Shown: one piece after another, positions 1 to 37,823 of the stretch
Layout of the letters: each line of letters begins with the position of its first letter
How positions within the stretch are numbered: the stretch's first letter is position 1
Assembly (NCBI GenBank): GCA_030627085.1
Contig: DAOUSS010000002.1
Coordinates: 1 to 37,823, forward strand
Direction of reading: 5' to 3'
DNA length: 37,823 nt
Source: Candidatus Stahliibacteriota bacterium
GTDB lineage: Bacteria > Hydrothermota > UBA3073
The notes under the pieces: generated by a model
Database searches by the model: none
The model's input: only the letters and a program-made list of their open reading frames with translations
Told to the model about the DNA's origin: nothing
Program-made: the position numbers and the translations under genes

Positions 1-149
1 ATAAAAGGCTGACGCCTTAACTCCATCACAATCGACATTAAAAGCTCTCCTGTGGACAACCACAAGGGTTGTCCCTACACTGTAGGGACAAAGTTTATTC
101 CTGTCCGCAACATGGGAAAATCACATTTTTGCACAGCCTGTGAAGGTTG

Positions 150-223
150 CTCCTACCTATCCCTCTCTTCACTTTTCACCATTCACTTTTCACTCTTCAC
201 TCCTCACCCTTCTTCTCCTCTTC
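150..223. repeat. G-free TCACTTT-type word array spanning the dnaK stop
   Basis: ttcacttttcaccattcacttttcactcttcactcctcaccc. There is no G from 150 to 223. The dnaK TGA (rc) is at 197-199. Confidence 0.7.
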
Positions 224-2155
224 GTCTATCACTTCGTACTCTGCCTCCTGTGGACCCTCCTCCTTTTTTGGTTCTTCTTTCTTCTCTTCTTCTTTGCCTT
301 CTTCTGTCTTCTTATACATCTCTTCTGCCAGTTTATAAGATGCCTTTTGAACTTCCTCTATAGCTTTTTTTATTGCCTCTGTATCATTACCATCTTTCAC
401 TTTCTTCAAAGAGGTGAGGGCGTTCTCTATAGCACCTCTTTCCTCTTGTGTCACTTTATCACCAAATTCCCTCAATGATTTCTCTACTGAATATATAACC
501 GCATCTGCCTGGTTTCTTGTCTCTATCAACCCCTTCTTCTTCCTATCTTCTGCCTCATGTTCTTTTGCCTCCTTCTCCATCTTTTCAATCTCTTCCTGTG
601 ATAACCCGGAAGAGGATGTTATACGGATAGACTGTTCCTTGCTGGTTGCCTTGTCCTTCGCAGAGACATGCAGTATCCCGTCAGCATCTATATTAAACGT
701 AACATCGATCTGTGGAATTCCCCTTGGCGCAGGTGGGATGCCCATAAGATCAAATCTTCCAAGTGTGCGATTGTCTGCTGCCATAGGGCGCTCACCCTGA
801 AGTACATGTATGGTAACGGCTGTCTGTCCATCCTCCGCAGTTGTAAACACCTGACTCTTACGAGTTGGAATTGTAGTATTCCTTGGTATTATCGATGTCA
901 TAACCCCGCCAAGTGTCTCAATACCAAGCGTGAGGGGAGTCACATCCAGAAGCAGAACTTCCTTTTTTCCTTCTCTCCCTGCTGAAAGCATGTCACCCAT
1001 AATGCTTGCACCAATCGCAACAACCTCGTCAGGATTTACACCCTTGTGTGGCTCTTTGCCAAAGAAATTCCTAATAAATTCCTGTACCTTTGGCATTCTC
1101 GTCATACCGCCCACAAGTACTATCTCATCTATATCCTCCACGCCTTTTATACTGGAACCAGCTTTCTTTAAAGCATCTTCAAGCGCCTTTTCGGTTGGGG
1201 GCCTCATACCTTCCAGTAGATCCGATACCAGTGATTCAAGTTTTGCCCTCGTCACTTTCATCTCAAGGTGCTTTGGACCAGATGCGTCTGCTGTAATGAA
1301 CGGCAGATTGATATCAGTCTCGAGAACCGTTGACAGTTCACATTTTGCCTTCTCTGCCGCATCTCTTATACGCTGAAGTGCGGATCTATCCTTTCTTAAG
1401 TCAATTCCATACCCTTTTCGAAACTCATCCGCAAGCCAATCTACTATACGCTGGTCAAAGTTGTCTCCACCAAGATGTGTATCACCATTTACTGCAATAA
1501 CCTCAATCATAGGTGGTGTTTCTCTCATATCTATCTCCAGAATGGATATATCGAATGTTCCACCACCTAAGTCAAACACTGCAACTTTTTGTTTCTTTGA
1601 TGATCCAAGCCCGTATGCAAGCGATGCAGCTGTGGGTTCATTTATAATTCTCTGGACTTCAAGTCCTGCTATCTTACCAGCATCCTTCGTTGCCTGTCTT
1701 TGAGAATCATTGAAATAGGCGGGAACAGTAACCACTGCCTTTGTAATCTTTTCTCCGAGATATGCCTCTGCTGCTTCCTTCAGGTATTTGAGTATCATAG
1801 CAGACATTTCAGGTGGTGAAAACTGTTTACCCGCAACTATTACTCTCGCGTCTTGATGAGGACCTTTCACGACCTTATAAGGAACAAGTTTCATCTCCTC
1901 TGTCACTTCGCTGTGCCTTCTACCCATAAACCTCTTTATAGAGTATATCGTATTCTCTGGATTTGTTATCATTTGTCTCTTTGCTGAAGGACCAATAACC
2001 CATTCCTTTGTCTTTGGATTAAATGCAACCACGGAAGGTGTGGTCCTTCCACCCTCTGGATTTGGTATTACGATTCTCTCACTACCGTCCACGGCTGCAA
2101 CACAGGAGTTTGTTGTTCCAAGGTCTATTCCTATTATTCTTTCTTTTTTTGCCAT
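197..2155 (-). CDS. dnaK: Molecular chaperone DnaK (Hsp70)
   Basis: 652-aa ORF with [22 protein letters not shown] and DLGGGTFD. Full-length Hsp70 with an acidic E/K tail. GGAGG lies 7 nt upstream of the ATG, and the gene lies 4 nt downstream of grpE. Confidence 0.97.
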
Positions 2156-2159
2156 AATA

Positions 2160-2636
2160 TTACCTCCTTTTCTGTGTTACCACAACCCTTGCGGGTCGGG
2201 CAAGTTTCCCCTTTAAGTTATATCCCTTTTCAAGTTCCTCTATGACAATCCCATCCTTGTGCTTGGATGGAACCACAGATACTGCCTCGTGGTACCTGGG
2301 GTCAAATTCCTTACCTACTGATTTAAAAGCCTCAACACCTTCTTTTTTTAATATGCTTAACAGGTGCTTGTATATCAGTTCAATACCCTTAGAGAAGTCA
2401 TTATCGCTATGTTTCACCATAAGTGCCCTTTCAAAATTATCAACGACTGGGATGAATTCTTTGAGGAGCCTTTCGTTTGCATACTTCATAAATTCCTCAG
2501 ATTCCTTTTTCATACGCTTCTTATAGTTTTCAAGATCTGCAAGCGCCATAAGATATTTATTCCTTAGTTCCTTGATCTCTTTATTTTTGGTTTTTATCTC
2601 TTCTTCCAGTTCTTTTTTTGTCTTTTTCTTTTCCAT
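2160..2636 (-). CDS. grpE: Nucleotide exchange factor GrpE
   Basis: Charged coiled-coil N-terminus and GrpE C-terminal domain (..[16 protein letters not shown]). The tracked ORF starts at TTG 2657. I prefer ATG 2636 (MEKKKTKK..) because a GGGGGA run lies just upstream. Confidence 0.9.
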
Positions 2637-2649
2637 AAATCCCCCATAC

Positions 2650-2757
2650 AATATCAAAAATCAAAATGCAAAAAGTTGACGGTTAACAGGCTTCGGTGAA
2701 CTCAGCCGAACCGTTATCGGTGATCGGTAATATAAAATCTGTAATCTAAAATCTACT
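2650..2757. repeat. Composite spacer: A-rich words, CGGTKAW words, A-rich words
   Basis: aatatcaaaaatcaaaatgcaaaa (2650-2673). Then TTGACGG and cggttaa/cggtgaa/ccgttat/cggtgat/cggtaat (2676-2730). Then ataaaatctgtaatctaaaatc. Confidence 0.65.
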
Positions 2758-3448
2758 ACACATTCGTTACTATTATTCCAATCCTGTCCCATCGTATCTT
2801 TTTGAGCAACTTATACATAGGGATTTCTTTCTTCCAGGACCAGTGGATTATAAATGGCCTTCCCCTTAAATTATCATAAGGTAATGGTCCCCAGAATCGT
2901 GAGTCATAAGAGTTGTCTCTGTTATCCCCCATTAAAAAAACATAGTCCTCCGGTATCACTACAGGTCCAAAATTATCTCTGACATACCCGCCTGCATTTC
3001 GAAATTCACCATTCTGCCACAGGCTCTGATATCGTTCTCTGTCACTTATTTTGAGCGGAGGATAAATATGATGTTTATCCGTGTGAATAACATAGGGCTC
3101 CTCCACTTTTTCTCCATTTATATACAGAACCTTACTTCTTATTTCGACCGTATCTCCCGCAACTGCAATACATCGCTTGACAAAGTCCTTACGCTCAAGA
3201 GGAAATCTAAATATAACAATCTCTCCACTCTCTGGCTGATTCCACTTGAATACCATCTTGTTTCGAAATGGTACCTGCAACCCATAATTGAACTTTGTTG
3301 CAAAAAGGAAATCGCCAATAAGGAGGGTGTCTTCCATAGAACCCGTCGGTATCTTGTATGCCTGAATCACATATGCCCTTATTAAAATCACTGCCAGTAC
3401 AATAGAAACCACATCAAGTAACCATTTTCGTGTTTTCTTCTCTTTCAT
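2756..3448 (-). CDS. lepB: Signal peptidase I
   Basis: Has the GSMEDTL serine box, KRCIAVAGD lysine box and GDNRDNSYDSRFWG. ATG 3448 (MKEKKTRKW plus a TM helix) is preferred over the upstream start at 3490, with GGGGG 7 nt upstream. Confidence 0.92.
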   Translation of the reverse strand: MKEKKTRKWLLDVVSIVLAVILIRAYVIQAYKIPTGSMEDTLLIGDFLFATKFNYGLQVPFRNKMVFKWNQPESGEIVIFRFPLERKDFVKRCIAVAGDTVEIRSKVLYINGEKVEEPYVIHTDKHHIYPPLKISDRERYQSLWQNGEFRNAGGYVRDNFGPVVIPEDYVFLMGDNRDNSYDSRFWGPLPYDNLRGRPFIIHWSWKKEIPMYKLLKKIRWDRIGIIVTNV

Positions 3449-3595
3449 TAAAAGACCCCCTTGTATATAGTATTGTAAAAACCAAACCACACCTGCCTAC
3501 TGCAGGCAGAACAGTTTGCAAAGAGAGAAAAGCAGCAGATAATAAGTAGTACGGGTTACATATATAGTTGTATTTCATGGCAGAAAGTTACAAAA

Positions 3596-5443
3596 TCATT
3601 CTCTCACTGCAAGAAACGCCTCCTTCGGTATCTCGACCATTCCTATGCGTTTCATCTTTTTCTTACCTTCTTTCTGTCTCTCAAGCAGTTTACGCTTTCT
3701 AGTTATATCTCCTCCATAGCACTTCGCTGTTACATCCTTTCTTATGGGTGCAACCCTTGATTTTGCTATAATTCTGCCATTACTGGATGCCTGTATCACA
3801 ACCTCAAACAACTGCCTCGGTACAATCTCCTTCAATCTCCTTGTCAACCTTACTCCTTCGTGGTATGCCCTCTCTTTTGATACTATATTTGAAAAGGCAT
3901 CCACTTGCTTTCCATTTACCAATATGTCAAGTTTCACGAAATCTCCGGGTTTGTACTCCAGGAATTCATAGTTAAGAGAAGCGAAACCCTGGGATATTGA
4001 TTTCAAATTATCATAAAAATCAAATATAATCTCCGAGAGTGGAATCTCATATTCTATCTCCACCATATTCTCTCTGTGATAAAGAATAGACCTCTGTATA
4101 CCTCTTTTGCCTTCACAAAGCTCGAGTATTTTTCCTATATATTCAGGAGGCGTGAATATTTTTGCCCTTACAATCGGTTCCTCTATGTTCTCTATTTCTG
4201 TAGGCTTAGGAAGTTGTCCAGGGTTTTCTATCCAGATAATACCTCCATTACGGAGAACGATTCTGTATCGTATATTGGGAGAAGTAGTAACTATGGAGAT
4301 ACCCATCTCTCTCTCCAGTCTCTCTTCTATAATCTTCTTATGGAGCATACCAAGAAACCCGCATCTAAAACCAAATCCAAGCGCGGATGATACTTCAGGT
4401 TCATATACAAGACTTGAATCCGCAAGAACAAGTTTCTCAAGTGCCTCTTTTAACGAGTCATAATCCTCACCATCTGCTGGATATACCCCAGCGTACACAT
4501 ATGGAGTTACCTCACGATAGCCCGGAAGTGGCTCCACATTCTGGATTTCAATTTTTGCTTTTTGCGTTTTGCGTTTTGTCCCGCGGGAGCGGAATGCCGT
4601 CAAAGGCGGGGCATTTTGCACTTTGCATTTTGCACTTTGCATTTTCATTATGGTGTCTCCAACCTTTACATCCTTTGCATCTCTTATATTGCAAATTATA
4701 TACCCTACATCTCCTGATTCAAGAACCTCTGATTTTGTCCTGTCAGGGGAGAAGTAACCCACTTCCTGCACCTCAAAGGTCTTTCCACCTCTAAAAAACT
4801 GAACAATATCGCCAGCTCTTATACTTCCACACATAACCCTTATATAGGGAATAGCTCCTCTATATTCATCGTAGTATGAATCAAATATGAGCGCTTGTAA
4901 AAGGGAGCCTTCTCTTCGAGGTGATGGAATCTTCTCTATTATTCTTCCCATAAGTTCCTCAACCCCCCATCCGTTTTTTGCTGACACAAGGAGTATCTCA
5001 TCTGAATCAAGCAGATCTATAAGTTCTCTCCTTACATCCTCAATGTGTGCATTTGGAAGATCTATCTTGTTTATAACCGGAATTATTATAAGACCTGCGT
5101 CAAGTGCCATATAAAGATTACTCATAGTCTGTGCCTGAACCCCTTGAACTGCATCAACGAGAAGGATTACTCCCTCACATGCAGCAAGACTCCTTGTCAC
5201 CTCATAGGAAAAATCAACATGCCCCGGCGTATCTATAAGATTGAGTATAAACCCCTTATATTCCATTTTTATGGGATGTGCCTTTATCGTTATTCCGTGC
5301 TCCCTTTCAAGCTCCATCCTATCCAGAACCTGCTCCCTCATAAGTCTCCTTGGGATGGTCTCTGTAATCTCAAGCATCCTGTCCGCAAGGGTAGATTTTC
5401 CATGGTCTATATGGGCAATTATACAGAAATTACGTTTATCCAT
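3596..5443 (-). CDS. lepA: Translation elongation factor 4 (LepA)
   Basis: 615 aa with G motifs AHIDHGKST, DTPGH and NKID, and LepA-specific C-terminal KCYGGDITRKRKLLERQKEGKKKMK. It carries a ~32-codon low-complexity insert between domains II and III (see findings). No SD is visible. Confidence 0.96.
   Translation of the reverse strand: MDKRNFCIIAHIDHGKSTLADRMLEITETIPRRLMREQVLDRMELEREHGITIKAHPIKMEYKGFILNLIDTPGHVDFSYEVTRSLAACEGVILLVDAVQGVQAQTMSNLYMALDAGLIIIPVINKIDLPNAHIEDVRRELIDLLDSDEILLVSAKNGWGVEELMGRIIEKIPSPRREGSLLQALIFDSYYDEYRGAIPYIRVMCGSIRAGDIVQFFRGGKTFEVQEVGYFSPDRTKSEVLESGDVGYIICNIRDAKDVKVGDTIMKMQSAKCKVQNAPPLTAFRSRGTKRKTQKAKIEIQNVEPLPGYREVTPYVYAGVYPADGEDYDSLKEALEKLVLADSSLVYEPEVSSALGFGFRCGFLGMLHKKIIEERLEREMGISIVTTSPNIRYRIVLRNGGIIWIENPGQLPKPTEIENIEEPIVRAKIFTPPEYIGKILELCEGKRGIQRSILYHRENMVEIEYEIPLSEIIFDFYDNLKSISQGFASLNYEFLEYKPGDFVKLDILVNGKQVDAFSNIVSKERAYHEGVRLTRRLKEIVPRQLFEVVIQASSNGRIIAKSRVAPIRKDVTAKCYGGDITRKRKLLERQKEGKKKMKRIGMVEIPKEAFLAVRE
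4549..4647. repeat. Spacer-like word-array element inserted in-frame in lepA
   Basis: Sense strand: (tgcaaag/tgcaaaa)x4, GC-rich core ccccgccTTTGACGGcattccgctcccgcggg, then (acaaaac/gcaaaac/gcaaaaa). Confidence 0.8.
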
Positions 5444-5450
5444 AAATGTA

Positions 5451-5485
5451 GTAATTAGGTTATTGAGTTATTAAGTCATTGAGTG
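5451..5485 (-). repeat. TAATNACC-class word array directly upstream of lepA
   Basis: The minus strand reads cactcaatgacttaataactcaataacctaattac and then ..ATG. Confidence 0.7.
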
Positions 5486-5556
5486 TCTGGTAAAAAAATA
5501 GTGTCCGAATGAAATTTTCACCGGGATCTAATTAAGTAAATGGTTGTAGCACTTCG

Positions 5557-5619
5557 TTACACATTACACATTCCACATTTCACATTCCACCTTCCACATT
5601 TCACATTACACATTCCACC
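5557..5619. repeat. G-free CACATT-type word array overlapping the panC stop
   Basis: ttacacattacacattccacatttcacattccaccttccacatttcacattacacattccacc. 63 nt with no G. Confidence 0.8.
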
Positions 5620-6463
5620 TGGCTGGAACTGCGATTATGTTGTCAATCAACCTTGTCCTGCCAAAATAGACAGCAAGGGCGAGTAGTACCGGTTTGTTTA
5701 TTGTCTTTACAAGTTTTAGGTTCTTACTGTCAACCACCTCTATATAATCAATTCGTGCCGTCCTTTTCCCTTCTATCATCTTGCGCATTGTTTTAATAAT
5801 TTTATCTGTATTATCCTCACCCTCTTCTACCAGATTTTTTCCGAAGAGCAAGGATTTATACAGAACTGCAGCGTCTTTCCTCTCCTTGTCCGTCAAGTGT
5901 ATATTTCTTGAAGAGACTGCAAGTCCATCACCTTCTCTAACAGTGGGAGAGAGGACTATCTCTATATCAAGATTCGTATCAGAAACCATTCTCTTTATCA
6001 GTATCGCCTGCTGATAATCCTTTTCTCCAAACACTGCAAGATGCGGTCTAACAATGTTAAAAAGTTTCATACATACAGTAGCAACCCCTCTCATATGTCC
6101 TGGTCTTCTTGCTCCACAGAGTGTAGCATCAAATCCTTCTACCTCTACATAGGTTGAATAACCTGTGGGATACATATCTTTTATGTCTGGATAAAATAGT
6201 ATATCAACATCTCTCTCTTTAAGAAGTCGTTTATCACGCTCAAAATCCCTCGGATAGGTCAGATAATCTTCAGATGGTCCAAATTGCTTTGGATTTACAA
6301 ATATGCTTACTACAACAATCTCAGATAGAGATCTCGCTCTATCTATAAGGGAGAGGTGCCCTTTATGCAGAAAACCCATCGTCGGGACAAACCCTATCTT
6401 CTCCTCCTTTCGGAGTTCACAAGAGAGGATCTGCATATTTTTTACAGTAGTAATTACCTTCAT
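5606..6463 (-). CDS. panC: Pantoate--beta-alanine ligase
   Basis: 285 aa with FVPTMGFLHKGHLSLI. Length and N-terminal spacing match PanC. The last ~4 codons are encoded by the downstream word array. Confidence 0.93.
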   Translation of the reverse strand: MKVITTVKNMQILSCELRKEEKIGFVPTMGFLHKGHLSLIDRARSLSEIVVVSIFVNPKQFGPSEDYLTYPRDFERDKRLLKERDVDILFYPDIKDMYPTGYSTYVEVEGFDATLCGARRPGHMRGVATVCMKLFNIVRPHLAVFGEKDYQQAILIKRMVSDTNLDIEIVLSPTVREGDGLAVSSRNIHLTDKERKDAAVLYKSLLFGKNLVEEGEDNTDKIIKTMRKMIEGKRTARIDYIEVVDSKNLKLVKTINKPVLLALAVYFGRTRLIDNIIAVPARWNV

Positions 6464-6911
6464 AGATTCTATTATACAGTTCTGTTATGGATACCTTTTC
6501 TTTTGGATGTATAAAAAAAGGAGCAATCTCCTTCAAAGGAACAAGCACAAATAGTCTCTCGGTAAGCCTGGGGTGAGGTATAATAATGCCAGGGGCGTCT
6601 ATAAGCATATCGCCAAAAAAGAGTATATCTATATCAATCGTTCTTGGCGCAAATCTTTTACCCCTTTCTCTACCAAGATGGGCTTCTATCTTATGAATGT
6701 ATCCGAGGAGTTCAAACGGCGAGGCAGAGGAGAAATCGTACTCCAGAACACAATTTAGAAACATTGGCTGTGGGGTTTCAGCCACAGGTTCTGTTTCGTA
6801 AACTGATGATGTCTTTACGATTCTCCCATATTTAGAAAGACATTTTGCAGCCTCTTGTAGATTAGATAATTTTCCTCTTAAATTAGACCCAAGACAGAGG
6901 TATGTTAACAA
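6417..6911 (-). CDS. folK: 2-amino-4-hydroxy-6-hydroxymethyldihydropteridine pyrophosphokinase (HPPK)
   Basis: 164 aa with YLCLGSNL, RFAPRTIDIDILF and IIPHPR. TTG start lies 10 nt after AGGAGG. It overlaps the panC start by 47 nt. Confidence 0.88.
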   Translation of the reverse strand: MLTYLCLGSNLRGKLSNLQEAAKCLSKYGRIVKTSSVYETEPVAETPQPMFLNCVLEYDFSSASPFELLGYIHKIEAHLGRERGKRFAPRTIDIDILFFGDMLIDAPGIIIPHPRLTERLFVLVPLKEIAPFFIHPKEKVSITELYNRIYEGNYYCKKYADPLL

Positions 6912-7023
6912 TCAGTATCACCCTCCTTTAACTCTTCAAGGTAAGAAACGGCAGTAACATCCGCCACAGCATAAATATAGATATTGAGAAGAAGACAATA
7001 GAAACCCATCAAAATCTATTTAT

Positions 7024-7052
7024 ATTATAACACAAAAATCCCAAAATTTCAA
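7024..7052 (-). promoter_or_regulatory. Sigma70-like promoter for folK-panC
   Basis: Minus strand TTGAAA (7052-7047), 17-nt spacer, TGtTATAAT (extended -10, TATAAT 7029-7024). Confidence 0.6.
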
Positions 7053-7091
7053 GTTTTTTTTGAAAAAAATATAATCCTGCCTTAAAAATAC

Positions 7092-7120
7092 TTGACAAAC
7101 AGGAAATTTTGGTGTAAAAT
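7092..7120 (+). promoter_or_regulatory. Sigma70-like promoter for ftcD (long structured leader)
   Basis: TTGACA 7092-7097, exactly 17-nt spacer, TAAAAT 7115-7120. Divergent from the folK promoter. Confidence 0.6.
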
Positions 7121-7140
7121 AGGCAAATGCAAGGGTCGAA

Positions 7141-7387
7141 TTGGACGCAGATTTACGCAGATTATCAAGATTTTTTATATTTCTTCTATTATTATGGTGT
7201 AAACAAGGGGAAATGGAGAACGTCCCACTTCGTTGGTGCCCGAAAGTGAAAAATATGAAGTTTTATAAGTTATTGTTTCTCAATAAAATATAATTTTTTC
7301 TTCTCCATTTCTCTATATTCACCCTTTCTCCTTATGATTTTCGCAGTTAATTCGTTATCCTGTTCATCTGCGTAAATCTGCGTCCAA
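7141..7387. repeat. 247-bp element bounded by perfect 22-bp inverted repeats (MITE-like element or long RNA hairpin)
   Basis: TTGGACGCAGATTTACGCAGAT (7141-7162) is the exact reverse complement of 7366-7387. A nested inverted repeat GAAATGGAGAA (7210-7220) / TTCTCCATTTC (7301-7311) lies inside. Confidence 0.8.
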
Positions 7388-7396
7388 AAATAACAA

Positions 7397-7452
7397 TTTT
7401 GCATTTTGATTTTTGATATTTGATTTTTAATTTTTTATATATTGTATGGGGG
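7397..7452 (+). repeat. T-rich TTTTGAT leader module (shared with the grpE leader and with 9374-9406)
   Basis: ttttgcattttgatttttgatatt (7397-7420) is identical to the reverse complement of 2650-2673. attgtatggggg (7441-7452) is identical to the reverse complement of 2641-2652. Confidence 0.8.
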
Positions 7453-7456
7453 TTAT

Positions 7457-9130
7457 ATGGCTCTTGTGGAATGTGTTCCGAATTTTTCTGAAGGAAGAAA
7501 TAGAAATGTAATAAAGGCGATCACTGACGAGATTGAGTCTGTAGAAGGAGCTACGCTTTTAGATGTTGATCCCGGTAAGGCAACAAACAGGACAGTTGTA
7601 ACATTTGCTGGAACACCGGAGGCAGTGGTTGAGGCAGCATTTCAAGCAATAAAGAAGGCAAAAGAGCTTATAGATATGTCAGGGCATATGGGTGAACATC
7701 CAAGAATGGGTGCAACAGATGTATGCCCGCTCGTGCCAATATCGGGTATAACTATAGAGGAGTGCGTTGAACTTGCACATAAACTCGCAAAAAGAGTGGG
7801 TGAAGAACTGGAGATACCCGTATACCTCTACGAATATGCAGCGACATCTCCCCAGAGGAAAAGCCTTGCAGACATAAGAAAAGGAGAATACGAAGGCCTC
7901 AAAGACAAACTTAAGGACCCAAACTGGGTACCGGATTACGGACCTGCAGGCTTTGATAAAAAGGCAGGTGCAACTGTTATAGGAGTAAGAGAATTTTTAA
8001 TAGCATACAATGTAAACCTTAATACAAGGGACAGAAAACTTGCACAGAAGATTGCCCTCAACATTCGTGAAAGTGGGAGAGCAAAGAGGGATGAAGAGGG
8101 AAGGATTTTAAGAGACGAAAACGGTACGATTATAAAGACAAAAGGGAATCTTAAGTGCGTAAGGGCAGTAGGGTGGTATATTGACGAGTATAATATGGCA
8201 CAGGTATCTATCAACCTTACAAATTACAAGGTAACTCCACTCTATCGCGTGTTTGATGAGTGTTGTAAGGAAGCAGCGAAACTGGGGCTGAGGGTAACCG
8301 GAAGTGAAGTTGTCGGGCTTATTCCAAAGGACGCACTACTTGAGACAGGGAGACACTATCTATTAAAACAGGGGAAAACCGCAGGTGTTCCTGAAAAGGA
8401 GCTTATAAGGGTTGCTGTCCAGACACTTGGACTATCCGAGCTAAAACCATTTATTCCAGATAAAAAGATAATCGAATACAGGGTAGAGAAGCAGAAATCT
8501 CTTCTCCAGATGACCGCAAGGGATTTTATAGATGAGGTATCTATGGACTCTCCTGCTCCCGGGGGTGGCAGTGTATCAGCTCTCTCAGGCGCTCTTGGAG
8601 GCGCCCTCCTGTCAATGGTATGCAGTCTCACGGTTGGCAAAAAGGGATACGAGAATGTATGGAAAGCAGTCAAGGAGATGGGAGAAAATGTACAAAAATT
8701 GAAGGATGAACTTATAAGACTTGTGGATGATGACACAGAAGCATTTAATGGGATAATAACTGCGATAAAACTTCCTAAAAAGACAGAAGAGGATAAGAAA
8801 AAAAGAGATGAGGCAGTAGAAGAGGCAACAAAGAGAGCAATTCTCGTTCCTCTGAGAGTTATGCGAGAGGGCAAAAAGATACTTGAACTGTTGAAGGAGG
8901 CTGCAAGTATATGTAATGTGAATGCAATATCAGATATTGCAGTAGGTGCACTTGAGGCGGAAACTGCGGTCAGAGGAGCAGGATTGAATGTGGATATAAA
9001 CATCCCAAATGTAAGAGATGAGAAATTTAAGAAAGATGTAGTAAATGAAAGGGAAGAGATAGAAAAAGAGGCAGTTAAGATGAGAAAAGAGATAGAGAGG
9101 GTAGCGAAAGGGAGGATGATGGGGAAGTGA
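7457..9130 (+). CDS. ftcD: Bifunctional glutamate formimidoyltransferase / formimidoyl-THF cyclodeaminase
   Basis: N-terminal MALVECVPNFSEGRN.. transferase domain and C-terminal cyclodeaminase domain (DSPAPGGGSVSALSGALGG). ATG 7457 is preferred over TTG 7442 because GGGGG lies 4 nt upstream. Confidence 0.9.
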   Translation: MALVECVPNFSEGRNRNVIKAITDEIESVEGATLLDVDPGKATNRTVVTFAGTPEAVVEAAFQAIKKAKELIDMSGHMGEHPRMGATDVCPLVPISGITIEECVELAHKLAKRVGEELEIPVYLYEYAATSPQRKSLADIRKGEYEGLKDKLKDPNWVPDYGPAGFDKKAGATVIGVREFLIAYNVNLNTRDRKLAQKIALNIRESGRAKRDEEGRILRDENGTIIKTKGNLKCVRAVGWYIDEYNMAQVSINLTNYKVTPLYRVFDECCKEAAKLGLRVTGSEVVGLIPKDALLETGRHYLLKQGKTAGVPEKELIRVAVQTLGLSELKPFIPDKKIIEYRVEKQKSLLQMTARDFIDEVSMDSPAPGGGSVSALSGALGGALLSMVCSLTVGKKGYENVWKAVKEMGENVQKLKDELIRLVDDDTEAFNGIITAIKLPKKTEEDKKKRDEAVEEATKRAILVPLRVMREGKKILELLKEAASICNVNAISDIAVGALEAETAVRGAGLNVDINIPNVRDEKFKKDVVNEREEIEKEAVKMRKEIERVAKGRMMGK

Positions 9131-9135
9131 TGGAA

Positions 9136-9207
9136 ATAGTTTATTGGTTTAATAGTTTATTAGTTTAATAGTTTGTTAGTTTAATAGTTTATTAGTTTGT
9201 TAGTTGG
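9136..9207. repeat. C-free TAGTTTAT-type word array downstream of ftcD
   Basis: atagtttattggtttaatagtttattagtttaatagtttgttagtttaatagtttattagtttgttagttgg. 72 nt with no C. Confidence 0.8.
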
Positions 9208-9292
9208 TCAGGTTATTTGGAGTGACAGCGTTTACGTTTAAATTTGTTGAATCCATCGACCAATAAAAAAATACGAAATTGCAATTTTTTTC

Positions 9293-9321
9293 TTGACATT
9301 TCAAAAATTAAAGTGTATAAT
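9293..9321 (+). promoter_or_regulatory. Consensus sigma70 promoter
   Basis: TTGACA 9293-9298, 17-nt spacer, TATAAT 9316-9321, with an A/T-rich upstream region. Confidence 0.7.
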
Positions 9322-9322
9322 T

Positions 9323-9363
9323 TAGGTGTTAGGTGTCGGGTGATAGGTTCAAGGTGTTAGGTG
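9323..9363 (+). repeat. AGGTGTT word array (six SD-like words, period 7)
   Basis: AGGTG at 9324, 9331, 9352 and 9359. GGGTG at 9338. AGGTT at 9345. The array begins 2 nt after the -10 box. Confidence 0.8.
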
Positions 9364-9373
9364 AAAAATAACT

Positions 9374-9406
9374 CATTTTGATTTTTAATCTTTGATTTTT
9401 AATTTT
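9374..9406 (+). repeat. T-rich TTTTGAT leader module, third copy
   Basis: cattttgatttttaatctttgatttttaatttt, followed by accaGGGGG. Confidence 0.7.
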
Positions 9407-9513
9407 ACCAGGGGGTGCCTATAGGGAATTAGGGTATGCGGCCTGGTATAAAACTATTGTAACTGTCAATTTTGGCGTATGCCCTCATACTCCTGCAGGT
9501 ATAATGAATAAGC

Positions 9514-9538
9514 GCCAGGTCTCGTCCTGGCTTTTTTT
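9514..9538 (+). terminator. Rho-independent terminator
   Basis: GCCAGG (9514-9519), loop TCTCGT, CCTGGC (9526-9531), then T7 (9532-9538). It ends 27 nt before the murJ-like start. Confidence 0.75.
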
Positions 9539-9565
9539 ATAGAATAATGCGTTCGTAGGAGGAAT

Positions 9566-11098
9566 TTGGAAAGATTGCAGATAGAGTCTAAAGATAGAGG
9601 ATTGGCGAATGCTACATTCTGTGTAGTTTTTGCCAATGCCGTCTTTTTTCTCCTTAACTTTGGAAAAGGTGTCTTAATAGCCAATTACATTGGAGCAGGA
9701 ACAGATATGGATGCATATCTTGCGGTCGAATCCATCCCTGCTATTTTAATCGCTCTTCTTTCGGGGGCGCTTATTGCGGGTGTCATTCCTGAATTATCAA
9801 AGATAAAGAATTCAAAAGAAGGGTTGAATTTGTCCAACTCCATCTTGAACATAACTATAATCAGCGCATCTTTCATGGTGTTTATATTGATAATCTCCTC
9901 CCGTTTCATTATCCCTACCTTCTTTGAGTTAGAGAATTCAAAGATAGCGATAAAATTAAGTTATTTCTTATTTCCATTTCTGATAACAGGACTCGCGTTT
10001 AGTGTACTTAAAAGTATTGCAAACACACACAAAATCTTTCTGCTCCCTGCCCTGTCCCCTTCAATATATATTCTCATCATTATTCTATGCGTTATATTAC
10101 TCTCTCAAAGATTGGGAGTTATTAGTCTTGGCATCGGCGTCCTCGTTGGTTCCATTCTACAGGTATTATTCATATTTTCTGAGCTAAAAAAACATGGATT
10201 TCGTTATAAACCTTATGTGGACTTTCATAATCCTCACCTTTCTAAAACCGCCAGAATGACTGCGCCTTTGGTTGTTGGTTCTGCCCTTGCAAATTTCAAT
10301 GTTTTTGTAGACAGAGTAATGGCATCAAGGCTGTCTGCAGGTAGTGTTTCAGCACTCCATTACGGTTATATCCCTCTCACATTTGTTCTTAGCTTCTTCA
10401 CGGTAGCGATCTCAACCAGTATATTGCCCTATTTTAGTGAGTATGCAGCATCCAATAATATTAAGAAAATCAAGAGCACATTTATGTCAGGGGTAAATCT
10501 TTCTATATTTATTACATTGCCGGTAGCGGTATTGTTTTGGTCGATTGCTACTCCTCTTGTTAAGATCGTTCTTGAGAGAGGAGCATTTACTTCAAACAAT
10601 ACTGCGGCGGTCTCAACGGCACTTAGACTCTATGCTCTGGGGCTTCCCTTTATAGCAATTAATGCTATCATCGTAAGAGTTTACCATGCTCTTCAAAAAA
10701 ATATAGTGATAATGTTAGTTGCTATACCGTATGTTGTATTCAATATTCTCTTCAACTGGATTTTGTCAAAACCCCTTGGACATGGAGGAATTGCTCTTTC
10801 CACCTCGATTGATTATTTTATTGTCGTATCTATCCTGTTTGTTATATTAAACAGTCAGATCGGGGGCTTATTTGCAAAAAGACATCTGATTTCTTGCTGT
10901 AAAACTATCTTATGCACCTGTATTATGGCATTCTCCATTTATGCCTTTCTCTATTATTCTAAAGAATTTGCCATAGTTACCAGTTTATTATCATCAATAA
11001 TTATTGGTCTGGCGATATATTGGTTGACTGCGTTACTCATCAGACACGGAGAGATAAAAAATCTTTGTAATATATCCAGAAAAATACTCAACAGATAG
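9566..11098 (+). CDS. murJ: MurJ/MviN-family (MOP superfamily) lipid-linked oligosaccharide flippase
   Basis: 510 aa and polytopic (~14 TM). N-terminal GAGTDMDAYLAVESIPAIL resembles the MurJ signature. TTG start lies only 3 nt after AGGAGG, so the start is uncertain. As the first gene of the polysaccharide locus it could act as a Wzx-type flippase. Confidence 0.7.
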   Translation: MERLQIESKDRGLANATFCVVFANAVFFLLNFGKGVLIANYIGAGTDMDAYLAVESIPAILIALLSGALIAGVIPELSKIKNSKEGLNLSNSILNITIISASFMVFILIISSRFIIPTFFELENSKIAIKLSYFLFPFLITGLAFSVLKSIANTHKIFLLPALSPSIYILIIILCVILLSQRLGVISLGIGVLVGSILQVLFIFSELKKHGFRYKPYVDFHNPHLSKTARMTAPLVVGSALANFNVFVDRVMASRLSAGSVSALHYGYIPLTFVLSFFTVAISTSILPYFSEYAASNNIKKIKSTFMSGVNLSIFITLPVAVLFWSIATPLVKIVLERGAFTSNNTAAVSTALRLYALGLPFIAINAIIVRVYHALQKNIVIMLVAIPYVVFNILFNWILSKPLGHGGIALSTSIDYFIVVSILFVILNSQIGGLFAKRHLISCCKTILCTCIMAFSIYAFLYYSKEFAIVTSLLSSIIIGLAIYWLTALLIRHGEIKNLCNISRKILNR

Positions 11099-11101
11099 AT
11101 T

Positions 11102-12298
11102 ATGGAAATTGCATTAGTTCCGCTATTTGCTGCTATTGCTTACTTTGGCATCCTCATTCCGGGGGTAAGTCTTGCTGTCACATTATTTGCTGCCTATTCT
11201 CATATCAGTATATTCATAGGACCTGTCTTCTTGCCATTGGTTGCTATTACATTGGCAAGTTTTATCTTATATAAGTTATTTAAAAGAGACTTAACTATTG
11301 CCTATCTACCCGTAAATAAATTTATATTTCTCTTTATTGCTACTATCTTTTTCTCTCTATTCTTCACACAGGACTGGGAGAGAGCGATCTACGATCTTTT
11401 TATTTTCTTAAAATCGTTGGTCCTCTTCTTTCTGATTGTCAATATTGCTAAAGACGAAAATACTATAATTCATCTTATTGAAACGGTCGTAGTTGCTGTT
11501 TTATGCGGCTCAATTATTGCATTAAGTGAGTATCATACTACCATCCATGTATTTCTATTTAGTGGGCGCACGGGTAGTGTGCTTGAGGATCCTAATTTTT
11601 TTGCTTCAATGTTGGTATCAGTTTTGCCTTTCTCTATTTTCCTCTTTAAGAGAGAAAGAAATCTGTATTTAAAATCGTTTTGGGGTGTCTGCTCCGTTTT
11701 TCAGCTCTTTTCAATAGTTCCTACCTTCTCGAGGGGAGGGATAATTGGACTAGTTGTAATACTCTTTCTTGTTGTACTACATGAAAGAAAGAATAAGTGG
11801 ACTTGGATAGTGCTCCCATTAGTTATCTTAGTCTTTGCTATAGTTGTTCCATTCGACTTTTGGATAAGAATTATGACCTTAATAAATACACAGTATGACA
11901 AAGCTATCGGTCACAGACTCCTTCTTATGAAGTCCGGAATAAAAGTATTCTCCCAATACCCAATAATAGGAGTTGGGACAGGTGATTTTATAAACGCCAT
12001 ATCAAGATATATGAATCATCCAATGGTTGCGCATAATATGTATCTACATGTTTTTGTGGAGACAGGTATTATTGGAGGCACGTTCTTTCTTTGTATACTT
12101 GGAAATGTGCTTTGGAGTCTCCACAGAGCAAAACAGATAAGTGACCTGGCTGCTTATATGGAAATCTCCCTAATAGGATTGTTTGTAACGGCCTTCTTTC
12201 TCTCTATACACTTTCATTTTTGGGTATGGGCACTCCTTGGGATTGTATCGGCATTCTTGAGGATTAAATTATGGCGGAGACCTTACTGGTTATATTAA
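11102..12298 (+). CDS. O-antigen ligase / Wzy-like polymerase family membrane protein
   Basis: 398 aa and multi-TM. Wzy_C-like motifs PTFSRGGIIGLVV and AHNMYLHVFVETGIIGG. Starts 3 nt after the flippase stop. Confidence 0.8.
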   Translation: MEIALVPLFAAIAYFGILIPGVSLAVTLFAAYSHISIFIGPVFLPLVAITLASFILYKLFKRDLTIAYLPVNKFIFLFIATIFFSLFFTQDWERAIYDLFIFLKSLVLFFLIVNIAKDENTIIHLIETVVVAVLCGSIIALSEYHTTIHVFLFSGRTGSVLEDPNFFASMLVSVLPFSIFLFKRERNLYLKSFWGVCSVFQLFSIVPTFSRGGIIGLVVILFLVVLHERKNKWTWIVLPLVILVFAIVVPFDFWIRIMTLINTQYDKAIGHRLLLMKSGIKVFSQYPIIGVGTGDFINAISRYMNHPMVAHNMYLHVFVETGIIGGTFFLCILGNVLWSLHRAKQISDLAAYMEISLIGLFVTAFFLSIHFHFWVWALLGIVSAFLRIKLWRRPYWLY

Positions 12299-13959
12299 TA
12301 ATATTCGGGAAATCGATACAGAATCTATGTCTTTGCTACTCTCCTTTACAGGATTATAAACTCATAGGAGATAAGTTTGACCTTGTTATTGCAGACCCAC
12401 CATCGAAGCAAATTGTGGACAGTATACGGAAATATAATTCCTCATTACCAATACTTGGATATAGAGATTTAATCGCAATGCATTCCTGTTATGAAGACTG
12501 GAATAAATGCAACTTGAAAGAATTCGCGTTTCTTCATAGTACTGACCCTGCGGGTGTTAGTGTAATTTCGTGTAATGATAGTTGCATAATCAATTGGGAG
12601 GAGGATTGGAGGGATATAGTAATAGGCTATAATTTATACAAATCAGTATACCCTGACAGCAATTTAGTAAGGGTTAACAGAGATATTATTACCAGTACAA
12701 GTTATGTGGACAAAGAGTTCAAACCTCCTCAATACTACTTAATCAAATCTGTTACAGATTCTTACGGTGAGGTAGATTTTTCAATTGTCAAGTGTGTAGA
12801 TGCCAAAACGAAGCCTATAATGCTTACCAACCAGGATTACAAAATCTTAGATATAGATACTGTGGATGACAGCATAAGTTTCAGCATCTATCTGAGCATC
12901 AAAAAATTTGGAAATACAAAGCCTGATAGTGCACTTGTGCACTTATACTTAAATCGCGGATGGTTTAATTTTGTTGATTATTCATTTATCATGACTTCAA
13001 TAGATAATAGAAAGTATACTTGCACCACCAATATAACACTTCCAACATCATATAAAGCCGGCATATCATACTATTTCCAGTTTATAAAAGATACCACCAT
13101 CTTCAGGTTACCTGCTGAGGACTTCACTTATTATACGACAAACCCAAATAATAGATTGAAAAATCCTAATTATGGCTGGTATGCAATGGATGTCACAAGT
13201 CCAGATTGGATATCACATTATGTCTCACAATGCAAAATTATACTATCTATGGGTATGGATGGCATATTTGCTGACGATGCCGCAAGGGATATACTATGGC
13301 GTTTGGATTGCAAACCTCTTGGATATAAAGAAAAAACTTGGATAGACGGGATGAATAGAATGATTTCGTTTGTACGGAAGACTATATATCCTCAAATACT
13401 TATATTCAATGGACTAAGAGACGACCTTATATTTCTTGAATCCGCCGACGGAGGAGTGATTGAACACTTCGTACATACAAACTCCGGATACCTATCAAAA
13501 AAGAATTGGGAAAGACAGATCAATACAATGCTAAAAAGCCCTCCCGGGAAAAAAATACTTGTAATTTCCAGGGGAAAGGAAGAAGACGCATCTGCAAGAA
13601 TTTTCTCCATTGCATCATATCTACTTGGTAACTCGAAAGATTCCTACTACTGCTACGCTGAAAATTACGATAGGATGGAGTACTACCCTGAATATGAGAT
13701 TGATATCGGATATCCGTTGAGTGAAAAATCAACTTTATTGGCGCTCTTTGACAAAAAAACAGGTATCTATAAGCGATATTTTTCTAATGGTATTGTTTTA
13801 GTAAATCCAGATGCCTTAAATTCCAAAGCATTTAAATTTGATGATACCTTGCATCATGTAGTACTCCATGAAAACACGTGCAAATATATCCCAATTGCTA
13901 ATTCTTTATCTCTCTCTTCCAAAAGCGGTGCAATTCTATTATATGAAAAAAAGAATTAA
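12271..13959 (+). CDS. Hypothetical protein, putative TIM-barrel glycoside-hydrolase-like enzyme (GH114/PelA/GHL-like) with an Fn3-like segment
   Basis: 562 aa. MDGIFADDA and GGVIEHF segments resemble the DG(V/I)F(L/A)D core of GH114/GHL families. GYNLYKS..TSYVD looks Fn3-like. Overlaps both neighbouring genes. The family call is from memory and was not searched. Confidence 0.45.
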   Translation: MAETLLVILIIFGKSIQNLCLCYSPLQDYKLIGDKFDLVIADPPSKQIVDSIRKYNSSLPILGYRDLIAMHSCYEDWNKCNLKEFAFLHSTDPAGVSVISCNDSCIINWEEDWRDIVIGYNLYKSVYPDSNLVRVNRDIITSTSYVDKEFKPPQYYLIKSVTDSYGEVDFSIVKCVDAKTKPIMLTNQDYKILDIDTVDDSISFSIYLSIKKFGNTKPDSALVHLYLNRGWFNFVDYSFIMTSIDNRKYTCTTNITLPTSYKAGISYYFQFIKDTTIFRLPAEDFTYYTTNPNNRLKNPNYGWYAMDVTSPDWISHYVSQCKIILSMGMDGIFADDAARDILWRLDCKPLGYKEKTWIDGMNRMISFVRKTIYPQILIFNGLRDDLIFLESADGGVIEHFVHTNSGYLSKKNWERQINTMLKSPPGKKILVISRGKEEDASARIFSIASYLLGNSKDSYYCYAENYDRMEYYPEYEIDIGYPLSEKSTLLALFDKKTGIYKRYFSNGIVLVNPDALNSKAFKFDDTLHHVVLHENTCKYIPIANSLSLSSKSGAILLYEKKN

Positions 13960-15058
13960 GGTACTTCAAATTGTTAAAACACTCGATGTCCTTGGGGGAG
14001 CAGAAAGGATGGCTTATTGTATTGCAAAAGGTTTGGATAAAAAGCGGTTCAATATCACAGTATGTTCTCTTAAAAGGTTCTCGTCTCCAATTTTGAAAGA
14101 AATGGAAGAAAACGATGTCAAAGTGTATTTTATTAAGAATAAAAAGAAACTGAGTATGAGCTTTTACAACGACCTCCTTTCTGTTATAAGGACGGTCAAA
14201 CCAGATATTATACATACACACAATTTTTACCCAAATATGTACGGCAGATTACTTGGGAAAATGATGCCCAGGGCGAAAATTGCAATACACGAGCATGGAA
14301 CCGCGTATCTTAAAACAAGAAAGGAAAGATTTATAGATAAATGCCTTATTGGTTTTACGGATATGGTACTGGCAGTCTCAATGAGCGTCGTCAACTCATT
14401 AGTTGATATAGAAGGTATACCTCCATCTAAAATCACACTCCTTCCAAATGGCGTTGATTTAAATGAATTCAATCCAGCAAATATTCATACAAATGACATA
14501 AAAAAGTCCCTCGGTATACCTTCCTCCTCTAAGATCGTTGGAATGGTTGCTCGACTCCATAAGCATAAAGACCATGAAACCCTACTTTATGCTATGTCCG
14601 ATATTATCAAAAATGAACCTGAAACAACCCTAGTTTTAGTGGGTGATGGTCCTGAAAAGAAGAAATTACAAAAGCTGTCGGAAAAACTTACAATTTCAAA
14701 AAATGTGATATTTACAGGGTACAGAAAGGATGTTCCAGAATTAACCTCTTTGTTCGATATCGCAGTATTATCTTCAAAGACAGAGGGGTTTGGAATCAGT
14801 CTGCTTGAGGCTATGGCTATGGAAAAACCTGTAGTAGCAACTTCAACTGGAGGAACTGTAGATATTGTAGCTGATGGTGTCAATGGGTTTCTCGTACCGC
14901 CCTGCGATACAGCCTCTCTAAAGGAAACAATAATAAAGATCCTTAAGGATGAAAGCCTCGCACGTAGATTCGGGCTTATGGGCAGAAGAATTGTAGAGGA
15001 AAAATTCAGTATGGATAAAACCATACAAAACTTGGAGTATATTTATGAAACGCTGTAA
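13943..15058 (+). CDS. GT4-family glycosyltransferase
   Basis: MKKRIKVLQIVKTLDVLGGAERM N-terminus and EX7E region EGFGISLLEAMAMEKPVV. ATG 13943 is preferred over the extended start at 13868. Confidence 0.9.
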   Translation: MKKRIKVLQIVKTLDVLGGAERMAYCIAKGLDKKRFNITVCSLKRFSSPILKEMEENDVKVYFIKNKKKLSMSFYNDLLSVIRTVKPDIIHTHNFYPNMYGRLLGKMMPRAKIAIHEHGTAYLKTRKERFIDKCLIGFTDMVLAVSMSVVNSLVDIEGIPPSKITLLPNGVDLNEFNPANIHTNDIKKSLGIPSSSKIVGMVARLHKHKDHETLLYAMSDIIKNEPETTLVLVGDGPEKKKLQKLSEKLTISKNVIFTGYRKDVPELTSLFDIAVLSSKTEGFGISLLEAMAMEKPVVATSTGGTVDIVADGVNGFLVPPCDTASLKETIIKILKDESLARRFGLMGRRIVEEKFSMDKTIQNLEYIYETL

Positions 15059-16187
15059 ACTTGACCAAAGTCTATTTGGACGATGCATAAGAGGGTTTTA
15101 CAAAATAAAAAACACTGCCTACAGCCTATTTGAGAAGAAGAGACCAGTCAATAATGAGAGAAACATTTCTTTGAGCGAGATGACCATCGTGGTAGAAAAC
15201 TTCATCGAGTTTAGGTCATCTAATTTTCATATTTCTACAGGACAAAAATGCGCTAGATATAGCACTCATCTACATTCAAACAGGTCTTATATAACTCTGG
15301 CACAGGAGAGACTTGTAATGAGTTATATCAATCTCTACAGAAAAAAGCATAAAAATGGCTATCTAAACAGAGCAATAGCAATAGGGCGATACATAGAAAG
15401 GAGCATGGCGCCGGAGGGTATTATTCCTTTTCATAAGCCCTTTTTTTATCCTCAAGATGAAGGAGTAAGTACTTATTGGGCAATTCCTTGCTTTACAGAA
15501 CTTTTTAATGAAACATCAAATAGTGACTTTTTAAGAGATGCTATCGAGTTGGGAGAAGGAGGCAGAAATCTATTGTTCGGGGATAAGTATGGATATACTC
15601 ATACACTGGGGCAAAAAATTTGGTGTCCAAATGTAAGCGCGATAGCCGCCTATGCCTATAAAAGTCTTTACGAAGCTACTGGTAACCAGAAATATTTGCG
15701 CTGGGCAAGAGATGGACTTAAATTTTCAGCGGACAAGATGAAAAAAACAGGACTTTTCCCCTATTCAGAAACAAGACCTACACTTTATATGTCCATCTAT
15801 CAAGCTATAACAATGGCTTTGTTAATGCCCTTCCTTAAGGATTCTCTGGGCAGTGAATTCAATGTTTCTGATAGATTGAGGAGGGCCTGCGCCTTTTTGA
15901 AGACTTTGATTCGCGAGGACGGTTCTGTAATGGAGCCTGAAATGACATGCTACGCCTACTTACCCAGTATGGTGGCTACCCTTGCTGTTCTGAAATACAT
16001 CGGAGAGAAAGAATACTTTGTGAGAGTTTTTAATTTTATGAAGGTTTTTTTTCAGACGAAAGCGCCGTTTCTCTATATCTCCTTTGATAAAAAACTCTAC
16101 AATGGATCTATGATAGATTTCCATGATGTTATTATGACGGAAGTGTTATACTGGCTTACAACCATAGTGGACAATAATGGAGTATAA
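15045..16187 (+). CDS. Hypothetical protein (possible alpha/alpha-barrel polysaccharide-modifying enzyme)
   Basis: 380-aa ORF, translationally coupled on both sides by 14-nt and 11-nt overlaps inside the GT cluster. I recognise no motif. The helical-repeat impression is weak. Confidence 0.6.
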   Translation: MKRCKLDQSLFGRCIRGFYKIKNTAYSLFEKKRPVNNERNISLSEMTIVVENFIEFRSSNFHISTGQKCARYSTHLHSNRSYITLAQERLVMSYINLYRKKHKNGYLNRAIAIGRYIERSMAPEGIIPFHKPFFYPQDEGVSTYWAIPCFTELFNETSNSDFLRDAIELGEGGRNLLFGDKYGYTHTLGQKIWCPNVSAIAAYAYKSLYEATGNQKYLRWARDGLKFSADKMKKTGLFPYSETRPTLYMSIYQAITMALLMPFLKDSLGSEFNVSDRLRRACAFLKTLIREDGSVMEPEMTCYAYLPSMVATLAVLKYIGEKEYFVRVFNFMKVFFQTKAPFLYISFDKKLYNGSMIDFHDVIMTEVLYWLTTIVDNNGV

Positions 16188-17289
16188 AATCTGCTTCCTT
16201 GGTTCTGGTAGACACATCCTTACCCGAAGATTGGCACGAAATTTGGCAGAACGGGGGCATAATGTTCATCTTGTGTCTTTCGAACAGCTTGATAAGAAGA
16301 TAGATTGGGGAAATGTTACTCCACACTTTGTTAAGCCATCGTTTCCCAATTATCGTTCTTTTCTTTTTCCAGTGAGAGAGATAAAAAATATCATTGAAAA
16401 AGGCTCTTTTGATATTTTACATGGCTTTCAGGCTACAAATTATGGTATCTTGGGAGCAAGAATAGATTTTAACCCATATGTCGTTTCAACTCTTGGCTCA
16501 GATATTCTCTATACTCCATTTGCTGGACATAGATATAAAAACTACATACTCCAGAAAGTGGTCAACTATACCTTTAAAAAAGCGGATATTATAACTGTAG
16601 AGACGAGGTATGCTAAAGATTTCATAATATCCAATTTTCAAGCCGATAAGCGAAAATTAAAGATTCTCTCCTACGGGGTTGAACCCAATGTTTTCAGGAG
16701 CACCAGACATTCCAATCCCGACAAACTAACAATTATCAGTCCAAGGGCAATGAAGAAAATATATAACATTGATGTAATTGTAAGGGCTATCCCTTTGTGT
16801 ATCCAGCAATACCCAGATCTAAAGTTCACATTCTTGGGCGGTATAGGAAACAGACAATACATTAAAGCCATCGAAAATTTGGTATCGAAACTAACCATAG
16901 GTAACCATGTAAGGTTTACAAAAGACATCTTGTCCCCCGCAGGAATGGCGGATGAATTCTCAAAAGCCAGTATCCTCATTTCAATCCCATTGACTGATTC
17001 CTTACCAAAATCTGTATTAGAGGGTGTATTATGCGGAGCTGTTCCGATTTTGAGCGATATTCCAGCAAATAGAGAAATTGAAAACATAGGAATTCCTGTC
17101 ATCTTTGTTGCCAGAAACAGCCACAGGGAACTGGCAGATAAGATCCTATGGGTTATTAAGAACTTAGACAAGATTAGAAAAAGGGTTAAGAAAGCAAGCT
17201 ATCAAATAGCAAGAGAGTATAGTACTGAAGCGTGTATAAACGGGTTAGAAAATATCTATTGCAAACTTTTAGGTGGAACGAAAATATGA
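16177..17289 (+). CDS. GT4-like glycosyltransferase
   Basis: 370 aa with MEYKICFLGSGRHILTRRLARNLAERGHNVHLV (GT-B N-domain) and a C-terminal DSLPKSVLEGVLCGAVPI EX7E-like region. Confidence 0.8.
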   Translation: MEYKICFLGSGRHILTRRLARNLAERGHNVHLVSFEQLDKKIDWGNVTPHFVKPSFPNYRSFLFPVREIKNIIEKGSFDILHGFQATNYGILGARIDFNPYVVSTLGSDILYTPFAGHRYKNYILQKVVNYTFKKADIITVETRYAKDFIISNFQADKRKLKILSYGVEPNVFRSTRHSNPDKLTIISPRAMKKIYNIDVIVRAIPLCIQQYPDLKFTFLGGIGNRQYIKAIENLVSKLTIGNHVRFTKDILSPAGMADEFSKASILISIPLTDSLPKSVLEGVLCGAVPILSDIPANREIENIGIPVIFVARNSHRELADKILWVIKNLDKIRKRVKKASYQIAREYSTEACINGLENIYCKLLGGTKI

Positions 17290-17515
17290 TTATTAGATCG
17301 TTCTCCCTCAATATTTATGGTGGCAGACAGTTCTTCAAAATTTGGTCTACCTAGCACCGAAAAGGGAAGTCTCCACTAGGCTAATAATGGAAGATGTATA
17401 TGTATGGTAAATGAAATGGCGGAAATCACACAGGTCAAGAGGTGGGAGGTGGCATTTATTTCTGCCAGATAAAATCACAGGCTTGCAATGTTTCAAAAAA
17501 AATAGTTTTATTGAG

Positions 17516-18673
17516 ATGAAAATACTCATGATATTACAGTCAAAATTTCCACCAGATATAAGAGTGGAGAAAGAAGCACGCGCTCTCCTCAAAACTGGCT
17601 ATACTATCGATCTTTTATGCAATAATTATACTGGATTGGCAACGGAAGATACTTATTCTGGAATAAGGGTCCATCGCTTAAGAAATAAACTATTTAGCAG
17701 AATCATAAATCTTCCCCTCTTTTGTAATCCCGTTTGGGTGTGGAAAATCTACTCTCTTATTATTTCAGTAAGACCAGATGTGATTCATATTCATGACCTT
17801 CCTCTCTTCCTAACAGGTGCTTTTTTGGGGAAATTGTTTAATATTCCGACAGTTTTTGATATGCATGAAAACTACCCTGCTATGTTAAAAGTTACGAAGG
17901 GAATGTTTACACTCAAAAACCCATATCTTGCCGCAGTTATAGAGAGAATAGCAATCAGGATTGCAGATTATATTATAGTGGTAGTAGAAGAGCAAAGAGA
18001 AAGACTTATAAATCTTGGTGTTCCAGAAGAAAAAATCGTGATAGCGAGTAACACTGCCGATTTAGAGCATCTTGACAATCTGCAAATAGATCTAAAGATA
18101 AAAAAAGAGCTGAATGCAAAATTTACTCCAGTGGTTTCCTATATAGGTGGATTTCCTGGACGAGGACTTAAGACAGTGCTACAGGCGATATCCATAGCAT
18201 CTTCTGAACTTTCTGACATCTATTTGCTCATGGTTGGTGATGGCAAAGGAAGGAAAGATTTAGAAAAAGAAGCAGACAAACTGGGGATTACAGAAAGGGT
18301 AAACTTCGTGGGGTGGGTTAATTTCATAGATGTTCCCAGTTATATTATTGCAAGTGATATATGCCTTGTTCCGCACCCTGCAAACTCTCATACAAACAGT
18401 ACTATTCCACATAAGTTATTCCAGTATATGGCATTCGGCAAGCCAGTGATAGTAACTGATGCAAGCCCTCTGGCAAGAATTGTAAAGGATTGTAAATGTG
18501 GAATAGTGATAACATCGGAGGACGCCAATGAAATGGCAGATGCAATTATTACGCTTTCTGACAAAAGGCTTGCCTCGAGATTGGGTGAAAATGGCAGGAA
18601 GTCCGTAGAGAAGATTTACAATTGGAAGAACACATCAAAAGAACTAATCAGGTTTTATAAACAACTACAATGA
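17516..18673 (+). CDS. GT4-family glycosyltransferase
   Basis: MKILMILQSKFPPDIRVEKEA.., GDGKGRKDLEKEADKLGI.. and HKLFQYMAFGKPVIV. ATG 17516 is preferred over 17411. A 226-nt gap lies upstream. Confidence 0.85.
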   Translation: MKILMILQSKFPPDIRVEKEARALLKTGYTIDLLCNNYTGLATEDTYSGIRVHRLRNKLFSRIINLPLFCNPVWVWKIYSLIISVRPDVIHIHDLPLFLTGAFLGKLFNIPTVFDMHENYPAMLKVTKGMFTLKNPYLAAVIERIAIRIADYIIVVVEEQRERLINLGVPEEKIVIASNTADLEHLDNLQIDLKIKKELNAKFTPVVSYIGGFPGRGLKTVLQAISIASSELSDIYLLMVGDGKGRKDLEKEADKLGITERVNFVGWVNFIDVPSYIIASDICLVPHPANSHTNSTIPHKLFQYMAFGKPVIVTDASPLARIVKDCKCGIVITSEDANEMADAIITLSDKRLASRLGENGRKSVEKIYNWKNTSKELIRFYKQLQ

Positions 18674-19881
18674 AAATTTTATATATAACTCAGTATTTTC
18701 CTCCTGAGATTGGTGCTGGCGCGGCAAGGGCGTTTAATATCAGCAACTGCTTATCTGGCTTGGAGCATAAGGTGCGAATAATTTCTGAAATTCCCAATTA
18801 TCCCGATGGAAAAATTGCTAAAAAATATAGAAACAGGATTTTATACAATGAAAAATTTAAAGGTATAAATGTATTGCGTACCTATGCTTGTGCATCTAAC
18901 AGAGATACATTCTTAAAAAAGATGTTGTTTTATCTTTCTTTTATGATCTCGTCGTGTGTCGGGGCATTATGCTGTAAAAAACCTGACTTAATTATTGCTA
19001 CTTCGCCTCCTCTTCTTGTTGCCCTGACTGGCTATTTCATAAGCAGAGTAAAAAAAACGAAATTGCTATTGGACATAAGAGATATCTGGCCTGATTCTGC
19101 TGTTGCAGTTGGGGCATTGAGGCATAGGACAATACTATATTTTATTTCAAAAAAATTAGAAAGATTTCTCTACAACAGAGCAAATCTAATCACATCTTCT
19201 GTTTACGGGCTTTGTGAAAGAATAAGAAAGTCAACAAAAACTCCAGTTTTTCATCTACCTAATACCGTATTGTTAACCGATTTCAAACCTGGATATCACG
19301 GTGACAGAATCAAGCAAAAATACGGGCTAAATGGCAAATTTATAGTTCTCTACTCGGGTAATCATGGTTTAGCGCAAGGACTTGAGTTTATACTCCAGTC
19401 TGCTCTCTTACTTAAAAGGTTTGAAGATATTCTCTTTCTATTTGTTGGAGAAGGTGTAAAGAAGGTTTATTTAGAAGAACAAAAAAGGGGGTTGGGATTG
19501 AATAATGTGATTTTTCTGGGGAAAAAAACCCACAAAGAAATGCCGGATATAATAAATATATCTAATGTGTGTCTTGTTCCTCTTAAAAAAAATGAGCTTT
19601 TTTTAAATGCTTTACCTTCTAAGATACTTGAATATATGGCACTACAAAAACCGATTATCTTGTCTGTTAAAGGAGAGGCAGAAAAATTTCTAAAAGATGC
19701 CGATGCAGGAATTTCTATAGAACCTGAAGATTCCGAAAAATTATCTGAGGCAATCTTAAAATTATATAGAAATCCTGAGCTTTGCAGGCTTTTTGGCAAA
19801 AATGGGTACAGATACATCAAAAATTTTTACTCCCATCAAAACCAGTTTACATCTTGTAAAGAGCTACTGAAAAGTCTATAA
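18670..19881 (+). CDS. GT4-family glycosyltransferase (WcaI/WbuB-like)
   Basis: MKILYITQYFPPEIGAGAARAF.. N-terminus typical of the WcaI/WbuB group, plus SKILEYMALQKPII. ATGA overlap with the upstream GT. Confidence 0.88.
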   Translation: MKILYITQYFPPEIGAGAARAFNISNCLSGLEHKVRIISEIPNYPDGKIAKKYRNRILYNEKFKGINVLRTYACASNRDTFLKKMLFYLSFMISSCVGALCCKKPDLIIATSPPLLVALTGYFISRVKKTKLLLDIRDIWPDSAVAVGALRHRTILYFISKKLERFLYNRANLITSSVYGLCERIRKSTKTPVFHLPNTVLLTDFKPGYHGDRIKQKYGLNGKFIVLYSGNHGLAQGLEFILQSALLLKRFEDILFLFVGEGVKKVYLEEQKRGLGLNNVIFLGKKTHKEMPDIINISNVCLVPLKKNELFLNALPSKILEYMALQKPIILSVKGEAEKFLKDADAGISIEPEDSEKLSEAILKLYRNPELCRLFGKNGYRYIKNFYSHQNQFTSCKELLKSL

Positions 19882-19970
19882 CAGCATCTTTATCCTCGTT
19901 TTTTTAAATAAACCTTGCAAAAAACAAGAAATTTTTAGAATGCTAATCTTCAAATGAAAGTGAGATAACT

Positions 19971-21374
19971 ATGATACATAGAAAACTCAACCATGCATGG
20001 CAATTTATACTCTCTCTTTTACTGGATGCGCTACTCGTATTTCTTTCATTTGTATTCGTCTACTGGCTTCGGTTTGCATCTGGTCTTGTGGGCGTAACTA
20101 AAGGAATGGTTCCTTTCTCCTACTTCTTCCCCAGTATAGGCTATGTTACAGCCCTCTGGATTTTAATATTCTATTTCCAGGGACATTATGAAACGAGAAA
20201 GTCATGGAGATTACTTGATGAGATATACGAGGTTGTAAAGGGAGGGATTGTCGCATCAGTGCTTGCCCTTGCTCCTACATTTTTTCTCCGTCCGTTTGGA
20301 TATTCAAGATTATATATGGGACTTTCGCTTGTCCTTGCCCTATTGTTTATAATCCTTGGAAGGGTAATTATAAATAGAATCAAAATACCTCTCATGAGAA
20401 GAGGTCGGCTTCTATACCGTACTGCCATTGTGGGCGGAGAGATGGGAGTGACTATAGCAAAGGTTTTGACTAATCCAGTATACGGATATCAGATAGTAGG
20501 ATATATAACCGTCGACAGCGAATCAAAGCCTCTACATCATATATCCCCGCTGGGAAGCATTAATGAAATGGTTTGTATCATTAAAAAGCACCAAATAGAT
20601 ACTCTTATTATGAGTTTTCCTCTGCGGTCTTATAAGAACATTGCCCAGGTAATTTCCACCTGTAAGGACCTTCAAGTACGGTTCCTGTTCGCACCAGATG
20701 TATATGAGCTTGTGACATACAGAGTGACTCCCTACGAGATAAATGGGTTACTCCTCTTCGGTCTCAAGGAATACCCTCTCGAGGGATGGTATGGGGGAGT
20801 TAAGAGATTCGCAGATATAACATTTGCATTTATCGGGCTTGTACTTAGCCTTCCAGTATTACTCTTTGCAGCAGTATTTGTCAAATTGAGCTCCAAAGGG
20901 TCTGTATTTTATATACAGGAAAGGATTGGACTGAATAAAAATCCGTTTGTAATGATAAAGTTTAGAACTATGATACACAATGCAGAAGCCCATACAGGGC
21001 CCGTATGGGCAAAGAAGAACGACAAAAGAATCACGCCCGTAGGCAAAATACTCCGGAGGATGAGAATCGATGAACTTCCGCAACTTATAAATGTGCTGAA
21101 GGGAGAGATGAGTATAATTGGGCCAAGACCGGAAAGGCCTTATTTCGTGAGGAAATTATCAAAGGTGATATTAAATTATAATGAGAGATTTCGAGTAAGG
21201 CCTGGAATAACAGGACTTGCACAGGTCGAAAGTGTTTATGACAGGACAGCAGAGGATGTGGAAGAAAAACTCAAATATGATCTTTATTATCTTGAGAATG
21301 CCTCCTTTAAACTGGACATAGAGATTCTCACAAGAACACTGTGGGTCATAGTCACAGGAAAAGGAGTGCATTAG
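19971..21374 (+). CDS. Polyprenyl-phosphate glycosyl-1-phosphate transferase (WbaP/WcaJ-type initiating sugar transferase)
   Basis: 467 aa with N-terminal TM helices, a central Rossmann-like domain and a C-terminal bacterial sugar-transferase domain (KRFADI.., FRTM, DELPQLINVLKGEMSIIGPRPERP). Confidence 0.92.
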   Translation: MIHRKLNHAWQFILSLLLDALLVFLSFVFVYWLRFASGLVGVTKGMVPFSYFFPSIGYVTALWILIFYFQGHYETRKSWRLLDEIYEVVKGGIVASVLALAPTFFLRPFGYSRLYMGLSLVLALLFIILGRVIINRIKIPLMRRGRLLYRTAIVGGEMGVTIAKVLTNPVYGYQIVGYITVDSESKPLHHISPLGSINEMVCIIKKHQIDTLIMSFPLRSYKNIAQVISTCKDLQVRFLFAPDVYELVTYRVTPYEINGLLLFGLKEYPLEGWYGGVKRFADITFAFIGLVLSLPVLLFAAVFVKLSSKGSVFYIQERIGLNKNPFVMIKFRTMIHNAEAHTGPVWAKKNDKRITPVGKILRRMRIDELPQLINVLKGEMSIIGPRPERPYFVRKLSKVILNYNERFRVRPGITGLAQVESVYDRTAEDVEEKLKYDLYYLENASFKLDIEILTRTLWVIVTGKGVH

Positions 21375-21467
21375 ATACTATTTATCCATTGCAAATTGTA
21401 AATATCAAAATGTGAGAACCTATAGACATGTATTTATCTCGAATCTCCATAATAATCTGGAGGTAAT

Positions 21468-22865
21468 ATGCCTTTACTCTTGATAATATTTACAGTATAT
21501 TTAGAACCTTGCCTCTTGGAGTATGAGGCAGTAAAAGAAGGAAAAGCCTTCTTCTGGAGAATGGATAAGGTACGAGCAGAATCATTCATCCCAGAGATGG
21601 ATATATCATTTTGCGGTTTTGGACTGTACGATAGTAACAGAAAAGGAAATGGTGTATTTGAGCTTATGATAAGACAGGGATTCCCTATACATCCATTTGT
21701 GAAGGGTGAGGTGGATATAGGTGCATTTCAAGAGGTTGGCGATGGACAGGGGATATTGCCCTATTGGGACCCTCTCTTAGAGCCAAAGTATATAATATGT
21801 AACTTTGAAACAGAGCCAGTTGTGTCCCATACAAATTTTGATGTCAGGACAGAAAAGGCATACCTTCTCTTTGATATAGGAACACTGTCCATTGGGACAG
21901 GTAGAAACAGACTGAAAGTTGGTCCTGGATACAGGAGCAATCTTCTTCTGTCTGGTAGAGGACAGCCTCTCAACTTCCTGTACAACGCAAGGGTGAAAAA
22001 GGGACCACTACATCTTTTTGCCTTCAATGCAGGCATAGAGGACTCGATTGATGGAAAGAGGATCTCCTGTCAGAGGATAGAACTGTATCTCTCTTGTGTA
22101 ACAATAGGAATTACAGAGGCGGTTCTGCACAAAAAGGAAAACTTTCTAAAGTATGTAAATCCGGTAGAATTTTATTACATCACGCAGAGAAGGGGCAAAG
22201 ATAACGAAGATAATCTTGTTGCAAGTAGTGATATTACATTTACAAAAAATGGGAAAAAATACTATCTCGAACTTCTGCTTGACGACCCAATTATCTTCCA
22301 TAAGGAGAGACCCTTTAAGGGTGGAATGATGCTGGGAATGTATCTTACAGACCCGTTTGGTATGCCATCCTCTGATTTCAGAATAGAGGCGACTGCACTT
22401 CCAAGATGGACATATACCCATGACTACAGTGACCAGATAAATGCCCTTACAGCAAACGGTCTTCCACTCGGATTTTTTGGTGGGTCAGATTGCATTGATA
22501 TTTATACAGAATTCACAAAATACTGGACACGGGATACTGTTTACTCCCTGCTGCCTACTCCCTACTCCCCACTGCCTACTTCCTACTTCTCTCTTATACT
22601 GGAGTATCTTGCCCATGGTGATGGAAAACTTAACATTGGTTGGCAGGACGAAAAAGAGAATTATCCACAACCAAGAAAGATAAAAATTCCCTCAGGCTGT
22701 AAAGAAGAGAGATTGAGAGTGGGTATTAAAGGAACCCTTGCTAAAGAAAAATTTTCCATAACTACAGGGGTATATGTCGAGCGGATAAAAAATTATATGA
22801 ACCGGGATGGTAATAACTTCACCAGGGTCTCGATAAAAACTGCTACTCTTTTTACTCTACCCTGA
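21468..22865 (+). CDS. Hypothetical outer-membrane protein, possibly capsule-assembly Wzi-like
   Basis: 465 aa with GGAGG 5 nt upstream. NRLKVGPGYRSNLLLSGRGQPL resembles the Wzi-family G-x-GPG..S-L-LS motif as I recall it from memory. Contains the in-frame CTACTCC word array at 22541-22592. Confidence 0.45.
   Translation: MPLLLIIFTVYLEPCLLEYEAVKEGKAFFWRMDKVRAESFIPEMDISFCGFGLYDSNRKGNGVFELMIRQGFPIHPFVKGEVDIGAFQEVGDGQGILPYWDPLLEPKYIICNFETEPVVSHTNFDVRTEKAYLLFDIGTLSIGTGRNRLKVGPGYRSNLLLSGRGQPLNFLYNARVKKGPLHLFAFNAGIEDSIDGKRISCQRIELYLSCVTIGITEAVLHKKENFLKYVNPVEFYYITQRRGKDNEDNLVASSDITFTKNGKKYYLELLLDDPIIFHKERPFKGGMMLGMYLTDPFGMPSSDFRIEATALPRWTYTHDYSDQINALTANGLPLGFFGGSDCIDIYTEFTKYWTRDTVYSLLPTPYSPLPTSYFSLILEYLAHGDGKLNIGWQDEKENYPQPRKIKIPSGCKEERLRVGIKGTLAKEKFSITTGVYVERIKNYMNRDGNNFTRVSIKTATLFTLP
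22541..22592 (+). repeat. CTACTCC-type pyrimidine word array inside the Wzi-like CDS
   Basis: ttactccctgctgcctactccctactccccactgcctacttcctacttctctc encodes VYSLLPTPYSPLPTSYFSL. Confidence 0.7.
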
Positions 22866-22944
22866 TAAATTAATCCATCCAATATCTGACCATGCCCTGC
22901 CTTTATATGTGTTCCAGATAAAGAGGGTGTGGTCAACTTTTTTC

Positions 22945-22973
22945 TTGACAAAACACAACTTTTGTTGTATACT
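22945..22973 (+). promoter_or_regulatory. Sigma70-like promoter for the OmpA-family gene
   Basis: TTGACA 22945-22950, 17-nt spacer, TATACT 22968-22973. Confidence 0.6.
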
Positions 22974-23012
22974 TATATACTTATTCTTGACCACCAGATA
23001 ACCTGTTCAATT

Positions 23013-24782
23013 ATGAAGGAAATTATTCAAAAATTGCTTGTAACAGCCGCACTCTGTATACCATTATTGCTATATTCCTATCCAATGAGAACAGGAGTAA
23101 AGGGATTTAATAACACTATGTCTGCAACTAACGATGGAGCTGGGCATCTGAGTTTTGTTTTTGATATATATGGAAGCGCTAATGGTAACAGAAATGCAAA
23201 TCTTTGGGCAACTGCAGACATTGGTGTGGGATTAGGATTTGCATTTACCGACTGGTTCTCTGTAAATCTATTTTCAAGATATATGGTAGATGTACTGGAT
23301 TCGACAGGCAATCAAAACTATCTTTCTTACGGTCTGGGAGATCTTGAAATCGGTGTAAAGATTACCCCATTTATTTTTGAGAGAAACCATAACGGAGGAT
23401 TGAATATAGGATTATTCCCTTTTGTATCAATACCAAAAGGTACGCAACCAGAGGAGTGCTACCCTGACACTATAGCTGGTTTTTATACTGGACAGGGTGG
23501 TATATACAGACATTTTACTACCGGAGAGTTTGATTACGGAGGCAAATTTCTAATTTCATATGTAACACACACTGACATTCCTGTTGAATTGGATGCAAAT
23601 ATCGGGTATTTTACCCATAATAAAGATAGAAAAGGCAATATGCTATCGTATGGACTCGGCATAGGCTTCCTATATTGGAATTTTATCCCTTACATTGAGA
23701 TAAATGGAAGCGAACGAGAAGATAAAAATATGGGTTCCAGGATTTTTTACCTCACGCCTGGTGTAAAAATAGGCCACAAGAATGATTCATCTCTAAATCT
23801 TGCATTAAACTTCAGAGTAGATGGTCGTGTTGACAAAGAGACGACACGGGTCGGGTCCTCGTACATTTCGCTTGGCGAAGGAGCTACCCCGTCATGGTCT
23901 TTCAATCTGTCATATGCACAGGGATTTTCGTTCTATCGGCAATCTCCTCCGCTATCCACTATATCCGGAATAATAACAGACGCAGAGACAAAAGAGCCAC
24001 TTACTGCTATGATAATACTCCCTGATACGGTGATAGAAACAGATACAATGGGGAATTTTTGCATACAACCAACATCGGGCAGCTTTGTAATGAGGGCATT
24101 TAGTGAGGGCTATATACCACAGGATCAGAGTGTTGTCATCGAGCCCGGACAGGAACTCCTTGTCAGTTTTGAACTTGAAAAGATACATATCCCAATAGCA
24201 GAAATCACGGGGAGGGTTATGGACAGGCTGTCTAAAACCCCCCTTGTTGCCAAAATATCGTTTCCTGAAAGAAATAGAGAATCATTTACTACTGATAGAA
24301 CCGGTGTGTTTAAATTAAAATTATCTCCTGATACATACATTGTGAGAATAACTGCCGAGGGTTACATTCCCTACACAACATCTATATTACTAAAAGATGA
24401 AAAAACTCTTTTAAAAGACTTTTATCTTCTCAAACAATATGGAAAGATTACCCTACAAGGGATAAACTTCGCGGAAGGGAGTACGGAAATAGATCCTGTA
24501 TATTACCCGATTCTGGATGAAGGACTTGAGCTCTTAAGGGGATATCCAAATATAACGGTGGAGATAAGAGGACATACGGACAATGTGGGTTCTGCGGAAA
24601 CAAACCTCACATTATCCCAGGCAAGGGCAAAATCCGTTATGAAATATTTCATAAAAATGGGAATAGAACCCTCAAGGCTAAAGGCAGTTGGATACGGAGG
24701 CGCTGCGCCCATAACAACAAATAATACAGAAGAAGGTAGAGCACAAAACAGAAGAATAGAATTCTATATTTTTGGAGAGTAA
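23013..24782 (+). CDS. OmpA-family outer-membrane protein with two CarboxypepD_reg-like domains
   Basis: Signal peptide MKEIIQKLLVTAALCIPLLLYS and a beta-rich N-domain. Two Ig-like repeats (ISGIITDAETKEPL.., ITGRVMDRLSKTPL..). C-terminal OmpA domain (IRGHTDNVGSAETNLTLSQARA..NRRIEF). ATG 23013 lies downstream of its own consensus promoter. Confidence 0.88.
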   Translation: MKEIIQKLLVTAALCIPLLLYSYPMRTGVKGFNNTMSATNDGAGHLSFVFDIYGSANGNRNANLWATADIGVGLGFAFTDWFSVNLFSRYMVDVLDSTGNQNYLSYGLGDLEIGVKITPFIFERNHNGGLNIGLFPFVSIPKGTQPEECYPDTIAGFYTGQGGIYRHFTTGEFDYGGKFLISYVTHTDIPVELDANIGYFTHNKDRKGNMLSYGLGIGFLYWNFIPYIEINGSEREDKNMGSRIFYLTPGVKIGHKNDSSLNLALNFRVDGRVDKETTRVGSSYISLGEGATPSWSFNLSYAQGFSFYRQSPPLSTISGIITDAETKEPLTAMIILPDTVIETDTMGNFCIQPTSGSFVMRAFSEGYIPQDQSVVIEPGQELLVSFELEKIHIPIAEITGRVMDRLSKTPLVAKISFPERNRESFTTDRTGVFKLKLSPDTYIVRITAEGYIPYTTSILLKDEKTLLKDFYLLKQYGKITLQGINFAEGSTEIDPVYYPILDEGLELLRGYPNITVEIRGHTDNVGSAETNLTLSQARAKSVMKYFIKMGIEPSRLKAVGYGGAAPITTNNTEEGRAQNRRIEFYIFGE

Positions 24783-24798
24783 GACCTATAATGAATAT

Positions 24799-24843
24799 AG
24801 ACCGAAGACCCTAATGACCAATAACCAGTGACTAATGACTAAC
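24799..24843 (+). repeat. AGACC / TAATGACC word array upstream of and overlapping the guaB start
   Basis: agaccgaagaccctaatgaccaataaccagtgactaatgactaac, preceded by TATAAT at 24787-24792. Confidence 0.7.
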
Positions 24844-26283
24844 ACACAATCTGAACTTATGATTGAAGGATTAACATTTGACGATATACTTCTTATTCCT
24901 AAAGAATCGTCGGTACTTCCAAAGGATACAGATGTATCCACTCTTTTTAGCCGTCATATAAGGCTCTCAATACCATTGGTGAGCGCTGCGATGGATACGG
25001 TAACCGAGGCAAGGCTTGCAATCGCAATAGCGAAAGAGGGTGGAATAGGAGTGATCCACAGAAATATGTCCATAGAAAAACAGGCAGAGAATATAGCCAG
25101 AGTAAAAAGATACGAAAGTGCGCTCATACAGTCACCTATAACCCTCAAACCCACCCAAAAGCTCAAGGACGCACTGCAATTTATGGAAAAATACGGTGTC
25201 TCAGGTTTTCCAATTATAGATGGGAAGAGAAAATTGGTTGGAATGCTTACAAAGAGAGATATCTTATTCGAAGAGGACCTTGAAAAGGCTATAAGCAAAA
25301 TTATGACAACTCCCCCACTTGTTACTGGAAAACCTGGTATATCAGTTGAGGAAGCGCTCTCCTTGTTCAAAAAAAATAAGGTTGAAAAAATTCCCATTGT
25401 TGACGACAAAGGAAGACTTCTTGGACTTATAACCAGCAAGGATATACTGAGCAAGAGGCTTTTTCCCTGTTCCACAAAAGACGGCTATGGACGGCTGAGG
25501 ATTGCAGGAGCTGTTGGAACAGGCAAAGATACAATTGACCGTGCAACTGCGCTTGCAGAGGTTGGTTGTGATGCAATTGTTATAGACACAGCCCACGCTC
25601 ATTCAAAGAAGGTGATAGATACAGCAAAGATACTACGGGAGAAATTTCCTGATATAGAGATTGTTGTTGGGAATGTGGCAACGAAAGAGGCAGCAAGACT
25701 TCTGTGTGAGATTGGTTCTGATGCCATAAAGGTAGGAATAGGACCTGGATCAATATGCACCACTCGGGTTGTAGCTGGTATAGGGATACCTCAGGTTACA
25801 GCAATACAGGAATGTGCAGAGGCAAGTAGCGTGCCGGTGATTGCTGATGGGGGATTTAGATACTCCGGTGACATAGTGAAGGCGCTGGCAGTTGGGGCGG
25901 ATTCAGTTATGCTTGGTAACCTGTTTGCAGGGACAGAGGAAAGTCCTGGAGAGACGGTATTATTAGAAGGGAAGAGATATAAAACTTACAGGGCAATGGG
26001 TTCCATAGGTGCAATGCAAGGCGGTAGTGCAGATAGATATTTTCAGGAAGGAGAACGAAAGTTTGTGCCGGAGGGCGTTGAAGGTAGGGTGGCATATAAG
26101 GGCAAGCTTGCTGATGTAATTTATCAGCTCATAGGGGGACTTCGTTCTGGTATGGGTTACTGCGGTGCGAAAAATATCAAAAAATTAAGGGAGAAGGCGG
26201 AATTTATAAAGATAACAAAAGCCGGTCTTCTTGAAAGCCATCCACATGATATCATAATAACAAAAGAACCACCGAATTACTGA
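24835..26283 (+). CDS. guaB: IMP dehydrogenase
   Basis: 482 aa with [14 protein letters not shown], a CBS pair, the catalytic loop [11 protein letters not shown] and GSIGAM. The start could instead be ATG 24859, and neither has an SD. Confidence 0.95.
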
Positions 26284-26287
26284 ATTG

Positions 26288-26373
26288 AAGACTAAAGACC
26301 AAAGACATAAGACTACAGACCAAAGACTTACTTACTCAATTACTTAATAACCTAATGACCCAATAACCTAAGA
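26288..26373 (+). repeat. AAAGACC then TAATNACC word arrays upstream of hslV
   Basis: aagactaaagaccaaagacataagactacagaccaaagactt, then acttactcaattacttaataacctaatgacccaataacctaag. Confidence 0.75.
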
Positions 26374-26394
26374 CTGTTGACTGTCAACTGATAG

Positions 26395-26922
26395 ATGATT
26401 ATATCTACAACCATAATAGGTATACGATATAAAGGCGAGGCTGCCATTGGGGGAGATGGGCAGGTTACAGTAGAGAAGACAATAATGAAACAGTCTGCAA
26501 ACAAGATAAGAAAACTGTATAATGGTAAAATTCTGGCAGGATTTGCAGGCGGTGCTGCCGATGCAATTACACTATTTGAAAGGTTTGAGAAGAAACTGGA
26601 GGAATCGCATGGCAATCTGCAGAAATCAGTTGTGAATCTTGCAAAGGACTGGAGGGCTGACAAGGTCCTACGAAGGCTTGAAGCGCTATTGGTAGTATTG
26701 AATAAGGAATCTGTATTCCTTGTATCAGGCTCTGGGGATGTAATTGAGCCCGATGATGGCATAGTGGCAATAGGTTCAGGAGGAGCTTACGCACTTGCAG
26801 CAGCAAGGGCACTAATAAAACATACAAATCTTTCTGCAAAGGAGATTGTGGAGGAGTCTATAAGAATAGCCTCGTCTATATGTGTATACACAAATGATAA
26901 CATAGGGGTGGAGACGCTATGA
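26395..26922 (+). CDS. hslV: ATP-dependent protease subunit HslV
   Basis: 175 aa with [16 protein letters not shown] and [17 protein letters not shown]. Four residues (MIIS) precede the expected N-terminal Thr, resembling the short extension of B. subtilis CodW. TGA overlaps the hslU ATG. Confidence 0.93.
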
Positions 26923-28235
26923 ATAAAAGAGAACTCAAACCAAAGGAGATAGTGAAGGAACTTGACCGATATATTATTGGTCAAGATGAAGCAAAACGTG
27001 CTATCGCAATAGCAATCCGCAACAGGTGGAGACGACAGAAGGTGAAGGGTATAATGAGGGAGGAGATACTTCCAAACAACCTGATACTCATAGGTCCAAC
27101 TGGTGTTGGAAAAACGGAGATAGCAAGAAGAATCGCGAGACTTGTTGATGCCCCATTTATGAAGGTTGAAGCATCAAAATATACAGAGGTGGGATATGTC
27201 GGAAGAGATGTGGAAGCTATGGTGAGAGACCTTATGAATATATCCGTGAATATGGTGAGAGCACGAAGGCAGATTGAGGTAGCAGAACGGGCAAGAGAAC
27301 GTGGGGAGGAAAGGCTATTGGACTTGCTTCTACCGGGAGAAGACAAAGAAAAACAAAAAGAATCACGAGAGAAGCTTCGAAAATTATTGCGGGGGAGGGC
27401 ACTCAAGGATAGGTATGTTGATATTCCCCTATATGTCCAAACATTTCCCCTTATAGAGATATTCGGTCCTATGGGTATGGAGGAAATCAATACAGACCTC
27501 CAGGATATGATGTCATCTATAGCACCCAAAAAACGCAAGACAAAAAGAGTCAAGGTAGACGAGGCAAAAGAAATTCTCGCCCAGGAAGAGGCGCAGAAAC
27601 TTGTTGATATGGAAGAGGTGATAGGCAAGGCAAAAGAAAAGGTGGAAAACTCAGGCATAATATTCATAGACGAGCTTGACAAGATTGTGGGTGCAGATGG
27701 TAGAGGGGGTCCTGATGTATCCAGAGCAGGTGTCCAGAGAGATCTTCTGCCAATTGTGGAGGGATGCAATGTTACAACGAAATACGGAATGGTAAGAACA
27801 GAGCATATACTCTTCATTGCAGCAGGGGCATTCACCTCTTCAAAACCATCCGATCTCATCCCCGAACTCCAGGGAAGATTTCCTATAAGGGTTGAACTCA
27901 CTTCACTGAAAAAGGAAGACTTCAAAAGAATCCTTACAGAGCCAGAAAACGCACTAATAAAACAGTATATTGCACTTTTCAAAACCGAAAAGGTCGATCT
28001 ATTATTTGATAATAAGGCAATAGATGCAATTGCCGAGTACGCTACAATAGTAAACGAGACTACTGATGATATAGGCGCAAGAAGACTACAAACAATAATG
28101 TTCACACTGATGGAGAATTGGTTATACGAACTCCCAAAAAGGAGTTTTAAAGAAGTACATATTAAAGAAAGGGATGTTAGAGACAGATTAAAAGACATCG
28201 TGAAGAATGTGGATATTGCAAGGTACATTTTATAA
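26919..28235 (+). CDS. hslU: ATP-dependent protease ATPase subunit HslU
   Basis: 438 aa with [25 protein letters not shown], Walker [14 protein letters not shown] and Walker [11 protein letters not shown]. Confidence 0.96.
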
Positions 28236-28289
28236 ATATAAAAATCAAAATAATAAGATATCCCTCTATCCTTATCCTGAATATCTTCA

Positions 28290-28721
28290 ATGATAGAGAA
28301 TTATATAAAAGGAAAATTTAAGAGTAGTATAAAGGCGAAAGAGAAACGGCAAGCTATAAAAGAACTCTTTGAGACTACAGACCAGCCTCCGCCTGTCCTT
28401 AACAAGGTGTATGCACGGGAGAGACTGTTCCCGACAGGCATAGGGCACGGTGTTGCTATCCCAAGATACATAGGAGAAGAGGTAAAGGAGATAACTCTTG
28501 TGCTTGGACTTTCCAGGGTTGATATGGAGTTCGGGGCACTCGACCATAAACCAGTAAAGATAATCTGGCTACTTCTCTCGCCTGACCACGATAAAGAGAA
28601 ATATACAGAGATACTTATTCGTCTTATAAGACTTGCTAATACAGAAGAGTTTAAGTCACAAGTACCAAATCTTACATCTTATGAGGACCTCATTGAACTC
28701 ATCAGTGACCTCGACAAATAG
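28290..28721 (+). CDS. PTS EIIA(Ntr)/PtsN-like domain protein lacking the phospho-acceptor His
   Basis: 143 aa. RERLFPTGIGHGVAIPRYIGEE aligns with E. coli PtsN REKMGSTGIGNGIAIPHGKLEE, with Arg in place of the phosphorylated His. Confidence 0.7.
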   Translation: MIENYIKGKFKSSIKAKEKRQAIKELFETTDQPPPVLNKVYARERLFPTGIGHGVAIPRYIGEEVKEITLVLGLSRVDMEFGALDHKPVKIIWLLLSPDHDKEKYTEILIRLIRLANTEEFKSQVPNLTSYEDLIELISDLDK

Positions 28722-28768
28722 AAAACTATTCGCATTAACCCGTCAACAGATTACTTGGTTGAAAGATT

Positions 28769-28850
28769 TTAATTACTTAATTACCTAATAACCTAATTAC
28801 TTAATGACCTATTGATCCAATTACCTATTGACTCAATGACCTAATGACCC
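28769..28850 (+). repeat. TAATNACC word array (about 10 words) upstream of aspS
   Basis: ttaattacttaattacctaataacctaattacttaatgacctattgatccaattacctattgactcaatgacctaatgaccc. Confidence 0.8.
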
Positions 28851-28871
28851 AATTCTAAATAAGAACTTATT

Positions 28872-30584
28872 ATGCGCACACATACCTGTGGAGAACTGAG
28901 AGCAAAGAATTCCGGGGAGAACGTAACACTCCAGGGTTGGATAGATGCAATAAGGGACCATGGCAAAATGGTCTTCATCTCCTTACGAGATAGATACGGT
29001 GTAACACAGGTAGTTTTAGCAGATGCAGAACTTATAGAAAAAGGAAAGAAACTTGGCGGAGAATATGTGGTGGAGGTTGAAGGAATGGTCAGAGAAAGAC
29101 CGTCTGACATGCGAAATCCTTCTCTCGAGACCGGCAAGATCGAAGTGGTAGCATCTCGAATAAAACTTATATCTTCTTCCAGTGTTCCGCCTTTTGTAAT
29201 AAAGGACCCTGCCACAGCGAAGGATGAATTAAGGATGAAGTACAGATATCTAGACCTTCGTAGACCTTCAATGCAAAAAAACCTGATTATGAGGTCAAAA
29301 CTCATCAACACTGTGAGGGCCTATCTATTGAAGAAAAATTTTCTTGAAATAGAAACACCTTGTCTCACACGCACGACTACTGAGGGAGCAAGAAACTTTG
29401 TAGTGCCGTCCAGAAATTTCAAAGGGAAATTCTACTCACTCGCTCAGTCACCTCAAATCTATAAACAATTACTAATGACCGCGGGCGTTGACAGGTACTT
29501 TCAGTTTGCGAAATGTTTCCGGGATGAGGATCAGAGAGCAGACCGCCAACCAGAGCATACACAGATAGACCTTGAGATGAGTTTTGTTGACGAAGAAGAA
29601 GTTATGGAGCTCGTGGAGGGGATGATACAGACTATCTTTGAAAATATCCTTGGATTAAAAGTAAAGGTCCCCTTCCAGAGACTCACATACAGAAATGCTA
29701 TGGAGCAATACGGAACTGACAAGCCTGACACGAGGTTTGATGTGTATATCTCTGATATTACAAAAATAGCAAAAAAGAGCGAATTTAGAATCTTCAAAGA
29801 GGTAAAGTTTGTGATGGCATTAACTGTTCCCTTACTCACAAGGAAAAGGATTGACGAATTCTCAGAGTTCGCCCTCAAATACTATAATAGTAGAATCTCA
29901 TATCTATCATTTAAGGAAACAATCTCTGGCAACATCGCAAAGTTTTTCTCTTCGAAACTTACTGGTGAGTTAAAGTCTGCTCTCTCAATAAGGGGAGAGG
30001 AAACTGTGCTCTTCTGTGCAGGTGACTGGAAGAGAAGTCTCGAGACTCTCGGCGCCATCAGAAATAAGTTACTTGAAGGAAAAACTCCAAGGGAGAAGTA
30101 TAAGTTACTCTGGGTAACAGACTTTCCGCTCTTTGAATGGGATAATAAAACAGGTAGCTGGGCACCCTGCCACCACATATTTACAATGCCAAAGACCGAT
30201 GATTTCAAAGATCCCTCTAAGGTAGCAGGGAAACAGTACGACCTCGTTCTCAACGGAATAGAACTCGGGTCGGGCAGTATAAGAATCCATGATAGAGATC
30301 TGCAGGAAAGGATGATGGAAATAGGAGGTATGAACAGAGCAAAGAGGGATAGAGAATTTGGATTTTTCCTTTCTGCTTTGGCCTATGGTACACCACCACA
30401 TGGAGGGATAGCGATCGGTCTTGACAGATTACTTATGATATTGGCAGGAAAGGATTCAATTCAGGAAGTGATTCCATTTCCGAAGACACTCACAGGCGCA
30501 GGTCTCATGGAGGATGTCCCATCAGAGATAGAGAATGAAAAACTGAAGGAACTCGGGATAAAAATCACACTTACCGGTAAGTAG
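28872..30584 (+). CDS. aspS: Aspartate--tRNA ligase (bacterial type)
   Basis: 570 aa with an N-terminal OB fold (MRTHTCGELR..VTLQGW), class II motifs (FRDEDQRADRQPE, GSGSIRIH, GGIAIGLDRL) and a bacterial insertion domain. Confidence 0.95.
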   Translation: MRTHTCGELRAKNSGENVTLQGWIDAIRDHGKMVFISLRDRYGVTQVVLADAELIEKGKKLGGEYVVEVEGMVRERPSDMRNPSLETGKIEVVASRIKLISSSSVPPFVIKDPATAKDELRMKYRYLDLRRPSMQKNLIMRSKLINTVRAYLLKKNFLEIETPCLTRTTTEGARNFVVPSRNFKGKFYSLAQSPQIYKQLLMTAGVDRYFQFAKCFRDEDQRADRQPEHTQIDLEMSFVDEEEVMELVEGMIQTIFENILGLKVKVPFQRLTYRNAMEQYGTDKPDTRFDVYISDITKIAKKSEFRIFKEVKFVMALTVPLLTRKRIDEFSEFALKYYNSRISYLSFKETISGNIAKFFSSKLTGELKSALSIRGEETVLFCAGDWKRSLETLGAIRNKLLEGKTPREKYKLLWVTDFPLFEWDNKTGSWAPCHHIFTMPKTDDFKDPSKVAGKQYDLVLNGIELGSGSIRIHDRDLQERMMEIGGMNRAKRDREFGFFLSALAYGTPPHGGIAIGLDRLLMILAGKDSIQEVIPFPKTLTGAGLMEDVPSEIENEKLKELGIKITLTGK

Positions 30585-30604
30585 GGGCGAATTGCAATTC
30601 GCCC
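30585..30604. repeat. Perfect 20-nt palindrome GGGCGAATTGCAATTCGCCC
   Basis: Starts 1 nt after the aspS stop and ends 19 nt before the def start. No T-run follows it. Confidence 0.8.
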
Positions 30605-30623
30605 GTACAATCTTAACTTAAAA

Positions 30624-31136
30624 GTGAAATTGACAATACGCATATATCCTGACCCTGTATTGAGAGAAAAGAGTAGCCCCGTCTCAATATTTGACGAGAG
30701 ACTGCAAAAGATAGCAACCTCTATGATACAGTTTATGCAAGGGCTTAATGGGATAGGGCTTGCTGCTCCCCAGATTGGGATTTTGGAAAGAATTATTGTG
30801 GTCGATGTTGGACAGGAGCCTTTATACATAGTGAACCCTGAGATTACTGAAAGTAAAGGCAAAGATATATTTGAGGAAGGCTGTCTCTCTATACCGGGGA
30901 CATCCATTCAAATCAAAAGACCTTTTCTTGTGGCTGTAAGAGGATATGATATAAATGGCAAAGAAATACATATCAAGGCAAAGGACCTCCTTGCAAGGGT
31001 GATACAACACGAAATCGATCACCTTGACGGAAGGTTGATAATTGACTTTCTATCAAGAGAGGAACGACTGAAATTTAATCTGGATTATAATCCCACCCTA
31101 CCTGCATATGAGGTAAAAGAAAGAAGGGATGTTTAG
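30624..31136 (+). CDS. def: Peptide deformylase
   Basis: Motifs GIGLAAPQIG, EGCLSIPG and QHEIDHLDG. GTG start as tracked, with an alternative TTG 6 nt downstream. Confidence 0.92.
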   Translation: MKLTIRIYPDPVLREKSSPVSIFDERLQKIATSMIQFMQGLNGIGLAAPQIGILERIIVVDVGQEPLYIVNPEITESKGKDIFEEGCLSIPGTSIQIKRPFLVAVRGYDINGKEIHIKAKDLLARVIQHEIDHLDGRLIIDFLSREERLKFNLDYNPTLPAYEVKERRDV

Positions 31137-31156
31137 AAATGAGGTATAATTTACGA

Positions 31157-31300
31157 GAAATTCTAAGCACGAAATTCTAAATCCTAAACAATATCAAAAT
31201 TCAAATGTTCTAAATTCCAAACAAACGACTTATTTTGGCATTTGGAATTTGAGATTTAGGATTTGTTTAGAATTTGGTTCTTGAGATTTAGAATTTTCTA
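31157..31300. repeat. Inverted pair of TTCTAAA / TTTAGAA word arrays in the rplM leader
   Basis: The left arm 31157-31225 and right arm 31236-31300 are imperfect reverse complements. One example is tctaaattccaaa versus tttggaatttgaga. Confidence 0.7.
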
Positions 31301-31313
31301 ACCCGGGGGTGTT

Positions 31314-31709
31314 ATGGAAAAGAAGTGGTATATAATAGATGCAGACGGGAAAATACTTGGAAGGCTTGCAACCCGAATTGCCACAATATTACGGGGCAAA
31401 CAGAGACCAGACTTTACCCCGAATGTGGATATGGGAGATTATGTAATATGTATAAACGCAAGTAAGGTCAGGGTTACAGGAAGAAAGGAGACACAGAAGA
31501 TATACACAAGGTATACGGGATACCCGGGAGGGTTGAAGAAAACAACCTTAAAAGAGATGAGAGCAAAGAAGCCAGAAGAAATAATTTACCATGCTGTCAA
31601 GGGAATGCTTCCCAAGGGACCCCTCGGAAGGAAGATAATAAAGAAACTGAAGGTTTATCCAGAAAGCGATCATCCTCACAAAGCACAAAACCCAATAGAA
31701 CTTAAGTAG
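31314..31709 (+). CDS. rplM: 50S ribosomal protein L13
   Basis: 131 aa with [32 protein letters not shown] lies 4 nt upstream of the ATG. Confidence 0.96.
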
Positions 31710-31730
31710 GCAAGCAGGAGAAAGGAATAA

Positions 31731-31811
31731 ACACTCAACATTTCACATTTCACATTTCACATTTAACATTCAACACTCAACATTTCACATTCAACATTTC
31801 ACATTTCACAC
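31731..31811 (+). repeat. G-free CATTTCA-type word array between rplM and rpsI
   Basis: 81 nt with no G: acactcaacatttcacatttcacatttcacatttaacattcaacactcaacatttcacattcaacatttcacatttcacac. Confidence 0.8.
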
Positions 31812-31828
31812 TTTATTACGGGGGTTAT

Positions 31829-32221
31829 ATGGAACAAGTATTATTAAAGACGGGAAGACGCAAAAGGGCAACTGCCCGCGTAAAACTCACTGAAGGAGAA
31901 GGGAAAATAATGGTGAACGGAAAGGAACTCACTGAGTTTTTTGGAGGAAGAGGAGATCTTATATATAAGGTAAACTCTTCTCTGCGGGTTACCAACACGA
32001 CGGGGAAATTCAATATAAAAGCAAAGGTAGAAGGTGGTGGCATCACGGGCCAGGCTGGGGCTATTTCACTTGGAATAGCAAGGGCACTTGTAACCCTGGA
32101 GCCCGAATTGAGGCCCCTTCTCAAGAAAGAGAGCTTACTTACAAGAGATCCGAGGGAAGTAGAGAGAAAGAAATATGGGCACCCGAAGGCAAGAAAGAGA
32201 TTCCAGTTCTCAAAGAGATAA
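31829..32221 (+). CDS. rpsI: 30S ribosomal protein S9
   Basis: 130 aa with [10 protein letters not shown].. and C-terminal [30 protein letters not shown] lies 4 nt upstream of the ATG. Confidence 0.96.
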
Positions 32222-32275
32222 TTCCAGTTATGTATTAATAAACCACGAGAGTAGCACAAGATTGGCACAAGATCC

Positions 32276-32309
32276 GAGTCATTGAGTTATTAGGTCATTA
32301 AGTTATTAA
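32276..32309. repeat. Antisense-oriented TAATNACC-class array downstream of rpsI
   Basis: gagtcattgagttattaggtcattaagttattaa. attgagttattagg (32281-32294) is the exact reverse complement of 32395-32408. Confidence 0.75.
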
Positions 32310-32355
32310 AAGATTGCTTGCTCGATGACGCAGATTAATGCAGATAAAAGGACAG

Positions 32356-32427
32356 TAATTAAGTTATTGACCTAATTACCTAATGACCCAGTTACCTAAT
32401 AACTCAATTATCCAATAACCTAATTAC
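32356..32427 (+). repeat. TAATNACC word array upstream of the sugar dehydrogenase
   Basis: taattaagttattgacctaattacctaatgacccagttacctaataactcaattatccaataacctaattac. Confidence 0.8.
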
Positions 32428-32433
32428 TGTTTT

Positions 32434-32442
32434 TGATATAAT
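32434..32442 (+). promoter_or_regulatory. Extended -10 promoter element upstream of the sugar dehydrogenase
   Basis: TGATATAAT (TGnTATAAT). No good -35 box. Confidence 0.45.
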
Positions 32443-32491
32443 CTGTGTTCTCTGTGAACTCTGTGGTTATAAAAAGAAAGATGGAGGGTGT

Positions 32492-33817
32492 ATGTTGAAA
32501 GAGAGGATAGAAAGCAAGAAGGCACTTGTCGGTGTGATTGGCCTTGGTTATGTGGGATTGCCACTTGCCTGTGCATTTGCGAGAAAGGGATTCAAGGTTG
32601 TAGGAATTGACAGAAAAAAAGGAAGAGTAGATTCTGTAAATAGAGGTGAAAGCTATATTCAGGATACATCCTCCCATGAACTAAGCGCTCTTGTTCGAAA
32701 GGGTCTTATGCGGGCAAGTACTGATTACAATGATATAAAGGGGTGTGATGTCGTCCAGATATGTGTTCCCACACCCATTAATGAGAACAAGGACCCCGAT
32801 ATCTCCTATATTGTTGCCACTTCAAAGAAACTTTCCAGGGTGCTTCATCCTGATGAACTCATTATACTGAAGTCCACTACCTTTCCACTGACTACAAAGG
32901 AAGTTGTTCTTCCAATACTGGAGAAGTCAGGATTAAAGGTAGGTAAGGACCTCTTTCTCGCATTTTCTCCTGAAAGGGTAGACCCGGGAAACAAAAAATA
33001 TACTATAGGCAATACACCGGTTGTGGTCGGGGGAATAGATGAGACCTCAACGGACCTTGTCTATCTCCTTTACGAAAAGGTTGTAGGCAAGGTTAAAAGG
33101 GTGTCCTCCTCTGAGGCTGCAGAATTTACAAAACTTCTGGAAAACACTTTTCGTAATGTCAACATCGCTCTCGTCAATGAATTTACAATGTTGGCCGACA
33201 GGATGGGTATAAATATATGGGAGGTTATAGACGCTGCCGCAACAAAACCGTTTGGATTTATGCCATTCTATCCAGGACCCGGTGTCGGTGGACACTGCAT
33301 ACCCATAGACCCATATTACCTCTCCTGGAAGGCGAAGGAGTATGATTTTCATACAAACTTTATAGAAATTTCGGCAGAAACAAACGAAGGGATGCCATAC
33401 TATGTAGCTAATATAGTCATATCCGCGCTTTCAAATACGGGTGTCTGTCCAAAGGCTGCAAATGTGCTTGTCATCGGTATGACATTCAAAAGAGATGTAA
33501 AAGATATGAGGGACTCGCCCTCCTTGAAAATTATTGAGATATTAAAAAACAAGGTAGCAAAAATTTGCTATTCAGACCCATTCATCGAAAAGATAGACCT
33601 GCAGAACTCTATATATAAATCCCTTCCGCTGACCGAAAAAACAATAAGCAAATTTGATTGCACACTCATAATAACAGATCACTCTTCTTATGATTATGAC
33701 TTTATTGTTCGGAACTCAAAACTGGTGATTGATACAAGAAACGCAACAAAGATGGTAAAAGAAGGCAGAGACAAAATAGTCCTGCTTGGAGGAGGTATCC
33801 TCTCAACCAAACGATAG
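32492..33817 (+). CDS. Nucleotide-sugar dehydrogenase (UDP-N-acetyl-hexosamine dehydrogenase, WecC/WbpA-like)
   Basis: 441 aa with the NAD fold VIGLGYVGLPLA and catalytic Cys motif GVGGHCIPIDPYY. GGAGGG SD. Confidence 0.88.
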   Translation: MLKERIESKKALVGVIGLGYVGLPLACAFARKGFKVVGIDRKKGRVDSVNRGESYIQDTSSHELSALVRKGLMRASTDYNDIKGCDVVQICVPTPINENKDPDISYIVATSKKLSRVLHPDELIILKSTTFPLTTKEVVLPILEKSGLKVGKDLFLAFSPERVDPGNKKYTIGNTPVVVGGIDETSTDLVYLLYEKVVGKVKRVSSSEAAEFTKLLENTFRNVNIALVNEFTMLADRMGINIWEVIDAAATKPFGFMPFYPGPGVGGHCIPIDPYYLSWKAKEYDFHTNFIEISAETNEGMPYYVANIVISALSNTGVCPKAANVLVIGMTFKRDVKDMRDSPSLKIIEILKNKVAKICYSDPFIEKIDLQNSIYKSLPLTEKTISKFDCTLIITDHSSYDYDFIVRNSKLVIDTRNATKMVKEGRDKIVLLGGGILSTKR

Positions 33818-33852
33818 ACAGCGTTTGGTTATAATGCAAGTTTTACCATCAT

Positions 33853-33881
33853 TTGACGGTATCTAAACAATATTCTATATC
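33853..33881 (+). promoter_or_regulatory. Candidate promoter for ftsB-like/coaD
   Basis: TTGACG 33853-33858, 17-nt spacer, TATATC 33876-33881. Confidence 0.4.
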
Positions 33882-33918
33882 CACATTTAACCATGTCCAG
33901 ACCGGGTGTAAGCCTCTT

Positions 33919-34221
33919 ATGCGGCGCAAACCGAATATCAAAAGTTATCTAAAAAGGCACAGACGCATACTTGTTATACTGGGAATTGCTCTACTTGCCT
34001 ACATATTCATTTTTGGAGGCCATGGTTTAACCAGAATTCTTATCCTGAAAAAAAACATAAGGGATACAGAGAAACAGACAACTATATCGTCTGCTATAAG
34101 AGAAACTCTCATCAGTGATAAACACATGCTTGAAAGCGATAAGGTTTACCTCGAAAGGGTAATAAGAGAAACCTTTGGTATGATAAAGGAAGGAGAAAAA
34201 TGCACACTGAAGGTAAAATAG
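33919..34221 (+). CDS. Septum formation initiator family protein (FtsB/DivIC-like)
   Basis: Basic N-terminus, a single TM (ILVILGIALLAYIFIF), a coiled coil and C-terminal YLERVIRETFGMIKEGE. The start is uncertain. ATG 33919 is preferred over TTG 33853, which reads as a -35 box. Confidence 0.7.
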   Translation: MRRKPNIKSYLKRHRRILVILGIALLAYIFIFGGHGLTRILILKKNIRDTEKQTTISSAIRETLISDKHMLESDKVYLERVIRETFGMIKEGEKCTLKVK

Positions 34222-34718
34222 GCATATGCGTTTATCCCGGTACATTTGACCCTATCACGAATGGACATATAGACATAATAAAGAGGGCAAGGTACCTGTT
34301 TCCGAAGGTGAAAGTGCTTGTGGCAAGAGATGCGGGCAAGAATACACTCTTCTCTTTCACAGAGAGGGTCCGTATCGTCAAAACTGCCATCAGTAGCATA
34401 GAGGGAGTTGAGTGTGAAGGGTTTGATGGACTTCTTATAGACTATTTAAAGAGAACCGGGATAACCATAGTTGTGCGGGGTTTAAGGGCTGTCTCTGACT
34501 TCGACTACGAATTCCAGTTTACACTTATGAATAGAAAATTATACCCACCCGTTGAATTCGTATTCGTGATGCCAGGAGAAGAGTATTTTTTCCTTTCCTC
34601 GTCCCTTGTAAAGGAGATTGCCTCTCTCGGTGGTGATGTAGGAAAATTCGTGCCAAAAATTGTGGAAGAGAAAATGAAGAAAAAGTTGGGGGCGTATGAA
34701 ACTTGTGATAAAAATTAA
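34200..34718 (+). CDS. coaD: Phosphopantetheine adenylyltransferase
   Basis: YPGTFDPITNGHIDII and RGLRAVSDFDYE..SSSLVKEI. GGAGAA lies upstream. Overlaps the ftsB-like stop. Confidence 0.94.
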   Translation: MHTEGKIGICVYPGTFDPITNGHIDIIKRARYLFPKVKVLVARDAGKNTLFSFTERVRIVKTAISSIEGVECEGFDGLLIDYLKRTGITIVVRGLRAVSDFDYEFQFTLMNRKLYPPVEFVFVMPGEEYFFLSSSLVKEIASLGGDVGKFVPKIVEEKMKKKLGAYETCDKN

Positions 34719-34983
34719 GGAGATAAGGGGAAATTGTCCTGTTTATAAAGAAGATGACATATTCGTCATAGAGGAGGGTTATAAACTTGTTTCTGATATT
34801 CCATTATGCATGCACTCTCTATCCTCCATTATGCCCTATTACATTCCACTATCAAGGGGAGTCTCTCCTAAGTCTCTCGGGCTGGCAAGAGAAGATGTTC
34901 AAAAGGCATACATTCAATGTCTTGACCCCTGCAAATATACTGGCGGTGGTACGGTTGTATTTGAGATAATGCAGAGTAGTTAA
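34696..34983 (+). CDS. Small Cys-containing protein, TIGR04076-like (function unknown)
   Basis: 95 aa. IKEIRGNCPVYKEDD..PLCMHSLSSIMPYY..YIQCLDPCKYTGGGTVVFEI matches my recollection of the TIGR04076 family. 23-nt overlap with coaD. Confidence 0.65.
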   Translation: MKLVIKIKEIRGNCPVYKEDDIFVIEEGYKLVSDIPLCMHSLSSIMPYYIPLSRGVSPKSLGLAREDVQKAYIQCLDPCKYTGGGTVVFEIMQSS

Positions 34984-34990
34984 TTTATAT

Positions 34991-35392
34991 TTATCCTATC
35001 CTTCTTGTTGCTATAAGGAATTTCTCTCCACCAACACCCCTCCCAATGTCCATTATCTGTACGAGTTTGTCAACGGTTACCGACTTATCCGCCCTTATTA
35101 TTACTATCTTCTCTTCACTCTCTACTAACAGTTTTTCTAACTCTGTGGAAAAGTCCTGCAGAGTTATCTCCCTATCATTCAAGAACAATCTACCCTCCGT
35201 GGTTATCGTAACCAGAATGTCCTTTCTTGAAACGACATCACTCGTGTATGCCCTTGGAAGTTTTACCCTTATACCCGGCTCAAGCACATATGTAGATGTA
35301 AGAAGAAAAAATATAAGCAAAAGCAGGATGACATCTGCAAGAGATACGGGAGAAAATGTAGAGAGTCTATTGTGGTGCATTTGTATATTCAT
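34991..35392 (-). CDS. ExbD/TolR-family biopolymer transport protein
   Basis: 133 aa with an N-terminal TM (LADVILLLLIFFLLT) and a periplasmic domain (KIVIIRADKSVTVDKLVQIMD). Confidence 0.88.
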   Translation of the reverse strand: MNIQMHHNRLSTFSPVSLADVILLLLIFFLLTSTYVLEPGIRVKLPRAYTSDVVSRKDILVTITTEGRLFLNDREITLQDFSTELEKLLVESEEKIVIIRADKSVTVDKLVQIMDIGRGVGGEKFLIATRRIG

Positions 35393-35429
35393 ACTACCTC
35401 CATATAATTAAATCATTGTGTATAATATT

Positions 35430-35505
35430 AACCGCAGAGCGCGCAGAGAACACAGAGTTTTTATTTATTTTTTCTTAGCGAGCTCTGCGAACTCTGCGGT
35501 TTTTT
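35430..35505. repeat. CGCAGAG-word palindromic hairpin between the exbB-like and exbD-like genes
   Basis: ACCGCAGAGcgCGCAGAG (35431-35448) pairs with CTCTGCGaaCTCTGCGGT (35483-35500), giving 9+7 bp. A T6 run follows on the plus strand. Confidence 0.75.
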
Positions 35506-35516
35506 CATAAAATCCG

Positions 35517-36107
35517 TTAAACTGTTATCCCCGCTATCTCATCTGCCGTTGTTTCAATACCTTCCTTTATACTTTGTACCCTTCCCAAAAAGTAGTTATA
35601 GAATATATATGTTATTATTCCTACACCGAGTCCCACTGCTGTTGTAACAAGTGCCTCCCAGACTCCTCCTGCAAGTACAGATGCATTCACATTTCCACCC
35701 AGACGCTCAACCTGCATAAATGCCTTTATCATACCAGTCACTGTCCCAAGAAACCCTAAGAGAGGAGCTACCCCTGCGACTGTTGCGAGCCCTGTAAGAT
35801 ACCTCTCAAAGCCCAGGAGTTCTTTTCTCGCTACTGTCTCCATAGTTTTCTCTTTTCCCTCTTCTGCACCGAGTCCAGCGGATATTATTCTCGTTATCGG
35901 TGTGTCGGTTCTGGAGCAGATCGCAACCGCAGACTGAACATCACCATCTTTGAGTTTTATCTTACACTTCTCTATCACATCCTCTGGTGTTCTTGTTCTA
36001 CGATAGTATATAAATCTCTCTATGATTATTGCTATACCAAAAAGCGATGCGATACCTATGGGTATTATCATATATCCACCCTTTATCAGAATCTCAAATA
36101 GACTCAT
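35517..36107 (-). CDS. MotA/TolQ/ExbB-family proton channel protein
   Basis: 196 aa with 3 TM, LGFLGTVTGMIKAF and a C-terminal helix. AGGAGGGG SD lies 16 nt after the prfB stop. Confidence 0.9.
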   Translation of the reverse strand: MSLFEILIKGGYMIIPIGIASLFGIAIIIERFIYYRRTRTPEDVIEKCKIKLKDGDVQSAVAICSRTDTPITRIISAGLGAEEGKEKTMETVARKELLGFERYLTGLATVAGVAPLLGFLGTVTGMIKAFMQVERLGGNVNASVLAGGVWEALVTTAVGLGVGIITYIFYNYFLGRVQSIKEGIETTADEIAGITV

Positions 36108-36123
36108 AACCCCTCCTGTTAAA

Positions 36124-37189
36124 TTAAGAAGTTCTAAACAAAAGCCATTCTTTAATAAAATCGTCTATGTCTCCATCCATAATTTTCTCGACAGCAGCTG
36201 TTTCACAACCGGTACGGTGATCCTTAATCAGTTTATATGGATGTAGTACATATGAGCGTATCTCTCTTCCCCAACCTATCTCTCTCTTGCCCTTCTCCAA
36301 TTTCTCTAATTCCTTCCTTTCCTCTTCCCTCTTCATCTCGTAGAGTTTCGCTCGCAGTACCTTTAATGCGTTTATTCTGTTCTGATACTGTGAACGCTCA
36401 CTCTGACAGGTTACTACTATTCCGGTCGGGATGTGTGTAATCCTCACCGCTGTACTCAATTTATTCACATTTTGACCCCCTGGTCCTGATGAACGGAATG
36501 CATCCATCTTCAAATCACTCTCTTTGAGTTCTACTTCACCCGACTCTTCAATAACAGGATATACAAAACAGGATGCGAATGATGTATGTCTCCTTGCCCC
36601 AGAATCAAAAGGAGATATGCGCACCAGTCTATGGATACCCGTTTCTGATTTTAGATATCCGTATGTATATTTACCCTTTATCTCTACTGTAGCATCCTTG
36701 ATACCTGCTACATCTCCTGGTTCAAGGTCAAGTATATTTGCCGAAAATTTGTGTCTTTCTGCCCACTTTAAATACATACGGAGTAACATCTCTGCCCAAT
36801 CGCATGCCTCTGTACCGCCTGCACCCGGATGTATGGCGAGTATTGCATCTCTTTTGTCATCCTCATCCCTTAACATAAACTGCAGTTCAACTTCGCTCAG
36901 CCTTTTTTCAAGGGATTCTATCTCCTTTGTAATCTCCTTATCCTCTTCCATAAGGGAATACAGTTCTCTTGTATCCTGTATATCCTTACTCAGACTATCG
37001 TATACGGACAGTGTGTTCTTTATATCTGCCACTTCTTTGGTAATCTCTTTTGCCTTTATATTGTCATTCCAGAAGTCAGGTTTTGTAGTTTCTTCTTCAA
37101 GTTGTGAAAGTCTCTTTCTGAGTTTGTCTACTTCAAAGAAACCTCCCGAGCCTTTTCACCCGCTCATTTAATTGCTCTATATTACCCAT
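36124..37189 (-). CDS. prfB: Peptide chain release factor 2, requires programmed +1 frameshift
   Basis: Frame 0 is ATG 37189 MGNIEQLNERVKRLGRFL then TGA (37135-37133). The +1 frame from 37134 gives EVDKLRKRL.. and joins the tracked ORF. SPF (RISPFDS) and GGQ (SGPGGQNVNK) are present. 37134-36124 is 1011 nt and in frame. Confidence 0.95.
37133..37150 (-). other. prfB +1 frameshift site: SD-like GGGAGG, 3-nt spacer, CTT TGA A
   Basis: The minus strand reads CTC GGG AGG TTT CTT TGA A. It has the same architecture as E. coli AGG GGG TAT CTT TGA C. Confidence 0.9.
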
Positions 37190-37197
37190 CACCCCTC

Positions 37198-37254
37198 CTA
37201 ACAAACTAACCAACTAACCACCTAACCAACTACCAAACTATCCAACTACTTCTA
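37198..37254 (-). repeat. Word array forming the prfB 5' leader (C-free on the RNA strand)
   Basis: The plus strand ctaacaaactaaccaactaaccacctaaccaactaccaaactatccaactacttcta has no G. It lies exactly between the -10 box and GGAGGGG-ATG. Confidence 0.8.
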
Positions 37255-37283
37255 ATTATATCACAACTTTTATTCATTGTCAA
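37255..37283 (-). promoter_or_regulatory. Consensus sigma70 promoter for prfB
   Basis: Minus strand TTGACA (37283-37278), 17-nt spacer, TGaTATAAT (TATAAT 37260-37255). Confidence 0.7.
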
Positions 37284-37823
37284 GCATTTTTCAAGAGGTC
37301 TGAAAAAGTCGGTTTTTGAACACGAATCACACAAATATCCGAATATCACAAATGAAACCAAACTTCTATAACTCTTTACATATTAAACAGTTATGTTGAT
37401 TATTAAAACTATTCGTGCAATTTGTTAACCTGCCCTGTGGAGTAGGGAATTTCTTGACTCCGTATTTTCTCTCCATATCAGCTATAAATCTACCAGATCC
37501 ATAGAACTGTCCTTATACTAATAAATAACTATCTTTCTCGATTGGAAACACACCAACTTCTGGGAGAATTCTCGCTGCTCGCAGCATACTGACCTCCTGG
37601 TATAATATTCATTATACCTGACAACGTTTATTACCAAAATTACCTAATAATCCTGTACGAAGTTTAGAAACTTTTAAATACGAAAGTAATTTATGTATAA
37701 AAAAGTCTGTGAAATCTCTTTTTAATCTTTCTAATCAGACATCCTGATCTTTATAGGATGTCTATTTCAAAATTGTTATCAATAAATGGAGCACTATGCA
37801 ATAGTGCTACCATAAATGCAAGG

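Follow-up and report, generated by a model that had tools for sequence, protein, structure and literature searches.

The window (the whole stretch of DNA analysed, 37,823 nucleotides) comes from an uncultured Candidatus Stahlbacteria/WOR-3 genome and carries housekeeping genes between which degenerate tandem arrays of short words are found (Table 1). TRF identified degenerate period-7 or period-8 arrays at essentially all coordinates given in the original prediction (165–212, 2653–2674, 5450–5484, 5560–5618, 7396–7435, 9137–9205, 9322–9363, 9376–9406, 24811–24842, 26288–26327, 26345–26371, 28770–28854, 31738–31810, 32277–32309, 32368–32427, and 37198–37248); higher-order periods of 14, 16, 21, 32, and 42 were also detected.

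Table 1. Word arrays and array-bearing elements in the window.
Feature	Position	Strand	Description
GTGAAGA/GTGAAAA array	165–212	-	Period 7, ~6.9 copies; spans dnaK stop codon (197–199) into downstream spacer
TTTTGCA/TTTTGAT array	2650–2674	-	~3 copies; grpE leader, then GGGGG SD and ATG at 2636
TAGATTT array	2723–2755	-	Period 7, ~3.9 copies; directly after lepB stop codon
lepA in-frame insertion	4553–4649	-	AAAATGC/AAAGTGC array, GC-rich core, AAAACGC array; encodes KMQSAKCKVQNAPPLTAFRSRGTKRKTQKAK
TAATNACC array	5450–5484	-	Period 8, ~4 copies, sense; ends 6 nt before SD-less lepA start 5443
GTGAAAT array	5560–5618	-	Period 7, 8.4 copies; overlaps panC stop codon
Hairpin element, ftcD 5′ region	7141–7387	+	CGCAGAT-word arms 7141–7171/7357–7387 enclosing 185 nt; predicted fold z −5.3
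TTTTGAT array	7396–7435	+	~4.8 copies; ftcD leader, then GGGGG SD and ATG at 7457
TAGTTTAT array	9137–9205	+	Period 8, 8.6 copies, C-free; begins 7 nt past ftcD stop codon
AGGTGTT, then TTTTGAT	9322–9406	+	9322–9363, 6 copies; 9376–9406, 4.4 copies; 5′ end of putative short conserved transcript
TACTCCC array	22542–22587	+	6.6 copies, within an ORF; encodes YSLLPTPYSPLPTSY
AGACC words, then TAATGACC-like array	24799–24842	+	Between −10-like TATAAT (24787–24792) and guaB start
AAGACCA, then TAATNACC	26288–26371	+	5.7 and ~3.4 copies; hslV leader; no SD; start 26395
TAATNACC array	28770–28854	+	Period 8, 10.5 copies; ends 17 nt before SD-less aspS start 28872
Inverted TTCTAAA/TTTAGAA arrays	31158–31296	+	Long predicted hairpin in rplM leader (z −2.6), then GGGGG SD
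ACATTTC array	31731–31811	+	Period 7, 10.4 copies, G-free; rplM-rpsI intercistronic leader before GGGGG SD
Composite upstream of UDP-sugar dehydrogenase gene (ugd)	32277–32465	+	Inverted GGTNATTA array (32277–32309) first; CGCAGAT words 32320–32345; TAATNACC array 32364–32428, 7.2 copies; extended −10 TGATATAAT 32434–32442; CTCTGTG words 32442–32465
~100-nt insertion	35416–35516		Inverted CGCAGAG-word arms 35430–35457/35472–35501; T-run; TTAAA duplication flanks
TTGGTTAG array	37198–37254	-	Period 8, 6.4 copies; fills prfB leader

Periodicity at 7 and 8 nt was strong in the intergenic DNA of the window (z ~8.7; 0/300 shuffles). Pooled intergenic self-match was maximal at lags 7 and 8 (0.34, compared to 0.28 ± 0.007 after separate dinucleotide shuffling of every spacer; none of the 300 shuffles reached 0.34), with harmonics at lags 14, 16, 21, and 24, while self-match over lags in the coding DNA of the window was flat, with no peak. 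At a strict threshold, arrays covered 485 of 3656 intergenic nt, versus 0 in each shuffle, and 145 of 34,167 coding nt. Seven G-free runs of at least 40 nt were present where 1.8 were expected (0/300 shuffles); the predicted tandem imperfect arrays exist and are not random, and they represent neither CRISPR loci nor microsatellites of the classical kind. The reported absence of G from 150–223, 5557–5619, 31731–31811, and 37198–37254, and of C from 9136–9207, is exact. However, the arrays are not limited to spacers, since they also occur in lepA (4553–4649), in the ORF at 22542–22587, and across the dnaK and panC stop codons, and the idea of a separate word for every spacer holds only in part, as words are reused (20 window arrays represent 11 word families; random words would give 16.6 ± 1.8, P = 0.006). 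An assembly or sequencing artefact has a negligible probability of explaining the arrays; short-read assembly could in principle miscount repeat copies, and no evidence of this was found, but an identical 14-unit array was recovered from three independent assemblies at 99.8% identity, relatives' assemblies from NCBI, TPA, JGI, and ENA carry arrays too, the arrays are shorter than the reads, and array-bearing ORFs stay open and are conserved across the clade.

In six related loci from independent assemblies, array density was 9–41 nt/kb; 55 of 61 outgroup loci were without any array. The periodic nucleotides in the six clade loci numbered 1342 at period 7, 860 at period 8, 89 at period 9, and zero at periods 4–6 and 10–13. 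Comparison with relatives of the window (loci L001, L002, L066, L069, and L070) shows that arrays arise and change through whole-unit gain and loss; orthologous arrays differ by indels of 7, 14, and 21 nt or 8, 16, and 32 nt. The grpE leader array has one additional 7-nt unit in L069; the TAATNACC array at the lepA start has ~14 units at the same site in L066 and 4 in L069; the array at the panC stop has 11 copies in L069 (a 21-nt indel) and is absent from L066; and the rpsI leader array has ~5–6 copies in L001 (indels of 7 and 21 nt) and none in L002. The hslV leader of L002 contains both word families in identical order with other copy numbers, and the aspS array shows indels of 14, 16, and 32 nt plus extra arrays in L001 and is replaced by a CGCAGAT-stem element in L002. 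Counterparts of the arrays at 9322–9406 include three AGGTG units in L070 and a GATTACT-type array in L066, with indels of 7 and 14 nt. The heptamer-encoded lepA insertion was found only in this WOR-3 clade and in none of the outgroup LepA proteins; its length varies in steps of 7 aa (21 nt), suggesting that coding sequence is invaded only in frame.

Arrays also appear, vanish, or give way to different words while the promoter and SD on either side are conserved. The prfB leader is bounded by a 12/12 promoter (37283–37255) and a GGAGGGG SD with ATG at 37189, both identical in L001, where the array words are different; the window array is in register with the 8-mer adjoining the SD, showing that at least some arrays grow in place out of local sequence. 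Similar behaviour is seen in the sRNA leader. The aspS-def spacer is 45 nt long and array-free in the window, and is 133 and 247 nt long with five arrays in L001 and L002, respectively. Together with the missing rpsI leader array in L002, this suggests that arrays are dispensable, as judged from orthologous genes that keep their start context without an array or with another word. Solitary-array spacers show 0.79–0.86 identity between the window and L001, below the 0.919 at 4-fold sites, with large gaps. Units, words, and array presence vary among orthologous spacers; a few blocks, described below, are strongly conserved.

The original prediction placed the array between the −10 box and the start codon wherever a promoter is readable. 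The cited −10 boxes exist; those at 9316–9321 and 37260–37255 belong to 12/12 consensus promoters (9293–9321 and 37283–37255) and the other three are −10-only candidates. At both consensus promoters the array does begin at most a few nt from the −10 box (directly after it at 9322) and fills the leader, and many arrays do lie between a start codon and a preceding promoter or stop codon. Other arrays do not follow this rule: the TAATNACC array at 32364–32428 lies upstream of an extended −10 and hence is not a leader; those at 165–212, 2723–2755, 5560–5618, and 9137–9205 lie on or just past stop codons, the last ~90 nt upstream of the next promoter and with other words at this place in relatives; and two window arrays are inside ORFs. 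The correlation noted with SD sequences was found within the window, where GGGGG precedes grpE, ftcD, rplM, and rpsI, and no SD follows TAATNACC at lepA, guaB, hslV, and aspS. In the clade, TAATNACC arrays adjoin SD-less starts in sense orientation at 6/6 independent loci, with 6–24 nt separating them from the starts of lepA, guaB, hslV, aspS, and dnaJ, all without an SD, and TTTTGAT arrays beside starts are in sense orientation, before a GGGGG SD, at 4/4 loci. These patterns, the filled leaders behind both consensus promoters, and the retention of an array despite word change in the prfB and sRNA leaders would fit leaders selected as structure-free, S1-accessible standby sites or landing pads, as first hypothesized, with TAATNACC replacing the SD and the U-rich TTTTGAT enhancing it. 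We consider this hypothesis unlikely, as some SD-less starts have no array (def and ptsN of the window, aspS of L002), the rpsI and lepA arrays are missing in L002 and L070, several arrays occupy non-leader positions, and the same word is found both with and against the direction of transcription (GTGAAAT after dnaK and panC, ATTTCAC before rpsI).

RNA structure bears on the same hypothesis in both directions. Solitary arrays have almost no predicted structure (mean −0.018 kcal/mol/nt, versus −0.125 for coding segments) and are less self-complementary than random-word arrays of equal composition (−0.094 ± 0.029 kcal/mol/nt; 0/400 simulations), a test comprising only ~7 independent word families. 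However, the proposal that arrays cannot form helices fails for four spacers with inverted array pairs, whose predicted folds are strong hairpins, stabler than shuffles (z −2.6 to −5.3). Selection on the three-letter alphabet is not apparent, as unit variants acquire the absent base at the expected rate (14 variants, versus 13.4 expected; P = 0.64); the alphabet follows from the repetition of words in which one base is lacking.

A few array regions are more conserved than neutral sites. The hairpin spacer in the rplM leader is 97.7% identical, without gaps, between the window and L001 (4-fold sites, 91.9%); in L002 the hairpin is made from different words. A GTAATCA/AAAGGAA/GACCAAT array block in the aspS-def spacer of relatives, in which the AAAGGAA words place one GGA every 7 nt, has 0.91 identity between L001 and L002 (4-fold sites, 0.53; P = 8e-12). 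The word families TAATNACC, TTTTGAT, AAGACC, and AAAGGAA are common to the window, L002, and L070, where 4-fold sites are near saturation, and L001 and L002 retain, with three units, a module of TAATNACC array, TGTTTYTGAYATAAT, and CTGTG words; the array beside the ugd extended −10 is shared by three genomes, and the module recurs before guaB in L002. A limited, reused, and clade-conserved vocabulary could indicate that the words form a code, either as periodic sites for a specific protein (S1, Csp, a CsrA-like protein, or a transcription factor) or by pairing in trans, within a regulatory network. Consistent with pairing, the major families each occur in both orientations within transcribed regions, with GUGAAAU after dnaK and panC matching AUUUCAC before rpsI, and UUUUGAU leaders matched by AAAAUCA/AAAAUGC inside lepA. 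Nevertheless, such a code seems improbable, because an unrelated word can be swapped in at a given locus with promoter and SD unchanged, copy number and presence differ among close strains, the ~20 word families counted over ~110 kb would need many factors, and no protein emerged as a candidate binder; TAATNACC is not enriched over scrambled controls outside the clade (104 hits, versus 69, 96, and 96).

Certain word modules are found at more than one locus, and their locations differ among strains. A dispersed cassette (CGCAGAT stem, TTTTGAT, GGGGG) lies before ftcD or before grpE by strain; the ftcD hairpin element, whose 31-nt arms are 90% complementary, is located downstream of an 11/12 promoter (7092–7120), and the same hairpin cassette, its interior inverted, sits before grpE in L066 and L070. 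Small mobile elements with target-site duplications also carry array-type words; filled and empty sites with 8–9 bp target duplications define a 370–470 bp element with internal inverted arrays, in which the TIR GTAYTGTCAAAAA is followed by CCACAGAG words. The ~100-nt window insertion with CGCAGAG arms (35416–35516) is missing in L001 and L002 and has predicted folds with z −4.3 and −4.8. L066 and L070 have nested inverted arrays in their ftcD-folK region, and a 20-nt palindrome is inserted within an L070 array. These observations could suggest that every array is what remains of a miniature foldback or MITE-type element with tandem-word arms, the solitary arrays being half-elements left by deletion; we regard this as very unlikely, since solitary arrays grow in place from their flanks with unit-wise indels, no TIR or TSD surrounds them, and mobility by itself would not confine the periods to 7 and 8.

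We favour, with moderate confidence, the reading that the arrays are minisatellites of the STRR or long-SSR type, with units of 7 and 8 nt, together with small hairpin and MITE-like elements, as a property of the WOR-3 lineage; most resemble products of replication slippage that untranslated regions tolerate. The arrays would be generated by slipped-strand mispairing or unequal recombination acting on units barely long enough to evade mismatch repair, with miniature mobile elements possibly seeding further arrays. Purifying selection may then filter the sites of survival (untranslated leaders, intercistronic spacers, and promoter-upstream DNA), so that within ORFs only multiples of 21 nt without stop codons would persist, and may favour combinations of word and orientation that leave the start site unoccluded; solitary leader arrays would thus resemble structure-free landing pads, though not built as such. 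A minority may have been co-opted into constrained roles, as suggested for the rplM-leader hairpin and the aspS-def block of relatives by their identities above those of 4-fold sites; the TAATNACC array beside the ugd promoter and the U-rich TTTTGAT tract before GGGGG SDs are further candidates. Several observations run counter to slippage as the whole account: it leaves the accumulation of arrays in the WOR-3 lineage rather than in others without explanation; beside starts, TAATNACC and TTTTGAT occur only in sense orientation; solitary arrays are less self-complementary than random words, albeit over few independent families; and pure neutral slippage does not predict words that are conserved near 4-fold saturation and reused above chance, which would require ongoing re-seeding by mobile modules or selection on words.

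The original prediction did not recognise a described element class; comparable repeats have been described, however: cyanobacteria have STRR heptamers, long SSRs were described by Mrazek (2007), TAACTGA repeats precede SD-less starts in Beggiatoaceae (PMC4679880), and Xanthomonas carries GGGAATC repeats (PMC4692102) that behave comparably to the WOR-3 arrays. The heptamer repeats of Beggiatoaceae, cyanobacteria, and Bacteroidetes, like the arrays described here, show indels in 7-nt increments and occur forward before SD-less starts, with reverse copies in ORFs. The closest precedent is provided by the TAACTGA repeats of the Beggiatoaceae (giant sulfur bacteria), for which the leader role considered above has already been proposed. 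Most likely, the WOR-3 arrays are therefore no new designed element, but a kind of repeat already known from cyanobacteria and giant sulfur bacteria.

Degenerate tandem arrays with a period of 7 or 8 nt were recovered by TRF at nearly all of the coordinates named in the original prediction, and the G-free and C-free intervals claimed for them proved exact. The self-match profile of the pooled intergenic DNA had peaks at lags 7 and 8 and harmonics at 14, 16, 21, and 24; the coding DNA of the window showed no self-match peaks at these lags. As compared to 300 dinucleotide-preserving shuffles of each spacer, the self-match at lags 7 and 8 was 0.34 (shuffled, 0.28 ± 0.007), strict array coverage was 485 of 3656 intergenic nt (0 in every shuffle), and seven G-free runs of at least 40 nt were present (1.8 expected); none of the 300 shuffles attained the observed periodicity, array coverage, or G-free run count. 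At a strict threshold, arrays cover 13% of the intergenic nt of the window, as compared to 0.4% of its coding nt. Since three independent assemblies, from strains 99.8% identical, reproduce the same 14-unit array of the octamer TAATNACC, the arrays are not assembly artefacts. In agreement with the original prediction, they are not CRISPR either, with contiguous units of 7–8 nt and no spacers (vs. repeats of 24–48 nt with unique spacers of similar length). Unlike phase-variable contingency simple sequence repeats (SSRs), which have 1–6 nt units and, by copy-number differences among near-identical strains, turn a gene on or off, they have longer units, identical copy numbers in the three assemblies, and housekeeping genes as neighbors. 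The observation is thus confirmed; its interpretation, that the arrays are structure-free, three-letter 5′ leaders possibly serving as ribosome landing pads, is partly supported.

The window is a housekeeping chromosomal segment with a GC content of ~40% and a GC skew that tracks the coding strand throughout, the divergence point at 6912–7441 (a conceivable replication origin) included. No tRNA or tmRNA genes were found in it, and Rfam gave no matches in the window at the gathering score and chance-level matches only at E ≤ 1. The nearest relatives of its AspS protein come from one MAG of Candidatus Stahlbacteria (L001, 98% aa) and from several of candidate division WOR-3 (L003, 97%; L002, UBA3073, 84%; L004, 51%); LepA relatives gave more orthologous loci: L066, L067, and L068 (95% aa), L069 (92%), and L070 (WOR-3 JGI_Cruoil_03_44_89, 83%).

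Location of features in the window and in loci of relatives
Feature	Location	Strand	Remarks
dnaK, grpE, lepB, lepA, panC, folK	window	−	
ftcD, murJ, polysaccharide gene cluster, guaB, hslVU	window	+	
ptsN-like gene, aspS, def, rplM, rpsI, UDP-sugar dehydrogenase gene (ugd)	window	+	
prfB	near window end	−	
12/12 consensus promoter	9293–9321	+	array within a few nt, fills leader
12/12 consensus promoter	37283–37255	−	array within a few nt, fills leader
Extended −10 box	32434–32442		TGATATAAT, rpsI–ugd spacer
Shine-Dalgarno sequences, first flavor (examples)	2641–2645, 7449–7453, 31304–31308, 31820–31824		
Shine-Dalgarno sequences, second flavor (examples)	32480–32486, 37192–37198		
prfB +1 frameshift context	37131–37147	−	GGGAGG TTT CTT TGA AG
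prfB long ORF	36124–37032		
lepA insertion	4553–4649	−	
Element between ftcD and murJ	9407–9540	+	ACCAGGGGGTGCCTATAGGG ... GCCAGGTCTCGTCCTGGC TTTTTTT
Intrinsic terminator of this element	9514–9540		
Chance-level Rfam matches	9280–9580, 6912–7445		
CGCAGAG-armed insertion	35416–35516		TTAAA duplication
REP-like 20-nt palindrome	3492–3510		CCTGCCTnnCGGnAGGCAGG (CCTGCC..GGCAGG)
MITE family copies	L066 3392–3763; L001 8484–8950		empty sites: L067 ~750, window ~36118
Octamer arrays, 7 and 15.5 units	L070 20284–20340 and 20797–20920		GGTGATGG and CCCATTAA

Arrays of this kind characterize the lineage. All clade loci contained 9–41 nt/kb of period-7/8 arrays by one metric used throughout (two short fragments reached 46 and 69 nt/kb), while 55 of 61 outgroup loci (~1 Mb, many phyla) contained none and the others ≤3 nt/kb. 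The clade period spectrum comprised 1342 nt at 7, 860 nt at 8, and 89 nt at 9, with nothing at periods 4–6 and 10–13 in the clade loci. Six clade loci contain 59 arrays, which group into about 20 word families, the biggest being TAATNACC (15 arrays). Two octamer arrays of L070 border a PF05635 gene, which encodes a 23S rRNA intervening-sequence protein.

A cross-phylum scan with the pattern YAATNACY ×3 matched >120 contigs from metagenomes and 104 from IMG/VR, their GC ranging from 0.2 to 0.69. Some of these, a terminase-encoding phage contig among them, hold at least two arrays per kb. Conservation of the TAATNACC word across phyla was nevertheless rejected, because three scrambled 8-mer controls gave similar counts (69, 96, and 96 IMG/VR matches) and just one metagenome match, L116, bears clade marker cassettes. 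In a mixed metagenome sample, the TAATNACC-type word showed no orientation bias upstream of ORFs (57 sense vs. 50 opposite). Array-rich genomes are more widespread than the literature suggests. Two IMG/VR viral contigs (L287 and L289, GC 0.56) carry 28–30 different 7–9 nt arrays in 12–13 kb, many in recurrent inverted pairs, e.g., (GTCCAAA)n ... (GACCTTG)n between genes; L287, a phage contig, encodes the terminase large subunit.

A selected three-letter alphabet, one of the options originally envisaged, did not hold. With 15% G and 18% C in the intergenic DNA of the window, about half of random 7–8-mers lack G or C, and long G-free or C-free runs arise because a word without that base is repeated. 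In arrays whose consensus lacks one base, 14 of 55 distinct unit variants change to the absent base (13.4 expected; P = 0.64). The three-letter alphabet is a by-product of word repetition, and the missing letter shows no sign of selection.

The proposed leader position applies to the arrays at the two 12/12 consensus promoters but not to those found upstream of a −10 box, on stop codons, or in ORFs. The biggest array of the rpsI–ugd spacer lies upstream of the extended −10 box and is not a leader, four arrays are located on or after the stop codons of dnaK, lepB, panC, and ftcD, and two are coding sequence inside ORFs. Two Shine-Dalgarno (SD) flavors occur in the window: GGGGG is found before grpE, ftcD, rplM, and rpsI, and GGAGG(G) before folK, murJ, ugd, prfB, dnaK, and further genes. 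A GGGGG SD always follows TTTTGAT arrays (grpE and ftcD in the window, rplM in L002). TAATNACC arrays lie in sense orientation 6–24 nt ahead of the lepA, guaB, hslV, and aspS starts, and of dnaJ in relatives; these four window genes indeed lack an SD, as had been noticed, and SD-less starts also occur without an array, at def and ptsN. The prfB gene shows the usual programmed +1 frameshift context, with a release-factor 2 profile match beginning at model position 52.

Several specific roles were considered for the arrays. TAATNACC arrays as promoters of leaderless mRNAs were rejected on reading the sequence; no −10-like hexamer with a terminal T precedes the lepA, aspS, or L066 lepA start at a suitable spacing. 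Stop codons in all three frames, present in 12 of 16 arrays, were rejected as a selected feature, since AT-rich DNA of equal length would show them about as often; in the rpsI array they are nearly absent. The rpsI and aspS leader arrays fit the description of a rut-like tract (unstructured over at least 70 nt, C-rich, and G-poor in sense), whereas the dnaK, panC, prfB, ftcD-3′, and AGGTGTT arrays have no C in the sense strand and show the reverse. Rho rut sites, CsrA binding, and Csp binding were considered, and none of them is supported by a composition or word common to the arrays.

Absence of RNA structure, a further part of the original prediction, was predicted by folding for solitary arrays only. 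As sense RNA these are nearly unstructured (−0.018 kcal/mol/nt vs. −0.125 for coding segments), and random-word arrays of the same composition are more structured (−0.094 ± 0.029; 0 of 400 simulations attained the solitary value). This predicted difference is suggestive rather than firm, since it represents only about seven independent word families. In contrast, four spacers contain inverted array pairs, and their predicted folds have a higher stability than those of shuffled versions (z −2.6 to −5.3). The main rival to the explanation that we prefer below is that the arrays are adaptive ribosome landing pads. The unstructured solitary arrays and the SD-less starts behind TAATNACC arrays are what such a role would predict, and the folding spacers and the arrays outside leaders are not; we regard it as unlikely.

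Comparisons between strains point to turnover by whole units. Against a neutral yardstick of 0.919 identity at 4-fold sites between the window and L001, solitary-array spacers are 0.79–0.86 identical with large gaps, and the spacer with the rplM-leader hairpin is 0.977 identical and gapless. Gap lengths within orthologous arrays correspond to whole numbers of units (7, 14, and 21 nt, or 8, 16, and 32 nt). ACATTTC is present in 10 copies in the window, ~5–6 in L001, and none in L002; for GTGAAAT the counts are eight (window), 11 (L069), and zero (L066); and TAATNACC upstream of ugd has seven copies in the window and three in both L001 and L002. Composite arrays are gained or lost: the aspS–def spacer measures 45 nt in the window and 56 nt in L003 but, with five arrays, 133 nt and 247 nt in L001 and L002, the y4–y5 spacer 130 nt in the window vs. 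24 nt in relatives, and the y5–prfB spacer 22 nt in the window vs. 490 nt in L001.

The prfB region is the most telling of these comparisons. Alignment of orthologous spacers, which the original prediction had called for, showed that the window and L001 share an identical promoter and SD/start and differ in the leader words between them (TTGGTTAG ×6 in the window vs. AAAGGAA-like words and ATTAGCA ×4.6 in L001). The window array is in register with the adjoining 8-mer (AGTTTGTT|AGGAGGGG), which is what slippage would give if the array grew in place. The same pattern, with words swapped between relatives, is seen in the small transcript after ftcD. A word-specific regulatory code is distinctly improbable in our judgment, although the window's 20 arrays do fall into only 11 families, vs. 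16.6 ± 1.8 for random words (P = 0.006).

Downstream of the perfect promoter and variable arrays that follow ftcD, a ~130-nt element with an intrinsic terminator was identified. It is kept in L066 and L070 and has no Rfam match. Lying upstream of murJ, it could be a riboswitch, an attenuator, or an sRNA.

In the clade, LepA contains an in-frame insertion after the GDTI motif that is heptamer-encoded (KMQNAKC = 21 nt = three units), varies in 7-aa steps among seven WOR-3 relatives, and is absent in outgroups; the window copy is longer still, by a GC-rich piece of 19 aa. The insertion shows that the process that forms arrays is old, lineage-wide, and filtered by reading frame. A minority of arrays are either under purifying selection or recently exchanged, since their identities exceed the neutral level: between L001 and L002, where 4-fold-site identity is 0.53, a GTAATCA/AAAGGAA/GACCAAT block is 0.91 identical (P = 8e-12), and the region upstream of ugd (TAATNACC ×3, extended −10 box, and CTGTG words) is also far above neutral identity.

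Some of the repeats are mobile. We identified a family of miniature inverted-repeat elements (MITEs) of 370–470 bp whose terminal inverted repeat (TIR) is GTAYTGTCAAAAA; CCACAGAG words occupy a subterminal position, and inverted arrays lie in the interior. Comparison of L066 with L067 and of L001 with the window gave both filled and empty sites, with target-site duplications (TSDs) of 8–9 bp, and the family is polymorphic between strains 90–99.8% identical. A resemblance to MITEs is weaker for a ~100-nt insertion in the window, absent in L001 and L002. It is bordered by a short duplication and bears a TGTGTATAAT extended −10-like motif; its inverted CGCAGAG-word arms and T-run make it look like a terminator on both strands. 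A cassette, GGACGCAGATnnACGCAGAT ... ATCTGCGTAAATCTGCGTCC followed by AAAAATAACAA, (TTTTGAT)n, GGGGG, and ATG, is present ahead of ftcD in the window, L066, and L070; ahead of grpE, the window lacks it whereas L066 and L070 have it, and its interior is inverted between copies. A dispersed REP-like palindrome occurs in the window and in several copies in L001, L002, L066, and L070; one L070 copy sits inside a TTTTGAT array.

We consider it somewhat probable that the arrays are mainly products of slippage of the STRR (short tandemly repeated repetitive) or long-SSR type, joined by miniature mobile elements. Slippage would generate arrays of 7–8 nt units, with mobile elements contributing beside it; untranslated DNA would tolerate both, selection would filter them, and a few modules may have been co-opted. 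It is very unlikely, by our estimate, that the clade-conserved 7–8 nt vocabulary is instead a functional code, read by proteins at multivalent periodic sites or by trans pairing between transcripts. Possible pairings would be those within the GTGAAAT family, which is in sense after dnaK and panC and antisense (ATTTCAC) before rpsI (GUGAAAU vs. AUUUCAC), and between UUUUGAU leaders and AAAAUCA inside lepA. Through a code of this kind, genes for chaperones, translation factors, and ribosomal proteins would be linked in their expression, initiation would gain an SD-independent route, and equally array-rich phage contigs would exploit the same host machinery.

To our knowledge, heptamer arrays of the STRR type, known for 35 years, have no accepted function or known cause. 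The WOR-3 lineage adds a compact, AT-rich genome with about one fifth of its intergenic DNA in arrays at a strict threshold and a sharp restriction to periods 7 and 8, along with natural experiments: an array swapped between identical promoter and SD, filled and empty sites, and an in-frame array in lepA. These make it testable why some lineages accumulate 7–8 nt units (a property of repair or polymerase) and whether unstructured repeat leaders replace the SD. In practice, such arrays mislead the prediction of gene starts and of promoters, and they also disturb how these metagenome-assembled genomes are binned.

The arrays had initially not been recognized as a described class; however, heptamer repeats have been described in cyanobacteria, Xanthomonas, Nostoc, marine Beggiatoaceae, and Bacteroidetes. 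The STRRs of heterocystous cyanobacteria are reportedly heptamers, and heptamers are also said to lead the 5–11 nt class of long SSRs in many genomes. As in those systems, there are several heptamer families per genome, units of 5–11 nt (predominantly heptamers) are arranged head to tail in mainly intergenic tracts longer than chance, slippage has been proposed, and related strains differ by whole units, with lepA changing in 21-nt steps. In WOR-3, by contrast, octamers are co-dominant and array density per intergenic kb appears very high. Some repeats also recall MITEs, foldback elements, and the very small dispersed repeats known from cyanobacteria; the likeness (inverted arms, TSDs, presence/absence between strains, and tiny palindromes inside heptamer arrays) is limited to the CACAGAG/CGCAGAG elements and the 20-nt palindrome, whereas solitary arrays have neither TIR nor TSD. 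A full-text literature search on Stahlbacteria found no mention of repeats.

The closest behavioral parallel is provided by TAACTGA direct repeats, heptamers that occur in marine Beggiatoaceae and in some cyanobacteria and Bacteroidetes (MacGregor 2015, PMC4679880), for which S1, Csp, and CsrA were proposed as readers. These are tandem 7-nt words, mostly intergenic and usually forward, a few nt upstream of SD-less starts; some precede ribosomal-protein genes or overlap upstream stops, stop codons occur in all three frames, reverse copies lie within ORFs, strains vary in 7-nt increments, and other heptamers are mixed in in some genomes (PMC4679880). They share almost every behavioral feature of the WOR-3 arrays, but not the word, which occurs in the window as a single copy per strand and never in tandem; the start-proximal forward placement is seen for TAATNACC arrays and not for other families. 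WOR-3, a different phylum, also has many word families rather than one dominant word, an 8-nt period in half of its array DNA, many inverted pairs, and arrays of up to 10–15 units (vs. mostly 2–6). In Xanthomonas and Nostoc, the GGGAATC/GGGGAYT heptamer repeats (Rehm et al. 2015, PMC4692102) similarly show extensive length and sequence variation and occasional inverted pairs, but they are G-rich and quadruplex-forming, whereas the words of WOR-3 are rich in AT, with G or C missing from most of them. What is new here is the lineage, the co-dominance of octamers, and the unusually rich word repertoire; the kind of repeat is already known.

Follow-up and report, generated by a model that had tools for sequence, protein, structure and literature searches.

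In the stretch of 37,823 nucleotides analysed here (the window), the gene for LepA (elongation factor 4, EF4) carries additional in-frame DNA where domains II and III meet. This segment is likely to be a heptanucleotide microsatellite (VNTR) that lies within the coding region and is translated, with its reading frame held by selection. The tract belongs to the 7-8-nt tandem arrays that occupy nearly every spacer in this WOR-3 lineage. The positions of the tract, its parts and the related arrays are collected in the table.

Features of the lepA tract and of related arrays in the window
Feature	Position	Strand	Description
lepA (elongation factor 4)	3596..5443	minus	Host gene; 615 aa
Pfam domains of LepA			Residues: GTP_EFTU 3-174; D2 196-265; EFG_III from 314; EFG_C 420-503; LepA_C 509-613
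Extra linker, codons 268-302	4538..4642	minus	Matched by no solved LepA; predicted unstructured loop between domains II and III
Left (5') heptamer array	4611..4645	minus	Five units, AAAATGC and AAAGTGC alternating, AAAATGC first and last; encodes KMQSAKCKVQNA
GC-rich core, 33 nt	4578..4610	minus	CCCGCCTTTGACGGCATTCCGCTCCCGCGGGAC; encodes PPLTAFRSRGT; specific to this allele
Right (3') array	4550..4577	minus	AAAACGC twice, AAAAAGC once and the partial unit AAAAATT; encodes KRKTQKAKI
Putative mosaic tract round the linker	4490..4652	minus	Clustered SNPs relative to other alleles of the same species
Intergenic array	2650..2675	minus	TTTTGCA once, TTTTGAT twice (gene strand); directly upstream of grpE
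Intergenic array	7395..7435	plus	TTTTGCA/TTTTGAT; directly upstream of the FTCD gene (identified through Pfam)
Second in-ORF heptamer array	22542..22587	plus	TACTCCC, 6.6 copies (TRF); encodes YSLLPTPYSPLPTSYF; Wzi-like protein, Pfam PF14052

The host gene encodes a full-length LepA, with a score of 849.7 bits against the TIGR01393 equivalog (cutoff 533.9) and a match to the C-terminal domain LepA_C (PF06421) at 1.7e-43. The LepA chains in the PDB are matched with E values of about 1e-200; residues 3-267 and 303-613 align with them and residues 268-302 are left unmatched. In an alignment of 65 sequences the stretch matching residues 265-306 is 42 aa long here, as against 10-12 aa in the 57 LepA from outside the clade, of which 54 have a junction of 12 aa, leaving the window protein with about 30 extra codons. 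The initial annotation had described an in-frame segment of this size at the inter-domain junction, at 4549-4647, and this is borne out by the alignment, with the coordinates correct to within a few bases and the quoted peptide being the actual translation of lepA. It had also called lepA essential; the E. coli LepA is conserved, yet not essential.

Residues 270-301 are without secondary structure in the AF2 model calculated from the 65-sequence alignment (mean pLDDT 79.8), and, lying between well-predicted domains, they are the only long segment with a pLDDT below 50 (26-32). This model was used in place of that from an earlier run with 13 sequences, which, with a mean pLDDT of 60, was too poor. 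Throughout the clade the linker peptides are 9-27% hydrophobic and carry a net charge of 0 to +9. From the model it would seem probable that the linker is a disordered, hydrophilic loop on the surface that is tolerated by the junction. Nothing was found in Rfam for the segment at the gathering threshold, a search by E value returning one meaningless match, and no tRNA or tmRNA was detected. Promoter and terminator signals between 4300 and 4900 did not rise above the expectation from shuffled sequence, so no internal promoter is indicated there. An intein, an intron or translational bypass is not indicated: all alleles are stop-free with lengths that are multiples of three, and an intein would need much more sequence than the segment offers.

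On the sense strand the tract consists of five units of AAAATGC/AAAGTGC, the 33-nt GC-rich core and three units of AAAACGC/AAAAAGC. The left array is reported by TRF (4611-4645) as GCATTTT/GCACTTT with a period of 14, 2.5 copies, 100% matches and a score of 70, and the right array (4553-4578) as TTTTGCG with a period of 7, 3.7 copies and 94% matches; in both, units within the 5-11-nt range of long SSRs are arranged head to tail beyond chance. The left array is homologous to the AAAATGC arrays at the same codon in the related loci L001, L014, L015, L005 and L008, while the terminal AAAAATTGAAATCCAGAATGTG of the right array is common to L001, L014 and L015. Compared with the simpler alleles, the compound allele of the window equals the 5-unit allele with a further 54 nt, or the 8-unit allele with a further 33 nt, and only these 33-54 nt are allele-specific. 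The extra 54 (or 33) nt are present, in frame, in the window and in L013 and are missing in L001, L014 and L015.

A heptamer array is found at exactly this site in all seven related WOR-3 LepA clusters (76-95% identity). In the 11 loci examined from these seven protein clusters the array begins at one and the same codon following GDT(I/V)x. Its unit depends on the lineage (AAAATGC, AAAATCA, AAAAGTC or AAGTCCG), being homogenised within an array and divergent between lineages. The shared position suggests that an ancestor common to a clade of WOR-3 bacteria had already acquired the array at this inter-domain site. Strains with lepA flanks that are 98-99% identical carry AAAATGC in 2, 5 or 8 copies, or else an array of AAAATCA, and the length of the linker, which ranges from 11 to 36 aa, varies greatly even among them. 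The step between the AAAATGC alleles is three units (21 nt, 7 aa). The 5-unit allele was found in three independent assemblies, and the array in L001 is a perfect tract with 100% matches over 5.6 copies. According to the initial annotation, a homologous linker of similar length and sequence in close relatives would have told against an inserted element. That is in part what the alignment of orthologues gives, because every relative down to 76% protein identity carries an array at this codon; the linker of the close relatives is homologous but, L013 apart, shorter and without the core.

The core is single-copy in the window when up to 3 mismatches are allowed. It is present identically in L013, which comes from the assembly of another sample (99.8% identical) and has an identical linker of 144 nt, with 8 differences over 7,521 nt of which 3 are in lepA, and it is absent from all other alleles examined. 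Searching about 180 kb of related loci with blastn-short gave nothing beyond matches of 9-11 nt. Scans of genome and metagenome collections with exact 21-22-mers of the core gave chance-level matches only, in unrelated contexts (a Sphingomonadales CDS with 22 nt and a high-GC contig with 23 nt), and an exact scan with core-mers of a viral collection gave none. When core peptides from five of the six frames were compared with 5.8 billion protein-cluster representatives no candidate emerged, though intergenic copies would be missed in this comparison. The dispersed copies typical of a Rickettsia palindromic element (RPE) or a MITE were thus seen neither in the window nor in the 180 kb of relatives, nor in the mer and protein scans. 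No terminal inverted repeats of at least 8 nt were found at the insert, and no target-site duplication. The ends of the core form an imperfect 8-bp stem, with a fold of −20 kcal/mol on the antisense strand (z = −2.05; z = −1.23 on the sense strand), and the RNA fold of the whole insert on the sense strand is no better than that of shuffled sequences (z = −0.41). Kinship with the REP-like hairpins CCTGCCT..AGGCAGG was tried and rejected, 312 of 2,000 shuffles scoring equally well.

Relative to L001, the lepA of the window shows 30 mismatches over about 1,790 aligned nt, among them a cluster of 3 at gene positions 792-798 and one of 9 at 912-954, with the 60 nt upstream identical. To judge from the sequences, this clustering of SNPs round the core allele suggests recombination, and the compound allele is likely to have been brought in by recombination over a short tract. 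It counts against the microsatellite reading that slippage alone cannot create the 33-nt core.

An alternative is that array, hairpin and array together form a mobile module, similar to an RPE or MITE, which inserted antisense and in frame into the linker, the arrays being either part of it or its preferred target. Read on the antisense strand, the order of TTTTGCN array, GC-rich hairpin and TTTTGCA array would be consistent with such a module, and the same layout is seen in the grpE leaders of L014 (6767) and L006 (12769), where a CCTGCCT..AGGCAGG hairpin interrupts a TTTTGAT array. The TTTTGCA/TTTTGAT leader array also adjoins a cassette that is bounded by 31-nt inverted repeats and lies in different spacers in different strains, and the core is cleanly present in the window and absent in L001. 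Such a module is nevertheless unlikely, since the core turned up only once in all of the searches described, its likeness to the REP-like hairpins is not significant, no inverted repeat of 8 nt or more and no target duplication were found, the whole insert folds on the sense strand like shuffled sequence and the arrays at the site are far older than the core. The module is in essence the idea of the initial annotation, and its proposal that a discrete RPE-like element had invaded lepA is not supported, the array predating the strain.

The reading of the tract as a microsatellite accords with the remainder of the window, where tandem arrays with a period of 7, of 8 or of a multiple of either number 20, compared with a mean of 0.27 in 30 dinucleotide-preserving shuffles. 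The units in the window and in relatives are AAAATGC, AAAATCA, GAATGTG, YTAATNAC and others, rather than TAACTGA. Arrays of TTTTGAT and YTAATNAC immediately precede grpE, lepA, aspS, guaB and the FTCD gene, and this position next to start codons, together with the stop-free orientation of the arrays within ORFs, corresponds to the placement reported by MacGregor (2015; PMC4679880). Over 24 nt the array upstream of grpE is 100% complementary to 7397-7420. On the antisense strand of the insert the initial annotation had recognised the words TTTTGCA/TTTTGAT, and the leaders of grpE and of the FTCD gene are indeed built from these words. It had further likened the insert to the spacer at 2650-2757, on account of a shared layout and a shared TTGACGG in the cores. 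The layout and the array family are common to both, with GCATTTT/GATTTTT arrays found at 2650-2675 and again at 7395-7435; TTGACGG is unremarkable, with 6 copies in the window compared with 2.4 expected and 5 of 100 shuffles reaching 6, and aligning the insert with 2640-2770 showed no homology between the GC-rich cores, so the likeness is one of layout and array family only. Spacer arrays differ completely between strains whose genes are 98-99% identical. Within coding sequence, the homologues of the Wzi-like protein differ in length at exactly the loop encoded by TACTCCC. Gene callers already stretch ORFs into arrays. A search of the literature brought up neither a report of such strain-specific spacer arrays nor any paper that deals with tandem repeats of WOR-3 or Stahlbacteria.

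A broader proposal is that the lepA tract is the ORF-internal tip of an actively maintained, lineage-wide system, in which 7-8-nt arrays specific in orientation and position are cis-regulatory platforms, moved or rewritten between strains by a dedicated mechanism, and the array in lepA is a heritable switch that turns EF4 on and off or tunes its length. On this proposal there would be octamers before starts and heptamers after stops, some with GC-rich hairpins, which might serve initiation independent of a Shine-Dalgarno sequence, or the binding of an RNA- or DNA-binding protein. We regard it as improbable.

Because seven cannot be divided by three, successive units are translated in each of the three phases in turn, and it follows from the 7-nt unit that the period of the protein is 7 aa (21 nt) and that only every third product of slippage would be viable. 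Every unit seen in lepA is stop-free whichever sense phase is read, which does not hold for common intergenic units such as TAATGAC. From the GDT motif to the PLPGY motif the lepA alleles measure 69-144 nt, each length being a multiple of three without stops. Simulated changes of one or two units led to a stop within at most 35 codons, truncating LepA after domain II, and the tract therefore shares with contingency loci a non-triplet 7-nt unit within an ORF, of which a change by one unit destroys the product. The clusters of the clade contain 24 proteins that span the linker, and every one is in frame; this count comes from consensus assemblies only and carries some bias, the alleles having been retrieved by way of predicted proteins. 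Within long contigs, no cluster fragment has an end that coincides with the tract. The non-coding arrays, unlike that in lepA, change in steps of one or two units: in the grpE leader L004 differs from the window by +7 nt, having exactly one additional TTTTGCA unit between identical flanks, and L001 and L015 are 16 nt apart in the octamer array that precedes lepA. Under strict neutrality it would be somewhat surprising that a frame-breaking microsatellite has persisted over about 23% nucleotide divergence, and either the array or the loop may have been selected for.

Such persistence in a tract that is polymorphic between strains could also be expected of a phase or tuning switch, in which slippage by one unit would turn EF4 off reversibly, three-unit steps would tune the length of the linker and subpopulations would arise that differ in their translation under stress. 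The unit length, the perfect tract in L001 and the truncation that follows a one-unit change fit this proposal, and in Haemophilus influenzae heptanucleotide tracts in ORFs, in hmw1A and a gene for a TonB-dependent receptor, do cause frameshifts (PMC2651432). However, the 24 consensus sequences include none out of frame, there are no fragments ending at the tract, and 2-8 units are few for high switching rates, the tracts of contingency loci having 8-38. LepA is moreover a housekeeping protein, unlike the surface and restriction-modification proteins typically encoded by contingency genes. Equivalent arrays occur throughout the genome, so no explanation specific to lepA is needed, and a switch at this site appears improbable.

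A further possibility is that selection acts on the protein, a lysine-rich loop being retained because it makes a beneficial contact, perhaps to rRNA, while the repeat is no more than its encoding. The linker is kept in all seven clusters of the clade, and its peptides are hydrophilic and mostly positive whatever the unit. Its length and sequence are however very variable, even at 98-99% identity, the linker of L010 has a net charge of 0, the loop is predicted by AF2 to be disordered and has no conserved motif, and the Wzi-like protein behaves in the same way with a different peptide, all of which make a selected contact distinctly improbable. Although tandem repeats are a known cause of assembly errors, an artefact of assembly or sequencing can for practical purposes be set aside, given the identical linker in the independent L013 assembly, the recurrence of other alleles in several assemblies and the size of the tract, which at no more than 105 nt is below the typical read length and is in frame and stop-free.

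The interpretation as a coding microsatellite places the lepA tract among the heptamer repeats known from other prokaryotes. In the survey of long SSRs by Mrazek and co-workers (2007), as far as it is summarised in PMC4679880, heptanucleotides are the most abundant class in many prokaryotes and in most of the genomes covered, and units that are multiples of three are those most often found inside genes. Long SSRs resemble the lepA array in having 7-nt units head to tail far beyond chance, in polymorphism of copy number and in its attribution to polymerase slippage, and are there described as mostly intergenic (PMC4679880); the array in the window, in contrast, lies in the middle of the gene for a universally conserved translation GTPase and is in frame across the clade. 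The TAACTGA repeats of Beggiatoaceae, cyanobacteria and Bacteroidetes (MacGregor 2015, PMC4679880) lie just upstream of starts, often without a Shine-Dalgarno sequence, and some overlap stop codons. A minority are within ORFs, in stop-free orientation and encoding 7-aa repeats, one of them in an RNA polymerase beta-prime-like protein (PMC4679880). The two systems have in common many start-adjacent heptamer arrays with a minority in ORFs in stop-free orientation. The TAACTGA system has one dominant unit, whereas the window has many families of 7- and 8-mers that are specific to position and turn over between strains with 98-99% identity, and the lepA array, unlike TAACTGA arrays, is orthologous across a clade and changes in steps of three units.

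The resemblance to RPEs is that a short piece of DNA that is not protein-like sits in frame at a structurally tolerant site of a conserved gene and encodes a surface peptide. RPEs are however about 150 bp long and form conserved families with dozens of dispersed copies, each encoding a conserved peptide (PMC10969869), whereas in the lepA segment only a single-copy stretch of 33 nt is unique, the other parts being a microsatellite evolving in place. Borg repeats also evolve rapidly in both spacers and ORFs and give disordered amino-acid repeats under selection for frame, but all their in-ORF units are divisible by three (PMC9879509). They also belong to an archaeal extrachromosomal element, whereas the repeat here is on a bacterial chromosome with a 7-nt unit.

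Taken as a microsatellite, the tract changes in copy number by replication slippage, as the 2-, 5- and 8-unit alleles show, and in its unit by concerted evolution over time, as shown by AAAATGC, AAAATCA, AAAAGTC or AAGTCCG according to lineage, and homologous recombination, to which the SNP cluster points, would exchange alleles. Viable units would be those that are stop-free in every phase, with LepA left intact only after changes of three units (21 nt, 7 aa). The product would be a hydrophilic loop rich in Lys, Gln and Asn, probably disordered, which the junction accepts. In all likelihood this lineage tends to generate arrays and the one in lepA is a by-product that is tolerated, with selection acting on the frame and on the hydrophilicity of the peptide only and not on a dedicated function.

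The phenomenon is of a known kind, that of prokaryotic heptamer microsatellites, to which the lepA tract adds a case; it is an unusually clean natural example of a non-triplet microsatellite inside a conserved gene, and it shows that EF4 accepts 5 to 30 additional residues between domains II and III. More striking than the tract are the arrays throughout the genome, and because they bear on translation initiation, on strain typing and on the assembly and annotation of MAGs, their study across the genome is warranted.

The lepA gene encodes a full-length elongation factor 4 (EF4), which scores 849.7 bits against TIGR01393 (cutoff 533.9) and has the Pfam layout GTP_EFTU at residues 3-174, D2 at 196-265, EFG_III from about 314, EFG_C at 420-503 and LepA_C at 509-613. 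The LepA structures 2ywe, 5imq and 3cb4 align at residues 3-267 and 303-613, leaving residues 268-302 unmatched. In an alignment of 65 sequences the equivalent of residues 265-306 spans 42 residues in the window protein and 10-12 in the 57 LepA from outside the clade (12 in 54 of these), which bears out the roughly 30 extra codons estimated in the initial annotation. In an AlphaFold2 model based on the same alignment (mean pLDDT 79.8, pTM 0.70) residues 270-301, which follow the final domain II strand (264-267) and precede the initial domain III strand (316-322), form the only long segment with pLDDT below 50 (26-32) and lack secondary structure. As modelled, the linker is consistent with a disordered loop at a tolerant junction. 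The best reading of the DNA, where two heptamer arrays flank a 33-nt GC-rich core, would be a translated, frame-constrained heptanucleotide microsatellite at the EF4 domain II/III junction.

Features of the window and of loci from related WOR-3 bacteria (L numbers); positions refer to the window unless a locus is named
Feature	Position	Strand	Details
lepA (EF4)	3596..5443	minus	615 aa; TIGR01393, Pfam
Left heptamer array	4645-4611	lepA sense	AAAATGC AAAGTGC AAAATGC AAAGTGC AAAATGC; after codon 266
Core	4610-4578	lepA sense	CCCGCCTTTGACGGCATTCCGCTCCCGCGGGAC
Right array	4577-4550	lepA sense	AAAACGC AAAACGC AAAAAGC AAAAATT
Antisense ORFs through lepA tract	4387-4794, 4569-4757	+	
Linker, window and L013			compound allele with core; L013 lepA flanks 99.9%/99.8% identical to window (5'/3' of linker)
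Linker, L015			2 AAAATGC units; flanks 98.9%/98.5%
Linker, L001			5 AAAATGC units; flanks 98.9%/98.6%
Linker, L014			8 AAAATGC units; flanks 98.6%/97.8%
Linker, L016			AAAATCA array; flanks 98.6%/97.9%
Linker unit, L001, L005, L008			AAAATGC
Linker unit, L004, L006			AAAATCA
Linker unit, L009			AAAAGTC
Linker unit, L010			AAGTCCG
panC	5606..6463	minus	3' end in array 5560-5618
Wzi-like protein (PF14052)	21468..22865	+	contains TACTCCC array
TACTCCC array	22542-22587		6.6 copies; encodes YSLLPTPYSPLPTSYF
CCTGCCT-N-AGGCAGG hairpins	3491-3512; L001 3552, 7152; L014 5718, 6767, 9510; L006 6249, 12769; L009 6299, 11989		
Example spacer arrays	165-212, 2723-2754, 5450-5484, 5560-5618, 7396-7435, 9135-9217, 9322-9406, 26288-26371, 28770-28853, 31738-31810, 32278-32427, 37198-37248		

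A protein search returned seven LepA clusters at 76-95% identity, with source names of candidate division WOR-3 or Candidatus Stahlbacteria; identity drops to 61% for the best match beyond these. The DNA of all seven carries a heptamer array beginning at the same codon after GDT(I/V)x, and no array is present at this junction in the 61%-identity relative or in the other 56 LepA. As the array is found throughout the clade and is absent from the LepA compared outside it, it was not delivered to the window strain, and the proposal of a segment newly invading this strain is not supported. By its distribution, the array is a putative clade-wide orthologous microsatellite. The units can be chained as AAAATGC, AAAATCA, AAAGTCA and AAGTCCG with one or two substitutions per step, the register being shifted by one base where needed, the outcome that concerted evolution of one ancestral lepA array would be expected to give.

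DNA was taken for the informative members of the 14 that share a 90%-identity cluster with the window LepA. Their lepA alleles step by exactly three units, that is 21 nt or seven residues. Non-coding arrays with conserved flanks show one- or two-unit differences; the grpE leader array is 7 nt longer in L004 than in the window, and the lengths of the octamer array preceding lepA in L001 and L015 are 16 nt apart. Simulated slippage of one or two units in lepA led to a stop within at most 35 codons and the loss of domains III, V and the C-terminal domain. All 24 linker-spanning LepA in the clade clusters are in frame, a count partly biased by their retrieval as predicted proteins, and the few fragments are contig-end partials. 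No unit found in lepA has a stop codon in any of its three sense phases, in contrast to TAATGAC, TAATAAC, GTGAAAT and ATAAAGG, units that are common between genes. The linker peptides are hydrophilic and mostly basic.

The window allele is 54 nt longer than that of L001, corresponding to the core plus three units, and can equally be described as the 8-unit allele with a 33-nt insertion; the frame is kept under both descriptions. An assembly artefact is ruled out by L013, which comes from a different sample, differs at 8 of 7,521 nt and has an identical 144-nt linker. Between the window and L001, 12 of 30 mismatches over about 1,790 aligned nt of lepA fall at 4490-4652, three just 5' of the linker and nine in the 45 nt 3' of it, where about 0.75 would be expected, an excess very unlikely by chance on a Poisson estimate; the 60 nt upstream are identical. 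Mismatches to the other alleles of the species are likewise concentrated directly around the linker, a pattern pointing to recombination over a short tract or to mutagenesis at the site. The two half-arrays have been homogenised differently, the left with a 14-nt AAAATGC/AAAGTGC period and the right with AAAACGC. We infer that the compound allele may be older than the species background and have been imported by homologous recombination; the tract around the linker matched none of the sampled lineages. Alternatively, the substitutions could stem from mutagenic repair at the insertion event.

The 33-nt interruption is strain-specific and its source was not found in the searches made. The core is single-copy in the window with up to three mismatches allowed and has no copy in about 180 kb of related loci. 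Exact 21-22-mers matched only two unrelated high-GC contigs, roughly the chance expectation, and no viral contigs, and five core reading frames gave no candidate among 5.8 billion protein-cluster representatives. Rickettsia palindromic elements, the precedent originally invoked, measure about 150 bp and belong to conserved families with many copies (PMC10969869); the core differs in that none of these searches revealed such a family. No inverted repeat of at least 8 nt lies in the core region, its ends could form an imperfect 8-bp stem, and the antisense fold (-20 kcal/mol, z = -2.05) is modestly better than in shuffles, the sense strand (z = -1.23) being no better. REP-like GC-rich CCTGCCT-N-AGGCAGG hairpins are dispersed in the spacers, and in several strains a copy directly follows lepA. 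L014 and L006 each have one within a TTTTGAT array, so the layout of array, GC-rich hairpin and array is genuine in this lineage. Similarity of the core to these hairpins was not significant, 312 of 2,000 shuffles scoring as well.

With a TRF score cutoff of 40, 20 arrays whose period is 7 or 8, or a multiple of these, were detected in the window, against a mean of 0.27 in 30 dinucleotide-preserving shuffles, which is more than chance; 15 are intergenic or cross a stop codon, despite the window being 89% coding. Nearly all spacers are packed with such arrays. The likeness first drawn between the lepA insert and the lepB-grpE spacer at 2658-2755 extends to layout and array family but not to the GC-rich cores, which do not align. 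TTGACGG is not a special shared word, with six copies where 2.4 would be expected, a number reached in 5 of 100 shuffles. The words TTTTGCA/TTTTGAT on the antisense strand of lepA are those preceding the grpE and FTCD start codons. Array type appears to depend on position relative to genes. YTAATNAC octamers directly precede the starts of lepA, aspS (28872), ugd (32492), guaB (24835) and the ORF at 26395, often without a Shine-Dalgarno sequence. Heptamers follow stop codons, with GAATGTG after panC, GTGAAAA after dnaK and AGATTTT after lepB.

Arrays are also found in other coding sequence. In a Wzi-like protein, a second heptamer array within an ORF falls precisely in a loop where the homologues differ in both length and sequence. 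A GAATGTG/TAATGTG array contains the stop codon of panC and encodes the final residues RWNV; PanC ranges from 277 to 303 residues among relatives, and in L004 is called as 238 residues plus a separate 40-residue ORF. The Wzi-like array and the panC stop indicate that coding sequence takes up arrays at whatever sites the protein can accommodate them. Stop-free arrays also produce spurious ORFs, and gene callers extend lepA starts into upstream arrays, giving N-termini such as MTQRLNDIEP... and MNRVNQTNQINP... (LepA proteins P0001, P0139 and P0140).

The spacers are hypervariable among strains with 98-99% identical genes (window 5444-5605 and 2658-2755 compared with L001, L014, L015, L016 and L004). 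The panC-lepA spacer holds wholly different array families between strains, and replacement of whole blocks makes the length of the lepB-grpE spacer vary between about 100 and about 570 nt. A MITE-like cassette at 7141-7387, with 31-nt inverted repeats (TTGGACGCAGATTTACGCAGAT...) at its ends, is followed by a TTTTGCA/TTTTGAT leader array at 7395-7435; sequences 92-94% identical to parts of it also occur in the lepB-grpE spacer of L001 and L015, where the window has a different spacer. The arrays upstream of murJ (9566..11098) are followed by a leader of about 160 nt (9407-9565) that is richer in GC and finishes with a terminator-like hairpin and T run (GCCAGGTCTCGTCCTGGCTTTTTTT). It has no Rfam match and could be a structured leader or attenuator, judging by its sequence. 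Other short repeated words occur at 32330-32350, 35429-35456 and 35478-35498; GACGCAGATTAATGCAGAT is similar to the cassette's terminal repeat, and GCGAACTCT/CAGAGAACACAGAG are 9-mers in inverted pairs.

The observation in the initial annotation is confirmed and its interpretation supported only in part. The lepA tract is kin to already known prokaryotic heptamer repeats, the closest systems being prokaryotic long simple sequence repeats, of which heptamers are described as the most abundant class, and the TAACTGA repeats of Beggiatoaceae and cyanobacteria, found before start codons, across stop codons and occasionally in ORFs in stop-free orientation (PMC4679880). In Haemophilus influenzae in-ORF heptanucleotide tracts cause frameshifts (PMC2651432), whereas no OFF allele of lepA was seen among the 24 linker-spanning proteins. 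Borg tandem repeats make disordered regions, as is predicted for lepA, but the unit length of those in ORFs is always a multiple of three (PMC9879509), unlike the 7-nt unit here. A literature search found no published description of such 7- or 8-nt arrays in WOR-3. These lineage-wide hypervariable spacer arrays are more remarkable than the lepA tract and merit study of their own.

Follow-up and report, generated by a model that had tools for sequence, protein, structure and literature searches.

The polysaccharide locus of the window (the whole stretch of 37,823 nt that was analysed) is headed by a noncoding leader module, in which a consensus promoter, a tandem heptamer array, a near-invariant 38-nt block contributing one arm of a long hairpin, and an intrinsic terminator succeed one another, and this module is conserved ahead of variable glycan loci in relatives from the WOR-3/Stahlbacteria group. 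The chances seem about even that it constitutes a factor-dependent leader-terminator checkpoint, resembling the leaders served by LoaP, RfaH and UpxY but endowed with a new motif. To our knowledge, wherever a phylum has been well studied, its long surface-polysaccharide operons depend on a dedicated device for polymerase passage, be it RfaH/ops, UpxY/opsX, the LoaP hairpins or the EAR RNA, and we know of nothing reported on such a device in WOR-3/Stahlbacteria, which had no cultured member until recently. The module offers a concrete, testable candidate for it: the consensus promoter and canonical terminator should function with a heterologous RNA polymerase in vitro, and the 38-nt sequence could be used as bait for the factor. 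It also marks the left edge of a hypervariable glycan locus, which helps to annotate and type such loci in MAGs, and, should the short terminated RNA also act in trans, the phylum would gain one of its first sRNA candidates.

Anatomy and conservation of the leader module

The module opens on the forward strand with a sigma-70-type promoter (9293..9321) matching the consensus at 12 of 12 positions, with TTGACA at 9293-9298, TATAAT at 9316-9321 and 17 nt between them on direct reading. In a promoter scan it is the sole 12/12 match within bases 1-20000, the other such match in the window lying on the minus strand upstream of prfB (37283-37255). Both hexamers and their spacing are identical in eight sequences (the window and the related loci L001, L035, L036, L121, L125, L127 and L129), and this retention of almost every base argues that the promoter is no chance match. 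An A/T-rich tract directly 5' of the -35 hexamer (9263..9292, forward strand) is a possible UP element, and its T7 run adjoining the hexamer is kept in all lineages of the comparative alignment. An invertible promoter was considered and rejected, only A/T-run inverted repeats being found on its flanks.

Judging from the position of the -10 hexamer, transcription is predicted to start at ~9328. The 5' end of the transcript is occupied by a tandem array of the heptamer TTAGGTG (RNA consensus YAGGUKU; 9322..9363, forward strand), which has six copies in the window, two in L001, three in L036 and L127, four in L125 and L129, and 10 in L121, with the unit unchanged throughout. Few intergenic regions of the window lack tandem arrays of 7- and 8-nt units, those of housekeeping genes being no exception, and the prfB 5' UTR in the same window likewise has an array of the variable-copy type. 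Beyond the heptamers lies an A/U-rich spacer (9364..9410, forward strand) holding TTTGATTTTTAATC twice; it tolerates indels, and its equivalent in L036 carries an inserted palindromic element. A block resembling this spacer sits upstream of the RBS of the FTCD gene (7396-7435).

The spacer leads into the near-invariant 38-nt block (GGGGGTGCCTATAGGGAATTAGGGTATGCGGCCTGGTA; 9411..9448, forward strand), composed of a G-run and the 5' arm of the long hairpin, of which 35 of 38 positions are identical between the window and either L036 or L121, at a divergence where third codon positions of the FTCD gene are only ~46-52% identical. The hairpin itself is an imperfect one of 88 nt (9415..9502, forward strand), with a basal helix joining 9415-9424 to 9493-9502, a variable middle section, an upper helix joining 9431-9443 to 9474-9485, and a variable apical loop of 30 nt (9444-9473). 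Every lineage folds into it independently, the RNAalifold consensus agrees, and its cells are 90% paired, as against 32-47% under a slid register. The substitutions in the 3' arm of the basal helix all retain pairing (G-C to G-U, U-G to U-A, and an A/C mismatch to A-U). The search for covariation in relatives that the earlier note had proposed was carried out, and the six-lineage alignment holds no two-sided compensatory change in any helix. For the hairpin alone, mononucleotide shuffles give a folding z of -3.5 to -4.2 in the relatives and of -1.75 in the window; the whole leader folds no better than its shuffles to any significant degree (z = -1.04).

Conservation is confined to the 5' strand of this structure: the apical loop is identical at 7 of 24 positions, the internal loops vary, the 3' arm drifts, and the A-rich linker between hairpin and terminator (9503..9513, forward strand) agrees at just 3 of 11 positions between the window and L121. 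Thus, the persistence of the 5' arm at a locus where the adjoining FTCD gene, the loop and the linker have diverged points to sequence-specific recognition, over and beyond what pairing alone would call for.

The intrinsic terminator (9514..9538, forward strand) consists of GCCAGG at 9514-9519, the loop TCTCGT, CCTGGC at 9526-9531 and T7 at 9532-9538, which in the RNA form a GCCAGG/CCUGGC stem, a UCUCGU loop and a U7 run; it has the G+C-rich stem-loop and U-tract by which such terminators are recognised, five of the six base pairs being G-C and the loop measuring 6 nt. All stem positions pair in the six lineages (100%), four of which, namely L036 and the L121 group, have a stem lengthened to 7 bp. 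The earlier note's description of a perfect promoter, ~210 nt devoid of a credible ORF and a terminator is borne out by direct reading and by the ORF listing, in which the forward strand of 9322-9538 has no ORF of at least 30 aa; its view of the terminator as the only clean one stands insofar as this is the best on the forward strand of the window, and falls insofar as 35485-35499, followed by T6, also looks canonical. A minus-strand ORF of 72 aa (9466-9684) was set aside, for it enters the lineage-specific downstream gene and therefore cannot be conserved. In equilibrium folding, the MFE is the state combining hairpin and terminator, and for all but one of the five full-length leaders the terminator forms with a probability of 0.99 or more; on the energetic grounds of these models termination is shown to be the predicted default outcome.

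Genomic setting of the module

The co-directional locus behind the terminator spans 15.2 kb (9566..24782, forward strand), and by Pfam-based assignment runs from a MurJ/Wzx-type flippase through Wzy_C, GHL15, a GT4 transferase, a protein of unknown type, three further GT4 transferases, a Bac_transf priming transferase and a Wzi-like protein to an OmpA-family protein. The first ORF, of the MurJ/MatE family, is preceded by the RBS AGGAGG (9557-9562) and has alternative TTG starts at 9566 and 9575 (the whole 9557..9577, forward strand); the cluster representative P0001 begins at the second TTG. From the U-tract to the first start codon there are 14-27 nt in five of the six lineages (27 nt in the window), a gap into which a standard promoter would not fit, as the earlier note had held, and cross-lineage similarity stops ~5 nt past the U-tract. 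In L001, ~200 nt with an extended -10 of their own (TGCTATAAT) separate terminator and flippase gene; thus, direct adjacency of the two is not obligatory. The -10-like hexamers over the end of the U-tract (TATAGA, TATACT, TATATT) could act as a weak second promoter. Another candidate for a second promoter, TATAAT at 9500-9505, was rejected: it is not conserved (TATTAT in L121, TACAGC in L036), and its start would fall inside the terminator. On the other side, the terminator scan predicts none from the FTCD stop (9130) up to the promoter, and 9538 is therefore the probable end of FTCD transcripts as well. In L118, the FTCD gene has a different neighbour and its own hairpin directly 3' of it.

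Six distinct complete copies of the module, along with two partial ones (L127 and L035), are present in the set of WOR-3/Stahlbacteria relatives, and all sit between an FTCD gene and a polysaccharide locus running in the same direction. What follows them directly differs: the first gene encodes a MurJ-like flippase in the window and L001, Wzy_C followed by a Polysacc_synt flippase in L036, and a GT1 transferase in L121, L125 and L129. The argument that the locus needs read-through of the terminator gains strength from this conservation ahead of loci with differing first genes. All copies come from one narrow clade with common left-flank synteny, and thus the position before glycan genes could also be inherited synteny. 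Tracing of flippase homologues led to two relatives at ~50% identity, both in other loci and lacking the leader.

The core of the module can be written as the pattern GGGGGTGCCTATAG-N6-AGGGTATGCGRCCTGGTA or captured in a covariance model (R1). Built from three lineages, the covariance model recovers a divergent lineage at E ~1e-14 with no other match in 24 sources (~210 kb), and it detects no paralogous copy in the window or in the searched loci that lack the module. Exact-pattern scans were similarly sparse: GGGTATGCGNCCTGGTAT hit 26 loci among genome contigs with L001 alone being real, GGTGCCTATAGG-N-GGGTATGCG hit L001 and L036 only among genome contigs, and the four matches of TAGGGTATGCG-N-GGCGTATRCCC among metagenome contigs were all unrelated high-GC sequence. 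Rfam 15 at gathering thresholds gives no match in the window and five related loci, and at E <=10 over 9100-9620 yields matches of chance level only, in agreement with the earlier note, which could match the region to no known riboswitch, 6S or SRP RNA. SRP, 6S and tmRNA were accordingly rejected as identities.

A putative checkpoint and the competing readings

In the checkpoint reading, RNA polymerase would initiate at the promoter, taken as constitutive, and transcribe in turn the G/U-rich heptamer array, the A/U-rich spacer and the invariant 38-nt segment; the long hairpin (9415-9502) would then fold, and ~10 nt further on the terminator (9514-9538) would halt most transcripts, leaving a short RNA of ~175-210 nt. 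Glycan-gene expression would come about only upon terminator read-through, itself a postulated step, for which a trans-acting factor, postulated both in its existence and in its nature, would read the invariant 5' arm sequence-specifically in the nascent RNA or the non-template DNA. Such a factor might render the elongation complex termination-resistant, i.e., act by processive antitermination as with LoaP, RfaH and UpxY; or it might keep the hairpin open, upon which the candidate antiterminator strand GGCCUGGU (9440..9447, forward strand) would pair with the complementary 5' arm of the terminator (GCCAGGUC, 9514-9521). We weight the former slightly above the latter. Of the ORFs in the window, the 30 main ones (a set without ORF 2756-3490) were scanned against Pfam for such a factor, and no NusG paralogue (NGN/KOW) or other candidate regulator emerged.

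The antiterminator pairing of 8 bp is retained in 47 of 48 cells across the six lineages, the exception being an A/C mismatch in L036, and at the one position of its 5' arm that varies, the pairs formed are G-U, A-U and G-C. In a shuffle control it is indistinguishable from chance (285/500), and with a duplex of -11 to -19 kcal/mol inside a whole conformer lying 6-17 kcal/mol above the MFE, the pairing is, in these models, energetically disfavoured. It extends the CCUGG:GCCAGG helix of the earlier note, which had listed three alternative pairings, all of them present in the window, and arranged them in a 1:2/2:3/3:4 attenuator layout. Of the other two, GGGUAUGCG:CGUAUGCCC is real and proves to be the upper part of a far longer hairpin, and CCAGG (9408):CCUGG (9442) is specific to the window, the partner reading UAAGG in L001, CCCGG in L036 and ACUGG in the L121 group. 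Given that this helix is window-specific, the attenuator layout does not hold; the structure is a single long hairpin followed by the terminator.

The same unit can be read in ways that do without the checkpoint. It may be a free-standing sRNA gene, an account compatible with a leader role and in our estimate rather unlikely, whose abundant RNA of ~175-210 nt would act in trans with the 38-nt segment as its base-pairing seed or protein-binding site and with inherited synteny accounting for its position before glycan genes. It is a discrete unit with its own promoter and terminator, the terminated product is the thermodynamic default, and its single strongly conserved segment with drifting flanks is what many sRNAs display; moreover, L001 tolerates a 200-nt insertion with a possible promoter between terminator and flippase gene, and all copies share one clade and one left flank. 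However, this account leaves the first glycan gene of five of the six lineages without room for its own promoter, it has to contend with a conserved segment that is not exposed but paired, as the 5' arm of a stable hairpin, and with a 5' end formed by a variable-copy tandem array of a type seen in the genuine prfB mRNA 5' UTR, and no Rfam sRNA family is matched. Alternatively, there may be no dedicated regulation, with a leaky terminator ending FTCD transcription and insulating the locus, the strong promoter compensating, and hairpin and arrays serving as structural features of a 5' UTR, e.g., in mRNA stabilisation. The probable ending of FTCD transcripts at 9538, where the terminator scan predicts no earlier stop between 9130 and the promoter, the hairpin directly after the differently placed FTCD gene of L118, and the commonness of tandem arrays in intergenic regions and 5' UTRs genome-wide would fit such a view; yet a consensus promoter before a strong terminator would be wasteful unless the terminator is regulated, and the identity of 35 of 38 positions at near-saturating synonymous divergence, next to a drifting complementary arm, exceeds the needs of a generic stabilising hairpin, making this view quite improbable.

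The hairpin also accommodates a mini-ORF from AUG 9436 to the UAA at 9460-9462 in the apical loop (MRPGIKLL), and in ribosome-mediated attenuation a translating or stalled ribosome would melt the upper helix and alter terminator formation. Some 6-8 codons starting with MRPG are found in all seven sequences covering the region (MRPGIKLL twice, MRPGRKLQ, MRPGKY in the three sequences of the L121 group, and MRPGMKL), the three differences between window and L001 are all synonymous, including the sole variable position in that half of the 5' arm (CGG/CGA), and the invariant block, at about -25 to +13 of the AUG, is about the size of a translation-initiation region. Such attenuation nonetheless seems very unlikely: the lineages share no SD at a usable distance, some having UAGGG 9 nt upstream and the L121 group UAGUA, the neighbouring AGGGU is just 1 nt from the AUG, changes past codon 4 are mostly non-synonymous across lineages with the ORF varying in length, and short ORFs ending in an A/U-rich loop are to be expected by chance. 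A different leader peptide, beginning GUG-AAA-GAU-AAC after the array, was rejected, being 6, 22 or 27 codons long by lineage and absent in the L121 group. For a metabolite riboswitch, in which the hairpin would be the aptamer and the terminator the expression platform, speak the structured element directly 5' of an intrinsic terminator and the conserved 8-bp alternative pairing to its 5' arm; but the element is a single hairpin devoid of a multi-helix junction, its apical and internal loops, in which one would look for ligand-binding nucleotides, vary more than any other part, with conservation resting on one strand, and no Rfam family is matched in any of the six lineages, in the window even at E <=10, for which reasons we think it extremely improbable. 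A T-box, suggested by AAUUAGGGU, which resembles the start of the T-box sequence, was likewise dismissed (no Rfam match, no Stem I architecture, no amino-acid-related gene). The UAG-N4 repeats beside a histidine-utilisation gene had suggested a HutP/TRAP-type protein-binding array, which was rejected because arrays of 7- and 8-nt units fill nearly all intergenic regions of the window, and because the repeats of the leader include CAG units and range from 2 to 10 copies.

Parallels with known leader systems

LoaP-family regulators are reportedly linked with polysaccharide clusters in some bacteria, a connection said to have been made by Goodson et al. in 2017. LoaP is a NusG paralogue, and the intrinsic terminators in the leaders it serves, each with a small hairpin bearing a UNCG tetraloop, are checkpoints for long biosynthetic operons such as the dfn and mln polyketide operons of Bacillus velezensis (PMC12691694). 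In the module, as in these leaders, a hairpin and then an intrinsic terminator come before a long operon begins; the module differs in that its hairpin has 88 nt and a variable 30-nt loop with no UNCG, there is no loaP-like gene in the window, and the host is a diderm WOR-3 bacterium and not a Gram-positive one.

A parallel in setting might be struck with JUMPstart, which has a conserved flanking gene on one side and variable O-antigen clusters on the other (PMC5399914). Like the RfaH/ops JUMPstart of O-antigen and capsule clusters in Proteobacteria (PMC5399914, PMC11685472), the module is a noncoding element that fills the interval from a conserved housekeeping gene to the opening gene of a hypervariable cluster, it serves a long operon, and sequence rather than structure is conserved. 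On the other hand, the 12-nt ops (GGCGGTAGNNTG) is absent from 9293-9565 at up to 2 mismatches, upholding the earlier note on this point, the conserved block is 38 nt long and one arm of a large RNA hairpin, and a terminator follows immediately, whereas RfaH mainly counters Rho and H-NS. In Bacteroides, opsX denotes sequence-specific recruitment elements of ~40 bp in capsule-operon leaders, and as in that UpxY/opsX system the module has a multipartite, sequence-specific leader element of ~40 bp together with a nascent-RNA hairpin in a context of surface-glycan diversity (PMC11685472). In contrast to it, where upxY and upxZ open each locus, no NusG paralogue was found in the window, YGCGNAGCR is absent from the leader at up to 1 mismatch, and no inverted repeats surround the promoter, and hence there is no sign of an invertible one. 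The eps-associated RNA, EAR (Irnov and Winkler 2010, summarised in PMC7858274), acts in cis on the eps operons of Bacillales, where by processive antitermination it lets polymerase bypass intrinsic terminators, and the module, taken as a leader, resembles it in being a structured RNA that serves in cis a single exopolysaccharide operon. The two differ in that the module has no Rfam match of any kind.

A further, speculative reading, which we regard as improbable, takes the heptamer array as a slippage-variable decoy whose copy number would set the frequency of terminator formation and so permit heritable, reversible tuning of glycan expression, in combination with a 38-nt arm read by an antitermination factor of a kind as yet undescribed in the phylum. 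The array units (YAGGU) resemble both the 5' arm of the terminator (CCAGGU) and the basal 3' strand of the hairpin (UAGGUAU), and with more heptamers the predicted terminator occupancy drops from 0.99 to 0.03 at the lowest in equilibrium folding, which ignores co-transcriptional kinetics. Dawid et al. are said to have described in 1999 heptanucleotide repeats 5' of Haemophilus influenzae hmw1A and hmw2A whose copy number tunes adhesin expression, and the module is similar in that a 7-nt array of variable copy number follows the promoter and precedes the coding sequence of surface-structure genes. Unlike at hmw1A/hmw2A, such arrays occur here in almost every intergenic region, housekeeping ones included, and thus variation in copy number is by itself no evidence for phase variation. 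The unit of the leader array is conserved across lineages, whereas other arrays switch their unit between close relatives.

The module and its neighbourhood

The window belongs to a candidate division WOR-3 / 'Candidatus Stahlbacteria' bacterium. In it, the formiminotransferase-cyclodeaminase gene (FTCD, 7457-9130) precedes a plus-strand promoter (TTGACA, 9293-9298; 17-nt spacer; TATAAT, 9316-9321), a terminator (GCCAGG-TCTCGT-CCTGGC, 9514-9531, then T7, 9532-9538) and the ribosome-binding site (AGGAGG, 9557-9562) and two possible TTG start codons (9566, 9575) of a flippase gene, all read from the sequence. An earlier note had proposed these elements, and inspection of the sequence finds every one of them; its claim that no credible ORF intervenes also holds, there being no plus-strand ORF of at least 30 aa within 9322-9538. 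Within the first 20 kb this promoter alone scores 12/12, and the one other such promoter in the window lies on the minus strand upstream of prfB. The first gene past the terminator, a member of the MurJ/MatE flippase family, opens a co-directional glycan locus of ~15.2 kb which further codes for Wzy_C, GHL15, four GT4 transferases, a Bac_transf priming transferase, and Wzi-like and OmpA-family proteins. In the last of these ORFs, the OmpA-family one (called start GTG 22929), an 11/12 promoter match, TTGACA-17-TATACT (22945-22973), lies right at the beginning; hence, this gene may be transcribed from a promoter of its own and start at a later codon.

Relatives with the module were reached by an anchoring search on FTCD; a search for flippase homologues returned only two relatives of ~50% identity, both inside other loci without a comparable leader, and nearly all matches in exact-pattern scans for the core were due to chance. 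Six distinct complete copies were recovered, namely those of the window (9293-9538) and of the related loci L001 (FTCD identity 97%), L036 (82%; L115-L117 are identical over the module region), L121 (77%; L124 identical), L125 (76%; L126 identical) and L129 (77%), along with two partial copies, one ending in the apical loop of the leader hairpin (L127, 85%) and the other just past the -10 hexamer (L035, 98%). All share the left flank lepA-panC-folK-FTCD, and they amount effectively to only four to five independent lineages. A covariance model built from the window, L001 and L036 only recovers L121, L125 and L129 (the L121 group) at 61–63 bits (E about 1e-14), with no further copy across the 24 sources searched (~210 kb total). 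The module is absent from L118, L119, L120 and L130 (FTCD 77% identical, other neighbourhood; the covariance-model search was run on L118 and L130), which instead have a convergent gene and their own hairpin 3' of FTCD. The feature is real, conserved and confined to one lineage. In L128 (FTCD 79% identical), a break inside the -35 hexamer (CTTGA|GGGATAGG...), 118 nt past the FTCD stop, interrupts the promoter. The sequence beyond it is unrelated, contains two strong hairpins and may be one end of an IS200/IS605-type element, with the other junction lying past the end of the contig.

The genes 3' of the module vary from lineage to lineage: a MurJ-like flippase and then Wzy in the window and L001, a Wzy_C protein and then a Polysacc_synt flippase in L036, and a GT1 glycosyltransferase, flippase and Wzy in the L121 group. 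As the first genes differ and inter-lineage similarity ends ~5 nt past the U-tract, the module, itself conserved and non-coding, forms the left boundary of a glycan locus that varies. The same positional logic is seen in JUMPstart, which is positioned between hemH and O-antigen clusters (PMC5399914). Between the U-tract and the first start codon lie 27 nt (window), 14 nt (L036) or 19 nt (L121 group), the exception being L001, where ~201 nt (L001 1843-2043), bounded by the 9-nt direct repeat ATAATGCAT, separate the terminator from the flippase ribosome-binding site. This insertion carries an extended -10, TGCTATAAT, just 5' of the ribosome-binding site and facing the flippase gene; partial terminal inverted repeats (TGTCAAA) and purine-rich then pyrimidine-rich tracts are also observed in it. 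It looks like a MITE supplying an outward-facing promoter.

The leader RNA and its pairings

Transcription is predicted to start near 9328, yielding an RNA of four parts: an array of the heptamer TTAGGTG (consensus YAGGUKU, six copies in the window); an A/U-rich spacer that tolerates indels, including a 20-nt palindrome inserted in L036; a long imperfect hairpin (9415-9502); and an 11-nt variable linker leading into the terminator. A U-rich leader block, TTTTGCATTTTGATTTTTAATTTT (9372-9406), best preserved in L001, L036 and L127, recurs at 7396-7435, just 5' of the FTCD ribosome-binding site, and may represent an A/U-rich 5' UTR element common to the leader and FTCD.

The whole leader folds no better than its shuffles (z = -1.04). 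The same hairpin and terminator are obtained for each lineage separately, and the RNAalifold consensus of three lineages agrees. In the model-guided alignment, 90% of cells hold standard pairs, against 32–47% with the register slid by 1–3 columns. All seven one-sided changes fall on the 3' arm or the terminator 3' strand and preserve pairing (G-C to G-U, U-G to U-A), and where the window has an A/C mismatch, the five other lineages have A-U; in the L121 group, three upper-helix pairs are lost. That this alignment has no two-sided compensatory change is because the 5' arm does not vary: the window is identical to L036 or L121 at 35/38 positions of 9411-9448, while FTCD third codon positions are identical to the window at 52% in L036 and 46% in L121. 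Between the window and L121, identity is 7/24 in the apical loop, 3/11 in the linker and 19/33 in the 3' arm. The hairpin is thus plausible and maintained; the dominant signal, however, is sequence-specific selection on one strand, which we take to reflect either a factor that recognises this strand or its pairing with several partners. When the window is compared with L001, the flanking genes are 97–99% identical (FTCD third positions 97%) and the 128-nt core (window 9411-9538, L001 1701-1827) has ~14 differences, mostly in loop, linker and 3' arm; the core would either outpace neighbouring synonymous sites or have been exchanged by recombination.

The earlier note had envisaged a 1:2/2:3/3:4 layout as in attenuators and riboswitches, or else an sRNA; its observation is confirmed, with the interpretation supported in part. 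Its helix between CCAGG (9408-9412) and CCUGG (9442-9446) exists in the window, where it extends to 10 nt, and was dropped, as the former strand is UAAGG in L001, CCCGG in L036 and ACUGG in the L121 group. The pairing GGGUAUGCG:CGUAUGCCC (9432-9440 with 9476-9484) corresponds to the upper helix of the long hairpin; three lineages retain it, and the L121 group has lost part of it. That of CCUGG with the terminator 5' arm GCCAGG is conserved and grows to 8 bp (9440-9447 with 9514-9521), with 47/48 cells paired, a figure not distinguishable from chance in a shuffle control (285/500). Its sole variable 5'-arm position (G/A) faces U/C, giving G-U, A-U and G-C (three times), with one A/C mismatch in L036. 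In four of five lineages, the antiterminator duplex alone (-11 to -19 kcal/mol) is no less stable than the terminator hairpin (-10 to -14.5 kcal/mol). The complete antiterminator conformer, however, lies 6–17 kcal/mol above the MFE, and equilibrium folding puts the terminator probability at 0.99 or more in four of the five full-length leaders. Termination is therefore the predicted default state, with read-through needing help.

A proposed leader-terminator checkpoint and its rivals

The reading best supported by the comparative and thermodynamic evidence is that a long surface-glycan operon sits behind a leader-terminator checkpoint. The constitutive consensus promoter would feed polymerases into the leader terminator, and a trans-acting factor recognising the invariant 38-nt segment would permit read-through, either by targeting RNA polymerase or by releasing GGCCUGGU (9440-9447) for pairing with the terminator 5' arm. 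A free-standing sRNA is possible and compatible with a dual role alongside the leader, for the terminated RNA is the default product and the L001 terminator does not abut a gene, so that adjacency is not required. A purely structural or insulating arrangement is also possible, but leaves the one-sided invariance unexplained. A metabolite riboswitch is unlikely, given variable loops and a structure with no junction. A further rival involves a mini-ORF (AUG CGG CCU GGU AUA AAA CUA UUG UAA, 9436-9462; MRPGIKLL), which begins in the invariant arm and ends in the apical loop. An MRPG... ORF of 6–8 codons is present in all seven sequences covering the region, and the three window-versus-L001 differences are all synonymous; however, the lineages share no SD at a suitable spacing from the AUG, and the later codons vary freely.

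The checkpoint reading matches known systems in its logic. The LoaP/dfn leader, with a hairpin and intrinsic terminator 5' of the first gene, forms an "initial regulatory checkpoint" (PMC12691694), and Bacteroides capsule leaders carry sequence-specific opsX elements of ~40 bp (PMC11685472). Nevertheless, the module belongs to none of the LoaP, ops, opsX and EAR families: the UNCG hairpin of LoaP-type leaders is absent from it, and neither the ops element nor the opsX motif YGCGNAGCR has a match in the leader. At gathering thresholds, Rfam has no match, EAR included, in the window and five related loci, and at E of 10 or less only chance-level ones in 9100-9620. No NusG paralogue was found among the 30 main window ORFs scanned, nor inverted repeats flanking the promoter. 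On this reading, the module is a polysaccharide-operon leader with a terminator checkpoint, whose sequence motif is undescribed and whose factor is putative.

Tandem arrays and a possibly mobile palindrome

Arrays of period 7 or 8, with 2–10 copies of many different units, are found in almost all intergenic regions of the window (165-212, 2723-2754, 5450-5484, 5560-5618, 7396-7435, 9137-9205, 9322-9406, 26288-26371, 28770-28854, 31738-31810, 32278-32427 and 37198-37248), including the prfB 5' UTR; hence, the mere presence of one in the leader is unremarkable. The pattern recalls the cyanobacterial STRR heptamer repeats. One array lies inside an operon, between rplM and the probable rpsI, and others are in coding regions: TTTTGCG and GCATTTT within lepA (4553-4649) and TACTCCC within the Wzi-like ORF (22542-22587). 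The array past the FTCD stop has the unit TAGTTTAT in the window, GCTATCAR in L001 and TAATGGGG in L035, and since these genomes are 97–98% related, arrays turn over fast. Unusually, the leader unit is constant across all lineages, with two copies in L001, three in L036 and L127, four in L125 and L129, six in the window and ten in L121. It resembles the terminator 5' arm and the basal 3' strand of the hairpin, and in equilibrium folding, a thermodynamic measure only, predicted terminator occupancy drops with added copies—a lead that copy number may affect terminator formation.

The 20-nt palindrome CCTGCCTACCGGCAGGCAGG occupies differing sites in the same intergenic region among lineages (L036 5804-5823; L001 1885-1904; ~140-175 nt upstream of the promoter in L121, L125 and L129), and in L121 is nested within a second copy of itself; it resembles a small REP-like element that is mobile. 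The window contains no CCTGCC-N(4-12)-GGCAGG match. The prfB region (37283-37030, minus strand) has the second perfect promoter, TTGACA-17-TATAAT with TG, and its 5' UTR is wholly a period-8 array (TAGTTGGT x6) running into the ribosome-binding site TAGGAGGGGTGATG. The classic RF2 +1 frameshift site (GGGAGG...CTTTGA) lies near 37135.
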